64,000 nucleotides of DNA. Source: Allorhizobium sp. (GTDB lineage Bacteria > Pseudomonadota > Alphaproteobacteria > Rhizobiales > Rhizobiaceae). This document shows, one piece after another, positions 1 through 64,000 of the stretch. The DNA lies in contig JBHYDI010000007.1 in assembly GCA_051861045.1 (NCBI GenBank), positions 87,722 through 151,721 of the forward strand. The letters are read 5' to 3'. Below the pieces are notes generated by a model. That model was given only the letters and a program-made list of their open reading frames with translations. It was not told where the DNA came from and searched no databases. Every line of letters starts with the position of its first letter. The first letter of the stretch is position 1. Made by a program: the position numbers and the translations under genes.

Positions 1-1
1 T

Positions 2-301
2 GACGTGACGGAAAAGCTCCTGAAGCGCACCGGCATGAAGATCTCCGACTTCGACCTGTTCGAACTCAACGAAGCCTTCGCCGCCGTCGTCCTGCGCTTC
101 ATGCAGCATTTCAACGTCGATCATTCGAAGATGAACGTCGCCGGCGGTGCAATCGCCATGGGCCATCCACTCGGTGCCACCGGCGCGATGATCCTCGGCA
201 CGGTGCTCGACGAGCTGGAACGCCGCGATCTGAACACCGCGTTGGTCACGCTCTGCATCGGTGCGGGCATGGGCACGGCGACGGTGATCGAGCGCGTTTG
301 A
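2..301 (+). CDS. fadA: acetyl-CoA C-acyltransferase (thiolase), C-terminal fragment, 5' end outside window
   Basis: Thiolase C-terminal motifs [13 protein letters not shown] and CIGAGMG; directly upstream of the beta-oxidation multifunctional enzyme. Confidence 0.9.
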
Positions 302-311
302 TGGGGTCTAA

Positions 312-399
312 CCCTCCCCCTTGTGGGGAGGGTGGCCGGCAGGCGGGAGGGGTCTTTGCACCAAGTCCCCTCCCCAACCCCTCCCCACAAGGGGGAGGG
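312..399. repeat. REP/MITE-like palindromic intergenic element
   Basis: Perfect 21-bp inverted repeat ccctcccccttgtggggaggg (312-332) / ccctccccacaagggggaggg (379-399); each arm is itself a hairpin. Confidence 0.8.
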
Positions 400-474
400 G
401 CTTAACCCCGCCAGATCGCACCCAACGCGGAGCGGCGGCGACATCGGCGAATTCAAGGGAAGAGGAATCCCATC

Positions 475-2688
475 ATGACCTACAAGAACTTCACCATCGA
501 GACCGACGCAGACGGCATTGCCCTCGTCACCTGGGACATGCCCGACAAGTCGATGAACGTCTTCACCGTCGAAGTCATGGACGAGATCGAGAAGATCCTC
601 GAACAGACCGTTGCCGATGACGGCGTCAAGGGCGTGGTCTTCACCTCCGGCAAGTCCTCCTTCTCCGGTGGCGCCGACCTCACCATGATCAAGGGCATGT
701 TCGAGACGATCGCTGCCGAGCGGATCAAGGATCCGGCCTCCGCCATGCAGAAGATCTTCGACGCCGTCGGTCGTATGACCTGGCTCTGGCGCAAGATCGA
801 GACCAACGGCAAGCCCTGGGTCTCCGCCATCAACGGCACCTGCATGGGTGGCGCGACCGAGCTGTCGCTCGCCTGCCATGGCCGTGTGGCCTCGAACGCC
901 AAGTCGGTGAAGATCGGCCTGCCTGAAGTCAAGGTCGGCATTTTCCCCGGCGCCGGCGGCACGCAGCGCGTCGCACGTCTCGCCAACACGCAGGATGCCC
1001 TGCAGATGATGACCACGGGCCAGACGCTCACTGCTGCCCGCGCGAAGGCGATGAACCTCGTGCATCAGGTCGTCGAGCCGGGTGAACTCGTCAATGCCGC
1101 CAAGCAGATGATCAAGGACGGTTTGAAGCCGGTCGCCCCCTGGGATGAAAAGGGCTTCAAGGTTCCAGGCGGCGGCATCTGGACGCCGGCTGCCGCCCAG
1201 CTCTGGCCGGCAGCCTCCGCCATCCTGCGCCGCGAAACCGCTGGCAACTATCCGGCGGCACTCGCCATCCTGAAATGCGTCTATGAAGGCCTGCAGGTTC
1301 CCTTCGATACGGGCCTGAAGATCGAGCAGCGCTACTTCACCGAGATCCTGCAGACCACCGAGGCCTTCTCGATGATCCGCTCGCTCTTCGTCTCTATGCA
1401 GGAGCTCAACAAGGGCGCGCGTCGCCCGGCCGGTCAGCCGAAGTCCGAGATCAAGAAGGTCGGCGTCGTTGGCGCAGGCTTCATGGGCGCTTCGATCGCC
1501 TATGTGACGGCAGCAGCCGGCATCAATGTCGTGCTGATCGACCGCGACATGGACGCCGCTGGCAAGGGCAAGACCCATTCCGAAGGCCTCGTTGCCGGGG
1601 CTGTCGGTAAGGGCAAGCTCACCAAGGACGAGGGCGACAAGCTGCTGTCGCTGATCACCCCGTCCGACGATTACGGCACGCTGGCTGACGCCGACCTCGT
1701 GATCGAGGCCGTCTTCGAAGACCGTGACGTCAAGAAGGCAGTCATCGAAAAGGTCGAGGCCGTGCTGCCGGAAGGCGCGATCTTCGCCTCCAACACCTCG
1801 ACCCTGCCGATCACCGGTCTCGCCGGAAACTCCAAGCGCCCCGTCGATTTCATCGGCATCCACTTCTTCTCGCCGGTCGAGAAGATGATGCTGACCGAAG
1901 TCATCCTCGGCAAGGAAACCGGCGACAAGGCACTGGCCGTGGCCCTCGACTATGTCGCCGCGATCAAGAAGACGCCGATCGTTGTGAACGACACCCGCGG
2001 CTTCTTCGTCAACCGCTGCGTCCTGCGTTACATGTCTGAGAGCTACAACATGCTCATCGAAGGCGTGCCGCCGGTCATGATCGAGAATGCCGCGAAGTTC
2101 GCCGGCATGCCGGTCGGCCCGCTCGCCCTGAACGACGAAGTGGCGATCGATCTGTCCTACAAGATCCTGAAAGCCACCGTCGCCGATCTCGGCGAAAAGG
2201 CGATCGACCCGCGCCACATGGAGCTGGTCGCCCGCATGGTCGAGAAGGAAGAGCGCTTCGGCCGCAAGAACGGCAAGGGCTTCTACGACTATCCGGCGAA
2301 ACCCGCGAAGAAGCACATCTGGCCGGGCCTGAAGGATCTCCATCCGCAGCTGAAGCCGGACGATGTCAACGTCAAGACGCTCCAGGAACGTTTCCTGGCG
2401 ACCATCGCGCTGGAAGCTGCCCGCACTGTCGAGGAAGGCATCGTCACCGATCCGCGCGAAGCCGATGTCGGCTCGATCCTCGGCTTCGGCTTTGCACCCT
2501 ACACCGGCGGTGCCCTGTCCTACATCGACGGGATGGGCGTGAAGACCTTCGTCGAGCTCTGCGAACGCCTCGCCAAAGATTACGGCGCTCACTTCACCCC
2601 GACGCCGCTGCTCAAGGACATGGCCGCCAAGGGCGAAACCTTCTACGGACGGTTTGATCCCTACGGTGAAGCCGCAAAGGCTGCTTGA
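475..2688 (+). CDS. fadB: fatty-acid oxidation complex alpha subunit (enoyl-CoA hydratase / 3-hydroxyacyl-CoA dehydrogenase), FadB/FadJ type
   Basis: N-terminal crotonase domain ([18 protein letters not shown]), Rossmann GAGFMG, FASNTST, HFFSPV; 737 aa. Confidence 0.95.
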
Positions 2689-2723
2689 GGGAAGTCAGCG
2701 ACGGTGCCACTTGCGCCAACTCT

Positions 2724-2901
2724 ATCTCCCCCTTGGCGGGGGAGAATGGAATTTCAGCTCTTAGCGCAGCTAAGTGCTAGAAATTCCAAGAGGGGGGATG
2801 ACAGTGAAGCACGAACGGAGCCCCTCTCTTGTGAAATCTGAGGCTTGGCCCTCAGCGGGCCAATTCCTCGATTTCACTTTCTCCCCCGCAAGGGGGGAGA
2901 T
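2724..2901. repeat. REP/MITE-like palindromic element with nested hairpins
   Basis: Near-perfect terminal IRs tctcccccttggcgggggaga / tctcccccgcaaggggggaga; internal stems ggaatttc..gaaattcc and gtgaaatc..gatttcac; lies between convergent genes. Confidence 0.75.
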
Positions 2902-2908
2902 GAAAGCC

Positions 2909-3940
2909 TCAGTTTGTCAATTCATACGACCGGCGCAAGCCTTCGCGCTCAAGCCAGGCGATAACCGCGTCCGGCTCATCCGTCTGGATGATCGTCACAC
3001 CGCGCTCGACGAAGAAACCCCAGACATCCTCAGGCCGTCCGGTGGACAATGCGAGGTAATCGCCGCGCCCACCGGCGACCATGCCCTCGGGCCGATCGGT
3101 GATCGGGTAGGTATTGATCCACAGATGCGCGTCGTTGCGGATCGAAGCTGCGCGGGAAAGCGGCGAGAGCAGCGGGCCGCCATCCGCAGTGATGGGCTTC
3201 GATGCATCCCGATACCAGTGGACGAGTTCTGCTGCCGGTGCACCGAGTGCCGACTGCGTGCGGTCGATGAAGGCCGGTTCTGTCACCGCGTCGTCGGCGA
3301 GGATCGGCATGAAGGCGATCTCGGGGCCGATCGCGCGGCGGATGTCGCGGGCGAGCTGCAGCCGGTCGGCATTCCAGACCGCGAGCTTGAGCAGCACGCC
3401 ATCCGGCATGCCAAGGCTGCGCGCAAGATCGGCGACTTCGACCAGGGCTTCGGGCTCAAGCTTGTTGTCGATGTTGATGAGGATGCGGCCACGTGCGTGC
3501 AGCATGGCTTCTTCGAGTGTGAAAACATGCTCGTCGGTTAGCACCCGCTGACCTTCCACAACCAGCCGGCAAGGCCTGAGTTCAGCTAGCGTATGCTCTG
3601 CCACCTTGCCCCGACAGGTCGTGGTGCGGTCCAGCGTCTCGTCATGCATGATCACAAGCACACCGTCCTTCGAACGGCGCACATCAAGCTCGACCATCTC
3701 CACGCCGGTGGAAGCCGCATGATCGATGGCTGCGAACGAATTCTCGGCCCGGACGGTCATGCCATCCTTCTTCCAGCCCGCCCGATGAGCCACGACCATG
3801 ACATGATCACGGTTGAGATTGGCCTGGGTCAGCCGTTCGTGGATGAGAGCCGCCCGGTTGGATGGCGGAATGGGCGCCAGGCTCGCGGCCCCGGTGACGA
3901 GGGAGAGCAAAAGGCCAAGGACGAGAACGGCGAGACGCAT
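2909..3940 (-). CDS. secreted glycerophosphodiester phosphodiesterase family protein
   Basis: Signal peptide MRLAVLVLGLLLSLVTGAAS; GDPD motifs VAHRAGW, AENS, ELDV, MHD, IQTDEP. Start set at ATG 3940; the ORF track extends to 4192. Confidence 0.85.
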   Translation of the reverse strand: MRLAVLVLGLLLSLVTGAASLAPIPPSNRAALIHERLTQANLNRDHVMVVAHRAGWKKDGMTVRAENSFAAIDHAASTGVEMVELDVRRSKDGVLVIMHDETLDRTTTCRGKVAEHTLAELRPCRLVVEGQRVLTDEHVFTLEEAMLHARGRILINIDNKLEPEALVEVADLARSLGMPDGVLLKLAVWNADRLQLARDIRRAIGPEIAFMPILADDAVTEPAFIDRTQSALGAPAAELVHWYRDASKPITADGGPLLSPLSRAASIRNDAHLWINTYPITDRPEGMVAGGRGDYLALSTGRPEDVWGFFVERGVTIIQTDEPDAVIAWLEREGLRRSYELTN

Positions 3941-4097
3941 GAGCAGGGCTCCGATCTTCAATGTCGTTCCCGTCGCATTAGGTGCTTCGAGTGAAGCCGC
4001 CGTGACGGTTTTCTGAAGCCTCTGTGACAACGGAAAATGGAACAGGCTGGCAGCGATGCCGTTGAGACGTGCGGAAACAAGCATAAGGGAGACGCGC

Positions 4098-5813
4098 ATG
4101 ACGACTGCGAACGGCATACCGGACGGCCTGAGAGCCATCGACGTCGAGCTTCCCGTCAATGCGGTGTTGCATCTCTGGCTGAAGGCGGTCACGTCGGATG
4201 AACCGGGGTCCGTTTCCCTTTACAGCGTCAACGGCAAGTTCGGTGAGGTCCAGGCGGTCAATGCCGAGGAGAATTCCTTCCGGATCTACCACGTCTTCGG
4301 TGGCGGCACGGTGACGCTCGCCTACGACATGGCTGTGACCTCAGTTTCGGTCGCCTACTGGTTCACGCCATCCGACGTTCTGGAAACCGGCATCACGGTT
4401 ATCCACACCAACCCTGCCAACGAGCCGCCGAATCTACCGGACTGCTACCATTTCCGCCCGCCTTTCGGCTGGATGAACGATCCCAATGGCTTCGGTCGCT
4501 TCGGCGGCCGCCCGCATCTGTTCTACCAGCATTATTCGCATGGCCGGATCTGGAACAACATGCATTGGGGCCATGCCGTTTCATCGGACTATCTGCGCTG
4601 GCGCCATCTGCCGGTTTTCCTCTTCCCCTCGGAGGAGCTGACGGTGCGGCCCGACAAGCGCGGCGGCGCCTTCTCCGGCTCTGCGATCGCGCGCACCGAC
4701 GGTCCAGGTATCCGCGTCTTCTTCACCGAAAAGATTGCCGACCGCATTCCCGAACAGGAAATCCAGCTGACGGCGACCTCCACGGACCTCTTCAGTGCAG
4801 GAGCGGCCGAAGTCCTTCTTCCCCGACGACCGGATGGCGAAGGCCTCACCTTCGACTTCCGCGACCCCTATGTCTTCCGGGGACCTGACGGTCTCTGGAA
4901 AATGCTGCTCGGGAGCCAGAGTGCCGGGGGCGGTGTCGTCCTGCTCTACGAGACCGAGGACAATACGGCGGCAGATGGCTGGACCTATGTCGGCAAACTC
5001 TACACCGAGACCCGATATCAGACCTCGGCGCTCGAATGCCCCTGCCTCTTGCCGATGGACGGGGACCATCGGGACCCCGCGACCCGCTGGGCGCTGATCT
5101 ACGGATTGATGAATGGCGAGGACAAGGAGACCGGCAGGCGCAACCTGACCATGATCGATATCGGCTGGTTTGATGGACGAAGCTTTGCCAAGTCCTTTGG
5201 CAGAGAGCTCGATTTCGGCACCGACAATTATGCCTTCCAGGCCTTCGTCGATGGCAATACTCCAGTCGGTATTGGCTGGCTGGGCAACTGGGCAGACACT
5301 GGCCCCAGTATCGATTTTCCCTCCGCCATGACCTTGCCGCGGACGCTGACGCTGGAAGGTGACACGCTGCTCACGCCGCCGATCGGAGCGGCGGAAAGCC
5401 TGCGCGCCCGCATGCTGGACCGCACAAGGCTGGCGGCGGGACCGATCGTCTCGCTGCCGAATGGGGCGGCCGAGATCACGTTTGATCTCTCGGAGGCAGG
5501 CGGTGCATTCCGCCTGGAGTTCGATCATCCCGAAATCCGCCTCGCCATCGCCCAGCACGAAGAGGGATTGGAAATCCTGCATGGCTATCTCGACCGTCCG
5601 GAGGAGCCGCCGGGGCCGCGCTATCTGTCTCGTGCCGCAAACGTCCGGCGCCTGCGCATATTCCTCGATTACGGATCCCTGGAGGTCTTCGCCGATGGAG
5701 GCCGGATCGCCGGCACCAAGCGAATTGCAGGTTTCGAGCCCGTTCGGTCCATAAGGCTGATCGCCGAGCCGGGCGTTGTCAGCAACGCGACCATCTGGTC
5801 CCTCAGGCTCTGA
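4098..5813 (+). CDS. glycoside hydrolase family 32 (beta-fructofuranosidase / sucrose-6-phosphate hydrolase-like) with extra N-terminal domain
   Basis: Catalytic motifs WMNDPNG, FRDP and ECP, plus the C-terminal beta-sandwich SLEVF; RBS aaggga before ATG 4098; no signal peptide. Confidence 0.92.
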   Translation: MTTANGIPDGLRAIDVELPVNAVLHLWLKAVTSDEPGSVSLYSVNGKFGEVQAVNAEENSFRIYHVFGGGTVTLAYDMAVTSVSVAYWFTPSDVLETGITVIHTNPANEPPNLPDCYHFRPPFGWMNDPNGFGRFGGRPHLFYQHYSHGRIWNNMHWGHAVSSDYLRWRHLPVFLFPSEELTVRPDKRGGAFSGSAIARTDGPGIRVFFTEKIADRIPEQEIQLTATSTDLFSAGAAEVLLPRRPDGEGLTFDFRDPYVFRGPDGLWKMLLGSQSAGGGVVLLYETEDNTAADGWTYVGKLYTETRYQTSALECPCLLPMDGDHRDPATRWALIYGLMNGEDKETGRRNLTMIDIGWFDGRSFAKSFGRELDFGTDNYAFQAFVDGNTPVGIGWLGNWADTGPSIDFPSAMTLPRTLTLEGDTLLTPPIGAAESLRARMLDRTRLAAGPIVSLPNGAAEITFDLSEAGGAFRLEFDHPEIRLAIAQHEEGLEILHGYLDRPEEPPGPRYLSRAANVRRLRIFLDYGSLEVFADGGRIAGTKRIAGFEPVRSIRLIAEPGVVSNATIWSLRL

Positions 5814-5889
5814 GTTCATCCGGTTGACCTCTGTCATTTGCCTGTCAACGAGCCGGGATTAGGGTCACGGCGAGATCCACACAGGGCCG

Positions 5890-7371
5890 ATGATGATCAT
5901 GAGAGAGACCGCGGACGCTTCAACCCGGGCAGCCGAAATCCATGCCGAGATGATGGCACTTCGACAGGCGATCCTGACCGAAGCCGCTCAGTCCGTCACC
6001 GCCGGGCAAACCGACGATCCGGCCATCACCAATCTCGGCCACTATCTCGCTTTGCGTCGCCAGGACATACGCTCCCTGCAGCGCCGGCTGATGGCACTCG
6101 GCCTTTCCTCGATGGGGCGCCTTGAAGGCCGGGTGCTGCCCACGATCGATGCGGTTCTATCTGCCCTGTCTTGCCTCGCAGACAGTACCGAAAATGCCCC
6201 TGCAATGCCGTTGGAGGCAGACTTCTTTGCCGGCGAAGCGAGACTGGAGGCCGCAAGCCTCGCCCTGTTCGGTGCCCCGCCAGCCGGGCGCCGCACACGC
6301 ATCATGGTCACGTTGCCCAGCCAGGCGGCTGACGGCCCCGACCTCACGCTTGATCTTGCCCGTGCTGGCATGGATGTGGCGCGCATCAACTGCGCCCATG
6401 ACGGTCCTGAAGCCTGGCGTGCGATGACCGCTTTCGTGCGTGATGCGGCAGCTGTTGTCGGTCGCGACATCAAGGTGCTGATGGATATTGCAGGTCCCAA
6501 GATCCGGACCGGCGCGGTTGCCTCCGTCGAAAAGAAGGCCCGGCTGCAGGCGGGAGACCGCGTCCGACTGGTCGCGTCGGGCGCGCCGCGCGTCGATGAA
6601 CGCATCTCCTTCTCTGCGGCCGTCTCACTGCCTGAAATGGTCACCCGGCTTTCTGTCGGGGATCGGCTGCGCTACGACGACGGCAAGCTCGAAGCCGTGG
6701 TGGAAAGCCTGGCCGAGGGCGAGGCGGTCATCCTGATCCGGCGGACGAAGTCCGGTGGCACCAAGCTGAAACCCGAAAAGGGCATCAACTTGCCCGATAC
6801 CGCCCTTGGTCTGTCACCGCTCACGGCAAAAGACGAGACCGATCTCGTCACCGTCATCGAATGCGCCGATCTGATTGGCTACTCCTTCGTCAGTCGCCCT
6901 GAGGACATCGATCTCCTCGACACCGTGCTTGCCCGACATGGCTTGCAGGATCGGCCTCTCGGTCTGATCGCCAAGATCGAGCAGCCGCTCGCGCTCACCA
7001 ACCTTCCGGAGCTGATGGCAAGAGCTCGCAGACGCGGCCCCTTCGGTGTCATGATCGCCCGTGGCGATCTCGCCGCCGAAATCGGCTTCGAGCGGCTGGC
7101 GGAGATGCAGGAAGAAATCCTCTGGATCTGCGAGGCGGCATCCGTTCCCTGCATCTGGGCCACACAGGTGCTCGAGGACATGGTCAAGGAAGGCATCCCG
7201 ACGCGCGGTGAGATGACCGATGCAGCCATGGCCGCGCGCGCCGAATGTGTGATGCTCAACAAGGGCCCGGCCGTGGTCGAGGCAGTCTCCCTGCTCGACC
7301 GCCTCATGGGGCGGATGAACGACCACATGTTCAAGAAGACACCGACCTTGCGCGCGCTGAAGAGCTGGTGA
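5890..7371 (+). CDS. pyk: pyruvate kinase family protein lacking the C-terminal regulatory domain
   Basis: DVARIN, DIAGPKIRTG, KGINLP, SFV, IAKIE, MIARGDL, ATQVLE, PTRGE; ends shortly after the barrel. Confidence 0.8.
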   Translation: MMIMRETADASTRAAEIHAEMMALRQAILTEAAQSVTAGQTDDPAITNLGHYLALRRQDIRSLQRRLMALGLSSMGRLEGRVLPTIDAVLSALSCLADSTENAPAMPLEADFFAGEARLEAASLALFGAPPAGRRTRIMVTLPSQAADGPDLTLDLARAGMDVARINCAHDGPEAWRAMTAFVRDAAAVVGRDIKVLMDIAGPKIRTGAVASVEKKARLQAGDRVRLVASGAPRVDERISFSAAVSLPEMVTRLSVGDRLRYDDGKLEAVVESLAEGEAVILIRRTKSGGTKLKPEKGINLPDTALGLSPLTAKDETDLVTVIECADLIGYSFVSRPEDIDLLDTVLARHGLQDRPLGLIAKIEQPLALTNLPELMARARRRGPFGVMIARGDLAAEIGFERLAEMQEEILWICEAASVPCIWATQVLEDMVKEGIPTRGEMTDAAMAARAECVMLNKGPAVVEAVSLLDRLMGRMNDHMFKKTPTLRALKSW

Positions 7372-7407
7372 GAGCGGCCGGAGCTTAGGCAGCGCTCAGG
7401 TCACCCC

Positions 7408-10400
7408 TCACTCCGCGGCAGCGCGGCGCTGAGAGGAAACCTGTGTGATGAAGGCGCGCAAGGCTGCAGGCCTTACCGGCTTGTGCTGAAGCGTGATCGA
7501 ATGCCGTTCGGCCTCTGCCCGCACTTCTGCCGAGCGGTCGGCAGTGATCAGCAGCGCCGGCACGTCGGACTGGGTGAGCGCCCGAAGCCGCAGGATCGCG
7601 CCGGTGCCGCTGCCGTCTCCGAGATGGTAGTCGGCAATGACGAGATCCGGCGGGTCGCCCGCTCTCAGAAGCTCGTCCATTTCCGCAATCGACCCTGCGC
7701 ATTCGACATTGCAGCCCCAACCCGAAATGAGGAGCTGCATGCCTTCGAGGATCTTTGGCTCGTTGTCGATGCACAGCACCCGGAAGCCCTGGAGTGTCGG
7801 CGTGGAGCGACTGCCGGCATCGAGGGGTATGACGCCCTTCGCAGCCGGTTTGGCGATATCGAGTGGCATCACGACCTTGAAGGTCGTGCCCTTGCCGGGC
7901 TTGGAGGCGAGCTCCACCGGGTGCTGCAGAACCTTTGCGATGCGGTCCACGATCGACAGACCGAGGCCCAGGCCAGAAGCGGTCCGCATACCCTCCTCGA
8001 GACGGGCGAATTCCTTGAACACGGTCCGGAATTTGGACGCGGGAATCCCGATGCCGGAGTCCGTCACCTGGATCAGCACCTTGTCGCCTTGACGCCTGGC
8101 GCCGACGACCACGCGGCCGGATGGCGTGTATTTTATCGCGTTGGAGACGAGGTTCTGCACGAGGCGGCGCAAAAGTGTGGGGTCGGAGCGGACCGAAAGC
8201 GTCGTGGGGATGACCACGAGTTTCAAATTCTTCTCCCGCGCCATGGGGGCGAAATCCGTCTCGATACGCTGCAACAGGCTGTTGAGCGGCACGCTGGAGA
8301 AGCGCGGCTTCATGGCGCCCGTGTCGAGCCGCGAAATGTCGAGAACGGCACCGAGAATGCTCTCGACCGATTCCAGCGCGGAATCGATGTTCTCGACCAG
8401 CGCACTGTTTTCCGAATCGCCCAGCCGCTCCACGAGCGAGGAGGAGTAGAGCCGCGCGGCATTAAGCGGCTGCAGAATGTCGTGACCAGCCGCTGCAAAG
8501 AAGCGGGTCTTGCCGATATTCGCCTCGTCGGCCGCCGCGCGGGCTTCTGCGAGCGCATGGTTCACGCGGGTCAGTTCCGCCGTGCGCTCGCTGACGCGCT
8601 GTTCCAGGGTTTCGTTGGCCTGTTTCAGCGCCTGATCGGCTTCCACGCGGGCGGTGATATCGCTGAAGGTGGCGACCAACCCCTTGTCGGGCATCAGGTT
8701 GCAGCGGACTTCGATGATCCGCTTGCCGCCACCCAGCACCATCTGGAACGGCCGGTCGAACTGATGGAAGCTGCGGATCACAGCCTGCGTCTCTCCGGCC
8801 GGCACATCGCCTCTCTGCGCCAGCATCGTGATCATGTCGAGCAGCGGAAAACCGACTTGACCGACATGTTCGGGCAGATCGAGGAGCGTTCGGAAACGGC
8901 GGTTCCAGATCGTCAGCCGGTCGGACGCATCGAAGACGGCGATGCCCTGTTCCATCTGGGCAAGCGCCGTCTGCATCATGTCCTGATTGTATTGCAGCGC
9001 TTCCGAGGCCTGATCGAGCAGCCAGACGGTATCGGCGGATGGATCCTCCGCCTTTTGCAGGATAAGCGATAGCACCAGGCGCGCCGAGGACGAGCCGATG
9101 GCGCTGCCGAGCAGCTGCTCGGAGAAATGGATGAAGGCCATGTCCGCCGGACTGTCATCTGCAAGTTTGCGCCCGACCGTCTGCTCGTAGGACCGGAAGG
9201 ATCGCTCCATGCGCTCGTTGCCGAGATAGCGCGCGATGGCCGCCTTCAGGTCGCCGACGGCGACGCTGGTCTTCCAGCCGCGCGTGGCAAAGTTCGAGCG
9301 CGGCTGGCGCTTGATGAAGATGGCTGACTGGATGCGCTCCACCGGACGCGGGTTGCGGCTGAGCGATCCTATGACGAAGGCGAGCGTATTGATCAGGAGG
9401 CTGAAGATCGTCGCATTGACCAACGGATCCGCATATTGCGGCTCGAACATCGAAAGGCCAGGCAGCAGGAAAGCCAGCACCGATGACGCGATCCAGGAAT
9501 GGTCCTCGGCGCCGAGGCTGGGCAGGAACAGCAGATAGGCCCAGACGAGAAACCCGATGGTGAGGCCTGCAATCGCCCCGCGCGCATTGGCACGCCGCCA
9601 GATCAGCCCGCCGAACATCGCAGGCGCGATCTGCGCGATGGCCGTGAAGGACAGGAGGCCGATCTTGGCAAGGCCGGTCGTGTTGTCGGCGGACCGGAAA
9701 TAAACATAGCCGAGCAGCAAAACGCCGAAGATCGCAGTGCGGCGGATATGCAAGAGCGTCTTGGCAAAATCCTCGCGCTGGCTTGGCCGCTCCAACAGCT
9801 TCTGCCGCAAGAAGATCGGCAGGACCATGTCGTTGGAGACCATGATGGCGAGCGCGACGGAGGCGACAATCACCATGGCGGTCGCTGCCGAAAAGCCGCC
9901 GATGAAGGTCAGCAGAGAAACAAAGCCAGATCCGGCCTCAAGCGGCAGGGACAGGACATAGAGGTCGGCGTCTCCGCTGCCGCCAAAGATGAGAATGCCG
10001 GCGATCGCCGCTGGCAGCACGAAGATGTTGATGGCGATCAGATAGATCGGCATCAGGATGCCGGCGAGCTTCAATTCGCGGGGTGTCCGGTTCTCCACCA
10101 CCGTCACGTGGAACTGGCGTGGCAGCATGATGATGGCGAAGGCCGAGAGCGCGATCAGCAGGATCCAGCGGCTGGCTGGCGTCTCATGCGACAGCGCCGC
10201 CATGACCGCCTCGCTCTCGGTCGCTTTCTGCCAGAGATCGGCGGGGCCGTCGAACATGGTCCAGATGACGAAAACGCCGAGTGTCCAGAAGGCGACGAGC
10301 TTGACGACGGATTCCATCGCGATGGCAAGGATCAGGCCGTCCTGATGCTCGGTGGCATCGGTATGTCGGGTGCCGAAGATCACGGCAAAGCAGGCGAGGA

Positions 10401-10914
10401 TAAATGCAACGATCAGCGGCAGGTCGATGAAATAAAGATTGCCGGTGCCGATCCCATAGGCCGTCGGGTCCATCACGGCCGCGACCGAACTGGAAACGGC
10501 TTTCAGCTGGAGGGCGATATAGGGAATGATGCCGACCAGATAGATGACGGTCACCAGCATGCCGACGACAGGGTTCTTGCCGTAACGCGCCGCGACGAAG
10601 TCGGCGCCGGAGGTGATCTTCTCGGTCTTGGCGAGCTCCACGATCCGTCTCAGGATCGGCATGCCCAGCGTGTACATGAGGATCGGGCCGATATAGATCG
10701 CCATGAACTCGAGGCCGTGCTGCGCCGCCAGTCCCACGCCGCCGAAATAGGTCCAGGAGGTGCAGTAAACGGCAAGGCTCAGCGCATAGACGACCGGCCG
10801 GCCACCCGCTGGAACGCCATGCACGCGCGTCTTGCGGTCGCCGTAGCTTGCCACGGCGAACAGGAACAAGAGGTAACCGATCGCTGACGCAACGATGATC
10901 CAGCCTGGGAACAC
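7408..10914 (-). CDS. hybrid sensor kinase: Na+/solute symporter (SLC5)-like membrane domain + PAS + HisKA/HATPase + REC (CrbS/CbrA-like)
   Basis: Multi-TM N-terminus (YALSLAVYCTSWTYFG), H-box AGHDILQPL, NLVSNAIKYT, DSGIG, GLGLGLSIV, C-terminal REC (DYHL, KP). GTG start at 10914 after a gaggag RBS. Confidence 0.9.
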   Translation of the reverse strand: MFPGWIIVASAIGYLLFLFAVASYGDRKTRVHGVPAGGRPVVYALSLAVYCTSWTYFGGVGLAAQHGLEFMAIYIGPILMYTLGMPILRRIVELAKTEKITSGADFVAARYGKNPVVGMLVTVIYLVGIIPYIALQLKAVSSSVAAVMDPTAYGIGTGNLYFIDLPLIVAFILACFAVIFGTRHTDATEHQDGLILAIAMESVVKLVAFWTLGVFVIWTMFDGPADLWQKATESEAVMAALSHETPASRWILLIALSAFAIIMLPRQFHVTVVENRTPRELKLAGILMPIYLIAINIFVLPAAIAGILIFGGSGDADLYVLSLPLEAGSGFVSLLTFIGGFSAATAMVIVASVALAIMVSNDMVLPIFLRQKLLERPSQREDFAKTLLHIRRTAIFGVLLLGYVYFRSADNTTGLAKIGLLSFTAIAQIAPAMFGGLIWRRANARGAIAGLTIGFLVWAYLLFLPSLGAEDHSWIASSVLAFLLPGLSMFEPQYADPLVNATIFSLLINTLAFVIGSLSRNPRPVERIQSAIFIKRQPRSNFATRGWKTSVAVGDLKAAIARYLGNERMERSFRSYEQTVGRKLADDSPADMAFIHFSEQLLGSAIGSSSARLVLSLILQKAEDPSADTVWLLDQASEALQYNQDMMQTALAQMEQGIAVFDASDRLTIWNRRFRTLLDLPEHVGQVGFPLLDMITMLAQRGDVPAGETQAVIRSFHQFDRPFQMVLGGGKRIIEVRCNLMPDKGLVATFSDITARVEADQALKQANETLEQRVSERTAELTRVNHALAEARAAADEANIGKTRFFAAAGHDILQPLNAARLYSSSLVERLGDSENSALVENIDSALESVESILGAVLDISRLDTGAMKPRFSSVPLNSLLQRIETDFAPMAREKNLKLVVIPTTLSVRSDPTLLRRLVQNLVSNAIKYTPSGRVVVGARRQGDKVLIQVTDSGIGIPASKFRTVFKEFARLEEGMRTASGLGLGLSIVDRIAKVLQHPVELASKPGKGTTFKVVMPLDIAKPAAKGVIPLDAGSRSTPTLQGFRVLCIDNEPKILEGMQLLISGWGCNVECAGSIAEMDELLRAGDPPDLVIADYHLGDGSGTGAILRLRALTQSDVPALLITADRSAEVRAEAERHSITLQHKPVRPAALRAFITQVSSQRRAAAE

Positions 10915-11118
10915 CTTTTCCTCCTCGACTGCGCCCAAGGCGGAACCTTAGGACAAGTCTGCGGCTTTTGAAATCGTTTCGGATATTGACCTTAGTCGAA
11001 GCGAAACCGTCAGAAATGAAAATTCACCATTTTCGAATGGACAAAGTTTCATTAACCATGGCCAGGGGATCGGCCATCAGGGGCCGCTCCAGTCAGGACC
11101 ATAAAGGAGCAGGGGATA

Positions 11119-11544
11119 ATGCTACAAGAATTCAAGACTTTCATCGCGCGCGGCAACGTCATGGATCTCGCCGTCGGCGTGATCATCGGCGGCGCTTTCG
11201 GCCTGATCGTCAACTCGCTGGTACAGGACATCGTGATGCCGGTCGTCGGCGTCATCTTTGGCGGCTTCGACTTCTCGAACTACTTCCTTGCGCTGAGCAG
11301 CAACGTAACGGCCAATTCGCTGGCTGCGGCCCGCGAGCAGGGCGCAGTCTTCGCCTATGGCAACTTCATCACCGTCGTCATCAACTTCATGATCCTCGCC
11401 TGGATCATCTTCCTGATGGTCAAGGGCGTGAACGCCCTGCGCAAGTCGATGGAGAAGGAAGAAAAGAAGGCCGAGGAAGCCGCACCGCCACCGGCTGACA
11501 TTCAGCTCCTGACCGAGATCCGGGATCTGCTCAAGACCCGCTGA
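11119..11544 (+). CDS. mscL: large-conductance mechanosensitive channel
   Basis: [21 protein letters not shown]-terminus and [10 protein letters not shown]-terminus. Confidence 0.97.
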
Positions 11545-11675
11545 AGACATCAGGTGACCCGCTTGCGGGTCGCCGAACCCATCAGCGAGATCGATATCAG
11601 CCTCAAGGAATATCATGGGATTTTTGCCCGGCGATCAGCTAGACATGCCGCACTGATCGAAGGAGTGAAGACCCC

Positions 11676-12845
11676 ATGACCCTGCTGGATAGCCTCAGCC
11701 CCCGCGCACTCGCCGCCCCGGAAAGCGGTATCGTCGAGATTATCAACTATGCGCGGGGTCGCGACGGTCTGCTGCCACTCTGGGCGGGCGAGGGCGATCT
11801 TCCGACACCCGACTTTATAAATCGCGCCGCAAGCGAAGCCTTGCTCGGCGGAGAAACCTTCTACACCTGGCAGCGCGGCATTCCCGAGCTTCGCCAGGCA
11901 CTTTCCCGCTACTATCAGCGCCATTTCGCCGTCGATCTGCCGGTCGAGCATTTCTATGCCACGGCATCGGGCATGCAGGCGATCGCGCTCGCCGTCCAGG
12001 CGCTGACCTCTCCGGGTGACGAGATGATCTATCTGTCGCCCTGCTGGCCGAACATCGTCTCTGCGATCGATCTTGCCGGCGCGAAGTCCGTCTGCGTACC
12101 GCTCTCCTTCACCGATGGTCGCTGGACGCTCGATCTGGAGCGGCTGGAAAAGGCGATCACGCCGAAGACGAAGGCGCTGTTCATCAACACGCCGTCCAAT
12201 CCCACGGGCTGGACGGCAAGCCGCGAAGATCTGAAGGCGATCCTCGAGATCGCCCGCCGTCATGGGATCTGGATCCTCGCCGATGAGATCTACGCGCTCT
12301 ACTACTATGGCGCTGAAGAACGCGCGCCGTCCTTCTTCGACGTGATGGAGGCGGGCGACAAGGTCATGTTCGCCAACTCCTTCTCCAAGAACTGGTCCAT
12401 GACCGGCTGGCGCGTCGGCTGGATCGTCGCTCCCCCGGAACTCGGCCAGACGCTCGAAAACCTCATCCAGTATTCAACCTCCGGCGTCGCCCAGTTCATG
12501 CAGCGGGGGGCCGTCGTGGCCCTCGATCAGGGAGACGACTTCATTCGTGAGAACATCGCCCGAGCGACCGCCTCCCGCGACATTCTCTGCGATGCCCTGA
12601 TCGCCACCAACCGGGTTGAAACCCTGAAACCCGAAGGCGCGCTCTACGCCTTCCTGAAAATCGACGGCATCACCGACAGCCGCCAGGCGGCTCTCGACAT
12701 CGTCGACAAGACAGGGGTCGGCATGGCACCCGGCACGGCCTTCGGCGAGGGCGGACTGCCCTTCCTGCGCGCCTGCTTCCTGCGCAACCCCGCCCAGATC
12801 GCCGATGCCGCAGAGCGTTTGAGCCGATATGTGAAGGCTCTCTAG
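11676..12845 (+). CDS. PLP-dependent class I/II aminotransferase (aspartate aminotransferase-like)
   Basis: INTPSNPTG, DEIY, NSFSKNWSMTGWRVGW (PLP lysine motif). Confidence 0.92.
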   Translation: MTLLDSLSPRALAAPESGIVEIINYARGRDGLLPLWAGEGDLPTPDFINRAASEALLGGETFYTWQRGIPELRQALSRYYQRHFAVDLPVEHFYATASGMQAIALAVQALTSPGDEMIYLSPCWPNIVSAIDLAGAKSVCVPLSFTDGRWTLDLERLEKAITPKTKALFINTPSNPTGWTASREDLKAILEIARRHGIWILADEIYALYYYGAEERAPSFFDVMEAGDKVMFANSFSKNWSMTGWRVGWIVAPPELGQTLENLIQYSTSGVAQFMQRGAVVALDQGDDFIRENIARATASRDILCDALIATNRVETLKPEGALYAFLKIDGITDSRQAALDIVDKTGVGMAPGTAFGEGGLPFLRACFLRNPAQIADAAERLSRYVKAL

Positions 12846-13022
12846 GCAGATATCGGATGGGATGCGGACATTCGCTAAAATTTGAGCGGATGTCCTCACC
12901 CGGACTTAACGACGAATCCTGAAAGTGAAGCTGTTTCAAGAGCTTGAGTGCTGTCCATAAGCACTCTGTAAGGTGTACCTGCTTTTTTATTCCCGATAAC
13001 AAGAACAACGGGAAGAAAAGTC

Positions 13023-14054
13023 ATGGCGATCTTGGTGACGGGTGGCGCCGGCTTCATTGGCAGCCACATGGTCTGGGCTCTCCTCGACGCAGGCGAGGAG
13101 GTCGTCGTCGTCGATCGGCTGTCGACCGGCTTTCGCTGGGCGGTCGCGCCAGCAGCACGATTCTACCTCGGCGATATCGGCAAGCCGAACGTGCTAAAGC
13201 AGGTCTTCGCCGAAAACGACATCGAAGCGATCATTCATTTCGCCGGCTCGATCGTTGTGCCGGAATCGATCTCGGATCCGCTGAACTACTACGAGAACAA
13301 CACCGAGAATACCCGGCGTCTGCTCGCGGCAGCCGTCAAGGCCGGCATCGACAAGGTCATCTTCTCTTCTACGGCGGCAGTCTACGGACTGCCCGACAAG
13401 CCGCTGCCGGTGCGCGAAGATGCGCCGCTCCGGCCGGAATCACCTTATGGTCAATCCAAGCTGATGAGCGAGATGATGCTGCGCGACACGGCGCGCGCCC
13501 ATGGTCTCTGCTACGTCGCTCTGCGCTATTTCAACGTTGCCGGTGCCGATGTGAAGGGACGCGCCGGCAATTCCGCGGCCGGTGCCACGCACCTGCTCAA
13601 GGTGGCCTGCGAGGCAGCTCTGGGCAAGCGATCCGCGATGTCGGTTTATGGCACCGATTATGACACGCCTGACGGTACGGGCGTCCGCGACTACATCCAC
13701 ATCAACGATCTCGTCGACGCGCATCTGCAGGCCTTGACCTATTTGCGCAGAGGCGGCGGTCCGCTGGTTGCCAATTGCGGCTATGGCAAGGGTTACTCGG
13801 TGCTCGATATCGTCGAGGCAGTGCGCCGCGCCACGAATGTCGACTTCAAGGTGGACTATGCGCCCCGCCGCCCGGGAGACGCGCCGCTGGTCGTGGCTGA
13901 TTCCGGCCTTGCCAAGCAGGTTCTCGGCTGGGTTCCGCGCTATGACGACCTTGGCGTCATCGTCGAAACCGCCCTTTCCTGGGAGCGCCGCCTTGCGCAG
14001 GTCGCTGAGCCCGACATCAAGGATCTTCGCCGTCGGCTTGCCAGCGGCTTCTGA
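13023..14054 (+). CDS. galE: UDP-glucose 4-epimerase
   Basis: VTGGAGFIGSH, HFAG, FSSTAAVYG, YGQSK, LRYFNVAG, RDYIH. Confidence 0.95.
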   Translation: MAILVTGGAGFIGSHMVWALLDAGEEVVVVDRLSTGFRWAVAPAARFYLGDIGKPNVLKQVFAENDIEAIIHFAGSIVVPESISDPLNYYENNTENTRRLLAAAVKAGIDKVIFSSTAAVYGLPDKPLPVREDAPLRPESPYGQSKLMSEMMLRDTARAHGLCYVALRYFNVAGADVKGRAGNSAAGATHLLKVACEAALGKRSAMSVYGTDYDTPDGTGVRDYIHINDLVDAHLQALTYLRRGGGPLVANCGYGKGYSVLDIVEAVRRATNVDFKVDYAPRRPGDAPLVVADSGLAKQVLGWVPRYDDLGVIVETALSWERRLAQVAEPDIKDLRRRLASGF

Positions 14055-14080
14055 ATACGCAGTTCGTTGCGCCAGAGAGA

Positions 14081-14113
14081 CACCGCCCCGGCTTGCCGGG
14101 GCGGTGTTGTTTT
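14081..14113 (+). terminator. intrinsic terminator after galE
   Basis: Stem caccgccccgg-cttg-ccggggcggtg followed by ttgtttt. Confidence 0.75.
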
Positions 14114-14200
14114 ATCCATGTGGCTGCAAGGAAAGATTCTGGCGGATCGTACTCGTCCGATCGACGCAAAGCGTCAGCGTCACATTCAGCTCAGAGCAAA

Positions 14201-14235
14201 GAAAAAGCCGGAGATGCGGCTTGCATCTCCGGCTT
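14201..14235 (-). terminator. intrinsic terminator after katG
   Basis: Stem aagccggagatgc-ggctt-gcatctccggctt with a T-run on the minus strand. Confidence 0.75.
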
Positions 14236-14282
14236 CCTCTATCGGTTCCGGTGCTCGGGCACGAGCCTCGGAGCCTTAGCTC

Positions 14283-16700
<2,418 letters not shown>

Positions 16701-16708
16701 TCAGTTCA

Positions 16709-16723
16709 ATAGGATATGGTTAT
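16709..16723. promoter_or_regulatory. candidate OxyR operator half (ATAG-N7-TTAT)
   Basis: ATAGgatatggTTAT matches the ATAG-N7-CTAT repeat with one mismatch, at the oxyR start and divergent from katG. Confidence 0.4.
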
Positions 16724-17630
16724 GATAAACTTCACCCTTCGGCAGCTGCGTTATTTCGAGGCGCTGGCCCGGCACGGGCATTTCGGGCGCGCGGCCGAAG
16801 CCTGCTCGATCTCCCAGCCGGCCTTGTCCGTGCAGATCAAGGAGCTCGAAGAAGCCCTCGGCGCGGAGCTTTTCGAGCGCGCCGCGCGACAGCTACGCCT
16901 CTCGGCCTTCGGGGAGGAATTTCTGCTCAGGGTTCGCGATATCCTGCGGTCAGTGGACGAACTGGGTGATCTCGCCCGCGCCCACCGTCGGCATCTGGTG
17001 GGGCGTCTGCGCATCGGAGTCATTCCGACGGTCGCTCCCTATCTGCTGCCCGGCATGATCTCGGCGCTGACACGTGACAATGCCGATCTCGACATCCATG
17101 TCCGCGAAACCGTAACGCCGAAACTCCTGCAGGAACTGGCGGAAGGCCGCCTGGACACGGCGATCGTCGCCTTGCCGGTCTCCGAGCCATCGCTCACCGA
17201 GATGCCGCTGTTCGAGGAGAACTTCGTCCTTGTCCGCCCAAGGGCCGACGCCGACAAGCCCGTCCCCAGCAGCGACATGCTGCGCGAAATGCGCCTGCTG
17301 CTTCTGGAAGAGGGGCATTGCTTTCGCGAGCAGGCGCTTTCCTTCTGCGACATGGGCTCGGTACGTCCGCGCGAGATTCTGGACGGCAGTTCGCTCTCGA
17401 CGCTTGTCCAGATGGTCGGCGCCGGTATCGGTGTCACGCTGATCCCCGAAATCGCGATGCCGGTCGAAACACGCTCCGCCGATGTCTCCATCGCCCGCTT
17501 CGATGATCCGCAGCCTTCGCGCACAATCGGCATGATCTGGCGCAAGACGAGCCCGATCGCCAAGCAATTGACGGAAGTCTCCGACGTGGTTCGCAAGGCC
17601 GCCGCCGATTTCGGCGTCAGTTTGCCTTGA
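16722..17630 (+). CDS. oxyR: LysR-family hydrogen peroxide sensor OxyR
   Basis: LysR HTH (TLRQLRYF..ISQPALS); redox cysteines EEGHCFREQALSFC; divergent from katG. Confidence 0.95.
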   Translation: MINFTLRQLRYFEALARHGHFGRAAEACSISQPALSVQIKELEEALGAELFERAARQLRLSAFGEEFLLRVRDILRSVDELGDLARAHRRHLVGRLRIGVIPTVAPYLLPGMISALTRDNADLDIHVRETVTPKLLQELAEGRLDTAIVALPVSEPSLTEMPLFEENFVLVRPRADADKPVPSSDMLREMRLLLLEEGHCFREQALSFCDMGSVRPREILDGSSLSTLVQMVGAGIGVTLIPEIAMPVETRSADVSIARFDDPQPSRTIGMIWRKTSPIAKQLTEVSDVVRKAAADFGVSLP

Positions 17631-18579
17631 GCGTTTCCCGCGGATGGCGGCCGAAGAAGGCGGCATAGTCACCCGAAAAGCGCCCCAGGTGAAAGAAGCC
17701 CCAGCGCGTGGCAGCCCGGGTTACGGTCAGGCCGCGAGACCGCGCTCTGAGATCACGGTGAACGCCGTTCAGCCGCGCCATCCGGTACCATCGATCAGGG
17801 GCTTGCCCGAAGGCGGCAAGTGTTGCCGCTGCCACTTCGCTGGGTGCCAAGGACCAGCGTTCGCAGAGCGCGCCGAAGGTCTCGGGGATATCGTCCTCCT
17901 CAAGGAGTGCGCGTTCGAGTTGGCTGACAAGGTCGATCGCAGCAGACCGGCTGATCCTCTGGCTGGGCGATGGTGAGAAAGCGCCGGCGCAGCTTGAAAG
18001 GCGCATCAGGAGAACCTCCTCCAGCGCAGCCGCCGCTGATGCGTCGAGCTTACCGCCAGTCGGCGCCTGGCCGAGGAGGCAAAGTAGCCAGTCGCGCAGA
18101 AATTCATCCTCCGGCCGCAGCCTTCTCGACTGGATGACGGATTCTTTCGTATCGAGAGCGAGCAAAGAGGCCGGCATTTCCACATGCAGGAGTTCGCTGC
18201 CGCTGCCGGGCGCGACGAGCAGATGGGTCAGCCCTTGCCGCATGGCGATGACGGCCTCCGTCTCGCACCGGCCATCGACGCGCCACCCGCCCTCCGATCG
18301 AAGCGGGAAGAACAGTGAAACACGCCCCCCGGGACTGATCGTCTCCTGGCCGATCGGAAGATTGATGCGGTCGCGCGTGATGGTGATCTGTCCGATCGAC
18401 AGCGTTTCCGAGAGCGCCGCATAGCGGCCCCGCCCCAACTGGTTGCTGGCGATCTGCCACCCTCCGACAGCGCCGGCCTGTTCGGTCACGTCGTCGAACG
18501 CCTGGCTTCGATAGGTCCATGCAGCTCCTGCCCAATTATTGAGCGTATCCTCTGGAGGGACCTGGATAGAGTGCCCCAT
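17617..18579 (-). CDS. AraC-family transcriptional regulator
   Basis: C-terminal AraC HTH signature RLNGVHRDL..VTRAATRWGFFHLGRFSGDYAAFFG..P; divergent from the hydrolase; 3' end overlaps oxyR by 14 bp. Confidence 0.85.
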   Translation of the reverse strand: MGHSIQVPPEDTLNNWAGAAWTYRSQAFDDVTEQAGAVGGWQIASNQLGRGRYAALSETLSIGQITITRDRINLPIGQETISPGGRVSLFFPLRSEGGWRVDGRCETEAVIAMRQGLTHLLVAPGSGSELLHVEMPASLLALDTKESVIQSRRLRPEDEFLRDWLLCLLGQAPTGGKLDASAAAALEEVLLMRLSSCAGAFSPSPSQRISRSAAIDLVSQLERALLEEDDIPETFGALCERWSLAPSEVAAATLAAFGQAPDRWYRMARLNGVHRDLRARSRGLTVTRAATRWGFFHLGRFSGDYAAFFGRHPRETLKAN

Positions 18580-18625
18580 GCGCTTCACCTAGTTTGTATG
18601 TCTTGCGAACAAAGGAGGAGTTCTC

Positions 18626-19837
18626 ATGAAATCGAAACTAGCCTGTTCTGTCGGCCTCGCGCTGTCAATCTCGACCGCCGCCATCGCGGCCGAACCGTCG
18701 CGCTGGGAGACGCCGACGATGATCAACGGCCGAGCCGCCATGCTCATGCCGGAACTGAACTACCTGACCTTCCAGCACATGGATCAGCTTTTCGCCACCC
18801 GGCCTGTGGCGGTGGGGGACACCAAAAGAGAATTGCCGCGCGACGAGCGCGACATCGGCAACAGCTTCGTCTTTGAAGGCAAGGAGCAGGGGCTTGAGGC
18901 CTTCCTCGAAAGCACGGCGACGAACGCGCTGCTGGTCATCAAGGACGGAAAGATCGTCAAGGAGATCTACCGCAACACCAGCGGTGAGCAGACCCGCTTC
19001 ATGTCCTTTTCCATGGCAAAGTCCATGCTGGCGACCATGATCGGCATCGCGATATCCGAAGGCAAGATCAAGGGCGTCGACGACAAGGTCGTCGATTACC
19101 TGCCCGACTGGAAGGGCACGGCCTATGCCGATGTCACGATCCTCAATCTCCTGCGCATGCGCTCCGGCATCGACTGGAAGGAGATCTACGAGTTCGGCAG
19201 CGAGACCCAACTCACCAAGGTCCACGACAATTCGCTGGTCGGCTACAAGTACCGCTGGTGCGACTATGCGCGCAACGAGGCAAAGCCGCTGAACGAACAG
19301 GGAAGCACCTTCAACTACTCGACCCTCGATACGTCCGTTCTCGGCTGCGTTCTGGAAGCCGCGACCGGCATGAAGGGCGCGGACTACATGAGCGAGAGGA
19401 TCTGGAAGCCGGCTGGCATGGAAGCGCAGGCCTTCTATGTGCTGGACGGTTCGGACGCAGTTGGTCGCGAATTCTATGGTGCCGGCTTCAATGCCACCCT
19501 TCGCGACTACGGCCGGTTTGGCCTGATGATGCTGGAAAACGGCAAGGTCGGGGAAACGCAGGTCGTCCCGCAAGACTGGGTCGAAGCCTCGACCGTTGCG
19601 CCCGCCGATTCCGCGGTGGTCGATCCTGAGGTGGGCTATGGCTATGGGTACCAGTGGTGGACGATCAGCGGCTCGGACGCCTATTCCGCCGTCGGCCTCT
19701 ACAATCAGTTCACCTATGTCGATCGGTCGAACAACCTGGTGATCGTCAAGCTCGCAGCCCCGGCAAGCCCGCTTGGCTACGAGCGCGAGAACCTGGATTT
19801 CTTCAAGCGCATCTCGGAAACGCTCGCGACGAAATAA
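18626..19837 (+). CDS. secreted serine hydrolase, beta-lactamase class C / penicillin-binding-protein fold
   Basis: Signal peptide; SxxK motif (SFSMAKS), LLRMRSG, FNYS, LRDYGRFG, YGYQWW; aggag RBS. Confidence 0.88.
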   Translation: MKSKLACSVGLALSISTAAIAAEPSRWETPTMINGRAAMLMPELNYLTFQHMDQLFATRPVAVGDTKRELPRDERDIGNSFVFEGKEQGLEAFLESTATNALLVIKDGKIVKEIYRNTSGEQTRFMSFSMAKSMLATMIGIAISEGKIKGVDDKVVDYLPDWKGTAYADVTILNLLRMRSGIDWKEIYEFGSETQLTKVHDNSLVGYKYRWCDYARNEAKPLNEQGSTFNYSTLDTSVLGCVLEAATGMKGADYMSERIWKPAGMEAQAFYVLDGSDAVGREFYGAGFNATLRDYGRFGLMMLENGKVGETQVVPQDWVEASTVAPADSAVVDPEVGYGYGYQWWTISGSDAYSAVGLYNQFTYVDRSNNLVIVKLAAPASPLGYERENLDFFKRISETLATK

Positions 19838-19857
19838 GAGTCCAGCACTCTAATGAT

Positions 19858-19905
19858 GAAAGGGTCGGCTGCTGCCATATGGCTGCAGCCGACCCTTTTC
19901 TTTTC
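19858..19905. terminator. bidirectional intrinsic terminator
   Basis: Stem aaagggtcggctgc..gcagccgaccctttt between the convergent hydrolase and RND genes. Confidence 0.75.
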
Positions 19906-19953
19906 AATCCATGAACTGCGCCGGCTTGCCGGCGCAGCTGATGCAATGTCTTG

Positions 19954-22900
19954 TCAGACCGCCTCTGCCTTCGGCGTCTCGGCGTGTTCGGCAGCTTCCT
20001 CGGCGGGGATCCTGAACCAGGCAACGTACAGTGCCGGCAGGAAGAGGAGCGTCAGCACGGTGCCGACCACGATGCCACCCATCATGGCATAGGCCATGGG
20101 ACCCCAGAAGACCTCACGCGAGATGGGGATCAGGGCCAGCGTCGCCGCCGCTGCCGTCAGCATGATTGGCCGCATGCGATGTTCCGTTGCCTCGACGACG
20201 GCGCGCCAGGGCGGCATGCCCTCGCTTCTCAACTGCTCGATCTGGACAACCAGGATGACCGAGTTTCGGATCAGGATGCCGACCAGCGCCAGAATGCCGA
20301 GGATCGCAACAAAGCCCATCGGCGCATTGCTGAGCAGCAGTGCCGCCACGACACCGATCAGCGCCAGCGGTGCGACGGCGAAGACCAGGAACAGGCGGCT
20401 GAAGCTCTGCAGCTGGATCATCAGGATCGTTGCCATGGCAAACAGCATCAGCGGAGCAACGGCGATGATCGGCCCCTGAGATTCGGCACTGGATTCGACC
20501 GAACCGCCGATTTCGACCGTGTAACCAACGGGCAGCGTCTTGGTGAAAGCCTCGACCTGCGGCTTCAACTCTTCGACGATGGTCGCCGGCTGGGTGGACC
20601 CGATGACGGCCGCCTTGACGGTGATCGTCGGAATGCGGTCACGCCGCGCGATCAAGGGCTGTTCGAGTTCGTAGCGGAACTTGGCGACTGCCGACAACGG
20701 CACAGAATTGCCGCTGGAGCTCGGAAGCTGCAGGTTCTTCAGCGTTTCGATCGAGCCACGTTCGGAATCCTGGGCCCGCCCGATGACGTCGATGAGGTAG
20801 ATGTCATCCTTGACCTTGGTCGCCGACGATCCTTCCACGATCCCGTTGATGCCATTGGCGATATCGCGGGAGGAGATGCCGAGCTGACGGGCCTTGTCCT
20901 GCAGCACGTCGATCTTGACCACGCGTGAGGGCTCGTTCCAGTCGAACGTCATGTTGGTTAGCTCGGGATGGCTGTTGACGATCGCGCCAAACTCACGCGC
21001 GAGGTCACGGACCTTCTGGATATCGGGTCCAGCGACACGATACTGGACCGGCTTGCCGACTGGCGGCCCGATATCGAGCAGCTTCACGAAAGCATCCGTT
21101 CCGGGGAAGGTCTTGGAGAGGTAGTCCTGCAGATCCGCCCGCACGCGATCTCGCGCTTCGAGATCCTTGGTCACAATCACGACCTGTCCCATCCAGGCGG
21201 CCGGAGTCGAGACGTCATAGGACAGGATGAAACGTGGTGCGCCTTCGCCGACATAGCTCGACCAGTGGTCGATATCGGGGTTGCCGACCAGCTTTTCCTT
21301 CTCGAATTGGGAGATCTGGCGATTGGTCTCGGTAATCGTGCTGTTTTGCGGCAGTTCCCAGTCGACGATCAGTTCGGAACGATCCGATGCCGGGAAGAAC
21401 TGCTGCTGCACGAGGCTCATGCCACCGATCGACACCGCGAAGGTCACGACTGTCGCAAGGATCGTCATCCAGCGCCAGCGCATGGCAATTGCCAGAAGCC
21501 ACGCGAAGATGCTGGCGAAGCGGCCCTTCGTTTCGTGGTGAGACTTCATGGTCTTCGGCAGGATCGTCACACCGAGCAGCGGTGTGAAGAGAACGGCAAC
21601 CACCCAGGACACGATCAGCGACACGGCGATGACGACGAACAGCGTGAAGGTGAACTCGCCAGCAGCACTGTTGTTGAGGCCGATCGGGATGAAGCCCGCG
21701 ACCGTGACCAGCGTTCCGGTCAGCATCGGGAAGGCGGTGGAGGTATAGACATGCGTCGCCGCACTCCGAAGCGTATCGCCGGCCTCCAGACGAGAGACCA
21801 TCATCTCGACGGCAATCATGGCGTCGTCGACCAGCAGGCCGAGCGCGATGATCAAGGCCCCGAGCGAGATGCGTTGCAGCGAGATACCTGTGTATTCCAT
21901 GAAGACGAAGGTGATGGCGAGCACCAGCGGAATGGAGATCGCGACCACCAGTCCGGCCCTGACGCCAAGGCTGATGAAGCTGATGGCGAGAACGATGACG
22001 ATCGCCTCGAACAGGGCCGTGGTAAAGCCCGAGACCGCCTCCTCGACCACCGCCGGCTGGTCGGACACGCGCTCGACATTGACACCGATCGGCAGGTCGG
22101 CGACGACCCGGTCGAGCTGTGCATCGAGCTGTTCGCCGAACGTCAGCAGGTTGGCACCGGTTTTCATGCCGATGGCGAGGCCAATCGCGGGCTCGCCCTT
22201 GAAGCGGAACAGCGACGACGGCGGGTCGACATAACCGCGCTTGATCGTTGCGATGTCGGTGAGCGGGAAGAAGCGATCGTTGATCCGGAGATTGATCGCT
22301 TTCAGGCTCTCCTCGGAGGCGAACTGGCCGCTGACGCGCAGCGCAATCCGCTCGGCACCCGCCTCGACCACGCCCGATTGCGTGACGGCGTTCTGAGCCT
22401 GGAGCGTATCGATGATCTGCTGTTGGTCGATCCCGAGCGCCGCGATCTTGCGCGTGGAGAATTCGAGATAGATCACCTCATCCTGTGCCCCGATGACGTC
22501 GATCTTGCCGACATTCGGAACGGTCAGCAGCTTGGCGCGCGCATCTTCGACGAGATCGCGCATCTGGCGTTGGCTGAGGCCATCCGAGGTGAAGGCGTAG
22601 ATGTTGCCGTAGACGTCACCGAAGCTGTCATTGTAGAATGGCCCGAGCACGCCGCTTGGCAGATTGCCCTGGATGTCCGCGATCATGTTGCGGACCCGGA
22701 CCCAGTTCTCCGTAACTTCGCTGGCTTTCGTGGACGACAGGAGTTCGACGAAGATCGTGGTCTGGCCGGCCTTGGTCACACTCTTCGTGTAATCGAGTGC
22801 ATCGAGTTCCTCGAGCTTCTTCTCGATGCGGTCGGTGACCTGCAGGGTCACCTCCTCGGCAGAGGCGCCCGGCCATTGGGCATTGATGATCATCGTCTTG

Positions 22901-23034
22901 ATCGTGAATGCCGGATCTTCCTCACGCCCCAGGTTGAGGTAGGAAAAGGTCCCAGCCAACACGAAGACGATCATGAAGTACCAGACGAGCGAACGGTGTT
23001 CGAGCGCCCAATCGGAGAGGTTGAAGGATTTCAC
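19954..23034 (-). CDS. RND efflux permease (HAE1, TriC-like)
   Basis: 1026 aa; FNLSDWAL, LGREEDPAF, GLLVDDAMI, RMRPIMLT. Confidence 0.95.
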   Translation of the reverse strand: MKSFNLSDWALEHRSLVWYFMIVFVLAGTFSYLNLGREEDPAFTIKTMIINAQWPGASAEEVTLQVTDRIEKKLEELDALDYTKSVTKAGQTTIFVELLSSTKASEVTENWVRVRNMIADIQGNLPSGVLGPFYNDSFGDVYGNIYAFTSDGLSQRQMRDLVEDARAKLLTVPNVGKIDVIGAQDEVIYLEFSTRKIAALGIDQQQIIDTLQAQNAVTQSGVVEAGAERIALRVSGQFASEESLKAINLRINDRFFPLTDIATIKRGYVDPPSSLFRFKGEPAIGLAIGMKTGANLLTFGEQLDAQLDRVVADLPIGVNVERVSDQPAVVEEAVSGFTTALFEAIVIVLAISFISLGVRAGLVVAISIPLVLAITFVFMEYTGISLQRISLGALIIALGLLVDDAMIAVEMMVSRLEAGDTLRSAATHVYTSTAFPMLTGTLVTVAGFIPIGLNNSAAGEFTFTLFVVIAVSLIVSWVVAVLFTPLLGVTILPKTMKSHHETKGRFASIFAWLLAIAMRWRWMTILATVVTFAVSIGGMSLVQQQFFPASDRSELIVDWELPQNSTITETNRQISQFEKEKLVGNPDIDHWSSYVGEGAPRFILSYDVSTPAAWMGQVVIVTKDLEARDRVRADLQDYLSKTFPGTDAFVKLLDIGPPVGKPVQYRVAGPDIQKVRDLAREFGAIVNSHPELTNMTFDWNEPSRVVKIDVLQDKARQLGISSRDIANGINGIVEGSSATKVKDDIYLIDVIGRAQDSERGSIETLKNLQLPSSSGNSVPLSAVAKFRYELEQPLIARRDRIPTITVKAAVIGSTQPATIVEELKPQVEAFTKTLPVGYTVEIGGSVESSAESQGPIIAVAPLMLFAMATILMIQLQSFSRLFLVFAVAPLALIGVVAALLLSNAPMGFVAILGILALVGILIRNSVILVVQIEQLRSEGMPPWRAVVEATEHRMRPIMLTAAAATLALIPISREVFWGPMAYAMMGGIVVGTVLTLLFLPALYVAWFRIPAEEAAEHAETPKAEAV

Positions 23035-24116
23035 TGGGTCATCTCCTGATCGACGCGGATGGACTGGCCTTCTTCGAGACTGTTGACGCCGGCAGTGACG
23101 ACACGGTCACCGGCCTCCACCCCGGAAACCACGGCGACGCTGCCGCCGGCAGCCGGGCTTCCTCCGATGGTCACGGCGCGCGAGGCGACCGTCTTGCTCG
23201 CCGGATCGACGATCCAGACGGAGGTCTTGTTATCCTCGGTCCTGATGGCCGAGGCGGGCAGGCGAATGGCGGGTGCCGTTCCATTGCTGCTCGTTGCCGT
23301 GATCACGGAACCCAATCGCATGACATCGGGCGGATCAATGAGGGTCAGTTTCGTGCGATAGGTGCGCGTGATCGCATCGGCCTGCGGCGCGATCTCGCGG
23401 ACCACGGCCTTCGCGCGCAGTGTCGGGTCGAGTTGCAGGGCCACCTCGAAAGGCGCGCCCGCCTGCAAGCTTGCGCCCAGCGCTTCTGGAACGTCGATGA
23501 CGGCGTCACGAACCTCCGGCCGAGCAACCGTTGCGATCGCCTGGCCGGCCGAGACGACCTGGCCGATCTCTGCGGAGGTGGACGTCACCACGCCGTCGAA
23601 CTCGGCGATAAGCTGCGCATAGCCGAGTTGCTCGGTTGCCTTGCCCAGATTGGCCTTGGCCTTGGCGACCGCCGCTTCGGCGGTCTTCAGCTCCAGTTGC
23701 GCCGTCTCATAGGCTGCCTTGGCGCCGGACTGCCTCTCGAACAGCGTCTTCTGGCGCTGCTCGGTGGTGATGGCATTGGCCAGTTGCGCCTCGCTGTTGG
23801 CGAGATCGGACTGGGCGCTCTTGACGGCGAGTTCGAGCGCCAACGGATCGATGGCCGCGAGCACGTCGCCCTTTTTCACGAGATCGCCTGTCTGGACGTT
23901 GCGCGCGACGACCCGGCCGAGGATGCGGAAGCCGAACTCGGTCTCGACGCGGGCCTCCACCGTTCCCGACAGCGACAGCTGAACGGCAGGCTCCACCTGG
24001 GCGACGAGGGAGAGAACCGGGCGGGGAGCGGTGGCCTCAGGCTCCTGCTCGCCTTGGCAGGCCGTAAGAGCGCTGCCGGCCAGGAGAAGTACGGCGAATT
24101 TTGAGAGCGTGTTCAT
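23031..24116 (-). CDS. RND periplasmic adaptor subunit 2 (lipoprotein)
   Basis: Lipobox LTAC; MFP motifs GRVVARNVQTGDLVKKG, AEFDGVV; 4-bp overlap with the permease. Confidence 0.93.
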   Translation of the reverse strand: MNTLSKFAVLLLAGSALTACQGEQEPEATAPRPVLSLVAQVEPAVQLSLSGTVEARVETEFGFRILGRVVARNVQTGDLVKKGDVLAAIDPLALELAVKSAQSDLANSEAQLANAITTEQRQKTLFERQSGAKAAYETAQLELKTAEAAVAKAKANLGKATEQLGYAQLIAEFDGVVTSTSAEIGQVVSAGQAIATVARPEVRDAVIDVPEALGASLQAGAPFEVALQLDPTLRAKAVVREIAPQADAITRTYRTKLTLIDPPDVMRLGSVITATSSNGTAPAIRLPASAIRTEDNKTSVWIVDPASKTVASRAVTIGGSPAAGGSVAVVSGVEAGDRVVTAGVNSLEEGQSIRVDQEMTQ

Positions 24117-25192
24117 TGGCCTGCTCCCTCAAACGCCACGACTTCGCCGTTGCTGATGAACTTGTTGCCGCTCGTCACGACGATGTCTCCCGGTGTGATA
24201 CCCGAGCTGACGGAGAAATATCCGTTGCCATAGGTGATGATGTCGACCGGACGCAGCGAGGCCTTCGACGTCTTGGGATCAACGACCCAGACGGCTGTGC
24301 GGCCCGCATCCGAGGCGATGGCAGACCAGGGAAGTCGGATTGCTGTCACCGGCTTGTAGCGCGCCACCGCAATGACGGGACTTCCAAGGCTGACCTTTGC
24401 ACCTTCTTCGACGCTGAACTTGACCCGAATGGTGCCGGTGCTGCGGTCGATGGTGGGTGAAATCTCGCGCAATGTCCCCTTCAACGGGTCGCCGCCGCTG
24501 AGCGGCACGATGTCGACCTCGCTTTCGAACTCTCGACCGAAGCCGAGCAGCAAGGATTCGTCGACATTGAAGACGGCGTCCCGCGGTCCATCCTGGGCGA
24601 GCGTGAAGATCAATTGCGCGGCCTGTGCGACCTGGCCCACTTCGGCATTGCGCGTGGTGATCACCCCGTCCGCATCGGCCTTCAATTCGGTCTGGGCAAG
24701 GGTGTCGCGGGCCGTGTCGACTTGTGCCTGTGCCGAATCGACGGTCGCCTTTGCACGCAGCAGTGCCTCTCGCGCTTCATCCAGCGCCGCCTGCGTTGAA
24801 ACACCCGTGGTCAAGAGACTTTCCTGGCGCTCCAGCGCTTGCTGCGCCTGGGTGCGTTGGGCCTCGGCAGATTGCAGCGAGGCGAGTGCGACCTGCAGAT
24901 CGGCCTCCTGCTCCTCGGCATCCATACGCGCCAAGACCTGGCCCGCCTCGACCTTGTCGCCGACATCAGCCAGGCGTTCGGTGATCCGTCCGCTGATGCG
25001 GAAAGATAATTCCGACTGGACGCGGGCGTTGATTTCGCCGGTACTGGTAATGCTCTCCGACCAAGGCTCCGCCTTCACCGTGACGGTTTCCACCAGTCTG
25101 GCGGGCTTCTCAGCGGCTTCTTCGGTGGGAGCGCAGGCAATAAGGGAGGCGCAGGAGCACGCCACCATCAGGATTGAACGGAACCGTCGCAT
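24113..25192 (-). CDS. RND periplasmic adaptor subunit 1 (lipoprotein)
   Basis: Lipobox LIAC; FRISGRI..VGDKVEAGQVLA, ADADGVIT; 4-bp overlap with adaptor 2. Confidence 0.93.
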   Translation of the reverse strand: MRRFRSILMVACSCASLIACAPTEEAAEKPARLVETVTVKAEPWSESITSTGEINARVQSELSFRISGRITERLADVGDKVEAGQVLARMDAEEQEADLQVALASLQSAEAQRTQAQQALERQESLLTTGVSTQAALDEAREALLRAKATVDSAQAQVDTARDTLAQTELKADADGVITTRNAEVGQVAQAAQLIFTLAQDGPRDAVFNVDESLLLGFGREFESEVDIVPLSGGDPLKGTLREISPTIDRSTGTIRVKFSVEEGAKVSLGSPVIAVARYKPVTAIRLPWSAIASDAGRTAVWVVDPKTSKASLRPVDIITYGNGYFSVSSGITPGDIVVTSGNKFISNGEVVAFEGAGQ

Positions 25193-25233
25193 GGATGCCC
25201 CTTGAAGTTTCATGGTTCAGAGCTATATTTGAA

Positions 25234-25247
25234 TGACTGGTTAGTCA
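25234..25247. promoter_or_regulatory. candidate TetR operator TGACT-N4-AGTCA
   Basis: Palindrome in the short spacer between the pump operon and the divergent TetR gene. Confidence 0.5.
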
Positions 25248-25285
25248 ATGAATTTTTTGCGCAGGTTGCGGAGCAAGGTATATTG

Positions 25286-25912
25286 ATGCTGAACGAAAAG
25301 AAGTTAACGAGGGCCGCGCAAAAGGCGCTTCGACCCAAACAAATCCTCGATGCCGCCTTTGAAGAGTTTGTCGCCAATGGCTTCACCGCAACCCGCGTCG
25401 AAGATATCGCCGACCGGATAGGCGTGACCAAGGGCACAATCTACGTCTATTTCCCGACGAAGGAGGATCTCTTCTCGGCGATGATTGCGCATATTGCGGT
25501 GCCGCTCGAAGAGCTGCTCCGCAATATGGAGACGCTCAAGGGCGGTTATGCCGAGCGTCTGCGGTCTTTTTTGCTGCTCGCCTATGATCGCATCACCCAG
25601 GACCGCCGGGCGCGAGAATTGCTCCGCTTCGTGATTTCCGAAGGCGCGCGGTTTCCGCAGGTCATCGACATGCACCACGCAGAGCTGATCGATCCCCTCA
25701 TCACGTGTACGCAAAGGCTTCTGGAAGAAGGGATCGCTGCCGGCGAATTCCGTGACTGCGAAGGCGCCAACGCCGAAATCATCGTCGCGCCGATCCTGGC
25801 GCTGATGATGGATCACCTGATCTTCGACGGCCGACGTGCGGTCGACATTGCCGCTTATGTGAGATCCCATCTGGATCTGGTGTTCAACGGCCTCTCACCG
25901 CGAGGGGCGTGA
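25286..25912 (+). CDS. TetR/AcrR-family regulator
   Basis: ILDAAFEEF..GF..TRVEDIA..GVTKGTIYVYF. Confidence 0.93.
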   Translation: MLNEKKLTRAAQKALRPKQILDAAFEEFVANGFTATRVEDIADRIGVTKGTIYVYFPTKEDLFSAMIAHIAVPLEELLRNMETLKGGYAERLRSFLLLAYDRITQDRRARELLRFVISEGARFPQVIDMHHAELIDPLITCTQRLLEEGIAAGEFRDCEGANAEIIVAPILALMMDHLIFDGRRAVDIAAYVRSHLDLVFNGLSPRGA

Positions 25913-26019
25913 GGGCGAGAACGGGTCGTCCTTATGGATCGAATGGGCGTAAGCCAACCGCTCGCGAACGACTGCGATTTGCGGGTGATGAAGTATGTCG
26001 GCGGGGATGCGGGTAAGAA

Positions 26020-26094
26020 TGGTGCTGCTAGAGAGATTTGAACTCTCGGCCTCTCCCTTACCAAGGGAGTGCTCTACCCCTGAGCTATAGCAGC
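26020..26094 (-). tRNA. tRNA-Thr(GGT)
   Basis: Reverse complement GCTGCTATAGCTCAGGGGTAGAGCACTCCCTTGGTAAGGGAGAGGCCGAGAGTTCAAATCTCTCTAGCAGCACCA; cloverleaf with encoded CCA. Confidence 0.96.
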
Positions 26095-26248
26095 ATCTGG
26101 CGGGCGACGCATGTGGTCGGCCCGGAACGAGGCGCCTATTGCCATAGAGTTTCGGGCAGCGCAAGCCGTAAAGCGTTTGTGTGGCCAAGTTTTGTGACGG
26201 GGGCGGAAGGGACTTTTCGATTTTTGTCCGATCGGATATCACGCGCTC

Positions 26249-26563
26249 ATGACAAATGACCCGGAAAACAAGGACGAAGCGGACGAAGGCCGGCTCGAAG
26301 GCGCGCCGCTCGCCGATCGTGGAAAACGTGTGCTCTCCGATGCCGAGCAGCGGCGACGTGAACGCGCGGCGGCCAAGCTCAGGGAAAATCTGGCCCGTCG
26401 CAAGCAGCAGTTTCGGGCGCGGCGAGCCGGTGAGGCCGAAGACGGCGTGGGGCTGCCGGCCGCGCAGGCGACTTCGGTGGAGCCCGCGGCGGCGGGCGAG
26501 GGCAGTGATGGGGATGTGAACAATGCCGATCCTGCCGCAAATTCGTCCAAACCCGGTGATTAA
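26249..26563 (+). CDS. small hypothetical protein with basic helical core
   Basis: 104 aa; core RERAAAKLRENLARRKQQ; host-like codon usage; upstream of murA. Confidence 0.55.
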   Translation: MTNDPENKDEADEGRLEGAPLADRGKRVLSDAEQRRRERAAAKLRENLARRKQQFRARRAGEAEDGVGLPAAQATSVEPAAAGEGSDGDVNNADPAANSSKPGD

Positions 26564-26689
26564 CCGAGCGTTGCAGCGTCAATTGAACCCTCTGTACTTT
26601 TCGTCTAAAGAGCCAGCCTCGCCGGATTGGCTTCCCCTCACACCTTCTCAAGGAAAGGCGGGCATTTCTCGCCCGTATCGCAGGCTCTC

Positions 26690-27982
26690 ATGGATCGCAT
26701 CAGGATTGTTGGTGGCAATGCGTTGAACGGGATCATCCCGATCTCGGGCGCCAAGAACGCAGCGCTTCCCCTGATGATCGCCTCGCTTTTGACGTCCGAT
26801 ACGCTGACGCTCGAAAACGTGCCGCATCTCGCAGACGTGGAAGGCCTGATCCGCATTCTCGGCAATCATGGCGTTGATATCGCCGTCAACGGCCGCCGCG
26901 AACATCAGGACGGGTCCTATTCGCGCACCGTGCATTTCACCTGCCGCACCGTGGCTGATACCACCGCACCTTACGAGCTGGTCTCGAAAATGCGCGCCAG
27001 CTTCTGGGTCATCGGCCCGTTGCTTGCACGCGAAGGCCAGGCGCGCGTCTCGCTGCCGGGCGGTTGCGCCATCGGCACCCGTCCGGTCGATCTCTTCATC
27101 GAGGGCCTGACGGCGCTCGGCGCAGAGATGGAAATCGACGGCGGCTACATCAACGCCAAGGCGCCGAAGGGCGGCCTGATCGGCGCTCGCTACACCTTCC
27201 CGAAGGTGTCGGTCGGCGCGACCCATGTCATGCTGATGGCAGCTTCGCTTGCCCGCGGCACGACCGTGATCGGCAACGCCGCTCGCGAGCCTGAGGTCGT
27301 CGATCTCGCCAACTGCCTGAACGCCATGGGGGCGAAGATTTCGGGCGCCGGCACATCCACGATCACCATTGAAGGTGTGACGAGCCTTTCCGGCGCCCGC
27401 CACCGCGTGTTGCCCGACCGCATCGAGACCGGTACCTATGCCATGGCCGTTGCCATGACCGGCGGCGACGTGACGCTCTCGGGCACCGACATCACGCTGC
27501 TCGACACCGCGATTGAGGCAATCCGCCGCGCCGGTGCCGAAGTATCGGCCGTCGACGGTGGTATCCGCATCATCGGCCATGGAGATCAGATCCGTCCGGT
27601 CGATATCGTCACCGAGCCTTTCCCCGGCTTCCCGACCGACCTGCAGGCACAGTTCATGGGGCTTATGACCCGAGCGAATGGCGTCTCGCATGTCACCGAG
27701 ACGATCTTTGAAAACCGTTTCATGCATGTGCAGGAACTGGCCCGCCTCGGCGCCAAGATCACGCTGTCGGGCCAGACCGCCCGCATCGAAGGCGTGACCC
27801 GCCTGCGTGGCGCTCCGGTCATGGCAACCGATCTGCGTGCATCGGTGTCGCTGGTTATCGCCGGCCTTGCCGCCGAAGGCGAGACCATGGTCAGCCGCGT
27901 CTATCACCTTGATCGCGGTTTCGAGCGCCTGGAAGAAAAACTCACCCGCTGCGGCGCCATCGTCGAGCGCATCAGCGACTGA
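26690..27982 (+). CDS. murA: UDP-N-acetylglucosamine 1-carboxyvinyltransferase
   Basis: [22 protein letters not shown] (catalytic Cys), [20 protein letters not shown]; ATG at 26690. Confidence 0.98.
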
Positions 27983-28120
27983 GCCTCGGCTGGGTCGCAC
28001 TCTTTCGCAGCGATGCGGGGCGAAAAGTCTTTTTGCCCCGTTGCCACTGGACAAGCCGCAACCTATGTCGAAAACATGAAATTCGACGGGCACCGCCGAA
28101 AGGCGATACTGTGAGGTGAC

Positions 28121-28558
28121 ATGACGGACTTGAAACTGCTGGCGCTCGATGCCGATGATCTCGCGATCATCTCGGCCCATATGCAGGATGCCGTGTTCAA
28201 GGTCGGCGATCTCAGCTTCTCGGCGCGCTCGGGTCTTTTTTCGCTCGCGGCCAATCGCTTCGTCTGGGAAAAGGCAGCGCGTGCGTCGAAGAGCTTCGAG
28301 CGCCGTCGTGCGGCTCTGAGCTTCAAGCGCGTCGAGGCTGTTCGCTCGATCGGCTTTGATCGCAGCAAGGCCGACGAGGTGATGAGCCTTCTCGCGATCC
28401 GTTACCTGCCGAAGGGCGACGGGCCTGATGGTGTGGTCGAACTGCTGCTCGCCGGTGGCGGCACGATCGCGCTCGAAGTGGAATGCATCGAGGCCCAGTT
28501 GGCAGATACCGGCGGCGCCTGGGAAACGACGACACGGCCGGAACACGAGGCTGGCTGA
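28121..28558 (+). CDS. DUF2948 family protein
   Basis: LKLLALDADDLAIISAHMQDA..NRFVWE; usual position between murA and hisD. Confidence 0.85.
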   Translation: MTDLKLLALDADDLAIISAHMQDAVFKVGDLSFSARSGLFSLAANRFVWEKAARASKSFERRRAALSFKRVEAVRSIGFDRSKADEVMSLLAIRYLPKGDGPDGVVELLLAGGGTIALEVECIEAQLADTGGAWETTTRPEHEAG

Positions 28559-28652
28559 TAAGGTTGACTGACGGGCCTGGCTGATGAGGCCGAGCGGCGC
28601 GCAATCGTCGCGGCTTGATTGAATTGAGACTGCTTGAGAGGGAATACGGGGC

Positions 28653-29951
28653 GTGGCAATCTGGCTGGATCAGGCATCGGGAGATTTCGAGGCGCGCTTT
28701 GCGGCCTTTCTGACGACCAAGCGTGAAGTCTCCGACGACGTCAACGATGTCGTGCGCAAGATCATCGACGATGTGCGCGCGCGCGGCGATGCGGCCCTTG
28801 CTGATTATTCCAAACGTTTCGATGGCGTGGACTTCTCGACCGTATCCATGCGGGTGACGGATGAAGAGATTGCAGCAGCACTTGCCTCTACGGCGCCTGA
28901 ACTGATTGACGCCCTGAAGCTCGCCGCCGAACGCATCGAGCGCCATCACGCCCGCCAGATGCCGAAGGATGACATCTACGAAGACGCGATCGGCGTTGGC
29001 CTCGGTTCGCGCTGGACGGCGATCGATGCCGTCGGCCTCTACGTGCCGGGCGGGACGGCAAGCTATCCGAGCTCGGTGCTGATGAATGCGCTGCCGGCCA
29101 AGGTGGCAGGCGTTCCGCGCGTCGTCATGGTCGTGCCGGCCACCGGCGGCGCCATCAACCCGACGGTTCTGGCTGCCGCCAGCATTGCCGGTGTCACAGA
29201 GATCTATCGTATCGGCGGCGCCCAGGCGGTTGCCGCCCTTGCCTATGGCACAGAGACGATCGCGCCGGTTGCCAAGATCGTCGGCCCGGGCAATGCCTAT
29301 GTCGCGGCGGCCAAGCGCCACGTCTTCGGCACTGTCGGTATCGACATGATCGCAGGTCCCTCAGAAGTTCTCATCATTGCCGACAAGGACAATGATCCGG
29401 ATTGGCTGGCAGCCGATCTTCTCGCCCAGGCGGAACACGATCCCGGCGCCCAGTCCATTGTCATCACCGACAATCGCGCACTTGGCGAGGCGGTGGAAGC
29501 GGCCGTTGAACGGCAGCTGAAATCCCTGCCGCGCGCCGAGACGGCCTCGGCCAGCTGGCGCGATTTCGGCGCGATCATCATGGTCGAGACGCTTGAGGAT
29601 TCGATACCTCTGGCCAATCGGATCGCCGCCGAGCATCTGGAACTCGCCGTCGATGATCCGGAGCCGCTGATCGAAGGCATCCGCAATGCCGGCGCAATCT
29701 TCGTCGGTCGCCATACGCCGGAAGTGATCGGCGATTATGTCGGCGGTTCGAACCATGTCCTGCCGACGGCGCGCTCGGCGCGCTTCTCCTCGGGGCTGGG
29801 GGTGCTGGACTATGTCAAGCGCACCTCGATCCTGCGGCTCGGGCCGGAGCAATTGCGCAAGCTTGCACCGGCGGCAATTGCGCTCGCGAGATCGGAAGGG
29901 CTCGAAGCCCATGCCCGCTCCGTCGCCATTCGCCTCAATCTCGGGGACTAG
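28653..29951 (+). CDS. hisD: histidinol dehydrogenase
   Basis: GLYVPGG, GPGNAYV, IDMIAGPSE, DLLAQAEHD, EHLEL, GGSNHVLPT; GTG start. Confidence 0.98.
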   Translation: MAIWLDQASGDFEARFAAFLTTKREVSDDVNDVVRKIIDDVRARGDAALADYSKRFDGVDFSTVSMRVTDEEIAAALASTAPELIDALKLAAERIERHHARQMPKDDIYEDAIGVGLGSRWTAIDAVGLYVPGGTASYPSSVLMNALPAKVAGVPRVVMVVPATGGAINPTVLAAASIAGVTEIYRIGGAQAVAALAYGTETIAPVAKIVGPGNAYVAAAKRHVFGTVGIDMIAGPSEVLIIADKDNDPDWLAADLLAQAEHDPGAQSIVITDNRALGEAVEAAVERQLKSLPRAETASASWRDFGAIIMVETLEDSIPLANRIAAEHLELAVDDPEPLIEGIRNAGAIFVGRHTPEVIGDYVGGSNHVLPTARSARFSSGLGVLDYVKRTSILRLGPEQLRKLAPAAIALARSEGLEAHARSVAIRLNLGD

Positions 29952-29954
29952 CAC

Positions 29955-30428
29955 ATGGCGGCGGGCGACTTCCGGCTCTCAGATGTCGTGCTGGACGAGA
30001 CCATCGGGCGCTCGACCCCCGATGTCGAGCATGAGCGGGCGGTCGCCATCTTCGACCTGATCGAAGAAAACACGTTCGAACCCGCCGGCCATCCCGGCGG
30101 GCCGTACCACCTCTTTCTGTCACTGATGGACCGCAAGCTCGTCTTCTCGATCAAGACGGAAGCCGGCGAGGATGTCGCCGTGCACATCCTGTCGCTGACG
30201 CCCCTGCAGCGGATCATCAAGGACTACTTCATGATCTGCGAAAGCTATTACGAGGCGATCCGCTCTTCGACCCCGTCGCAGATCGAAGCGATCGACATGG
30301 GCCGCCGCGGCATCCACAACGATGGCTCCCAGACGCTGATGGACAGGCTTTCTGGCAAGATCAAGATCGACTTCGATACGGCACGCCGCCTCTTCACCCT
30401 GGTCTGCGTTCTCTATTGGCGGGGTTAG
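29955..30428 (+). CDS. UPF0262 family protein
   Basis: [37 protein letters not shown]. Confidence 0.9.
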
Positions 30429-30433
30429 GATCA

Positions 30434-30895
30434 ATGAGCGAGGGCGCAGACGACAGCCGCCGTCCATCGCGGCCCGGCGCGATCCTCTTCATGTGCGGCC
30501 AGAACGTCATCCGCAGCCCCATGGCCGAGGCGATTGCAAGACAGGCCCTGTCGTCCGGCACCTGGGTTGCCTCTGCCGGCGTCAAGAAGGGTGAACGCGA
30601 TCCCTTCGTCGATGTCGTGCTCGACGAGATCGGCCTGTCGCTCGGCCGCCGCCAGCCCCAGACGCTGGAGGACATGGAAGACGACTACTTCGACCTCGTG
30701 ATCACTCTCACGCCCGAAGCCCATCACGCAGCGCTCGAATTGACACGGTCGTCCGCGGTCGAGGTGGAATACTGGCCAATGCCGGATCCGACGGTCGAGA
30801 CCGGCAGCCGCGAGCAGCGGCTTTCCGCCTATCGCGACGTGCGGGACCGCCTGACGAAGCTGATCCGTGACAGGCTGGTTCTCGCCCCGGATTAG
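30434..30895 (+). CDS. low-molecular-weight phosphatase / ArsC-fold protein
   Basis: CX5RS motif CGQNVIRS, SAG, W.MPDP. Confidence 0.85.
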   Translation: MSEGADDSRRPSRPGAILFMCGQNVIRSPMAEAIARQALSSGTWVASAGVKKGERDPFVDVVLDEIGLSLGRRQPQTLEDMEDDYFDLVITLTPEAHHAALELTRSSAVEVEYWPMPDPTVETGSREQRLSAYRDVRDRLTKLIRDRLVLAPD

Positions 30896-31038
30896 CGGCT
30901 GTTTTGCCCCTCTTGAAACAAATTCCAAAAGCCGAATCTACAAGGTTCACAAATGCCGGGCGATTGTGTAGTTTCCGCCCACATTTTCGGGGCCCTTCGC
31001 GCGCCCCGCTTTAAAACCCCAGGAAAGACAACCGCTCT

Positions 31039-31257
31039 ATGGCAAAAGAAGAAGTCCTCGAATTCCCCGGCGTCGTTACCGAATTGCTGCCGAACGCCAC
31101 CTTCCGTGTAAAGCTCGAAAACGAACACGAAATCATTGCCCACACCGCCGGCCGCATGCGCAAGAACCGTATCCGCGTCCTCGCCGGCGATAAGGTCCTG
31201 GTCGAGATGACCCCTTACGACCTGACCAAGGGCCGTATCACCTACCGCTTCAAGTAA
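31039..31257 (+). CDS. infA: translation initiation factor IF-1
   Basis: [36 protein letters not shown]; 72 aa. Confidence 0.99.
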
Positions 31258-31296
31258 GCCTTAGGCCAAAAGCTGAGGCTTGAGGAGCGCGTTCGG

Positions 31297-31917
31297 ATGG
31301 AATTGAGACAGAAGCTGATTTTGGCCTCCGGGTCGCCGCGCCGCGTGGATCTCCTCAAGCAGGCGGGCATCGAGCCCGCACGCCTGATGCCGATGGATCT
31401 CGACGAGACGCCGAAGAAATCAGAACATCCGCGCACGCTCGCCCGCCGACTGTCCGCAGACAAGGCAGGCGCGGCCTACCAGCAGGTTCGCAAGGATCTG
31501 ACCTGGGGCGGAAGCTACATCATCGCAGCCGACACGGTGGTCGCGGTCGGACGCCGCATTCTGCCCAAGGCAGAATTGATGCAGGAGGCTTCCTCGGCGC
31601 TGCATCTGCTCTCGGGCCGCAGCCACTGGGTGTTCACCGGCGTCTGCCTGATCGCCCCTGATGGCAAGCTGCGCCAGAAGATCGTCGAGACCAAGGTCCG
31701 CTTCAAGCGCCTCTCCGGCTACGACATTGAATGCTATCTCGCCTCTGGCGAATGGCGCGGCAAGGCCGGTGCCTATGCCATCCAGGGCATCGCCGGCAGC
31801 TTCGTCCAGAAGATCGTCGGCTCCTACACCAATGTCGTCGGCCTGCCGCTCTTCGAGACGCTGCAGATGCTCTCGGGCGAGGGCTATGACGTGCATACGG
31901 GCTGGACGGAGGGCTGA
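31297..31917 (+). CDS. maf: Maf-family nucleoside triphosphate pyrophosphatase
   Basis: [33 protein letters not shown]. Confidence 0.95.
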
Positions 31918-31919
31918 CC

Positions 31920-32132
31920 ATGGCGGAAGGAGACGAACAGCGGACCGCCAAGGTCGAGCCGCTGCGCAAGGCACTGCCTTGCCCCGAATGCCGTCGCCCC
32001 TCGACGCGCGAGAACTATCCCTTCTGCTCGGACCGCTGCCGCAATCTCGACCTGTCGCGCTGGCTGAAGGGCTCCTATGCCATTCCCGTGGCCGACGACG
32101 AAGCCAAGGCCGACGACGACTACCGCGACTGA
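31920..32132 (+). CDS. yacG: DNA gyrase inhibitor YacG
   Basis: CPEC..YPFCSDRC..DL.RWL zinc finger. Confidence 0.92.
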   Translation: MAEGDEQRTAKVEPLRKALPCPECRRPSTRENYPFCSDRCRNLDLSRWLKGSYAIPVADDEAKADDDYRD

Positions 32133-32238
32133 CGCCTGTAGCGCCCGAGAAGCTAGTCGCCCATCCTCTGCGATCCCCTTGTTCCCGCTCACCTTTCTGC
32201 GATTTTCACATCTTCTTCAAAAAAGTGGCCGAAGGCGC

Positions 32239-32266
32239 TGGACATGGCCGAACAAGATGTTATAAC
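32239..32266 (+). promoter_or_regulatory. candidate sigma70 promoter of tRNA-Phe
   Basis: TGGACA-N16-TATAAC followed by a GC-rich discriminator. Confidence 0.5.
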
Positions 32267-32338
32267 CCCGCTCGCTCCCGGGGAAATGCCCCGGCGGTCT
32301 TGAAATAAAGACCGGCAGGCTTTCAAAAAAGCCGAGAT

Positions 32339-32414
32339 GCCCGGATAGCTCAGTTGGTAGAGCAGCGGATTGAAAATCCGCGTGTCGGTGGTTCAAATCC
32401 GCCTCCGGGCACCA
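32339..32414 (+). tRNA. tRNA-Phe(GAA)
   Basis: GCCCGGATAGCTCAGTTGGTAGAGCAGCGGATTGAAAATCCGCGTGTCGGTGGTTCAAATCCGCCTCCGGGCACCA; 76 nt. Confidence 0.97.
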
Positions 32415-32599
32415 TTTTTCTTCAGAAAAATCAATATGTTTTGGTGTTGTCAGCAATAGCTATGCCGACGTTTGACGTGCTTGGGTGTCATTGACCTTGT
32501 CCCACAAGTTTTATCCAATTTTGACGGCGCTCCGTCGATATGAAGTGCACACCATATGACTTTACGAAATCCTCAATTTATGGGCCCGAAACGGTCGCA

Positions 32600-32740
32600 A
32601 ACATTGAGCACTTCTACGGCGAGATCAACCGACGTTCAGACGTCGCCGGGATCTTTTCCAATGCTGGCGCCATCTTCAGGCGGGTCGCCGCGTTGCTCAG
32701 CGACCGGAATGACAAGTGGGCGGCCAGACGCAGCCGGGGA
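32600..32740 (+). pseudogene. decayed IS256-family transposase C-terminal fragment
   Basis: IEHFYGEINRRSDVAGIFSNAGAIFRRVAALLSDRNDKW resembles the IS256 consensus LERLN.EIKRRT.VVGIFPN..AI.RLVGA.L.EQNDEW; no upstream part or IRs seen. Confidence 0.65.
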
Positions 32741-32863
32741 ACGAGTGGACGTGTGGCAAACATCAAGCGCTGACGGATCGGGGTCTATGCTCAAGAACTC
32801 AAGAACTCAAGGGCGTAAAGTCAGGCGTTCGCCATTGCCCAAGGCTGGATTCTTTGCCTTTGT

Positions 32864-32878
32864 TTTACCGGCAGTTAA
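32864..32878. promoter_or_regulatory. imperfect CtrA-type box upstream of parA
   Basis: TTTA-CCGGCAG-TTAA, one mismatch to TTAA-N7-TTAA, about 85 bp before ATG 32960. Confidence 0.35.
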
Positions 32879-32959
32879 GCATATCCGCTCCATTCTCGTC
32901 ACTCGATGTGATGATTTGGCGTTAGGGATGCCAGCCGAGTTTTGAGGACGGGAGCAGCG

Positions 32960-33685
32960 ATGCCTGTTTTGACTTTCGCCAATACAAAGGGCGGTGCCGG
33001 CAAGACGACAGCCGTGCTGTTGATCGCGACCGAACTGGCGCGGATAGGGCTCAGGGTTGCTGTCCTCGATGCGGATCCGCAGCACTGGATTTCGCGTTGG
33101 CACCAGCAGCTCGGGACCAACTGCCCGGAGCGGCTGCAAGTCGTCCCTTACGTGTCCGCAGCCAGTCTGGAACGTGAGATCCAACGCTGGCAGTCGGCAG
33201 TCGATCTTGTCATTCTGGATCTACCCGGGCATCGAAGCCCGCTGATCGCGCAGGCGATGGGGCATTCGGATTACGTGCTGATCCCCTCTCAAGGTTCGGC
33301 GATGGATGCCCAAGGGGCGGCCAATGTCATCGATCTTTTGAGCTATCTGGAAGACAAGGCGGGCGTTCGAATACCCCATTCCGTCGTCCTGACGCGGATC
33401 AATCCGATCATCACCACGCGGGCGCTGCAGGGTGTGAAACAACTCCTGGCGCAGAAGAGGGTGCATCTGCTGACGACGCCGATCATTGAACGCGCTGCAT
33501 TCCGCGACGTTTTCTCATGCGGCGAGACGCTCTACACCATGGATCCCCGCCACGTCAGCAATCTCGACCGGGCCCAGGAAAATGCCCAGATGCTCGGCCA
33601 AGAAGTGCTCGCGCGGCTGAAGCGCTATTGCTCGATCAACGCCGGGACGGCTCCGGCGCCAGAAACTGTCCGGCTTGTTGCTTGA
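32960..33685 (+). CDS. orphan ParA/MinD-family ATPase (short, no N-terminal HTH)
   Basis: Deviant Walker A KGGAGKTT, DADPQ, LDLPG; no parB nearby. Confidence 0.9.
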   Translation: MPVLTFANTKGGAGKTTAVLLIATELARIGLRVAVLDADPQHWISRWHQQLGTNCPERLQVVPYVSAASLEREIQRWQSAVDLVILDLPGHRSPLIAQAMGHSDYVLIPSQGSAMDAQGAANVIDLLSYLEDKAGVRIPHSVVLTRINPIITTRALQGVKQLLAQKRVHLLTTPIIERAAFRDVFSCGETLYTMDPRHVSNLDRAQENAQMLGQEVLARLKRYCSINAGTAPAPETVRLVA

Positions 33686-33714
33686 CACGCCTTTGAGGCG
33701 GTGAGAGCCGCCTC

Positions 33715-35469
33715 TTAGAACAGTGCTTCGTCGAACAGGTCTTCGTCGGATATCGGCTGAACCTGAAGGGCGGGCTCCGCGTCCATGCCTTCGGACAATG
33801 TGCCGAAAATCGTGACATGAACGTCGCGCTCAGACTTCATGGTGTAAGTCCTGAATATCTCGGCGCCGATATCCGACAAGACATGTTCAAGGCCTGCGCA
33901 TGGCGGTTCCTCGCTGACAGCCTCGACTGCCAGTGAGATACAATCGTCAAGGATGGCCGTCAGATCCTGATGGAAATCCAGGCCTGCCGTGGCCTTTCCC
34001 ACTTTCAGCGCGATCTCGTGTCCCTTCTGCTGCAGGTCGTCCAGCTTTTCGTCCAGGGCATCGCTCGCCTGAGACACATGGGCGAGGGCGATTTCGATGC
34101 GGGCGACGAGGTCCGGGTCGCCCTTCTCGTCGATGCTCGCTTCTGGCCGGCTGAGCCCAACCGCCTGCTCATCCAGAAGCCGCAGATGGGCGAGAGCGCG
34201 ATCGGTGACCTCATCGAGCCTTGCCGAAAAGGCACGCAGTTCATTGGTAACGACGTTGATGGCGCGGCTTTCCTCCCCGAGCTTGCTGCAGCGGAGATTG
34301 GTGTTGAGTGCCATGTACTGGATGTCGGTGCGGACGAGCTGGATGGTTTCGACGCTGTCGACGAGATCCTTCACCATGCCGCCGACGGCAGCACTCAATC
34401 TCTGTGCCTCGGCTGCGGACTGTTCGACCCCGGCAACCAGACTGCGGGCCGTCTGCAGGCTTTCCCGCACCTCCCCCATTGCAGAGGGTCTGCCAGCGTC
34501 ATCAGTGACCGTCAGCATGGAATTCTGTAGGTCCATCAGCACTGTCACGTCGTTGGAAAAGGCCCCGATATTGTGCACGATCGTTTTGCATTCTGCCCGG
34601 AAGTCTTCCGACATGGCAATCAACTGGTCGCGCACGAGGCAAGTCACCAGAAGGATTATCCGCTCCTTGTCCTCGGTAGAGAGGCCGTGTGCTGTCGAGG
34701 CCTGCAGATGGGCGCCGGCGATGTCGAAGGCTGTCTGGCAGTGCTCTAGCCGCTGACGCGTGACGTCACCGATCTGCAGCGACGACAAGGTGCCGGCGAG
34801 CCTGCTTTGCACCTGCATTGCGAGACCGGTTACCTTGGCAGCGAGACCGGCGAGAGACTTGCGTTGAATCTGGATGGCGCCGGCATTGCGGCCGAGGTCC
34901 TCGACGATGATTGGAATGGCGCGGTCATGTCCGTCGAGTCCATCGGTCCCGGCCCGGGCGCGGTTGATCAGGGCCTGCAGTGTGGCGATGCGCTCTCCGA
35001 ATGACTTTACCTCCTGCGTGGCAAACTGGATGCGCTCGACGATTTCTTCCGCAAAACCGGCAAAATCCGCAATGCCTGCGCCTGTGATCTTGGCGGTGAC
35101 GGCGAAGGTACGCAGATAGCGAAGAGTGTCCTCCATGGCGAGCACCTCGTCCGACAGTATCCGGCCATAATCGCCAATCCTGGCAAAGCGGTCTCGCATA
35201 TCCTGCTGCTGGGCGGGAAGGGCCCTGATCAGTCCGGCGGTGCAAAGGAGTTCTTCCGTGGCTTCTGTCGCTTCCTCCTCCTTCAGAGCATCGGATATGC
35301 CGCCGAGCGAGGCGAGCAGCCCGCTGAAGACGTCGAGCACGGCCACCAGCACGGTGCCCCCATCGAGAAAACGCTGCTCGATCTGGGCCAGCGCTGTGTC
35401 CAGTTTCTTGCCGATAGCGACCGCCGGGGTAGAGAAGCAATCGATTTGTTGCGCTCGCTGGGTGTTCAT
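33715..35469 (-). CDS. cytoplasmic MCP-like chemotaxis protein with degenerate signalling hairpins
   Basis: Last gene of the che operon; no TM segment; DIQYMALNTNLRCSKLGEESRAINVVTNELR resembles the MCP tip; LQIGDVTRQRLEH segment. Confidence 0.7.
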   Translation of the reverse strand: MNTQRAQQIDCFSTPAVAIGKKLDTALAQIEQRFLDGGTVLVAVLDVFSGLLASLGGISDALKEEEATEATEELLCTAGLIRALPAQQQDMRDRFARIGDYGRILSDEVLAMEDTLRYLRTFAVTAKITGAGIADFAGFAEEIVERIQFATQEVKSFGERIATLQALINRARAGTDGLDGHDRAIPIIVEDLGRNAGAIQIQRKSLAGLAAKVTGLAMQVQSRLAGTLSSLQIGDVTRQRLEHCQTAFDIAGAHLQASTAHGLSTEDKERIILLVTCLVRDQLIAMSEDFRAECKTIVHNIGAFSNDVTVLMDLQNSMLTVTDDAGRPSAMGEVRESLQTARSLVAGVEQSAAEAQRLSAAVGGMVKDLVDSVETIQLVRTDIQYMALNTNLRCSKLGEESRAINVVTNELRAFSARLDEVTDRALAHLRLLDEQAVGLSRPEASIDEKGDPDLVARIEIALAHVSQASDALDEKLDDLQQKGHEIALKVGKATAGLDFHQDLTAILDDCISLAVEAVSEEPPCAGLEHVLSDIGAEIFRTYTMKSERDVHVTIFGTLSEGMDAEPALQVQPISDEDLFDEALF

Positions 35470-35529
35470 CTCGGGCCTTCCTTGCTCTTGTCCATTTTGT
35501 CTCGTCGCGGTGGGCGCGGAGACATTGCT

Positions 35530-36618
35530 TCAACCGAGATGCCGTCGGTCTGCTGCCAGTATTTCGCGGGCGATATGCTCGAGTGGTAGGATGCGGTCGA
35601 CGCCGCCCCTTGCGATCGCCTCTTTCGGCATGCCGAAAACGACGGACGTTGCCTCGTCCTGTGCCACAGTGTAGGCGCCGGCCTTGTGCATCTCGTCCAT
35701 TCCCCGGGCGCCATCGTCTCCCATTCCGGTCATGATCACGCCCATGGCATTGGAGCCGGCCGCCCGGGCGGCGGAACGGAAGAGCACGTCGACCGAGGGG
35801 CGGTGGCGCGAGACGAGGGGGCCTTCCTTGATCGCGACCATGTAGCGCGCACCCTGGCGCTCGAGCAGCATGTGACGACCCCCGGGTGCGATCAGCACAT
35901 GGCCGCGCATGACCGGATCGCCATGAACAGCCTCCTTGACCTCGACCTGGCACAGCGTGTTGAGCCGCGAGGCGAAGGCGGAAGTGAATTTCTCCGGCAT
36001 GTGCTGGACGATGACCATGCCGGGCGCATTGGCGGGGAGGGCGACCAGCAGTTCGCGAAGGGCTTCGGTCCCACCGGTGGAGGCCCCAATGCAGGCTACC
36101 ATTTCCGTCGTCTTCGCCATCGGGCGTCCTGTCGGCGGTGGCAAGACGGCATCGGCAGTCAGCTTGGCCTCCGTAGCTCCCGGAAAGGGCGTGCGGCGGC
36201 GGTCGGACTTCACGCGCGCCAAGGCCGCCCCCTTCACCGTCTGGCGGATCATGGCCCCAGCTTCGGCCAAATGATCGGCAGCCCCGATCTTCGGCTTAAG
36301 GATGATGTCGACGGCACCGGCTTCGAGCGCCTGCATCAGCGTCTGCGAGCCCGCTTCCGTCAATGACGAACACATGACCACCGGGATCGGGTGCTGGGCC
36401 ATCAGCTTGCGCAGGAAGGTGATGCCGTCCATCTTCGGCATTTCCACGTCCAGCGTCACAACATCGGGGACTTCCTCCTGAATACGGCGTGCCGCAACGA
36501 AGGGATCGGATGCCACGCCCATGACCTCAATGTCGCCATCGGCCTCCAGGACCTGGGTCAGCGCCTGACGGACGCTGGCGGAGTCATCGACGATCAATAC
36601 CCGTATCTTCTTGGCCAT
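35530..36618 (-). CDS. cheB: chemotaxis methylesterase CheB
   Basis: REC (VDDS, DVEMP) plus [21 protein letters not shown]. Confidence 0.97.
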
Positions 36619-36625
36619 CGCGCGA

Positions 36626-37516
36626 TCAGACCTTCTGAAAGACGGTGTTGGCTACCTGCCGGACGGGCAAGGCGAAGCCGGTGATGGTTTCGGAGTGACC
36701 GACATAGAGGTAGCCGCCAGGAACCAGCTTTTCGCAGAGGCGGGACAGCACCTTTTCCTGTGTCTTCTTGTCGAAGTAGATCAGGACGTTGCGGCAAAAG
36801 ATAACATGCATGGCGTCGCCCACTTTGTAGGACGCATCCATGAGGTTCAGCCTGGCAAAACCCACCTTGGAGCGCAGCTGGGGATGGATGCGCACCTCGT
36901 TACGGCCGGCGTCGCGGGGCTCCATCACATAGCGTTTGCGGCGCTCCTTATCGACAGGCTCGATCATGGCGCTGGAGAAAATACCCCGCTTTGCAACCCG
37001 GAGCACGTCGGTCGACAGATCCGTGGCGAGGATCGAATAATCCGGGCCACTCCTCTCCCGGATGAAATCCTCGATGACCATCGCAAGTGTATAGGGTTCG
37101 GCTCCGATCGAGCAGGCAGAGCTCCAGACGCGCAGTCGCCGGTGGCCTTGAGCGACCAGATCCGGCAGAGCCTTGCCGGTCAGGTGGTCGAAATGCGCCG
37201 GCTCGCGGAAGAAGTCGGTCTTGTTGGTGGTCACCACGTCAATGAGGTGGATGGCCTCGCTCTCGATGCCCCCGTCATGGAAGAGGTAATCGCAATACTG
37301 GTTGAGCCCGTCGATGCCGACGAAACGCAGGCGGCGGCGCAGTCGCCCCTCCAGCATTGTCTTCTTCGCGAGGGGCATCTTGATGCCGCTGTAATCGTAA
37401 ATGTAGCGAGACAGCAGCTCAAAATTGCGGGGGCTCAGGCCGTCACCAAGGGCAGATGCCATCGGTCGGCGCTCCTGGTCGGTGGTCACTGACGTCTTCA
37501 AGGCTTGAGCAATCAT
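36626..37516 (-). CDS. cheR: chemotaxis methyltransferase CheR
   Basis: [46 protein letters not shown]. Confidence 0.97.
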
Positions 37517-38007
37517 GCGTGTTCCAGGGTATTCGTCGCGACAGAGCCGAGGGCACGTACGTCCGTGCCCGAGAAGAGTTTCGTCAGATTGACGATGACG
37601 ACGAAATCACCGGCGCGCCTTACCACTCCGGCGATGTAGTCAGACTGCCAGCGGATACCGATATCCGGGGCTGCCTCGATCGCGTCGTTGCGGAAGGAGG
37701 TGACCTCGAAGACACGGTCAGCCACCAGGCCAAGCGACAAGGAGCGGCCATCGATCTTTACCTCGATGACGAGAATGCGCGTATGCGGCGTCTTCTGGGT
37801 CTGGGACATGCCAAGCCGAAGGCGCAGATCAATGACCGGCACGCCCTGACCGCGAACATCGCGCAGACCCAGGAGATAGGCAGGGCCGTGGGGGATACGG
37901 AAGGGATCCTCGTGGTCGAGGATCTCCCGGACGACCTCGACCGGAACGGCAAAGCATTCGTTTTCAAGGCTGAAGGTCACATATTGTGATTCAGTTGCAT
38001 TGGCCAT
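37513..38007 (-). CDS. cheW: CheW
   Basis: VREIL, GLRDVRGQGVPVIDLR, GLVADRV. Confidence 0.93.
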   Translation of the reverse strand: MANATESQYVTFSLENECFAVPVEVVREILDHEDPFRIPHGPAYLLGLRDVRGQGVPVIDLRLRLGMSQTQKTPHTRILVIEVKIDGRSLSLGLVADRVFEVTSFRNDAIEAAPDIGIRWQSDYIAGVVRRAGDFVVIVNLTKLFSGTDVRALGSVATNTLEHA

Positions 38008-38146
38008 GAGGCGCTCTCCTAGAGGTTCTGCACCGCACCGGATCCCTTGTCGCTCTGGACAGGCGAGGCGGGAGCCAGCGAAGGGTCACCGGCCCGTCCG
38101 TGACACAAAGACGAGCCGGTGTTCGAGTTGGTGTTAATCGGTCCCG

Positions 38147-39949
38147 TCAGGCCGACTGGCGAAACTGGTCGTCGTCGCCGTCCGGTCCGCCCATGCTCAT
38201 GTCGAGGGCGAAACCACGTCCCTGTGCTGCCGCGGGTGCCGCCTTTGCGAGTGGGCGCTTCGCCGACGCCGGGTTCGCCATCTTTGCCGCAACTGCCTTC
38301 AGCTGTTTTGCCTGGTTCAGGTTGCCCTGCTTTGCCGAGGTATCCACCTTGAAGAAGGCGATGGAGGCTTGCAGTTCTTCGGCCTGGGCGGCGAGCTCTT
38401 CCGAGGTGGCGGACATTTCTTCCGATGCTCCGGCATTCTGCTGGGTCACCTTGTCGAGCTGCTGGATTGCCTCGTTGATCTGGCTGGAGCCGATGTCTTG
38501 CTCGCGGCAGGCTGCCGAGATTTCCGAGACCAGTTCGGCAGTCTTGCGGATATCCGGCACGAGCCGTGTCAGCATCTCGCCGGCCTGGGTGGCGACCGAG
38601 ACGGTCTCGCTCGAGAGGCCGGAAATTTCGGCCGCTGCCGCCTGGCTGCGTTCGGCAAGCTTGCGCACTTCGGAAGCCACGACCGCAAAACCTCGGCCAT
38701 GTTCGCCGGCGCGGGCGGCTTCCACCGCCGCGTTCAACGCCAGCAGATCGGTCTGGCGGGCGATTTCCTGGACGATCGAGATCTTCTCGGCAATCGTGCG
38801 CATGGCGGTGACGGCCTTGTCGACGGCCTTGCCGCTTTCCTCGGCGTCGGTCGCCGACTGGCGGGCGATCTTCTCGGTCTGGGCGGCGTTGTCGGCGTTC
38901 TGCTTGATGTTGGCGGCCATCTCTTCCATCGAGGCGGAGGCTTCTTCGGCAGATGATGCCTGCTCGGTCGCGCCCTGCGACAGCTGTTCGGAGCCCGAAG
39001 ACAGCTGCTGGCTGCCGGCCGAGACATTGTCCGAAGCTGCGAGTGCATCGCTGACGACGCCGCGCAGGCGTTCGACCATGCTTTCCAGTGCGAGGCCCAG
39101 CGAATCCTTGTCCGACAGCGGCTTCGGCGTAACAGTCAGGTCACCATTGGCAATCTGGCTGGCGATGCCGGCGATCTGGCGGAGATTGGCGGTCATCTTG
39201 TTGATGGTCTCGACCAGATCGCGAATTTCGTCGTTTGTCTTTATTTCAACGTTCTGTTCCAGGTCACCGATCGAGACGGCCTCCGCAACGAGCTTGATCT
39301 TGTTCAGGCCGTTACTAATGCTCATTGCGATCCAGGTCGCGGTCGCGATTGCTGCAAAGACAGCCAGTGCAGCTACACCTAGGAGAATGTTGCGCGTCGA
39401 GAAATAGAGCGCATCGGTATCTTGATCGGCCTGCTTCATCTGGTCACGGTTGGACTCCATCCGTGCGTTGATGGTTTCCTCGATCTTGTCGGTTATGGCC
39501 CGGGCCTCGACCATGATCAGCCTCGTTGCGCCGGCTCTATCCCCAGCTCTCGCGAGTTCCCTGAGGCGGCGGTCGAGGGTCTGGATTTGCTGAAAGTCTG
39601 TCTGGACCTCCTGCCACATCTTCTTGCCGGCTTCCGTTGGGGCAGACTGAACGAGCCAGGTAACCGTCTCCTCGAACTTCTTCAGGTTACGGTCGCTGGC
39701 TTCAATATACTTCGCGACGTCGGACTGCGTTTCCGAAAGGGCTATATTGGTCTGTGCACGCGTCAGGCGGAGCTGGATGTTGCCAAGTTCCTGAGCTTTC
39801 TCGAGCCGGGCCGCCGGACCTGCAATCGTATCGGAGATCGACTGATTGAGGATGCCGAGGCTGTAAATTCCATAGCCCATCGTGCTGACGAGCAACACAA
39901 GCATCAGGCCGAACGCCGCTGCCAGCTTAAATTTGATCGTGAAACGCAT
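38147..39949 (-). CDS. methyl-accepting chemotaxis protein (TM-four-helix sensor-TM-2xHAMP-signalling)
   Basis: MRFTIKFKL start; [35 protein letters not shown]. Confidence 0.96.
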
Positions 39950-40149
39950 AAGTTTGTCCCCATGTCCTGGTGTCGTCATGTCAAAGTTTGTGCATGTGTC
40001 TGTCCGCGAGCAGACCAGAGGAAGCGGCTATTGATGCAAGGACAGGTCGCAGCGGGTTTGGTCGCTGCGCAGGTCACTCGCCAGATTTCATTCGACAGAA
40101 GTGAGGACATTCACTTCCCGCCGGGTTCTCCGGCCGATTTGATCAGAGG

Positions 40150-40173
40150 CTGCGCCCGGGGAGCCGGGCGCAG
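40150..40173 (-). terminator. stem-loop just after the upstream MCP gene (terminator or mRNA-stabilising hairpin)
   Basis: Perfect 10-bp stem ctgcgcccgg-ggag-ccgggcgcag; no clear U-tract. Confidence 0.4.
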
Positions 40174-40178
40174 ATCGT

Positions 40179-41867
40179 TCAGGCGACCCGGAATTCCTGG
40201 TCGTCGCTGTCGGGTCCGCCCATGCTCATGTCGAGCGCAAAGCCCTGGCCTTTGGACGGACCGGCGCTCGGCCGTGCGGCAGGCCGCTTCGCCGGAGCGT
40301 GGCTTGCCATTTTCGCGGCGACTGCCTTCAGTTGCTTGGCCTGATTGCTGCCCTGTGCGCTCGACGGTCTGGCCGACGTATCCACCTTGAAGAAGGCGAT
40401 GGAGGCTTGCAGTTCCTCGGCCTGGGCTGCGAGCTCTTCCGAGGTGGCGGACATTTCTTCCGATGCTCCGGCATTCTGCTGGGTCACCTTGTCGAGCTGC
40501 TGGATTGCCTCGTTGATCTGGCTGGAGCCGATGTCCTGCTCGCGGCAGGCTGCCGAGATTTCCGAGACCAGTTCGGCAGTCTTGCGGATATCCGGCACGA
40601 GCCGTGTCAGCATCTCGCCGGCCTGGGTGGCGACCGAGACGGTCTCGCTCGAGAGGCCGGAAATTTCGGCCGCTGCCGCCTGGCTGCGTTCGGCAAGCTT
40701 GCGCACTTCGGAAGCCACGACCGCAAAACCTCGGCCATGTTCGCCGGCGCGGGCGGCTTCCACCGCCGCGTTCAACGCCAGCAGATCGGTCTGACGGGCG
40801 ATTTCCTGGACGATCGAGATCTTCTCGGCAATCGTGCGCATGGCGGTGACGGCCTTGTCGACGGCCTTGCCGCTTTCTTCAGCATCGGTCGCCGACTGGC
40901 GAGCGATCTTTTCCGTCTGGGCAGCATTGTCGGCGTTCTGCTTGATGTTGGCGGCCATCTCTTCCATCGAGGCGGAGGCCTCTTCGGCAGACGATGCCTG
41001 TTCGGTTGCGCCCTGCGACAACTGCTCGGAGCCCGAAGACAGTTGCTGGCTGCCGGCCGACACGTTGTCGGACGCGGCCAGCGCGTCGCCGACGACAGCA
41101 CGCAGGCGCTCGACCATGGCGTTGACGTGACCCAGCAGCATGCCGATTTCGTCGCTGGTGCGGATTTCGGCGAACTTGGTCAGGTCGCCCTCAGACACGC
41201 GCTGTACGGTGGTGACCGCCGTGCCAATGCCGCGGCTGATGGAGATGATGATCCAGAGGGCGGCGCCAAGGGCTGCGACCGAAGCGACGGCCGCAAGGCC
41301 GATCACGATCGAGCGGATGCTGACATATTCATCCGTCGCGTTCTTGCTTGCGGTTGCCAGGCGTTCGCGTTCCAGCTCGAAGACTTCCGACAGCAGTTCG
41401 TCGATCTGCGAGGTCGCCTCGCGGGCGGTGGTCGTCGAGATGCGCGACGCTGCGTCGAGATTGCCCGAAAGGATAAAGCTGCGGATCTGATCATCCTGCT
41501 TGCGGAAGTCGGCGGTGAGGCCCTTCAGCTTGTTCCACAGGACCAAGCCCTGTTCCGTGGCCTTGCCAAGGATGATGTCGAAGGTTTCATCATATTCGGC
41601 GCGAGCCTTGTCACTGTTGACGATGTATCCTTCCGTCTCGGCTGTGGAGGTGGATACCAGCATGTTCTTCTGCTGACGAACCTGCTGCAATTGGGCGATG
41701 GCGAGGTCTTGGGCAGCACTCAGACGAGCGGCTGGACCGTTGAGAGTTTCCGTCCAATGGGTGTTGACATCGGCAATGCTCGTCACGCTGTAGAAGGCTG
41801 TGCCGACCAGCATGGTGATGATGAAGCCGAATGCCATGAGAAGTTTGAGTTTGATCGTGAAGCGCAT
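40179..41867 (-). CDS. methyl-accepting chemotaxis protein (TM-four-helix sensor-TM-HAMP-signalling)
   Basis: MRFTIKLKL start; signalling domain essentially identical to 38147-39949. Confidence 0.96.
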
Positions 41868-41884
41868 GGCCCCCTCGCTTTCTA

Positions 41885-42397
41885 TCAAGCTGTCGCTGAA
41901 ATGGTGGATCCGCGCTGCGAGGCGAAAATGGCCTGCAGGTTGGGAAGAATGATGAATTCGCCTTCCCTCTTGACGAGGGCATGGATGTAATCGGGACGCC
42001 AACGCATCCCCACGATCGGCGGCGGCTCGCTGGCCGAGGCCGGAAGGCGGGTGACTTCGTGCACCTTGTCGGTGCGGATGCCGATGAGGGAGAGTTCGCC
42101 GTCGAGGTCCAGTTCCGTCACCACGATCCGGCTGTCGATCGTGACGTCACCGGCTTCCATGCCGAAGGCGACACGGATGTCGGCCAAGGGGATGACCTTG
42201 CCACGGAAGTTGATGACGCTGCCGACGAAGGGCAGACTGCCGGGCACGCTTGTTTCGGGCAGGAGATCGAGGATTTCCTGAACGATCGTCGCTTCAATGG
42301 CAAAAGTTTCGCCATTCAGCGTGAAGGTCAGAACTGAGAGATCGTCCGCGCCCATGAAGACCGCGCGGTGGTCCGTCTTTGCATGTTGTTCGCTCAT
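41885..42397 (-). CDS. cheW: CheW
   Basis: [23 protein letters not shown]; ATGA overlap with cheA. Confidence 0.93.
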
Positions 42398-44394
42398 CCT
42401 GCAGCCCGCAATTGCGCCTCCTGTTGCTGTCCGGCCGCGATCAGGTGCGCAACATCGAGGATCAGGGCAACGTTTCCATCGCCGAGGATCGTCGCGCCCG
42501 AGAAGGACGACACCTGGTCATGCAGCTTGGACATGGATTTGATCACTGTCTGGTGGTCGCCGATGATCTGGTCGACGACGAGACCGACGCGTTCGCGTCC
42601 GGTCGAGATGACGACGACCTTCTGGTATTGATCCGGCTGGCTGCCGGTTCGGAAGAGTTCGCGAAGCCGGAGGAAGGGGACCAGATCGTCCCGCAGCGAG
42701 ATGAAGCTGCGTCCTCTGGAGCGAAGATCCTCATCGATCGAAAGTTCGAGGCATTCCTCGACGGCAGACAGCGGAATGACGTAGTTGCCATTGCCGACCC
42801 GCACGAGCAGGCCGTCGATAATGGCAAGGGTCAGCGGAATGCGCAGGGCGATTTCCGCGCCGGCACCCTCGTCGCTCTTCACGTCGATCGAGCCGCGCAA
42901 GGCCTCGATGGTCTTCTTGACCACGTCCATGCCGACGCCACGGCCCGAAAGGTTGGTGACCTTCTCAGCGGTCGAGAAACCCGGCTGAAAGATCTGCTGC
43001 AGCAGTTCCTGGTCTGACAGGGGCTGGCCCGGCTGGATCAGACCATTGGCCTCGGCCTTGGCCCGGACCCGAGCCCGATCAATGCCGCGACCGTCATCCT
43101 TGATGGTGATGACCACTTCGCTGCCGGTCTGATGTGCCGAGAGGGTTACCTGACCCACAGCCGGCTTTCCGGAAGCGATCCGGTCCTGCGGCAGTTCCAG
43201 GCCGTGGTCGATCGAATTGCGCACGAGATGGACGAGCGGATCGGCCAGCCGGTCGATGACAGTCTTGTCGACTTCCGTGCTCTCGCCGGTGGTAACGAGC
43301 TCGATTTCCTTGCCGGTCTCGCGTGCGAGGTCGTGAACCAACCGGCGGAAGCGGCTGAACAGGCTCGCCACCGGCATCATGCGCAGGACCATCATCGTGT
43401 CACGCAATTCGCCGGCCAGACGCTCGATTTCTTCGGAGACGGAGCGCAACCCGAGATCGACGGCCGATCCGGCCATCTGGCTCAGTCTTGATTGCGCTAT
43501 CACCAGTTCGCCGACGCGGTCCATCATCTCGTCGAGGCGCAGAGCCGGGACGCGTACGTTATCCGACTGCCGCTGGGACTTGGCGTCACCGACCGCAGCC
43601 CGCTGTTCTTCGCGAGCGGAGGGCGCTTCAGTGGCCTGCACTTCAACTGGTTGCGCTACCACCGACGCTGAATCGCTGGCTTCGGCCGCCGGTGTCACGT
43701 CCCTCAAGTCCATCACCATCTCGTCCATGACGAAGATGAAGACGTCCTCGATGTCGGAGCGAGGCTTGTCGGTGACGATGGTCGCGTTCCAGCCGAGATA
43801 AAGCTGCCGCGGATCCATTGTGTCGAGCGTCGGCAATGCGTCAGTGCTGACGCTGAGTTTGCACTCGCCAAGCTCCCGCAATTCGTCAATCAGGCCCAAG
43901 GGGTTTGTCCCATTGATCATCGAATCGGCCGGAAGTCGGAAGTCGAGCTGCCAGGTGCGCAGGGTCGGTGCTGCCGATGCCTGCTGCTTGCTGGCGATCG
44001 GCTGATTGGAGCTCGATGCTTCACGACCGACGGCCCTGTGCAACTGCTCCAGCAGACGTGTGCTCATGGCGTCATGGTCGCCATTGGGCTGGTCGAGCAA
44101 AGCCTGCATATGGCCCTGTGCGTCAAGGACGGCGGCGATCAGTTCGCTGGTCGCTGGCGCCTCGCCCTTGCGCACCCGGTCGAAAGCCGTTTCGCAATGA
44201 TGCGTGAAAGCAGCGAGCTGGTCGAAACCGAACATCGAGCCCGATCCCTTAAGCGTGTGCAGGCCGCGGAACACGGCATCGATCTGCGCCCTGTCGTCGA
44301 GGTTGCGGGTCAGGTCGAGCAGGCCGGCTTCGATGACCTCCAACTGTTCGGCCGCTTCCGTGCGGAAGACAGCTATGGGATCGAGATTGTTCAT
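42394..44394 (-). CDS. cheA: chemotaxis histidine kinase CheA
   Basis: Hpt FRGLHTLKG, LVHLVRNSIDHG, DDGRGID, GFSTA..SGRGVGMDVV, P5 domain. Confidence 0.98.
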   Translation of the reverse strand: MNNLDPIAVFRTEAAEQLEVIEAGLLDLTRNLDDRAQIDAVFRGLHTLKGSGSMFGFDQLAAFTHHCETAFDRVRKGEAPATSELIAAVLDAQGHMQALLDQPNGDHDAMSTRLLEQLHRAVGREASSSNQPIASKQQASAAPTLRTWQLDFRLPADSMINGTNPLGLIDELRELGECKLSVSTDALPTLDTMDPRQLYLGWNATIVTDKPRSDIEDVFIFVMDEMVMDLRDVTPAAEASDSASVVAQPVEVQATEAPSAREEQRAAVGDAKSQRQSDNVRVPALRLDEMMDRVGELVIAQSRLSQMAGSAVDLGLRSVSEEIERLAGELRDTMMVLRMMPVASLFSRFRRLVHDLARETGKEIELVTTGESTEVDKTVIDRLADPLVHLVRNSIDHGLELPQDRIASGKPAVGQVTLSAHQTGSEVVITIKDDGRGIDRARVRAKAEANGLIQPGQPLSDQELLQQIFQPGFSTAEKVTNLSGRGVGMDVVKKTIEALRGSIDVKSDEGAGAEIALRIPLTLAIIDGLLVRVGNGNYVIPLSAVEECLELSIDEDLRSRGRSFISLRDDLVPFLRLRELFRTGSQPDQYQKVVVISTGRERVGLVVDQIIGDHQTVIKSMSKLHDQVSSFSGATILGDGNVALILDVAHLIAAGQQQEAQLRAAG

Positions 44395-44759
44395 CGGCCG
44401 AGAACCTTGCGCGCGATCTTGGTCAGGTTGTCCGCATCGAAGGGCTTGGTGAGCCAGCCCGTGGCGCCCGCTGCCTTGGCCTGCTGCTTGATGTCGCCAT
44501 CGGATTCGGTGGTGAGAAAGATCACCGGCGTTCCCATATAGGCGGGCAACTGGCGCAGGCTGCGGATCATGGTGAGCCCGTCCATGTTCGGCATGTTCAG
44601 GTCGGTAACGATCAGGTCGAAGTTGCCGGACTTGATCTTCTGCAGACCATCGGCACCATCAACGGCCTCGGTCACGTTGTAGCCGGCATTGGTGAGTGCG
44701 ATCCGGGTGGTCATTCGGATGCTGGCGGAATCGTCTACGGTGAGAATGTTGGCACTCAT
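44391..44759 (-). CDS. cheY: CheY-like single-domain response regulator
   Basis: VDDS, TDLNMPNMDG, FLTTES, KPF. Confidence 0.95.
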   Translation of the reverse strand: MSANILTVDDSASIRMTTRIALTNAGYNVTEAVDGADGLQKIKSGNFDLIVTDLNMPNMDGLTMIRSLRQLPAYMGTPVIFLTTESDGDIKQQAKAAGATGWLTKPFDADNLTKIARKVLGR

Positions 44760-45082
44760 CTCTGGTCTCCGTTCATGGTCGTCAGGGAACCACCGCCAAG
44801 TGCGGCGGAAAGGCCCGCCCGTTCTAGCGTGGTGAAAAAAGCACTTTTCGGGGTTGCGTGGATGCGAAGGTCAACGCCGTCCCTGGCGGCCATCGATTGC
44901 GCCGACAGCAAAAGCTGCGGCAAGGTGAGGTCGCATTCGCAATCGTCAGCAATATCGATTTTCAGTGGGCGTTTTGTTCGCTTCGCATCCTGGAAAGCGA
45001 GATGCAGCTGCTCGTGTGTTTCCGTTGCCGTCTTGATGGTGAGTACGCCTTCCAGTCGGAGCGTCGTCAATTCCTCGGTCAT
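44756..45082 (-). CDS. STAS-domain protein of the chemosensory operon
   Basis: LRLEGVLTI..DLTLPQLLLSA; ATGA overlaps at both ends. Confidence 0.75.
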   Translation of the reverse strand: MTEELTTLRLEGVLTIKTATETHEQLHLAFQDAKRTKRPLKIDIADDCECDLTLPQLLLSAQSMAARDGVDLRIHATPKSAFFTTLERAGLSAALGGGSLTTMNGDQR

Positions 45083-46167
45083 GCTACTGTTTCCAATGTC
45101 GTGATGGTCCGAACGGTGGTTGGTGATCCGTCACCGGGCACTGCCGGCTTGGTATAAAGCGCCCGGATCGCCGGCCATTTTCGGTCGAAGGCGGCGACGC
45201 AGGCGGGGTCGAAATGGGCTCCGCTGCCTCTCAGGATTTCGCGGTGGGCTTCATCCACCGGCCAAGCCTTTTTGTAAGGGCGCTCCGAGCACAGGGCGTC
45301 GAAAACATCGGCAACGGCGACGATCCTGCCTTCGATCGGGATGTCTTCGCCGGACAGTTTTTGCGGGTAGCCCGTGCCGTCCCATTTTTCGTGGTGGCTT
45401 CCGGCGATGGTGGCAGCGATACGGATGATATCGGAATCACTGCCTTCGAGAATCTCGGCACCGAAGGCGGCATGCGCACGCATATCGTCCATCTCTCTGG
45501 CGTCGAGGGGCCCGGTCTTCAGCAGAATGGCGTCGGAAACGCCGATCTTGCCGACGTCGTGCAGGGGGCTTGCCATGGAGATCATCTCGCAGGTGGGGCG
45601 GTCAAAGCCGATTTCTTCCGCGATCAGCCCGGCAATGACCGCGACACGCTCAAGGTGCAGGGCAGTTTCGCCATCCCGACAGGCCATGGCTTTTGACAGG
45701 CGCCAGATAATCTCCCGCTCCTGGGCGGCGATCCGGGCGCGGGCTGCCGCCACGTCTCTCTCGAGTGACTTGGCATGGCTCGCCAAAGCCTGTTGGGCCT
45801 TGCGCAAGGCGAGGAGATTGCGAACCCGGATTGTGAACTCTGTCTGATCGATCGGCTTGGTCAGAAACTCTGTCGCACCTGCCGCGATCGCAGCAATCTT
45901 GATTGTCGGATCAGTTTCCGAAGTCAGCATAATGACCGGTACGTCCCGAGCATTTGACAAGGCCCTGACGCGAGAAATCAGTTCGATGCCGTCCATGCCT
46001 GGCATGTTGTAGTCGACGAGGATCAGATCGGCCTGTGTCGTCTGGAGCACGCTCAGTGCATCCAGGGGATCAAGGAACGACAGGACGCCACACGCATCGA
46101 TCTCAGCAACCGCGCGCTGGATAAAGGATAAAATTGACGGACTATCGTCTATTGCGAATATGCGCAT
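45079..46167 (-). CDS. REC-HD-GYP response regulator (RpfG-like cyclic-di-GMP phosphodiesterase)
   Basis: REC IDDS/VDYNMPG/TKP; HLERV, LHDVGKIG, HHEKWDGTGYP, VADVFDAL..RPYK. Confidence 0.95.
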   Translation of the reverse strand: MRIFAIDDSPSILSFIQRAVAEIDACGVLSFLDPLDALSVLQTTQADLILVDYNMPGMDGIELISRVRALSNARDVPVIMLTSETDPTIKIAAIAAGATEFLTKPIDQTEFTIRVRNLLALRKAQQALASHAKSLERDVAAARARIAAQEREIIWRLSKAMACRDGETALHLERVAVIAGLIAEEIGFDRPTCEMISMASPLHDVGKIGVSDAILLKTGPLDAREMDDMRAHAAFGAEILEGSDSDIIRIAATIAGSHHEKWDGTGYPQKLSGEDIPIEGRIVAVADVFDALCSERPYKKAWPVDEAHREILRGSGAHFDPACVAAFDRKWPAIRALYTKPAVPGDGSPTTVRTITTLETVA

Positions 46168-46305
46168 GATCTTCCCTCGGCCGCCAAATACTATTTGGGC
46201 GGCGGGACAGTTTTATATTGTTGATTTTCGTGAGATCCGCGTCATGCGGCTTGATGTGGCTGCGTGATCCAGCCCTGAACATGCAGCAAGACTGCAGGCT
46301 GCATG

Positions 46306-46320
46306 TTAACGCAGACTTAA
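46306..46320 (-). promoter_or_regulatory. CtrA-binding box upstream of the chemosensory operon
   Basis: Minus strand TTAA-GTCTGCG-TTAAC, an exact TTAA-N7-TTAAC, about 140 bp upstream of the first ATG. Confidence 0.65.
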
Positions 46321-46397
46321 GCGTGTATTTTTTTAAAGGGTACGACCAATGTTATGCGTCCCAGCGACGGCTTTGCGTATTTGTGATCGACCGGTTG

Positions 46398-47366
46398 TCA
46401 TTCCAGGTCTTCGCGGCCTTTGCGGGTATCGGACGGCGCTTTTCCATATTGCGCGCGATAGCGGGCGGCAAAATACCCCATGTGTCGGAAGCCCCAGCGT
46501 GAGGCGATTTTCTCGATGCTTTCCTCCCCCGTTCCAGCAAGCAAATCATTATGGACGCGGCTGAGGCGCATCTGAAGAATGTAAGCGTTGGGGGTTGTCG
46601 ACAGATGATGCCTGAACGAATTCTGCAGTGTCCGAATGCTGGCGCCGGATCGGCGTGCCAACTCTTCGATGGCGAAATCCTGATCGGCATGTCGCTCGAG
46701 CCAGTCGATCGCGCGCTCAAGATGGCGGGGCAAGGTAGATCGCTCATCGGACCTGATCTCCTCCCTGGGCCAGAGACTGACGAACATCATGATTAGAGCA
46801 TCGCGGATCAGTGCGGGCGTGCCTGTGGTATCCGGACCCATCCCATTCGGGTCGAGTCCAGACAAAAGGTGTGCTGCTATCTGGTGGATGATGTCGATGC
46901 CTGCAGCGGTCGCAACATGAGCTTGCAGTGCAGCCAGGCCCCATCCGGCGCTTCCGTGGCTGCGGTTGATGTGCGGAGCCACCTGCTCGAACGGGATGAC
47001 CACGGAGAGTTTACGGGAACCTGGACATGCCGTCACCGTAACCTTTCGCGTGTCCTTTATCAGCACGGCACCACGGGCCGGAGCTTCGATCTCTTCATCT
47101 GCCGATTGAAAACAGAATCGGCCCTCTTCGATGAAATGGAGCTCAACTTGGTGGTGCTTCGGACATCCATAACGCACCCCGTATCCGGAGCTGGTCGAGA
47201 TCCGCCAAAGCGTAATGTTGCAGACCGAGGTGATGTTCGCCTGGATGTCAAACGGACCGGCTTCCTTGAGCCGCCAGAACTCCGACGGACGGAAAGTCTT
47301 CGCAGAGATTGACTGCGTCTCAAGTTCGTCTTGCGAACTTATACTGTACATCTTTAAGTCGGTCAC
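46398..47366 (-). CDS. AraC-family transcriptional regulator
   Basis: IEELARRSGASIRTLQNSF..IASRWGFRHMGYFAARYRAQYG..PS; more A/T-ending codons than core genes. Confidence 0.9.
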   Translation of the reverse strand: MTDLKMYSISSQDELETQSISAKTFRPSEFWRLKEAGPFDIQANITSVCNITLWRISTSSGYGVRYGCPKHHQVELHFIEEGRFCFQSADEEIEAPARGAVLIKDTRKVTVTACPGSRKLSVVIPFEQVAPHINRSHGSAGWGLAALQAHVATAAGIDIIHQIAAHLLSGLDPNGMGPDTTGTPALIRDALIMMFVSLWPREEIRSDERSTLPRHLERAIDWLERHADQDFAIEELARRSGASIRTLQNSFRHHLSTTPNAYILQMRLSRVHNDLLAGTGEESIEKIASRWGFRHMGYFAARYRAQYGKAPSDTRKGREDLE

Positions 47367-47550
47367 GGATCAATGCGGCAAGTTGGAATGTTTGCGCTAA
47401 ATATAGGTGTCATATATAAATAGTATAGCTTGCAACATGCCTCACGGCCAGTGCTCGCTTTGGCTTTTTTTGTACGTGCTTGACGGAAGATTGATTTGAG
47501 CCGCTGCGAATGCCCGGCACAGAACAGCGTTCGTGTTCGCTGTTTGGCAT

Positions 47551-47770
47551 GGACGTTCACCTCTTCCGCAAGCTGGAGGTCGAGCCGGCTCCCATGCTGC
47601 TCGCCTTCATCCTCGGGCCGGTGATGCAACAATTCCTGCGCCGGACGTTTTTCGTCTCCAAAAGCGCCCCAGCATCCTTTCCACCCGGCCGCTGAGTGCT
47701 GGCCTGCTCTTGATGGTTGTTCTGCCATCGGTCAGAAAGAAGCGCGAAGAAGCATTCCAGAATGGGTACC
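47551..47770 (+). pseudogene. frameshifted 3' remnant of tripartite tricarboxylate transporter TctA
   Basis: Two frames give FRKLEVEPAPMLLAFILGPVMQQFLRR and TRPLSAGLLLMVVLPSVRKKREEAFQ, matching the TctA C-terminus; rest of gene absent. Confidence 0.7.
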
Positions 47771-47862
47771 GGAGCAAGGAAGAAGCGGTAACCGCTGGGC
47801 AATCTTCCGCGAGACGTGCACACAGAGAGACCCGGGTGAATATCGAAACAGCGAGCTGAACT

Positions 47863-47920
47863 GCGGTTCGACTATTCGGGATCGGTTGCCGAACATCGGG
47901 GGTGGTCGAACCGCGCTTTT
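47863..47920 (+). terminator. hairpin plus T-run downstream of the tctA remnant
   Basis: gcggttcgac..gtcgaaccgc 10-bp stem with inner ttcgg/ccgaa, then gctttt. Confidence 0.4.
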
Positions 47921-48086
47921 GGATTTTGTGATGGTTGATGCACGTCCAGCAAAGCTAAGACGGGCCAGCAAATCCTTACCCAGAGCCCTTGCGGTCGGAC
48001 CCGACGGCGCAGTTGATCGCGCCCAAGGGTGGTCTAATCCGGGAGCCAGATTTCCGCTCCGCCGTCTCGCGTGGCGCAGTCGTGAA

Positions 48087-49565
48087 ATGAATGTCATCTC
48101 CTCAACTGGTCTGAACCGCATGGACAATTTCTCCGAACCGGCAAGCCAAAGGGTCGTCGGTTATGCCGCTGGCTTGGGTTCCCAGGTGAGGCGATGGGGA
48201 ACTGGGTTGAACAGAGATCCCCTTGCAGAGACGCTTGCCTCGCATTTTGGCCAGACGACGCGGTTGGCGGGTCCGATCCTCATGGGCCATCTCTCAAACT
48301 TCGCGATGACCACGACGACTTTGCTTCTCTTTGGCTGGATGGGCAGTGGTTCACTCGCAGCAGCGGGGCTTGCGATCCGTGTGGCTGTCAGCACGAATAT
48401 TCTGGCAGGTATTCTTCTTGTCGTCGGCGTTGTCGCCTCGAGTGCGAACGGGGGGCGGGACACCAAGCGAGTTTCCGGTGTTTATTGGAACGGCCTCTAC
48501 CTGGCATTTGCCCTGTCGGTGCTATCCTTTATCTGGATGACTGTTGCGCCCGGCCTGCTTGCCGTCCTTGGCCAACCTCCAGAAGTCGTGGCTGAAGCAG
48601 AACGAATTCTTCACATCTTGCGTTGGGGCGAACCAGCAAATCTGCTGCGTCTCGGGTTGATGCGCACCATGCTCCCAGCCCTTGGCATGACATGGATCCT
48701 CTATGCCCTTACGCCAGTCTCTTTGCTGTTTTATGCAATCGCAGGGTATGCGCTTGTTTCAGGCTTTCATGGCTTCGCACCGATGGGTGTTGTCGGAATT
48801 CCAGTCGCTCTGGTTGGAACGATATGGCTGACGGCGCTGGTCATGCTGGCTGCCGTCCACTTCGGGCCGAGCCGTTCCCTTATCCCCTTCACACGGATCC
48901 GATGGTCGCTCCTGTGGGAGCTTTTTCGGACTGGCCTGCCAATAGGAACCCTGCAGGGCGTTGACGGGATTTTCTTCCTGATTGCCACAGTCGTTGTCGG
49001 ACAGTTCGGGGCGGCTGCGCTCGCAGCGCACCAGATCGCATTGAACTTCGGCACCATCGCCTATTCGCTGGCGGTGTCGTTCGGTGACGCCGCAGCATTG
49101 CGCATCAGTTATCGGCGAGGGGCACTGGTTTTCAAGGATGCTCGGATCGCAGGCTTTGTTGGCGTCACCCTGGGCACGGTCTCGATGGCGGCTGCTGGAC
49201 TTGTTGTTCTCTCCTTTCCGAACCTCTTCATCGGTTTGTTCATCGACATCGCCGATCCCCGCAATGCTGCAACGCTGGCAGCGTCTCAGTCCCTGGTGCT
49301 CTTTGCCAGTCTCTTCATCTTCGCAGACGGGGTCTATGGGACCGGGATGGGCGTGCTTCGGGGACTGGGGGATAACCGCTACGCAATGGTGGTGGTGATC
49401 GTCGTCTACTGGGGTATCGGGCTCCCTCTGGGTGCGGCCTATCATCTGCTCGTTGGCTTCGGAATTGAGGAGGTCTGGTTGGGGCTTGCGACGTTGCAAG
49501 GCCTGATCGGGTTGGTCCTGATAAAGCGCTATGCCAAAGTCACGCGGCAGGATCCAAATGAGTGA
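48087..49565 (+). CDS. MATE-family efflux transporter
   Basis: About 12 TM; LAGPI, GLPIG, LAAHQIALN, ADG..GVLRGLGD; start uncertain (48087 or 48120). Confidence 0.88.
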   Translation: MNVISSTGLNRMDNFSEPASQRVVGYAAGLGSQVRRWGTGLNRDPLAETLASHFGQTTRLAGPILMGHLSNFAMTTTTLLLFGWMGSGSLAAAGLAIRVAVSTNILAGILLVVGVVASSANGGRDTKRVSGVYWNGLYLAFALSVLSFIWMTVAPGLLAVLGQPPEVVAEAERILHILRWGEPANLLRLGLMRTMLPALGMTWILYALTPVSLLFYAIAGYALVSGFHGFAPMGVVGIPVALVGTIWLTALVMLAAVHFGPSRSLIPFTRIRWSLLWELFRTGLPIGTLQGVDGIFFLIATVVVGQFGAAALAAHQIALNFGTIAYSLAVSFGDAAALRISYRRGALVFKDARIAGFVGVTLGTVSMAAAGLVVLSFPNLFIGLFIDIADPRNAATLAASQSLVLFASLFIFADGVYGTGMGVLRGLGDNRYAMVVVIVVYWGIGLPLGAAYHLLVGFGIEEVWLGLATLQGLIGLVLIKRYAKVTRQDPNE

Positions 49566-50688
49566 AGAGGAAATGGGTCCCGGAAAAACGGCACTGCATC
49601 ACGACCAGACGTGCTGCGTTCCAGAGCAGGTGCCGCCAGTTGATGCTGCGGATCTTGTCAGTCTGGCGGCTGCAGGAATGCCGATCCTGACCGGGCACGA
49701 GCCGGTTAATGTGGTTAAACGGTCTGTACCTCCCTTGTACGGGTCTCTGGATCGTCTCACTGGACTGCATCGTCGGGGTAGGCAGAAATGGACCACCGTG
49801 CCTGACAACATGCGCGGGTCGATCCTCTTCATCCTGTCGGTTGTGCTGTTCTGTATCATGATGGTTGCCATCAAGGAGATCGGCACGGGGCTGCCGTTGC
49901 CTCAGATATTGCTGATCCGCCAGGTGATCCTGACCGTGATACTTCTGCCGTTGCTGCCTGGTGGCATCTCGCGTGCACTCAAGACCCAATACCTGGGGAG
50001 ACACCTGCTGCGAGGGCTCGTCTGTCTCGGTTCGCAATACACCTATTTTCTGGCGCTTCTCTATCTGCCGCTCGCCGATATGACAGCACTCGGCTTCAGT
50101 CAGGTCATCTTCATGACCATTGCCGCCGTCGTTGTTCTCAAGGAAAACGTGGGTTGGCGGCGGTGGCTGGCAACAATGGTCGGCTTCGTTGGCGTCCTTA
50201 TCATGCTGAGACCGAGCAGCGGGACCATCGACGTCTATTCGCTGGTCGCTGTCTTGAGTGCGCTGCTTCTATGTGGTGTGACCATATCGATCCGGTTGAT
50301 GGCCAGGACCGAGGCGACTGAAACGGTGATGCTCTATCAATCCTTCGTGCTCTGCACGGCCTATGCGGTGCCGAGCATTGTGTGGTGGCAGTGGCCCAGC
50401 CAGAAGGAATGGATGCTCCTGGCAGTCATCGGCATCGTCGGAACGTTGGGACAGTATCTGTTCACGCTTGCATTTCGGGTGGCGGAGGCATCGGCGCTCG
50501 CACCTCTTGAATTCACCCGGCTTCTGATTGCCATAGTCCTTGGCTACTTGGTCTTTAGCGAGATACCGGAGCTATCGACCATGCTGGGTGCGCTGATTGT
50601 CATGGGCTCGACGATTTACACGGTGCGGAGAAATTCGCGGCATGAAGACAACCATGGACAGAAAGCGTTCCACGAATCAGGGCCGTAG
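49558..50688 (+). CDS. DMT/EamA-family transporter with long N-terminal extension
   Basis: Two EamA repeats (LKENVGWRRW..VGFVGVLIMLRP; AEASALAPLEF); overlaps the MATE stop by 8 bp. Confidence 0.88.
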   Translation: MSEEEMGPGKTALHHDQTCCVPEQVPPVDAADLVSLAAAGMPILTGHEPVNVVKRSVPPLYGSLDRLTGLHRRGRQKWTTVPDNMRGSILFILSVVLFCIMMVAIKEIGTGLPLPQILLIRQVILTVILLPLLPGGISRALKTQYLGRHLLRGLVCLGSQYTYFLALLYLPLADMTALGFSQVIFMTIAAVVVLKENVGWRRWLATMVGFVGVLIMLRPSSGTIDVYSLVAVLSALLLCGVTISIRLMARTEATETVMLYQSFVLCTAYAVPSIVWWQWPSQKEWMLLAVIGIVGTLGQYLFTLAFRVAEASALAPLEFTRLLIAIVLGYLVFSEIPELSTMLGALIVMGSTIYTVRRNSRHEDNHGQKAFHESGP

Positions 50689-50701
50689 GACGCCGGCCCT
50701 C

Positions 50702-51652
50702 TCAGCACGCGACCTTGGCCAGCTTGCTGGCCATCGGAATGCTTTCCATATGGGTGTCGATCAGACAATCGACGAAGCGGCGCGCGAGCTTGAATTCGCT
50801 GGAACTCGGTCCCGTCACTGCTGCGATGGCGTGCACCTTTCGGGTAAGATCCTGACGCAGCACCCGCAGCATGCCGGTTTCTACATGCGGCTGAGCCACG
50901 TGGTCAGGCAGATAGCCGATATTGCGGCCAGACAGGATCAGCGTCATATGAGCATGCGCGCCGTATCCAATGTCACCGCGGGTCGCAGCATTCCGGATCC
51001 GTTCGGGATGGAAGTGTTCGAGATGGCCGCGATTGGCATAGACAGCATTTTCGATCTGCTCCATCGTGATGTCTGAATCGCGGATGTGAAACAGCGGATG
51101 CGCCCGACCGCAATAGATCGCTGCCGCTTCCGGAAACAGCGGTTCGAAGGTCAGTTGGCTGAAGTGGTCGTCGGTCAGGCCGATCCCGACGTGAATGAGG
51201 CCGTCCGCCACATGGCCCGTCATCTGAAATCCCAGCATCACTTCCAGCTTGAAGCGCGCATTCGGATAATACTCAGCCAAACGACTGATGGCCTCTGCAA
51301 TGCGTGAACGCGGATTGTCCACGATATGGTCCTGGACGCCGATGATCAGTTCATGTCCGGCACTGTCATTGAGATTGGATGCACGCTGCTTGAAGCTCTC
51401 GACCGAGGCAAACAGGTCCTTGGCGGCCTGATAGACCACCTCGCCTTCATGATAGAGTTTGAATCCCTTCGGACCACGTTGGCAGAGCCGGACACCGAGA
51501 CGGATTTCCAGCGATTTCAGATACTCGCTCAGCATGGACTGCGAGAGGTTCAAGACCGACTGAGCAGCCGTAAAGCTGCCTTCCTCCACGATCGTGCAAA
51601 AGCAACGCAGCAGTTTGAGGTCTACATCGTATATCTGGGACAAATTCGACAT
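50702..51652 (-). CDS. LysR-family transcriptional regulator
   Basis: DLKLLRCF..EEGSFTAAQ..LSQS.LS..LE.RLG..LC.RG; divergent from the monooxygenase operon. Confidence 0.93.
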   Translation of the reverse strand: MSNLSQIYDVDLKLLRCFCTIVEEGSFTAAQSVLNLSQSMLSEYLKSLEIRLGVRLCQRGPKGFKLYHEGEVVYQAAKDLFASVESFKQRASNLNDSAGHELIIGVQDHIVDNPRSRIAEAISRLAEYYPNARFKLEVMLGFQMTGHVADGLIHVGIGLTDDHFSQLTFEPLFPEAAAIYCGRAHPLFHIRDSDITMEQIENAVYANRGHLEHFHPERIRNAATRGDIGYGAHAHMTLILSGRNIGYLPDHVAQPHVETGMLRVLRQDLTRKVHAIAAVTGPSSSEFKLARRFVDCLIDTHMESIPMASKLAKVAC

Positions 51653-51696
51653 TGCAAACCAGTTCTGACTGTTTGAGCCGCCCTAGTAAGGTCCTC

Positions 51697-51712
51697 AGCA
51701 AAGATTGTGCCA
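51697..51712 (-). promoter_or_regulatory. sigma54 (-24/-12) promoter of the LysR gene
   Basis: Minus strand TGGCACAATCTTTGCT, exact TGGCAC-N5-TTGC(A/T), about 45 bp upstream of ATG 51652. Confidence 0.7.
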
Positions 51713-51841
51713 ACACAAGAAACGCATTTGCGATCTTTGATAAAAGTCAACTTTTCAAAGGCTTGGAATCTGTGGCGCTCAAAGGGGGGCGCAAGTGAGC
51801 CATAGCGCAAATACGCCAACTGCTCATGTAAATGGCACTGC

Positions 51842-51860
51842 TTGACCGAAATGGTGCACC
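51842..51860. promoter_or_regulatory. candidate NtrC-type enhancer site
   Basis: TTGACCGAAATGGTGCA versus TGCACC-N4-TGGTGCA (two mismatches), 130-150 bp upstream of the sigma54 motif. Confidence 0.4.
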
Positions 51861-52135
51861 GCAACAGTTTCCGGTCATGGAATGGCAGCTTGCGTGGCTT
51901 ATTCGCCAAGGCTGAAAGTCGAAAATATTCCCGGAGGCTCCCTCAACAACCGCGCAAGATACTATGATTGCTGGGAAACGACCTGTTCGAAAAGCATCCA
52001 TCTTGACCAATCAAAGCATCGAGCTTTGCCGATGGTCACCCATGCTGCACTGCGATTAACGTTCCTTCAACCCCTGTAACTGCCAGCAATCCTCAGGCTG
52101 CGGCAGGTCTGACGGCCGCAAGGAAACAGAGCAAA

Positions 52136-53437
52136 ATGTCGAAGAGCTTTCACCTCGCCTGGTTCATGAATTTCTCGGTCGATGACTGGAATGCTCCGTT
52201 TTCGGCCGGTGGAAAGCCTTGGGATGGAAACTTCTATGTCGACATGGCAAAGGCGATGGAACGCGCCTGTTTCGACTACATCATGCTCGAAGACACGTTG
52301 ATGATCTCGGAAGCATATGGCCACAGCATGGAGGTCTACCTCAAGCATGCTCTGATGGGGCCGAAGAGCGATCCCATGCCGCTTGCGGCACTGATCGCCA
52401 GCAAGACAAGCAATCTCGGCGTTGTCGCCACCATGTCGACCATGGCCTATCCGCCCTTCATGCTCGCTCGTCTCTGTGCGACGGTCGACAGCATTTCCGG
52501 CGGGCGGTTCGGGTGGAATATCGTGACAAGCGGCGAAAATCTAGCCGCCCAGAATTTTGGAATGGACGAGCTACCGCCACGCCAGGACCGCTATGACATG
52601 GCCGACGAATATGTCGAACTCTGCAAGCAGCTCTGGGGCAGTTGGGACCAGGATGCCGTCGTGCTCGACCGTGAGACCGGCACCTATGCCGACTACCGCA
52701 AGGTCAGACCCATCAATTTCGTTGGCAAATACTACAAGTGCCGCGGGCCGCTGAACTGCGTGCCGGGGCCCCAAGGACGCCCGACCTTCGTGCAGGCAGG
52801 GGGATCGACGCGCGGTCGCCAGTTCGCGGCGATGACCGCCGACAGCATTATTGCAGCCGCATCCGGGATCGAAGCGATGAAGGAATATCGCGATGATATT
52901 CGCGCCCGTGCGGCAGCCGGCGGGCGTGATCCGGACGAAGTGAAGGTCTTCTTCATCGTCACCCCCGTGTTGGCGGAGACGGAAGCTGCCGCCAAGGCCA
53001 AGCTCGAGGACTATATCAGCTCACCCGAATACCAGGTGAAGACGCTGGCCTCTATCAGCTCGGTCACCGATATCGACTTCTCGCAATTCGAGCTCGACGA
53101 AGAACTGCCTCGGCTGACCACCAATGGCGAACAGGGCTCGCTAGACGCCTTCGCGCAGTGGGGACGCGGCAAGACGCTGCGACAGCTGATCAGCGACCGG
53201 GCGACGCGTGGTCTCGACGGTGTCGTGGGCACGCCTGATCAGGTTGCCAAACGGCTGGGCGAGGTGATGGAAGCCGTTGGCGGTGATGGCTTCCTGATCA
53301 GTTCGCCCTTCCAGAAAGTCAGCCGTCAGTACGTCACCGAGATTTGCGAAGGCCTCGTGCCGGCCCTGCAGCGCCGTGGCCTGACACGCACGGCCTACAC
53401 GAAGCCGACGCTGCGCGAGACCCTTCGCGAGTTCTAG
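52136..53437 (+). CDS. NtaA/DmoA/SnaA-family FMN-dependent monooxygenase 1
   Basis: AKAMERACFDYIMLED, ARLCATVDSISGGRFGWNIVTS, GPLN, QAGGS..G.QFAA..AD, LVPALQRRGL, TLRE. Confidence 0.93.
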   Translation: MSKSFHLAWFMNFSVDDWNAPFSAGGKPWDGNFYVDMAKAMERACFDYIMLEDTLMISEAYGHSMEVYLKHALMGPKSDPMPLAALIASKTSNLGVVATMSTMAYPPFMLARLCATVDSISGGRFGWNIVTSGENLAAQNFGMDELPPRQDRYDMADEYVELCKQLWGSWDQDAVVLDRETGTYADYRKVRPINFVGKYYKCRGPLNCVPGPQGRPTFVQAGGSTRGRQFAAMTADSIIAAASGIEAMKEYRDDIRARAAAGGRDPDEVKVFFIVTPVLAETEAAAKAKLEDYISSPEYQVKTLASISSVTDIDFSQFELDEELPRLTTNGEQGSLDAFAQWGRGKTLRQLISDRATRGLDGVVGTPDQVAKRLGEVMEAVGGDGFLISSPFQKVSRQYVTEICEGLVPALQRRGLTRTAYTKPTLRETLREF

Positions 53438-53491
53438 GAACCCGCGCCGGGGATGAACGATCGATCTGCATCAGACAAGAGGACACCCGAC

Positions 53492-54796
53492 ATGCCAAAG
53501 CGCTTTCATCTTGGTTGGTTCATGAATTTTGCCGTCAGCGAGTGGAACCATCCTTTTGGTGCCGGAGGCCGGCCATGGGACGGGAACTTCTACATCGACA
53601 TGGCCAAGGCGATGGAGCGCGCGTGTTTCGACTATATCATGCTTGAAGATACCTTGATGATTTCAGAAGCTTATGGCCACAGCACAGAGGCCTATCTGAA
53701 GCATGCGATCATGGGCCCAAAAGCGGATCCCGCACCAATGGCGGCCTTGATCGGCGCCAACACAAAGCATCTCGGGGTCGTCGCCACCATGTCGACCATG
53801 GCCTATCCGCCCTTCATGCTCGCCCGTCTTTGTTCGACGCTCGACAGCATTTCCGGCGGGCGCTTTGGTTGGAATATTGTGACCAGTGGCGAGAATCTCG
53901 CCGCCCAGAACTTCGGCATGGACGAACTCCCACCCCGCCAGGATCGCTACGACATGGCGGACGAATATGTCGAGCTCTGCAAGCAGCTCTGGGGCAGCTG
54001 GGACCAGGATGCCGTTGTGCTGGATCGTGAGACCGGCACCTATGCCGATTTCAGCAAGGTGCGGCCGATCGATTTTGTCGGCAAATACTACAAGTGCCGT
54101 GGGCCATTGAACTGCGTGCCTGGCCCACAGGGTCGCCCGACCTTCGTGCAGGCGGGGGGCTCGCCGCGCGGGCGCCAGTTTGCGGCAATGACCGCCGACA
54201 GTATCATTGCGCCCTCGTCAGGTGTGGATGGCATCAAGGCCTACCGCGACGACGTCCGCGCCCGGGCGCGAGCCGGCGGACGCGATCCAGATGAGATCAA
54301 GGTCCTGTTCGTCATTGCCCCCGTGCTTGGAGAAACAGAAGCGGAAGCGCATGCGAAGTTCGCGCGGATATCGGCGCATCCCGACTATATCGAGAAAGTC
54401 CTCGCCTCGATCAGTTCGATCACCGATATCGATTTCTCGCAGTTCGACCTGGACGCCGAGCTGCCGCACCTGACCACCAATGGCGAACAGGGATCGCTGG
54501 ACGCCTTTGCGCAATGGGGCAGCGGCAAGACATTGCGCCAGATCTGCATGGAGCAGGTATCGCGCGGAATCGACGGACTCGTCGGAACGCCCGATCAGGT
54601 TGCCGACCGTCTCGGGGAGATCATGGAAGAGGTCGGTGGTGACGGTTTCCTCATCACACGCCCGTTCACGACGACAATCAGCCGCCAATACATCCTCGAA
54701 ATCTGCGAGGGCCTCGTCCCTGCGCTTCAGCGCCGGGGCCTAACCCGGACCGAATACACCAAGTTAACCCTGCGCGAAACGCTGCGGGAATTCTGA
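53492..54796 (+). CDS. NtaA/DmoA/SnaA-family FMN-dependent monooxygenase 2 (tandem paralog of 1)
   Basis: Same motifs; roughly 80% identical to gene 1 by eye; ATG 53492 after a gagga RBS. Confidence 0.93.
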   Translation: MPKRFHLGWFMNFAVSEWNHPFGAGGRPWDGNFYIDMAKAMERACFDYIMLEDTLMISEAYGHSTEAYLKHAIMGPKADPAPMAALIGANTKHLGVVATMSTMAYPPFMLARLCSTLDSISGGRFGWNIVTSGENLAAQNFGMDELPPRQDRYDMADEYVELCKQLWGSWDQDAVVLDRETGTYADFSKVRPIDFVGKYYKCRGPLNCVPGPQGRPTFVQAGGSPRGRQFAAMTADSIIAPSSGVDGIKAYRDDVRARARAGGRDPDEIKVLFVIAPVLGETEAEAHAKFARISAHPDYIEKVLASISSITDIDFSQFDLDAELPHLTTNGEQGSLDAFAQWGSGKTLRQICMEQVSRGIDGLVGTPDQVADRLGEIMEEVGGDGFLITRPFTTTISRQYILEICEGLVPALQRRGLTRTEYTKLTLRETLREF

Positions 54797-54846
54797 TCAC
54801 CTTTGGATGCCACGACCAGGAGCCAACATCCGAAAAGAGGTCCCCG

Positions 54847-55407
54847 ATGACAGATGCAATCGATGAGATCATCTCCCAGACGACAGGGCCCGAGGGCGGC
54901 CTGACATCGCGCCCTCCCGTCGAAGCTCAGGACTATCGGAACGCCATGGCCAAGCTCGCGGCGGCGGTGAACATCATCACCAGCACAGGCGAGAATGGAT
55001 GGTGCGGCTTTACCGCATCCGCAGTGTCGAGCGTCACGGACAGCCCGCCGACGCTGCTTGTTTGCATCAAGCGCACAGTCCAGGCCCATGGGACGATTGC
55101 CGCGTCGGGCGTCCTTTGCGTCAATACGGTCGCCGGACCGCAGGAGGAGCTTGCGATGACCTTTGCCGGATCGGGCGGCAACAAGGATATGGCACAGCGT
55201 TTCGCGGGCGGAGATTGGAGCCAGCTTGTCACCGGGGCGCCTGTGTTGACCGGTGCCATCGTCAACTTTGACTGCCGCGTGACGGGTGTCAGTACAATTG
55301 GCACACATGACGTCTTTTTCTGCGAGGTCCTTGCCGTGGCCGGCCAAGATGCCATGGAAAGCGGGGCCCTCGTATATTTCGATCGGAAATTTCACGCCGT
55401 CGCCTGA
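54847..55407 (+). CDS. flavin reductase (HpaC/RutF-like)
   Basis: RNAMAKLAAAVNIIT..GFTASAVSSVTDSPPTLLVCI, GTHDVF, LVYFDRKF. Confidence 0.92.
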   Translation: MTDAIDEIISQTTGPEGGLTSRPPVEAQDYRNAMAKLAAAVNIITSTGENGWCGFTASAVSSVTDSPPTLLVCIKRTVQAHGTIAASGVLCVNTVAGPQEELAMTFAGSGGNKDMAQRFAGGDWSQLVTGAPVLTGAIVNFDCRVTGVSTIGTHDVFFCEVLAVAGQDAMESGALVYFDRKFHAVA

Positions 55408-55458
55408 GGCTCTCGGGCGTGTCTCGAGCAAATGACGTGCGAACGATAGGAGACTGCA

Positions 55459-56169
55459 GTGAACATCATGACCCCGGAATTTCAGAGGACGAAGGCGCTG
55501 CCGCTCGGAACCGTAGCGAGTGCTGCGGAGATTATCGAGGAGGCACGACAGGGGCGTATGTTCATTCTCGTTGATGACGAAGATCGCGAAAACGAAGGCG
55601 ACATCATAATCCCGGCATGTTTCGCCGACGCCGATGTCATCAACTTCATGGCGCGGAACGCATGCGGGCTGATCTGCCTCGCCATCACGCGCGAACGCGC
55701 AGAAGCCCTGGCATTGCCGCCAATGGCACCTGTTGCCAGTGCGCCCATGAAGACGGCCTTTACCGTCTCCATTGAAGCCCGCGACGGCGTGACCACGGGG
55801 ATATCATCACATGACAGGGCGCGCACGGTCGCGGTTGCCATCGATCCCGAGGCTGGGCCGTCAGATCTGGTGATGCCGGGCCATGTCTTTCCGATCGTTG
55901 CCCGCGATGGTGGGACGATCACGAGAGCGGGCCATACCGAAGCGGCGGTGGATGTGGCCCGTCTCGCCGGACTGCCGCCATCCGGCGTCATCTGCGAGGT
56001 CATGAACGAGGACGGGACCATGGCGCGCCTGCCGGACCTGATGACCTTTGCCATGCGTCATGGAATGAAGGTCGGAACCATTGCCGATCTTATCGCCCAC
56101 CGCTACGCCATCGGCGATCATCCCTTCCCTGATGCAGACGCGGCCGCTCGTCATGCTGCGATGCGGTGA
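55459..56169 (+). CDS. ribB: 3,4-dihydroxy-2-butanone-4-phosphate synthase, stand-alone domain
   Basis: VDDEDRENEGD, GLICL, TAFTVSIEA, TTGISSHDRA, RAGHTEA, VICEVMNEDG; GTG start after aggag. Confidence 0.95.
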   Translation: MNIMTPEFQRTKALPLGTVASAAEIIEEARQGRMFILVDDEDRENEGDIIIPACFADADVINFMARNACGLICLAITRERAEALALPPMAPVASAPMKTAFTVSIEARDGVTTGISSHDRARTVAVAIDPEAGPSDLVMPGHVFPIVARDGGTITRAGHTEAAVDVARLAGLPPSGVICEVMNEDGTMARLPDLMTFAMRHGMKVGTIADLIAHRYAIGDHPFPDADAAARHAAMR

Positions 56170-56188
56170 CATCGCTGGCACCTCCACC

Positions 56189-57256
56189 ATGAGGATTCGA
56201 CTGTCCGTCCTCGATCAATCGCTCGTGTCTGCCGGGCATGTGCCAGCGCAAGCAATTCGGGGCAGCGTCTCGCTTGCCCGGGCCTGCGAAGGCTTCGGCT
56301 ATAGTCGCTTTTGGGTCTCGGAGCATCATGGCAATGCGGCCATGGCGGGTTCGGCGCCAGAAGTCCTGCTTGGTGCACTCGCCATGGCGACGCGCACAAT
56401 GAGGATTGGCAGTGCTGGAGTTATGTTGCCGCATTACGCTCCATTGAAGGTTGCCGAACAGTTCCGTGTGCTCGAAGCACTGGCACCTGGGCGCATCGAT
56501 CTCGGGCTTGGTCGCGGTCCCGGTGCCGATCGCCAGACGGCCTATGCCTTGAGACCCGATGCCCTGGACAATCCCCTCTCCATGTCTGCGATGGACAGCT
56601 TTCCGACCAATGTCGAGGACACACTTGCCTTGGTTCGCGGCGAGCCACTCGGTGACGACCATGTCTTCGCCGGAGTTTTTGCGCAACCCCAGGGGCCAAC
56701 GGCACCACAGCCCTGGATCGTCGGGTCGGGCAAATACTCGGCACGTCTGGCGGGTCATCTCGGGTTGCCCTTCTGTCACGCGCATTTCTTTGGCAGCGAC
56801 AGCGAAGCTGCCCAGGCGATCGGTGCCTATCGCGCAGGCTTTCGCGCCTCGCCGATCCTGACAGAACCCCTGGTCGGCCTGTGCCTCATTGCGATGGCGG
56901 CCCCAACCAGCGCCGAAGCCGAGCGCCTTTTCCTCTCCTACGCCCCCTGGCGTGTCTCAAGAGATGCCGGACGTATGGTGCCATTGCAGCCGCCTGACCA
57001 GGCGATCGCAGCGGCTGTCGGCCTCGACCAGGATACGATCCAGCATCTGCGCAAAACGGCGGTGTTCGGGACTCCCGACGAGGTCTACGCCAGGATTGCC
57101 GGGCTCAAGACCGATTACGCAATAGACGAGATGGTGATCCTCGCGCCGGCATATGAGCTCTCTGATCGCATGGCCTCCTATGGCCTGATTGCGGGGATCA
57201 ATCAAACACAGGCAACGGAGGACCGGCCGGGTCGGGCGTCCGAGTTCTGGCTATGA
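56189..57256 (+). CDS. luciferase-like (LLM) monooxygenase, group 1 / CmoO-YhbW type
   Basis: LSVLDQ, RFWVSEHH, AGSAPEVLL, RIGSAGVMLPHYAPLKVAEQF, GRIDLGLGR. Confidence 0.92.
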   Translation: MRIRLSVLDQSLVSAGHVPAQAIRGSVSLARACEGFGYSRFWVSEHHGNAAMAGSAPEVLLGALAMATRTMRIGSAGVMLPHYAPLKVAEQFRVLEALAPGRIDLGLGRGPGADRQTAYALRPDALDNPLSMSAMDSFPTNVEDTLALVRGEPLGDDHVFAGVFAQPQGPTAPQPWIVGSGKYSARLAGHLGLPFCHAHFFGSDSEAAQAIGAYRAGFRASPILTEPLVGLCLIAMAAPTSAEAERLFLSYAPWRVSRDAGRMVPLQPPDQAIAAAVGLDQDTIQHLRKTAVFGTPDEVYARIAGLKTDYAIDEMVILAPAYELSDRMASYGLIAGINQTQATEDRPGRASEFWL

Positions 57257-57284
57257 CGGTCCACAAACCATCGGAGACTTCGTG

Positions 57285-57824
57285 ATGAAAGAGATCGACG
57301 CCATTCCACCGACAACGTCCGAGTTGCTCACCATTGATCAAGGCACGTTCTGGCGCACCCTTGGCAACCGCGCCACCGGTATGACAATCGTCACGGCCAT
57401 GAGTGACGAGGGACCTGTCGGATTTCTCGGCCTGTCCGCGACGCATGTGGCGGCCGACCCCGCCACCATGTTGGTCTCTATCGATCGCAAAACCAGCGCG
57501 CTCGCAGGCGTCCTGTCTCAGGGGCACTTTGCAGTCAACTTTCTCGATGCAGCCGCTGCCCATGTCGCGACAGCGTTCGGAGGTAAGTCCGGACTGCGGA
57601 ATGCCGATCGCTTCGTCCACGGTGAATGGGCGACACTTGCAACCGGTGCTCCGGTGTATTGTCAGGCTCTTGGCGTTTTCGATTGTCTCGTGGAGACCGT
57701 CGTTGAGCACGGCAATGTGTCCATCGTCATAGGAAGGGTGGTTGCTGCCTCCTCCCGCGCCGATGGCGAACCCCTGCTTTTCTTCCGCGGCAAGACGATC
57801 GAGGGCCTTCACCAGTCAGAGTAA
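57285..57824 (+). CDS. flavin reductase family protein
   Basis: FWRTLGNRATGMTIVT, DPATMLVSID, HFAVNFL, PLLFFRG. Confidence 0.88.
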   Translation: MKEIDAIPPTTSELLTIDQGTFWRTLGNRATGMTIVTAMSDEGPVGFLGLSATHVAADPATMLVSIDRKTSALAGVLSQGHFAVNFLDAAAAHVATAFGGKSGLRNADRFVHGEWATLATGAPVYCQALGVFDCLVETVVEHGNVSIVIGRVVAASSRADGEPLLFFRGKTIEGLHQSE

Positions 57825-58224
57825 CTGGCTGGAGGGATGAAGTGCAGATTTGCTGCAATCATAGTCATGCCCACAGGCGGACTGCCATGAGTGGCGTCCG
57901 TCGCAGAACGTGCTGCGGCATCTGGAAAGCACTGTCGATTTATTTGCGCTCTACTTGCAGGCGTCCCGAGAGGGGCCATGCAATCCTGCATGCGGTGAAT
58001 ATGCAGCTTCTGGTGATGACGGTCTACCGGCGCGCTATTCGTTGATTAAAAAGGCAGCATCGCGATGCAATAAGATGCGCCAAAAGCTTCGGTTCAGCCG
58101 GAGTTCATTTTCAGTTTTCGCCATGTTTATCAGCGGGAAACGTCGCTACGGTCCTCATACTGCGATGCAGCAAAGCAAGATCCTCAAGTGAGGTAGGTAG
58201 CGGCTGCGAAGGAGAGCGGATTTC

Positions 58225-59538
58225 ATGCCAACGAATATGTTTCATCTTGGATGGTTTTTGCAGGGCTCAAGCATCGGCGGCTGGGGCGATAAATGGTCTG
58301 GGAATATTGCCAGAGAATGGATGCATCCCAGCGCCTATTTGGACCTCGCGCGTGCGATGGAGCGCGCATGCTTCGACTATATCCTCATTGAAGACTCGAT
58401 CTATGTTGGCCAGAATTGGCAGGATTCCCGCGAAATATTTCTAACCAACGGCATCAGTGTTCCGCGCCAGGAACCCTCCGTCGTTGCGACACTGATGGCG
58501 GCTGCGACCACACGGCTTGGCATCGTTCCCACTTTGTCCACCTTTGCCTATCACCCCTATCTCACCTCGCGGATCGTCGGCACGCTCGACCAGATCTCGT
58601 TGGGGCGTGGCGGCTGGAATGTGGTGACCGGGAGCTCGGACCTTTCTGCTCAGAATTTCGGGATGGAGAAGCTCGCAGACCATGATGAACGCTATGTCAT
58701 GGCCGAAGAATACATGCAGATATGCCAGGGGCTCTGGGGGTCCTGGGAGCCGGGCGCGATCGTCGGTGATCGTGAGACCGGGGTGCTCATCGACCACAAC
58801 AAGGTCCACACGATCGATTACAAGGGCAAGTACTACGCCTCACGCGGTCCGCTGAATTCCGGCCCGCTTCCGCAGGGGCAGCCTGTTATTGCTCAGGCCG
58901 GCGGTTCGAAGAGCGGCAAGGGATTTGCTGCCCGGTATGCCGACACCATTGTCGCGGCCCCCAAGGGCGTCGAAGCAATGAAACAGTATCGCAATGACGT
59001 CCGCACCGAGATGGCGGCCATCGGGCGGGATCCAGACAAGTGCAAGGTTCTCTTCCTCGTCCAGCCAATTGTGACAGAGACGATGACGGAAGCAGGCGAG
59101 CGCATTGCCGAGCGCAAGGCCGCATCCGAGAAATACATCGACCAACGTCTGGCGCGCTTCGGCTGGAGCACCAATCTCGACCTTTCTGGCTGCGATCTCG
59201 ACGCCCCTATCGGCGAACTTACCACCAACGGTCATCAGTCCAGCCTGGCCCAGTTCCTTGCGCGCTCATCCGGCAAGACACTGCGTGAGGCGATTATCGA
59301 GCATACCACCAGCGGCTATTGCGTCGACATGGTCGGCACGCCCGACAGCATTGCGAGCCAGATGGCAGAGGTCATGCAGGAGGTCGGCGGCGATGGTTTT
59401 CTCATCGAACAACCGAATGTCAACCGCCGCACGATCGCCTCGATCACCGACGGCCTCGTTCCCGTTTTGCAGCATCGCGGACTGACACGCAACGCCTACG
59501 CGCATGAGCAGCTACGCGACAATCTTCTGGACTTTTAG
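58225..59538 (+). CDS. NtaA/DmoA/SnaA-family FMN-dependent monooxygenase 3
   Basis: ARAMERACFDYILIED, LDQISLGRGGWNVVTG, GPLN, QAGGS..G..FAARYAD, LVPVLQHRGL, LRDNL. Confidence 0.93.
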   Translation: MPTNMFHLGWFLQGSSIGGWGDKWSGNIAREWMHPSAYLDLARAMERACFDYILIEDSIYVGQNWQDSREIFLTNGISVPRQEPSVVATLMAAATTRLGIVPTLSTFAYHPYLTSRIVGTLDQISLGRGGWNVVTGSSDLSAQNFGMEKLADHDERYVMAEEYMQICQGLWGSWEPGAIVGDRETGVLIDHNKVHTIDYKGKYYASRGPLNSGPLPQGQPVIAQAGGSKSGKGFAARYADTIVAAPKGVEAMKQYRNDVRTEMAAIGRDPDKCKVLFLVQPIVTETMTEAGERIAERKAASEKYIDQRLARFGWSTNLDLSGCDLDAPIGELTTNGHQSSLAQFLARSSGKTLREAIIEHTTSGYCVDMVGTPDSIASQMAEVMQEVGGDGFLIEQPNVNRRTIASITDGLVPVLQHRGLTRNAYAHEQLRDNLLDF

Positions 59539-59601
59539 CATCCGCAGACACGGCCCGATCCGCCAACGCCTTCCCAATTTTCAATTCCAGGGAGTCCTCT
59601 G

Positions 59602-60432
59602 ATGTCTATGCATTCGAAAACCGTATTGACTGTCGCCTCGATGCTCCTGGGTGCATTGACACTCACGGCCCGCCCGGCTCTGGCAGAAAAACTCCTGCTG
59701 GGCAACGAAGGGGTTTATCCGCCCTTCAGCGTCGTCGCGTCTGACGGAACCCTGACAGGCTTCGAACCGGCGCTCGCACGTGAGATGTGCAAGCGAATGA
59801 ACGTCGAGTGCGAATTTGTTGTCATGGATTTCAAGGCGCTGATCCCGTCGATCCTGCAAGGCAAGTTCAACATCCTGGCAAGCCAGCTGTCACCGACCCC
59901 CGAGCGTCTTGAAAAGCTGACATATGCGATGCCGATTGTTTACAATCCTGCGACTTTTGTCGTGCGCAAGGACAGCAATCTCACCTTCACGGCTGAGGGG
60001 CTTGCCGGCAAATCGCTCAAGCTTGGCCTTCAACGGGGCGCATCCTCTATCCCTTACGTCGAAAAGAACTTCGCAGGCCTGTTCACGCCTGTCCTCTACG
60101 ACAATCCCGACCAGATGCGTCTCGATCTGCTGGCCGGCCGCGTCGACCTGATCTTCGATTCCAAGATCAACTGGACGCTCGAACTGATCAACAAGCCTGA
60201 TGGCAAGGACTATATGCTCGCGGGCGGCGATCACTGGCTCGGTGATCCTGCGATTCCCCCGAACGAGCGCGGCTACAGCTGGGCTGTGCGCAAGGGTGAC
60301 GAGGCGATTGTCGAGCGCATGAACGTCGCCCTGAAATCGATCATCGAAGACTGCACCTACACCAAGATCCGCAAGGAATATCTCGACATCACGATACTCG
60401 CTGCCGAGGAGGCCTGTGCCGCCTCCGAATAG
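59602..60432 (+). CDS. polar amino acid ABC transporter substrate-binding protein 1 (HisJ/ArgT family)
   Basis: Signal peptide; GNEGVYPPFS, EMCKRMNVEC, DFKALIPSI..GKF, DLLAGRVD. Confidence 0.92.
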   Translation: MSMHSKTVLTVASMLLGALTLTARPALAEKLLLGNEGVYPPFSVVASDGTLTGFEPALAREMCKRMNVECEFVVMDFKALIPSILQGKFNILASQLSPTPERLEKLTYAMPIVYNPATFVVRKDSNLTFTAEGLAGKSLKLGLQRGASSIPYVEKNFAGLFTPVLYDNPDQMRLDLLAGRVDLIFDSKINWTLELINKPDGKDYMLAGGDHWLGDPAIPPNERGYSWAVRKGDEAIVERMNVALKSIIEDCTYTKIRKEYLDITILAAEEACAASE

Positions 60433-60569
60433 GGCGTTGCAACAGCTGCGCACCTCACCTGTCCACCTGTCTCCAACCAATGGGAATGAAGTCCATGGGC
60501 ATGCTCTCAACACCAGGCATCAGCAGGTATTCTTTCTCGAACCAGGCCGGCGATCGACGACAGGCCAAG

Positions 60570-61388
60570 GTGCGCAACCTGAAGGTTGTCGTGGCGGGCA
60601 TAGTGGCCGTTCTTCTTGGCCATCTGCCGGCCGCGGCTGAAACACTAAAACTCGGGAATGAGGGCGTTTATCCGCCTTTCAGCATGGTCGATGCCAATGG
60701 CACTCTGACCGGCATCGAGGCCGACCTCGCCCGGGAGATGTGCAAGCGGATGGAGGTCGAATGCGAAATCATCGTGATGGATTTCAAAGCGCTGATCCCA
60801 TCGCTGCTTCAGGGCAAGTTCGACATCCTCGTCTCCCAGGTAACACCGACAGCTGAGCGCAAGGAAAAGATGCTGTTCAGCACCCGCATCGTCGCCAATC
60901 CGATGGTGTATGTCCTTCCTGCCAATGGGAATTATACGCTTACCAAAGAAGGACTTGCCGGCAAGGGCCTGAAGATGGGGCTGCAACGTGGTGGCGCGCA
61001 TATAAAGGTCGCGGAGGATATGTTCGGCGATGCCGTGGAATATGTCCTCTATGACAATCCCGACCAAATCCATCTCGATATGGTGGCAGGGCGCATCAAC
61101 ATGTCCTTCGAGGCCAAGCTGAACGTCGTCGTTGATTTCCTCAGCAAGCCGGAAGGCAAGGCGTTTGAGATTGTCGGCGAAGAATACTGGATTGGTGAGC
61201 CCTCCGTCCCTGAGAACGAGCGCGGCTTGTCATGGGTTACCCGAAAGGGAGAAGAGGCCCTGGTGGCCCGTATGGACACGGCGATTAAGGCAATCATGGC
61301 GGATTGCACCTACACCGCCATCCGCAAGAAATACATGGATATCGCCATTCTACCCGAGGACGAGGCCTGCGAAGGCAAGACAAACTGA
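60570..61388 (+). CDS. polar amino acid ABC transporter substrate-binding protein 2
   Basis: Paralog of SBP1. GTG 60570 gives a clean signal peptide; the ORF track starts at 60480. Confidence 0.9.
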   Translation: MRNLKVVVAGIVAVLLGHLPAAAETLKLGNEGVYPPFSMVDANGTLTGIEADLAREMCKRMEVECEIIVMDFKALIPSLLQGKFDILVSQVTPTAERKEKMLFSTRIVANPMVYVLPANGNYTLTKEGLAGKGLKMGLQRGGAHIKVAEDMFGDAVEYVLYDNPDQIHLDMVAGRINMSFEAKLNVVVDFLSKPEGKAFEIVGEEYWIGEPSVPENERGLSWVTRKGEEALVARMDTAIKAIMADCTYTAIRKKYMDIAILPEDEACEGKTN

Positions 61389-61430
61389 ACACGCCCTCTT
61401 TGTTGCTCTCACGGATGAAAGGGTTCCGGC

Positions 61431-62129
61431 ATGGAAATATCATCAGCGGAGTTTTGGGGATATGTACGTCAGATCGGCGGTGGCGCGGTCGTCACAATGC
61501 AGCTCTTTGTGTCCGGCTTTGTCTTGGCGCTCCTCCTTGGAACGTTGATCGGGATTGTTACGCTCTCACGAAACATCGTGATCCAGACGATCTGGCGCGT
61601 TTATTCCTCCATCATCATGGGCGTCCCGTCACTGCTGGTCATCTTCCTGCTCTATTATGGAGGAAGCGCCATCCTGACTGGTCTTTTCGGGATGTCGCGT
61701 TCGATCGATGTCACGCCTTTCGGCGCCGGCTTGACGGCGCTGACCATCGTTTACGCGGCCTATGTCGCCGAACTGCTTCATGGCGCAGTACGCAATCTGC
61801 CAAGGGGACAATTCGAGGCATGCGCAGCGCTTAATCTCAGTACCTTTCACGCCTGGCGACACGTGATTCTGCCGCAGGTCGCTCGTCTCGCATTTCCGGG
61901 CCTCGTGAACATCTGGCTGATCGTTCTCAAGGACACCCCGTTGGTGTCTCTTGCGGGCCTGAACGATCTCGTTGCCAATGCGAAAATCGCCGCCGGCGCC
62001 ACCAACGAGCCTTTTGTTTTCTTCATCGCAGCGTCGCTGTTCTTCATCGTTTTCAGCGCCCTGACCATGCCACTCGCCGCCCGTATAGAAGTTCGCTTCA
62101 ACCGCGGCCTAGCCAGGGTGAACACATGA
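61431..62129 (+). CDS. polar amino acid ABC permease (HisQ/OccQ-like)
   Basis: GVPSLLVIFLLYYG, AYVAELLHGA..LPRGQFEA, LKDTPLVSL. Confidence 0.93.
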   Translation: MEISSAEFWGYVRQIGGGAVVTMQLFVSGFVLALLLGTLIGIVTLSRNIVIQTIWRVYSSIIMGVPSLLVIFLLYYGGSAILTGLFGMSRSIDVTPFGAGLTALTIVYAAYVAELLHGAVRNLPRGQFEACAALNLSTFHAWRHVILPQVARLAFPGLVNIWLIVLKDTPLVSLAGLNDLVANAKIAAGATNEPFVFFIAASLFFIVFSALTMPLAARIEVRFNRGLARVNT

Positions 62130-62941
62130 ACGCGCTCGTGATCGACATTGAACTTGTCTGGGAGTCGTTGCCAGCCATGCTCAACGGGCTGATGACGACG
62201 GTGCTGGTGACCGTCATTGTTCTGGTTCTCGGCATGATTTTCTGCGTTCCGCTGACGTTGGCGAGAATGTCGTCAAACCGGGCATTTGCCTTGCCGGCGG
62301 CCTTCTTCGTGATGTTCTTCCGCGGCGCGCCACTGCTGATCCTGCTCTATCTTGTCTATTATGGCTTTGGCCAGATCGAGGCACTGCGGGACGGGCCGCT
62401 TTGGTTCATCTTCGGCAGCGCATTCGCCTGTGCTGTGATCGGGCTGACGCTCAATCACCTTGCCTTCATGGTCGACGTCGTGAGGGGGAGTCTTGAGGCG
62501 GTTCCCGCTGGTCTCAGTGAAGCCTCGAATTCGCTCGGGATCTCGCCGCGCGACACCTTCCGATACATCCAGCTGCCGCTGGCAATGCGTTACGGAATCA
62601 AGGCTTACCAGAACGAAGTCGTCATGCTGACCAAAGGCACGGCAGTCATCAGCGTGATCACCATCATCGACCTGACAGCGGTCGCCAATGAGGTTTTCGA
62701 GAGAACCTACGATCCATTCACGCCAATGCTGACTGTCGCTGCCTTCTACTGGATACTGGTCAACACGATGCGGCTTGGCTTTCGCCGATTTGAAGCCCAC
62801 CTCAACCGTCATCATGCGGCCGAAGATGCCCGCCGCAATCAGACCTCAGCCAGAACTGCCGGATCGACCATGTTGCGCCCACTCGAATGGCTGAAGTCGA
62901 GGCGCGCGATCCTCGCTGCCCACAAGGAGCATGCCATATGA
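62126..62941 (+). CDS. polar amino acid ABC permease (HisM/OccM-like)
   Basis: FFRGAPLLILLYLVYYG, NEVVMLTKGTAVIS; ATGA overlap. Confidence 0.93.
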   Translation: MNALVIDIELVWESLPAMLNGLMTTVLVTVIVLVLGMIFCVPLTLARMSSNRAFALPAAFFVMFFRGAPLLILLYLVYYGFGQIEALRDGPLWFIFGSAFACAVIGLTLNHLAFMVDVVRGSLEAVPAGLSEASNSLGISPRDTFRYIQLPLAMRYGIKAYQNEVVMLTKGTAVISVITIIDLTAVANEVFERTYDPFTPMLTVAAFYWILVNTMRLGFRRFEAHLNRHHAAEDARRNQTSARTAGSTMLRPLEWLKSRRAILAAHKEHAI

Positions 62942-63714
62942 CAGCGGTAGAGCCATCCTCGACAGGTCCTACCCTGTCCTCGTCCATCGCGGTCAGCATG
63001 AAGGGTGTCGAGAAACGGTATGGAACGTTTCGTGCCCTGAATGGGATCGATCTCGATGTGCGACGTGGCGAGAAGATCGTCGTATGCGGTCCTTCCGGTT
63101 CAGGTAAATCAACGCTCATCCGTTGCATTAACCGTCTGGAGCCGCATGATGCAGGAACGATCGTCGTCAATGGCATAGAGCTCGACGGTTCACGAGCGAC
63201 CACACAGGATGTCCGCATCGAAGTGGGAATGGTGTTTCAGCAGTTCAATCTGTTTCCGCATCTGACAATCCTCGAGAATTGTACACTTGCCCCGCGCTTG
63301 GCCCGAGGTGCAACAATTGAGGCCGCCGAGCGGATTGCGAGACGCTTTCTGGATCGTGTGCAAATCGGGGATCAGGCCAATAAGTATCCGAGCCAGCTCT
63401 CGGGGGGGCAACAGCAACGCGTAGCGATTGCAAGGGCTTTGTGTATGGAGCCGCGGATTATGCTTTTTGACGAGCCGACTTCATCACTGGACCCCGAGAT
63501 GATCAAGGAGGTCCTGCAGGTGATGGAGGACCTGACCAATGATGGACTGACCATGATCTGCGTGACCCATGAGATGGGTTTCGCCCGTCGGGTCGCCGAT
63601 CGATGCATCTTCATGGACAAAGGGGAAATCGTAGAATCGGGGTCGGCCGAAAGTTTTTTCGAGGCTCCACGGAGCGACAGGTTGAAGACCTTTCTGTCGC
63701 AGGTCCTGCATTGA
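62938..63714 (+). CDS. polar amino acid ABC ATP-binding protein
   Basis: GPSGSGKST, VFQQFNLFPH, LSGGQQQRVAIARAL, FDEPTSSLDPE, VTHE. Confidence 0.96.
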   Translation: MTAVEPSSTGPTLSSSIAVSMKGVEKRYGTFRALNGIDLDVRRGEKIVVCGPSGSGKSTLIRCINRLEPHDAGTIVVNGIELDGSRATTQDVRIEVGMVFQQFNLFPHLTILENCTLAPRLARGATIEAAERIARRFLDRVQIGDQANKYPSQLSGGQQQRVAIARALCMEPRIMLFDEPTSSLDPEMIKEVLQVMEDLTNDGLTMICVTHEMGFARRVADRCIFMDKGEIVESGSAESFFEAPRSDRLKTFLSQVLH

Positions 63715-63869
63715 CAGATAGCCATTGATTGCTGCGTTTGACTGCAGTCTCTGTCACGGCGACTTGAGACATCTGAACCGCACCGGGCGCCGCGAGATCA
63801 GTTTGACATCAAGACGTTTACGCCACAGGACTGGGGCTGCCGAAAGACAGTTTAGACATGGGTGGCAGA

Positions 63870-64000
63870 ATGAGCGGTAATCAATATTTTTCGCAGGTTG
63901 GCGGGCTTCCGCCGCAGACACAGACACTCTCCAGCAAGGCCGTCTTTACGACAGCCTATGCCGTGATCCCGAAGACGGTGATGAGCGATATCGTCACCAG
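63870..64000 (+). CDS. allE: (S)-ureidoglycine aminohydrolase (cupin), N-terminal fragment running off the window
   Basis: MSGNQYFSQVGGLPPQTQTLSSKAVFTTAYAVIPKTVMSDIVT resembles the proteobacterial YlbA/AllE N-terminus (GG.P.Q....A.FTEAYA.IP...M.DIVTS); only 43 codons visible. Confidence 0.65.
   Translation, partial: MSGNQYFSQVGGLPPQTQTLSSKAVFTTAYAVIPKTVMSDIVT

Follow-up and report, generated by a model that had tools for sequence, protein, structure and literature searches.

The known operon closest in architecture to the gene block described here is the ytmI operon of Bacillus subtilis, a sulfur-salvage operon for S-alkylcysteine that comprises TcyJKLMN, CmoO/YtmO, CmoI, CmoJ/YtnJ, RibR and the activator YtlI. 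The ytmI locus contains a divergent LysR gene, two SBP_bac_3 binding proteins, two permeases, an ATPase, a luciferase-like monooxygenase (LLM) of roughly 334 aa, an NtaA-family enzyme and the flavin-supply gene RibR (PMC9239247, PMC10863075). In the noc and occ regions of Agrobacterium, the NocPTQM or OccQMPJ importer is found with a LysR regulator and an FAD opine oxidase. The NTA and EDTA systems, as is generally known, consist of a two-component FMNH2-dependent enzyme with its reductase (NtaA/NtaB, EmoA/EmoB) and an ABC importer; NtaA and EmoA cleave C-N bonds by hydroxylation beside the nitrogen, after which a carbonyl compound is released. EDTA is taken up by an importer of the peptide/opine (SBP_bac_5) type, and its pathway also has a DAO-family iminodiacetate oxidase. 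The sulfonate and thioether systems (ssu, msu, sfn, dsz and dmo) combine a flavin reductase with an LLM-superfamily monooxygenase, often together with an ABC importer, which is generally of the NitT/TauT type.

The block lies in a window of 64,000 nucleotides of chromosomal DNA from an Allorhizobium MAG. It shares with ytmI the divergent LysR gene, two SBP_bac_3 proteins, two permeases, an ATPase, an LLM of roughly 340 aa (38% identity), an NtaA-family enzyme (34-35%) and a flavin-supply gene; with the NTA/EDTA systems the two-component FMNH2-dependent enzyme, reductase and importer; with noc/occ a polar-amino-acid-family ABC importer beside a LysR gene and catabolic enzymes; and with the sulfonate and thioether systems the pairing of reductase and monooxygenase. 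It differs from ytmI in having not one NtaA-family enzyme but three, from two clades, RibB in place of a flavokinase, and two Flavin_Reduct-type reductases, whereas the N-acetyltransferase, M20 deacetylase, glutaredoxin-like protein and TauE-type gene of ytmI are absent from the block and from 83 related loci. Its importer is of the polar-amino-acid type, unlike the EDTA and NitT/TauT-type importers, and no conserved oxidase accompanies it. The NoxAB/OoxAB-type oxidase, arginase and ornithine cyclodeaminase of noc/occ are replaced by FMN-dependent monooxygenases, the permeases are only 33-36% identical to NocQ/NocM, and a comparison of the LysR protein with the fetched pTiC58 noc region gave no match to any of its genes at E<=1e-5. 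As the preliminary description had supposed, neither a paper on the block nor a characterised pathway of such gene content turned up in the literature, source annotations or structure library.

Gene content and control regions

The four monooxygenases, two reductases, RibB, importer with two binding proteins and AllE-like gene start that had been described were all found by profile matches, co-oriented on the plus strand. The features are as follows.

46398-47366, minus: AraC-family regulator, followed by the two exporter genes
48084-50688, plus: MATE and EamA exporter-type genes (family matches; linked, accessory), between the AraC-family and LysR genes; MATE at about 48084-49565, EamA at 49531-50688
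50702-51652, minus: LysR-type regulator (HTH_1 and LysR_substrate), divergent from Nta1
51653-52135: LysR-Nta1 control region, 483 nt
52136-53437, plus: Nta1, NtaA/DmoA-family FMNH2-dependent monooxygenase, type A (TIGR03860, 404.8 bits)
53453-54796, plus: Nta2, type-A paralog (TIGR03860, 407.2 bits)
54847-55407, plus: Fre1, NAD(P)H:flavin reductase, RutF/HpaC-like (PF01613)
55459-56169, plus: RibB, stand-alone DHBP synthase (TIGR00506, 220.9 bits)
56192-57256, plus: small LLM, MsnO8/YhbW group (TIGR03558, 333.8 bits)
57285-57824, plus: Fre2, second flavin reductase, HsaB-like (PF01613)
57825-58224: 400-nt gap (sequence and hairpin scan)
58225-59538, plus: Nta3, NtaA/DmoA-family monooxygenase, type B (TIGR03860, 383.2 bits)
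59602-60432, plus: SBP1, SBP_bac_3 periplasmic binding protein, LAO/HisJ/ArtJ/NocT branch (TIGR01096, 147.5 bits, below cut-off)
60480-61388, plus: SBP2, second SBP_bac_3 binding protein (56% identity to SBP1)
61431-62129, plus: ABC permease 1, ArtQ/HisQ-like (36% identity to NocQ)
62126-62941, plus: ABC permease 2, ArtM/HisM-like (33% identity to NocM)
62938-63714, plus: ABC ATPase (GlnQ model, 320.9 bits)
from 63858, plus: (S)-ureidoglycine aminohydrolase-like (AllE-like) gene, first 47 codons

The divergent LysR gene named in the preliminary description is the one at 50702-51652; position 46398, given there as the start of the block, is the end of the minus-strand AraC-family gene, not of the LysR gene, and the MATE and EamA genes had been left out of an otherwise valid gene list. 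The AllE-like gene, counted there as a member, is set apart by a 145-nt gap and conserved in the closest relatives only, and it does not belong to the unit. Nta2 probably starts at 53492; this later start is backed by a 434-aa gene call in Rhizobium sp. AAP116, and a 258-aa call in the same genome backs the ATPase start at 62938. Permease 2 starts 4 nt before the end of permease 1, and the ATPase start likewise overlaps the permease 2 stop (ATGA).

The LysR-Nta1 control region contains TGGTGCACCGCA at 51852-51863, which includes the palindrome GGTGCACC, and at least 20 loci have a related word, TTGTGCGCCGCA, at a conserved place some 60 nt from the LysR start. The exact 12-mer TGGTGCACCGCA occurs once in the window, its matches with up to two mismatches occur no more often than by chance, and the word is regarded as a putative operator. 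The LysR protein matches named LysR equivalogs only weakly. No Rfam match and no riboswitch was detected in this region, and the control-region scan gave no sigma-54 site or NtrC-type signal; the lack of a riboswitch and a sigma-54 site is counted in favor of a local, substrate-type regulator. Nitrogen gain had been proposed as the purpose of the locus; nothing shows this, including the scan for nitrogen-control signals. The 400-nt gap probably holds a second promoter region and divides the block into two probable transcription units: it carries the palindrome GCATCGCGATGC at 58057-58068 and a weak hairpin at 58085-58105, and an inverted repeat and the word AAGCTTCG are conserved upstream of type-B genes.

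Conservation of the block in related loci

Orthologs of Nta3 were listed (at least 120 of about 437 aa, at 68-98% identity; 4745 family matches at E<=1e-50), and 83 loci carrying this type-B gene were surveyed. The polar-amino-acid importer is kept in 29 of them, all of which carry the type-A monooxygenase and 27 the LysR gene, so the genes form one co-conserved unit, as had been claimed. Within 10 kb of the type-B gene, a type-A ortholog was found in 35 of the 83 loci and a LysR ortholog (at least 55% identity) in 29, alongside the core in 27; mapping of fetched loci showed the divergent LysR/type-A pair in 26. At least six genera have importer, type A, type B, reductase and LysR together, the complete block is also found in other genera, and soil metatranscriptome contigs span it from the LysR gene through the permeases. 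With the core recurring in 27-29 of 83 related loci, the arrangement is not due to chance.

Accessory genes are found in five to seven loci each: RibB in seven, the small LLM in six, the second SBP in five, and MATE/EamA within the same range. The exporter genes adjoin the block in Rhizobium sp. AAP116, a Rhizobium MAG and Methylobrevis (EamA), and in Oharaeibacter they have moved to its other end and are still adjacent. The rarity of RibB, the LLM, MATE and EamA and the 400-nt split speak for a reading in which a monooxygenase/RibB module merely lies beside an amino-acid importer unrelated to it, possibly with a flavin role in which riboflavin is turned over to lumichrome and exported by MATE/EamA; the riboflavin lyase RcaE does belong to the family (205-210 bits). 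This reading is very improbable, however. The type-A gene is present in 29 of 29 importer-bearing loci, and the importer always lies immediately behind the type-B gene, also where the other half has been inverted, as in Ancylobacter and Starkeya, in which the two halves are separate, convergent units. Moreover, RcaE is no closer than other family members, and riboflavin breakdown would give an amino-acid importer no role.

Monooxygenases, binding proteins and the bond probably attacked

All three Nta enzymes exceed the TIGR03860 cut-off of 279.7 bits, and Nta1 is 81% identical to Nta2 and 46% to Nta3. In the structure library, Nta1 scores 266 bits with DszA, 259 with DmoA, 240 with YtnJ/CmoJ and 162 with EmoA, whereas Nta3 gives flat scores of 205-217 bits and 143 with EmoA. 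A tight grouping with a characterised enzyme was looked for and none was found: none of the three has a close solved, characterised relative there. EmoA, the solved C-N enzyme, is thus the weakest match within the NtaA/DmoA family and the most distant solved member, while the highest-scoring ones are C-S enzymes.

These scores bear on a reading that is possible, if on the doubtful side, namely organosulfur amino-acid salvage on the model of ytmI (with CmoO/CmoJ) and yxe in B. subtilis. The importer would take in an amino acid that carries a thioether, sulfoxide or sulfonium group (such as an S-alkylated derivative of cysteine or homocysteine, thialysine or S-methylmethionine), its sulfur would be oxidized by the small LLM or type A, and an NtaA-family enzyme would cut the C-S bond to yield cysteine or sulfite. 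Most characterised family members act on C-S bonds, the ytmI architecture equals that of the block (PMC9239247, PMC10863075), and the block LLM is 38% identical over 335 aa, its full length, to YtmO/CmoO. The LLM exceeds the TIGR03558 cut-off (167 bits) and matches PDB 4us5 with 165 bits. On the other hand, identity to CmoJ (34-35%) does not exceed that to enzymes acting on other substrates, and the Bacillus genes named above are missing. The annotated neighbourhoods lack sulfur-assimilation genes, except for unrelated sulfotransferase genes in one genome. Cys+Met content averages 4.8% in the block proteins versus 3.4% in the other 38 window proteins; they are not sulfur-poor, unlike sulfur-starvation proteins, which also sets the block apart from ytmI and the ssu, msu, sfn, dsz and dmo systems. 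A further difference from the latter five is that the SsuD and SfnG models scored far below cut-off.

The binding proteins, whose best solved relatives are HisJ and LAO (for SBP1), belong to another branch than TcyJ/TcyK, with no tblastn match at E<=1e-3, and have Glu and Gln, suited to a basic side chain, in place of Gly and Thr. NocT/LAO positions E36(D11), F77, R102 and Q165 are kept in 32 of 32 orthologs and Y39 in 31; in LAO, HisJ and NocT these residues grip the basic side chain and the alpha-carboxylate (PMC4192606). The alpha-amine-locking Asp161 of LAO is replaced by Ser/Ala in both proteins, comparable to Ser207 of NocT, and at NocT positions 117 and 170 SBP2 shares Met and His, two of the four nopaline-signature residues (PMC4192606). 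Overall identity to NocT is about 26%, and therefore the pocket likeness is at signature level only. The position of LAO Ser72, which helps to hold the free alpha-amine, keeps Ser/Thr, and an Asp/Glu one position before the Asp161 equivalent, present in 30 of 32 orthologs, might replace it. The cystine-uptake proteins TcyJ and TcyK have no Asp161 equivalent either; its loss is therefore not specific to N-substituted ligands. The proposed import of a substituted amino acid thus still fits the pocket residues, which appear suited to a substituted basic amino acid, but its Asp161 argument is weakened.

Other chemistry, such as hydroxylation or N-oxygenation of a basic amino acid or guanidino compound with neither bond cut, or a peptide-like substrate, is unlikely. 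LadA, HcbA1 and RcaE, C-H and other oxygenases of the same family, score nearly as high as the best matches; type-B orthologs in Acetobacteraceae (67-69% identity) adjoin Dpp/Opp-type peptide importers, a DAO-family oxidase, a GST-like gene and aldehyde dehydrogenase genes; and a type-A-like gene in Salipiger adjoins a creatininase gene. However, the importer is invariably accompanied by monooxygenases of two different clades, and no downstream catabolic enzyme is co-conserved in the Rhizobiales core, which fits cleavage to common metabolites better than simple hydroxylation.

The proposed uptake-and-oxygenation system

It is highly likely that the block combines an importer with two-component FMN monooxygenases that attack the modified amino acid it brings in. 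Aided by one or two SBPs of its own, the polar-amino-acid-type ABC importer would take in a basic, arginine-, ornithine- or lysine-like compound, which may induce the block via the LysR protein. The two reductases would form FMNH2 at the expense of NAD(P)H; Fre1 (195 bits to the RutF model, cut-off 254.75) and Fre2 (105.6 bits to the HsaB model, also under cut-off) are 30% identical. FMNH2 would pass to type A (Nta1, Nta2) and type B (Nta3), and in some genomes to the small LLM, in an order of steps that is conjectural. RibB, which lacks a GTP cyclohydrolase II domain, exceeds its cut-off (177.45) and has no FMN riboswitch upstream, may increase the flavin supply for this FMN-hungry set. All family assignments are above or near curated cut-offs, which counts for the mechanism.

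The monooxygenases would hydroxylate a carbon beside a heteroatom, giving an unstable product that breaks up into an ordinary amino acid and a carbonyl compound, so that no further dedicated enzymes would be needed. No hydrolase, transferase or dehydrogenase is co-conserved with the core in the annotated neighbourhoods, and the products must therefore be common metabolites. The MATE and EamA genes are unaccounted for by this mechanism.

By analogy with NtaA and EmoA, we tentatively suggest that a C-N bond is cut in a basic amino acid that is N-substituted, in the way of an opine or an aminopolycarboxylate. The pockets and the sulfur content of the proteins speak for this earlier proposal, and the C-S relatives, the weak EmoA match and the ytmI likeness against it. 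C-N cleavage of an opine-like compound is slightly favored over C-S salvage, and the choice is not firm because of the C-S relatives, the ytmI architecture and the lack of Asp161 in TcyJ/TcyK. The block is a real, conserved uptake-and-oxygenation system of a familiar kind, carried by soil and water Rhizobiales, and its imported compound is most likely a modified basic amino acid in which a C-N or C-S bond would be cut.

Gene content and limits of the block

The region 46.3-64 kb of the window was read in six frames and the products were scanned against NCBIfam and Pfam. TIGR03860 membership denotes a full-length profile match with a curated cut-off of 279.7 bits.

Genes of window 46.3-64 kb (position, strand, product; assigned by the NCBIfam/Pfam scan where no other basis is given)
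46398-47366, -, AraC-family regulator
about 48084-49565, +, MATE transporter
49531-50688, +, EamA transporter
50702-51652, -, LysR-type regulator
52136-53437, +, monooxygenase Nta1 (TIGR03860, 404.8 bits)
53453-54796, +, monooxygenase Nta2 (TIGR03860, 407.2 bits)
54847-55407, +, flavin reductase Fre1 (PF01613 Flavin_Reduct)
55459-56169, +, RibB (above the curated cut-off of its own family model)
56192-57256, +, small luciferase-like monooxygenase (LLM), MsnO8/YhbW group (above the curated cut-off of its own family model)
57285-57824, +, flavin reductase Fre2 (PF01613 Flavin_Reduct)
57825-58224, gap of 400 nt
58225-59538, +, monooxygenase Nta3 (TIGR03860, 383.2 bits)
59602-60432, +, periplasmic binding protein SBP1
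60480-61388, +, periplasmic binding protein SBP2
61431-62129, +, permease 1
62126-62941, +, permease 2
62938-63714, +, ATPase
63858 onward, +, (S)-ureidoglycine aminohydrolase-like (AllE-like) gene, start only, 145 nt past the preceding gene

All three NtaA/DmoA-family monooxygenases exceed the TIGR03860 cut-off. Nta1 and Nta2 (type A) are 81% identical and either shares 46-47% identity with Nta3 (type B), while SBP1 and SBP2 are 56% identical. The presence of two PF01613 genes inside the block predicts a two-component monooxygenase system. The gene inventory of the preliminary description proved correct; its left boundary has to be moved, since the gene at 46398 is of the AraC type and the divergent LysR gene lies 4.3 kb further in, with two exporter genes between them.

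A chemotaxis cluster (35530-46167, - strand), which also holds small CheY-like ORFs, lies directly upstream of this region. Further upstream, an ORF of 584 aa (33715-35469, -) showed a good coding signal and no Pfam match at E<=1e-5, and the GC content dips to 0.573 at 32-34 kb, adjoining a tRNA gene. The catalase-peroxidase-type gene is adjoined by a divergent ORF (16716-17630) that begins LysR-like as judged by eye, and two putative membrane-fusion-protein ORFs follow the RND pump (RND region 19954-25213).

Other genes of the window (position, strand where assigned, product)
14283-16667, catalase-peroxidase-type gene
19954-23034, AcrB-family RND pump
26023-26094, -, tRNA gene
32339-32411, +, tRNA gene (adjoining the GC dip)
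35530-36618, -, CheB
38147-39979, -, MCP-type gene
40179-42002, -, putative MCP-type gene
42394-44394, -, CheA
45079-46167, -, response regulator with HD domain

Conservation, context and origin of the block

Every block protein was mapped onto all fetched loci, comprising 80 genome loci with an Nta3-type ortholog (66-100% identity) and loci from an exact-protein look-up, 83 of them non-redundant. A type-A gene lies within 10 kb of the Nta3-type gene in 35 of the 83 loci. Orthologs of a binding protein, both permeases and the ATPase occur in 29, of which all 29 carry a type-A gene and 27 the LysR gene; a flavin reductase is co-conserved in 20 of the 83. LysR and type-A genes are divergent throughout (26 pairs mapped), and the importer lies directly 3' of the type-B gene in every case. 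In Ancylobacter, Starkeya and other Xanthobacteraceae, the half made up of type-A, reductase and LysR genes is inverted, and the two halves converge yet stay together, an arrangement with which a second promoter in the 400-nt gap of the window would fit. The treatment of these genes as a unit in the preliminary description is thus upheld by synteny, with the exception of the AllE-like gene, which was found there only in the three closest relatives.

The block is a real, co-inherited and uncharacterised system, and its predicted make-up combines a LysR-controlled importer of the polar-amino-acid type with two-component FMN monooxygenases of two clades. Extra flavin supply, the small LLM, a second SBP and two exporters are added in some lineages: the complete block is also present in Rhizobium, Methylobrevis and Oharaeibacter (in the last, MATE and EamA genes take the place of the AllE-like gene at the far end, still adjacent to the block), and the accessory genes are rarer among the 83 loci (RibB in 7, LLM in 6, and MATE, EamA and second SBP in 5 each). 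A linked LLM and EamA gene in Marinivivus proved non-orthologous to the window genes. Rhizobial RibN riboflavin importers belong to the EamA/DMT superfamily, and by analogy the window EamA gene (49531-50688) might serve flavin supply, as RibB does.

Type-B orthologs of Acetobacteraceae (67-69% identity; MAGs, many from lichens and peat) adjoin Dpp/Opp-type peptide importers (SBP_bac_5, two permeases, fused ATPases; L087 (=L067), L023, L060, L069, L072, L081, L083 and others) or branched-chain-type importers instead. The type-B enzyme thus recurs in association with the uptake of amino acids or peptides. Several other arrangements were observed. In one Acetobacteraceae locus the neighbours of the Nta3-type ortholog are a DAO-family oxidase, a GST-like gene and an FMN-dependent dehydrogenase. 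Another (L065, 8688-14554) has type-B and type-A genes in a back-to-back arrangement with an SBP_bac_3 importer other than that of the block, adjoining genes that by eye resemble tricarballylate dehydrogenase TcuAB. In Ancylobacter and Xanthobacteraceae (L057, L059, L061 and L062, 2200-11300), genomes with the core block elsewhere have an additional cluster, in which three NtaA-family genes are accompanied by a LuxR-type regulator, an SBP_bac_3 protein, a permease and an ATPase of 44% identity. The nearest plasmid-borne relative, a type-A-like NtaA/DmoA gene of a Salipiger sp. CCB-MM3 plasmid (L089, 9267-15644), sits between a NitT/TauT-type ABC importer and a creatininase gene with two SDR genes.

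The window matches a 4.47-Mb contig of an Allorhizobium MAG without differences and is therefore chromosomal. Agrobacterium sp. RAC06 and MA01, both cultured, and Rhizobium sp. R86522 and AAP116 encode near-identical proteins. The plasmid collection searched yielded distant homologs of single genes only, and no copy of the block. Both GC content (0.55-0.62 vs about 0.60-0.64) and third-position GC (0.62-0.75 vs 0.73-0.85) are lower in window 46000-64000 than in 1-46000, and the block-bearing segment may accordingly have been acquired horizontally. Source annotations of close orthologs bear generic names throughout, and a full-text literature search for the gene set, or for the family names in such a context, returned nothing relevant.

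Monooxygenase placement and the parallel with the ytmI operon

The monooxygenases were placed solely by bit scores against all solved structures.

Bit scores of Nta1 and Nta3 against solved relatives
DszA: Nta1 266, Nta3 217
DmoA: Nta1 259, Nta3 213
YtnJ/CmoJ: Nta1 240, Nta3 217
LadA: Nta1 223, Nta3 215
HcbA1: Nta1 205, Nta3 205
RcaE: Nta1 205, Nta3 210
7e36 chain B, NTA-monooxygenase-family oxidoreductase: Nta1 199, Nta3 192
3sdo, Burkholderia protein named NTA monooxygenase: Nta1 185, Nta3 205
EmoA (5dqp): Nta1 162, Nta3 143

Scores are uniformly low against all solved relatives, and in this comparison the enzymes group with no characterised pathway, in agreement with the preliminary description. 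Orthology to NTA/EDTA monooxygenases was not found among the solved structures: EmoA, the sole solved C-N enzyme, lies farthest from the window enzymes within the family. Nor are the window enzymes clearly closer to CmoJ (217-240 bits) than to other family members, which speaks against CmoJ orthology; their mutual identity of 46% exceeds the 34-35% found in direct comparison with B. subtilis CmoJ, the one characterised relative to which identity was determined. On these scores type A leans slightly towards the C-S enzymes. The type-B search returned 4745 family matches at E<=1e-50, and the type-B clade is large, with at least 120 orthologs (about 437 aa, 68-98% identity), all with generic names.

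The closest known architecture is that of the B. subtilis ytmI operon, for which regulation and a role in S-alkylcysteine salvage have been described (PMC10863075; PMC9239247). Besides a divergent LysR gene, the ytmI locus encodes an importer (two SBPs, two permeases and an ATPase), the LLM YtmO/CmoO, YtnJ/CmoJ and the flavokinase RibR, together with an acetyltransferase, an M20 deacetylase, a glutaredoxin-like protein and a TauE-type protein. The gene-by-gene parallel is striking: a divergent LysR gene, a dual-SBP importer, a small LLM (38% identity between the window LLM and CmoO), an NtaA-family enzyme and a flavin-supply gene are common to both. This parallel and the leaning of type A would suit a system that salvages sulfur from an organosulfur amino acid by C-S cleavage, a reading that we consider somewhat less likely than C-N cleavage. 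The N-acetyltransferase and deacetylase, which bracket the oxidation steps in the ytmI system, are absent from the block and the related loci inspected, as are the glutaredoxin-like and TauE-type genes. The window SBPs gave no tblastn match to TcyJ/TcyK, the cystine-uptake proteins of B. subtilis, at E<=1e-3, and the pocket residues differ. No sulfur-assimilation genes were encountered in the annotated neighbourhoods of related loci. Sulfur-starvation proteins are typically sulfur-economical, with reduced Cys+Met. This hallmark of sulfate-starvation-induced sets is not seen in the block, whose proteins show the opposite (mean Cys+Met 4.8% vs 3.4%, sd 1.2, in 38 other window proteins).

Binding proteins, regulatory DNA and proposed function

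The best solved relatives of SBP1 and SBP2 are HisJ, LAO and an arginine-binding protein; NocT and OccJ come next. The pTiC58 nocT product, HisJ, LAO, both window SBPs and 30 orthologs were aligned and the columns were read by NocT residue roles: the guanidinium group is held by Glu36 and Gln165 and the alpha-carboxylate by Arg102, with the side chain sandwiched between Tyr39 and position 77 (PMC4192606). Glu36 (LAO Asp11), Gln165, Arg102 and a Phe in place of Trp77 are kept in all 32 SBP sequences, and Tyr39 and an Arg adjoining Gln165 in 31. LAO Asp161, which locks the free alpha-amine (PMC4192606), is replaced by Ser in 21 sequences and Ala in 9 (NocT has Ser207); Asp/Glu is found one residue ahead of it, and Ser/Thr is retained at the position of LAO Ser72. 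The NocT nopaline signature (G97, M117, H170, S207) reads S, A, S, S in SBP1 and T, M, H, A in SBP2, so that SBP2 shares two of four residues with NocT (Met117, His170) at an overall identity of the window SBPs to NocT of about 26%.

These pockets fit a ligand with a basic amino acid at its core, which may be N-substituted and bear an extra acidic group. The low overall identity to NocT, the Ser/Thr at LAO Ser72 and the Asp/Glu ahead of the lost Asp161 qualify this fit. The argument from loss of Asp161 to an N-substituted ligand was downgraded, since TcyJ and TcyK likewise have no equivalent of this residue. The Glu and Gln of the basic-side-chain site are missing from TcyJ and TcyK too, and the window SBPs are therefore not of the cystine type. 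Set against the noc/occ opine systems, the window SBPs keep the arginine-moiety residues of NocT and part of its nopaline signature, and neither FAD-dependent opine oxidase (NoxAB/OoxAB) nor opine dehydrogenase genes are present in the block or the conserved core.

No conserved sigma-54 site was detected in 27 orthologous LysR/monooxygenase intergenic regions, and no riboswitch or other known RNA upstream of either unit or ribB at gathering scores or E<=1. The nitrogen gain proposed in the preliminary description thus finds no nitrogen-control signal at the block. Generic sigma-70 and terminator scans gave sites no commoner than in shuffles. In most loci of the Ancylobacter group, TTGTGCGCCGCA is found about 60 nt from the start of the LysR gene; its window counterpart is TGGTGCACCGCA at 51852-51863. 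Upstream of type-B genes an inverted repeat is present, which is TAGGC-N2-GCCTA in Ancylobacter and a different palindrome, GCATCGCGATGC, in the window; the word AAGCTTCG lies 3' of it in both (window 58057-58091). In the Ancylobacter group (L011-L040) this repeat, 100-160 nt upstream of Nta3-type genes, is followed by AAGCTTCG and TTGGCGATACT. These words and repeats are candidate operators, and the repeat with AAGCTTCG/TTGGCGATACT may form an operator and promoter. RNA runs were examined as assembled contigs. In a soil metatranscriptome, short contigs of low depth (95-99% identity) extend from the LysR gene through the permeases, which suggests transcription of the block in soil, with DNA carry-over possible; the zero depth over MATE/EamA is uninformative because these genes diverge beyond the identity threshold. 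A second run, labelled 'RNA?', has 46-kb contigs and may be DNA.

Taken in general terms, a modified amino acid would be imported and FMNH2-dependent oxygenation beside a heteroatom would then release common metabolites, a mechanism that we regard as quite probable. That the bond cleaved is C-N, in an opine-like or aminopolycarboxylate-like substrate, is a tentative reading with somewhat less than an even chance; other chemistry, or genes that do not form one system, jointly take up what C-N and C-S cleavage leave. It is more doubtful that the block is specifically an unrecognised route for degrading natural N-carboxyalkyl (opine-type/aminopolycarboxylate) derivatives of basic amino acids. Such a route would use FMNH2-dependent NtaA-family monooxygenases in place of FAD-dependent opine oxidases, its candidate substrates would include octopine- or lysopine-like opines, opine-type metallophores and siderophore fragments, and its genes would be common on chromosomes across free-living Rhizobiales and not confined to Ti-type plasmids.

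If the substrate is an opine- or chelator-like amino-acid conjugate, soil and rhizosphere bacteria would possess a second, enzymatically unrelated harvest route, and a natural role would be provided for the NtaA/EmoA-type C-N monooxygenases, which are known mainly from man-made chelators. If it is an organosulfur amino acid, the recently found logic of cysteine salvage in Bacillus would extend to Alphaproteobacteria without the acetylation steps. With either substrate, a function would be assigned to two large clades, so far uncharacterised, of an enzyme family that is widely annotated.

Follow-up and report, generated by a model that had tools for sequence, protein, structure and literature searches.

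The LysR-family gene in the 64,000-nucleotide stretch of Allorhizobium DNA analysed here (the window) very probably has a functional sigma-54 promoter, an assignment that is strongly supported by the genome-wide specificity of the element and by its conservation in all 31 orthologous loci. We propose that this promoter responds to nitrogen limitation through NtrC and that the LysR protein in turn governs a divergent monooxygenase operon in a substrate-dependent manner; for the scheme as a whole (sigma-54 promoter, NtrC, LysR, divergent operon and AND gate) we estimate a probability of about 0.6. The physiology of the cluster has no regulatory clue other than this promoter, which sits on the regulator and is retained in several families. 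The enzyme family concerned is generally interpreted in terms of sulfur starvation; the promoter indicates enhancer-dependent control, with nitrogen limitation as the likeliest signal. The features on which the discussion turns are collected in Table 1.

Table 1. Features of the LysR/monooxygenase locus, in window positions; centres are given relative to the predicted transcription start of the LysR gene.
Feature	Position	Strand	Remarks
LysR-family transcriptional regulator gene	50702..51652	-	316 aa; Pfam HTH_1 and LysR_substrate
Sigma-54 (-24/-12) element	51697..51712	-	TGGCACAATCTTTGCT, TGGCAC-AATCT-TTGCT; serves the LysR gene
AT-rich inverted repeat	51737..51750		TTGA-N6-TCAA (fits T-N11-A); centred ~-57, between enhancer and promoter
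Best NtrC-type site	51821..51837		TGCTCATGTAAATGGCA; exact TGC-N11-GCA, A/T-rich centre; centred -143
NtrC-like site named earlier	51842..51858		TTGACCGAAATGGTGCA; TGCACC-N5-GGTGCA with two mismatches; centred -164
Conserved LysR-type box	52017..52036		Minus-strand core ACCATCGGCAAAGC; inside inverted repeat CATCG-N8-CGATG
NtaA/DmoA-family FMN-dependent monooxygenase gene, first of the divergent operon	52136..53437	+	TIGR03860

An exact TGGCAC-N5-TTGCT aimed at the LysR gene from the minus strand had been reported in an earlier note on this DNA, and both its sequence and its coordinates were confirmed; the plus strand across the same positions reads AGCAAAGATTGTGCCA. The GG (51711-51710) and GC (51699-51698) dinucleotides are 10 bp apart, as required, and all 11 specified positions of the TGGCAC-N5-TTGCW consensus are matched. 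This is the single match to the consensus in the window, against an expectation of 0.07, and seven of 100 shuffled sequences contained at least one. The motif begins 60 nt upstream of the LysR ATG, and transcription is predicted to start at about 51686, which would give a 5' untranslated region of ~34 nt. A consensus scan of the spacer between the LysR and monooxygenase genes returned no sigma-70 match. Promoters of the sigma-54 type stay silent without the action of an enhancer-binding ATPase.

The genome contains one copy of rpoN, a 528-aa frame that matches Sigma54_DBD with 237 bits and retains an intact RpoN box (ARRTVAKYR). Six exact copies of TGGCAC-N5-TTGCT are present, all of which face a gene start and lie 60-162 nt upstream of an open reading frame, and five of them fall in non-coding DNA as delimited by a crude mask. 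The genes that these copies serve include dctA (beside its DctD), rutA and an nrtA-like gene.

Orthologs of the LysR protein (63-72% sequence identity) are found in the Pleomorphomonadaceae, Acuticoccus, the Hyphomicrobiaceae and the Xanthobacteraceae, and the 31 orthologous loci compared belong to several families of the Hyphomicrobiales; culturable carriers of an ortholog include Ancylobacter aquaticus DSM 101 and Mongoliimonas terrestris. Conservation in orthologous spacers had been suggested as a check on the promoter, and the -24/-12 element was indeed present in every locus, 59-98 nt upstream of the ATG. The position of GG-N10-GC is constant, the flanks vary and the N5 stretch differs among orthologs (AATCT, GAAGG, GGAGG, ATTCC, TATTG, ACAAT); in the Xanthobacteraceae the element takes the form CGGCGC-N5-TTGCT, with CGGCGC instead of TGGCAC in its -24 part. 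A profile scan for more distant LysR relatives gave only members of the same orthologous group and non-orthologs of no more than 28% identity, in which the element is absent. Among the 23 orthologous loci for which 4-kb flanks were analysed (L001-L023), the divergent pairing of LysR with NtaA is kept in 21; a binding-protein gene intervenes between the two in L004, and L006 has no divergent gene.

These observations bear on the explanation that the motif arose by chance and that a weak sigma-70 promoter of the ordinary kind serves LysR. Base composition alone predicts ~4-6 exact matches per genome, and 40 composition-matched permuted motifs gave a mean of 6.2 matches per genome, with a mean of 1.35 and a maximum of four in non-coding DNA. 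Against this explanation, all six genomic copies lie at promoter positions, the copy in question has the right orientation and the right distance to the LysR ATG, and it is kept in 31 of 31 orthologs within a spacer that is otherwise unalignable and with differing N5 bases. Together with the lack of a sigma-70 match in the scanned spacer, this makes a fortuitous match extremely improbable.

The enhancer is less clear-cut than the promoter. The earlier note had described an NtrC-like site at 51842-51858, and its coordinates and its distance to the predicted start were confirmed. One half of this site is a perfect NtrC half (GGTGCA), contained in an 8-bp palindrome, GGTGCACC (51853-51860); the other half is poor, and the overall matrix score of 5.7 bits (p ~0.16) is at the level of chance. 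With up to two mismatches, TGCACC-N5-GGTGCA occurs three times in the window against 3.9 expected, and it is position alone that makes this copy notable, ~0.012 such matches being expected in a given 200-bp stretch. The site is conserved, with spacer changes, in L002 and is absent as such from distant orthologs; its conservation extends only to near-identical relatives.

A better candidate, separated by 4 bp from this site and with its centre 21 bp (two helical turns) away, is the site at 51821-51837, an exact instance of a motif that was defined in S. meliloti by EMSA and footprinting (PMC10746234). Its score is 9.8 bits; p is 0.02 when genomic non-coding windows serve as the background and 0.085 when local shuffles do. 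These p-values, like the others from the matrix, are approximate because the literature consensus was used to seed the matrix and its training set comprised ~21 sites from glnK, glnB and glnII enhancers, some of them from closely related genomes. Matrix scoring was adopted because the strict E. coli consensus, TGCAC-N7-GTGCA, proved too strict for the glnK and glnB enhancers of these genomes, which often read TGCCC-N7-G(C/G)GCA or contain single good halves. At other sigma-54 promoters of the genome the matrix gave 10.9 bits (nrtA-like) and 9.8 bits (SBP373), and the controls dctA and ALDH gave 2.8 and 1.7 bits; the 51821-51837 site is in the class of the former pair and well above the controls. 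It is identical in L002 despite diverged flanks. A matrix scan, which the earlier note had suggested, thus left the site that it named at p ~0.16 and drew out the neighbouring one, at p 0.02-0.085.

Across the orthologs, the region upstream of the promoter is enriched in NtrC-like sites (Fisher test over six family-level lineages, p ~1e-3), mainly through the Xanthobacteraceae, in which a conserved block, TGGnCAAnCnnTGkGCA, scores 11-15 bits (p 0.001-0.015). This block resembles a direct repeat, TGGGCA-N5-TGTGCA, as much as a palindrome, and it could belong to the LysR footprint because its distance to the LysR box is fixed. The enhancer regions of Methylobrevis and Acuticoccus contain no significant NtrC-like site according to the matrix.

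The complement of activators narrows the choice. A profile search with Sigma54_activat (PF00158) gave six strong matches on contigs C1, C6 and C13 and two marginal ones on C16 and C17. The contig that holds the window, C7, had no match, in agreement with the earlier observation that no sigma-54 activator is encoded in the window. One of the proteins is an NtrC equivalog (TIGR01818, 698 bits against a cut-off of 558.6) that carries the GAFTGA motif, GHEKGAFTGAQT, and NtrX lies 3.9 kb downstream of it on C13. DctD adjoins dctA, and a MobR-like protein on C6 adjoins the ALDH sigma-54 promoter; NtrX and the protein at C1:551k have no GAFTGA. The response regulator at C1:282k was rejected as the cognate activator, as it has GAFPGA and is situated beside tctCBA in a DctB-like kinase/TctCBA locus of its own that lacks a sigma-54 promoter. 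NtrC is the only sigma-54-competent activator in the genome without an adjacent target. Acuticoccus keeps the promoter and has as activators only NtrC, NtrX and one local two-component activator; when A. radicis is considered with it, the two genomes keep the promoter with only three to four activators each, among which NtrC alone is both shared and non-local.

NtrC is therefore probably the activator of the LysR promoter; better support for it than the 51842-51858 site comes from three points absent from the earlier note, namely the exact TGC-N11-GCA nearby, the enrichment of the ortholog spacers in NtrC-like sites and the elimination of the remaining activators. There is a smaller chance, perhaps one in four as we see it, that the promoter is functional and that its activator is instead the MobR/XylR-like V4R protein of C6, DctD or cross-talk from solution, in which case the signal would be a substrate or carbon cue and not nitrogen status. 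The NtrC sites in the window are, after all, statistically marginal (best p 0.02-0.085), the enhancer of the C6 protein, TTTCACCATTTGATGAAA, has CACCATTT in common with the 51842-51858 site, and in Pseudomonas an LLM monooxygenase and flavin reductase pair, sfnFG, depends on sigma-54 with an activator other than NtrC. That activator, SfnR, is a dedicated one under CysB control that acts at sulfur limitation, and no SfnR-like activator was found in this genome. The likeness to the C6 enhancer is confined to one half, the other agreeing at four of nine positions in an alignment by eye, and for this reason the MobR-like protein was not retained as the cognate activator. DctD-type sites (TGTGCG-N-CGCACA, as at dctA) were not found in the spacer. 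Each of these proteins adjoins a target of its own, the promoter persists in Acuticoccus and A. radicis with NtrC as the sole shared non-local activator, and no activator gene is present in the 4 kb flanking the orthologous loci or on the contig of the window.

The LysR protein shows the features of its class: it has the HTH_1 and LysR_substrate domains, its gene is paired with a divergent operon, and the spacer contains a conserved box of the T-N11-A type. The box is ~100 nt upstream of the monooxygenase ATG, and its core, ACCATCG(G/C)(C/G)AAA, is present in every orthologous spacer examined, suggesting that it is probably the site through which LysR, by binding there, controls the divergent operon. 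The product of the first gene of this operon scores 405 bits with its NCBIfam model (cut-off 280). It is followed by genes for a second NtaA/DmoA-family copy, a RutF-like flavin reductase, RibB, an MsnO8-type LLM protein, another reductase and a third NtaA-like protein, as assigned with NCBIfam. Transporter genes assigned with Pfam come next, for two family-3 binding proteins, two permeases and one ATPase, and the operon runs to 63714. Scanning and reading by eye revealed neither a sigma-54 element nor a sigma-70 consensus match upstream of the operon; the sole sigma-54 candidate, TGGTCAC-N-CTGCA, was discarded by eye for its wrong spacing. The locus or a relative is present in 24 public runs, of which the four inspected are assembled contigs that give neither a transcript direction nor a start site.

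In the circuit that we propose, the LysR gene would be transcribed from the sigma-54 promoter defined by GG 51711-51710 and GC 51699-51698, with a start at ~51686. Phosphorylated NtrC, the likeliest activator, would be bound to a two-site enhancer ~140-165 bp upstream, consisting of the good 51821-51837 site and, two helical turns further up, the weaker 51842-51858 half-site, and nitrogen limitation would in this way turn on the synthesis of LysR. LysR, probably with a substrate-derived co-inducer, would then bind its box and switch on the divergent operon, which would be of the sigma-70 type and comprises the genes for RibB, the monooxygenases and reductases and an ABC importer of the amino-acid type. 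Such a circuit would be an AND gate, and the condition expected to switch the pathway on is nitrogen limitation in the presence of candidate substrates. A two-tier logic, in which a global signal acts on LysR and LysR on the divergent operon, is suggested because the sigma-54 promoter sits on the LysR gene. The regulator-first part of the circuit sketched in the earlier note accordingly follows from the promoter and has a precedent in Nac; its nitrogen link through NtrC reaches only plausibility.

In E. coli, the LysR-type gene nac and rutA are both RpoN/NtrC targets (PMC8743547), and Nac is a LysR-type regulator of nitrogen assimilation operons (PMC4987338). The NtrC-Nac-sigma-70 cascade of Klebsiella and E. 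coli resembles the present arrangement in having a sigma-54 promoter on a LysR-family gene, for which we infer NtrC control here, and in using a LysR-family regulator to couple nitrogen limitation to the sigma-70 promoters of catabolic or scavenging operons. The LysR protein is not a Nac ortholog, since it reaches no NCBIfam equivalog cut-off (best 68.6 bits against cut-offs of at least 250), and no Nac model is among its top 25 NCBIfam matches. Nac is a global adaptor, whereas this LysR looks like a dedicated local regulator with one divergent operon and a conserved box; Nac is not known to need a co-inducer, whereas this LysR probably needs one. The locus would extend the NtrC-to-LysR cascade, as exemplified by Nac, with an alphaproteobacterial case; its mechanism is conventional.

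A second parallel is the rutABCDEFG operon of E. coli, in which the LLM flavin monooxygenase RutA and the flavin reductase RutF free nitrogen under an NtrC-dependent sigma-54 promoter (PMC8743547). The rutA homolog of the present genome has an exact TGGCAC-N5-TTGCT, and the cluster has its RutF-like reductase. In rut, however, sigma-54 drives the enzymes directly and the TetR-type RutR adds substrate control, whereas in the cluster it is the regulator alone that is served by the sigma-54 promoter, with the enzymes placed a tier below; the cluster monooxygenases, unlike RutA, are of the NtaA/DmoA family.

Enzymes of the NtaA/DszA/SsuD family are commonly induced by sulfur starvation, and the cluster could on this account serve sulfur scavenging, the promoter then conveying sulfur or general starvation control. 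The comparison that speaks for this is the YtlI (AscR)/ytmI system of B. subtilis and Listeria (tcyJKLMN-cmoO-cmoJ-ribR), which, if the Bacillus acetyltransferase and deacetylase are left out, has almost the same genes and a divergent LysR activator (10.1101/2021.09.07.459368). The component classes shared with the B. subtilis operon are two family-3 binding proteins, two permeases, an ATPase, a group-1 LLM protein, NtaA-family enzymes and a flavin-supply gene (10.1101/2021.09.07.459368), and the nutrient-controlled step in that system is the transcription of the LysR activator itself, as proposed here. Its signal is sulfur or cysteine, exerted by the CymR/CysK repressor on a sigma-A promoter, in contrast to the enhancer-dependent sigma-54 promoter and NtrC-like sites of the cluster. 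No sulfur-linked sigma-54 activator such as SfnR was found in the genome, the other exact sigma-54 promoters serve nitrogen and carbon uptake genes (nrtA-like, rutA, dctA), and the proteins of the cluster have a high Cys and Met content: most are above the genome median, ten of 13 lying between the 71st and 97th percentiles, which is the reverse of sulfur sparing. The amino-acid composition argues weakly against a sulfur-starvation role, and it does so without a positive control because no clear ssu operon was found in the genome; the only SsuD-like match (241 bits against a cut-off of 518), in a TRAP/GntR context and not in an ssu operon, was set aside as such a control. On balance, a sulfur role appears improbable.

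We lean towards the view that the cluster serves to scavenge nitrogen, the preference already voiced in the earlier note. The case is favourable and indirect, as sigma-54 by itself is no nitrogen signal: the Pseudomonas SfnR/sfnFG sulfone system is also sigma-54 dependent. An NtrC-gated LysR module of this kind, if real, would represent a previously undescribed nitrogen-scavenging pathway with two-tier AND-gate control. More tentatively, the module may have spread by horizontal transfer among the Hyphomicrobiales, with an NtrC/sigma-54-driven, effector-dependent LysR acting as a local analog of Nac and gating an undescribed multi-monooxygenase, flavin-self-supplying pathway that would free nitrogen from an amino-acid-like compound.

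The region between enhancer and promoter contains one further element, the AT-rich repeat at 51737-51750. It falls inside a stretch (51653-51770) over which the window and L002 share almost 100% identity, compared with only 87% over the spacer as a whole. Inspection by eye for an IHF site between enhancer and promoter gave no good WATCAANNNNTTR match, only this repeat, which is possibly a DNA-bending/IHF site or an autoregulatory LysR-type site. In Mongoliimonas and Chthonobacter a comparable position is occupied by another inverted repeat, TTAAGT-N4-ACTTAA.

The LysR-family gene carries an exact −24/−12 element on the strand that reads into it (see the table of features), at the coordinates and with the sequence claimed in the earlier note. 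With the C of the GC set at −12, transcription is predicted to start near position 51686, ∼34 nt before the ATG. The σ54 consensus matches once in the window, against 0.07 matches expected. In the whole Allorhizobium genome (4.76 Mb, 61.5% G+C, one rpoN gene; the window is C7:87722-151721) there are six exact copies of TGGCAC-N5-TTGCW, all correctly oriented and 60–162 nt upstream of an ORF; the genes behind them are dctA, an nrtA-like binding protein, a RutA homolog, another ABC binding protein, a small secreted protein and LysR, and the dctA copy adjoins the gene for its activator DctD. When 40 permuted motifs of matched composition were run, they matched 6.2 times on average, with 1.35 of these matches (maximum 4) in a crude non-coding mask; five of the six copies of the real motif lie in that mask, the sixth being the dctA promoter, which the mask misclassified.

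Features of the LysR locus and of one activator gene elsewhere in the genome
Feature	Position	Strand	Description
LysR-family gene	50702-51652	minus	Pfam HTH_1 and LysR_substrate
Spacer	51653-52135		483 bp; parts LysR gene from divergent operon
−24/−12 element	51712-51697	minus	TGGCAC-AATCT-TTGCT; exact consensus
Inverted repeat	51737-51750		TTGACTTTTATCAA; TTGA-N6-TCAA, fits T-N11-A; AT-rich, ∼25 bp upstream of −24 element
Better NtrC-like site	51821-51837		TGCTCATGTAAATGGCA; centred at −143; exact TGC-N11-GCA, A/T-rich centre
First NtrC-like site	51842-51858		TTGACCGAAATGGTGCA; centred at −164
LysR box	52017-52036	minus	ACCATCGGCAAAGC within CATCG-N8-CGATG; conserved in every spacer examined
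Operon, 5′ end			two NtaA/DmoA-family FMN monooxygenases
Operon, middle			RutF-like flavin reductase, RibB, MsnO8-type LLM, second reductase, third NtaA-like gene
Operon, 3′ end			two family-3 binding proteins, two permeases, ABC ATPase
DctD-like response regulator	C1:282002-283351		GAFPGA replaces GAFTGA; DctB-like kinase partner, then tctCBA

Orthologous LysR loci (63–72% protein identity, plus two near-identical relatives) were fetched from Mongoliimonas, Methylobrevis, Chthonobacter, Acuticoccus, Hyphomicrobiaceae MAGs, many Ancylobacter, Starkeya and other Xanthobacteraceae genomes. Conservation of the promoter motif, proposed earlier as a check, was borne out: each of the 31 orthologous loci has a GG-N10-GC element 59–98 nt before the LysR ATG, and two non-orthologs (28% identical) have none. 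The element takes the form TGGCAC-N5-TTGC(G/T) in Pleomorphomonadaceae and one uncultured alphaproteobacterium, GGGCAC-, AGGCAC- or TGGCAT-N5-TTGC in Acuticoccus and a Hyphomicrobiaceae MAG, and an invariant GCGGCGC(A/G)C-N-TTGC(T/A) in Xanthobacteraceae, while the N5 spacer bases and the flanking DNA vary freely from lineage to lineage. Free variation around a conserved element is the pattern expected of a functional −24/−12 promoter; on these sequence criteria the promoter is confirmed and conserved, and it is very probably a working one. Public runs containing the locus proved to be contig assemblies, from which no start site emerged. Of the 23 loci retrieved together with 4-kb flanks, 21 keep the LysR and NtaA genes divergently paired. 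One Hyphomicrobiaceae MAG contig holds two LysR ortholog copies (L006 and L069), each with the −24/−12 element; the L006 gene follows an ABC ATPase and precedes ribB rather than diverging from a monooxygenase, and a LysR box, an exact TGC-N11-GCA site and the σ54 element still lie upstream of it.

The earlier note's second motif, TTGACCGAAATGGTGCA, is likewise present where described. It departs from the classical TGCACC-N5-GGTGCA at two positions, both in one half, and the window holds three such two-mismatch matches against 3.9 expected. Candidate sites were scored with a symmetrised 17-bp matrix, seeded with the literature consensus and built from the enhancers of σ54-driven glnK, glnB and glnII in this genome and 14 genomes carrying LysR orthologs. 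The local motif that emerged, TGC(A/C)C-N7-G(T/G/C)GCA, has an A/T-rich centre and is in line with TGC-N11-GCA, which EMSA and footprinting validated for Sinorhizobium meliloti NtrC (PMC10746234). The named site scores 5.7 bits, a value equalled or exceeded in ∼16% of the genome's 190-bp non-coding windows. A better site, TGCTCATGTAAATGGCA, lies 4 bp away, the two centres being two helical turns apart. This second site scores 9.8 bits (p = 0.02 against genomic non-coding windows; p = 0.085 against dinucleotide shuffles of the spacer, which is locally AT-richer). The block holding both is conserved between the window and the related Rhizobium MAG L002 amid diverged flanks, the spacer being 87% identical overall; within a two-site enhancer the named site would at best be the weaker partner. 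Among the genome's own promoters the matrix gives 10.9 for the nrtA-like gene, 9.8 for the other binding protein and 7.3 for rutA, while dctA gets no more than 2.8 and the target promoter of a MobR-like activator 1.7; the LysR promoter, at 9.8 bits, thus groups with the presumed nitrogen-regulated set. Two more TGGCA strings on the plus strand near the enhancer, TGGCACTGCTTGACC (51830-51845) and TGGCAGCTTGCGTGGC (51885-51900), both lack a −12 GC at the right spacing and are probably parts of the NtrC-like sites rather than promoters.

Methylobrevis, one Hyphomicrobiaceae MAG and one Xanthobacteraceae MAG have exact TGC-N11-GCA sites of their own. Xanthobacteraceae spacers share a block, TGGnCAAnCnnTG(G/T)GCA, with a TTGGGCA half-site 30 bp further up; it scores 11–15 bits (shuffle p 0.001–0.015) and resembles the AATTG(A/G/T)GCA elements that these genomes conserve ahead of glnK. 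The matrix scores of the Acuticoccus and Methylobrevis spacers are not significant against shuffles. Combining six family-level lineages by Fisher's method gives p ∼1e-3; the signal comes mainly from Xanthobacteraceae, and the matrix behind it was seeded with the literature consensus. By another reading, the Xanthobacteraceae block could be a direct repeat. Loci L007–L022 of this family (locus positions ∼3760–3860) show three blocks at fixed spacing over ∼85 bp, namely the LysR box ACCATCGCGAAAAGCCCAAGCGATGTT, TTGGGCAG and TGGnCAAnCnnTGkGCAAT, and the gap from the last of these to the σ54 promoter varies by ∼45 bp through indels. The latter two might be either NtrC sites or, because their distance to the conserved LysR box is fixed, part of a long LysR footprint. 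In the window, TTGACTTTTATCAA falls inside a ∼118-bp stretch nearly 100% identical to L002 and may act in DNA bending, as an IHF-like site or in LysR autoregulation; in Mongoliimonas and Chthonobacter the corresponding location is taken by a different inverted repeat, TTAAGT-N4-ACTTAA.

No σ54 activator had been seen in the window, and none is encoded on the whole of contig C7. Six proteins of the genome match Sigma54_activat strongly. NtrC (TIGR01818, 698 bits against a cut-off of 559) has GAFTGA, is σ54-competent and lacks an adjacent target; NtrX and a protein at C1:551k lack GAFTGA and cannot contact σ54. DctD has a local target in the adjoining dctA with its σ54 promoter, as does a MobR/XylR-like V4R activator in the divergent aldehyde dehydrogenase gene with its own σ54 promoter. 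The DctD-like regulator of contig C1, whose tctCBA locus has no recognisable σ54 promoter, is local and probably not σ54-linked, and may be a σ54-independent member of the activator family. Acuticoccus and A. radicis, which keep the LysR promoter, have three activator proteins (NtrC, NtrX and one local two-component activator) and four, respectively, with no activator gene near the LysR locus. Elimination over these genomes therefore leaves NtrC as the only shared, non-local, σ54-competent activator. NtrC control is probable on this evidence, and we put the probability that NtrC activates the LysR promoter at about 0.6.

Under such control, σ54 holoenzyme would sit silent at the promoter as a closed complex until, under nitrogen limitation, phosphorylated NtrC around 51821-51860 looped to it and triggered opening, with the intervening AT-rich repeat perhaps helping the DNA to bend. 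The LysR protein would then bind its box and, probably with a co-inducer, activate the divergent operon, which has no σ54 element of its own; the net logic would be an AND gate of nitrogen limitation, the presumed physiological signal, and substrate. The circuit is of an already known kind, with no new mechanism shown: it works like the relay from NtrC through Nac to σ70 operons, in which nac is itself a LysR-type RpoN/NtrC target, and it echoes Escherichia coli rut, whose NtrC/σ54 promoter drives an LLM monooxygenase and a flavin reductase. The LysR protein reached the cut-off of no NCBIfam equivalog and is therefore not an ortholog of Nac; it looks like a regulator dedicated to this locus and not a global adaptor.

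The gene set also closely parallels the sulfur-regulated ytmI (tcyJKLMN-cmoO-cmoJ-ribR) operon of Bacillus subtilis and Listeria, in which regulation acts on the transcription of YtlI, the divergent LysR activator, and a sulfur role could accommodate the promoter, as Pseudomonas SfnR is a sulfur system that uses σ54. However, no SfnR-like activator was found in the genome, and the other exact σ54 promoters stand before genes for acquiring nitrogen or carbon. Sulfur starvation generally induces proteins poor in sulfur, whereas 10 of the 13 cluster proteins lie at the 71st–97th percentile of long ORFs in Cys plus Met content, a comparison for which this genome offered no positive control. These points argue against a sulfur function, and the balance leans slightly towards nitrogen scavenging, making the uncharacterised cluster a testable candidate for that role.

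At 46398-63714, G+C falls to 56–60% (GC3 0.62–0.75) over most of the cluster and the neighbouring genes, below the 61.5% of the genome, and LysR orthologs are patchily spread over Rhizobiaceae, Pleomorphomonadaceae, Acuticoccus and Xanthobacteraceae; both features would fit a module that spread horizontally along with its promoter. Outside the window, at C9:71762, the RutA homolog has an exact TGGCAC-N5-TTGCT promoter and a RutR-like TTGACCATCCGGTAAAA box upstream, which suggests that this alphaproteobacterium retains the E. coli-type σ54 control of pyrimidine-nitrogen salvage.
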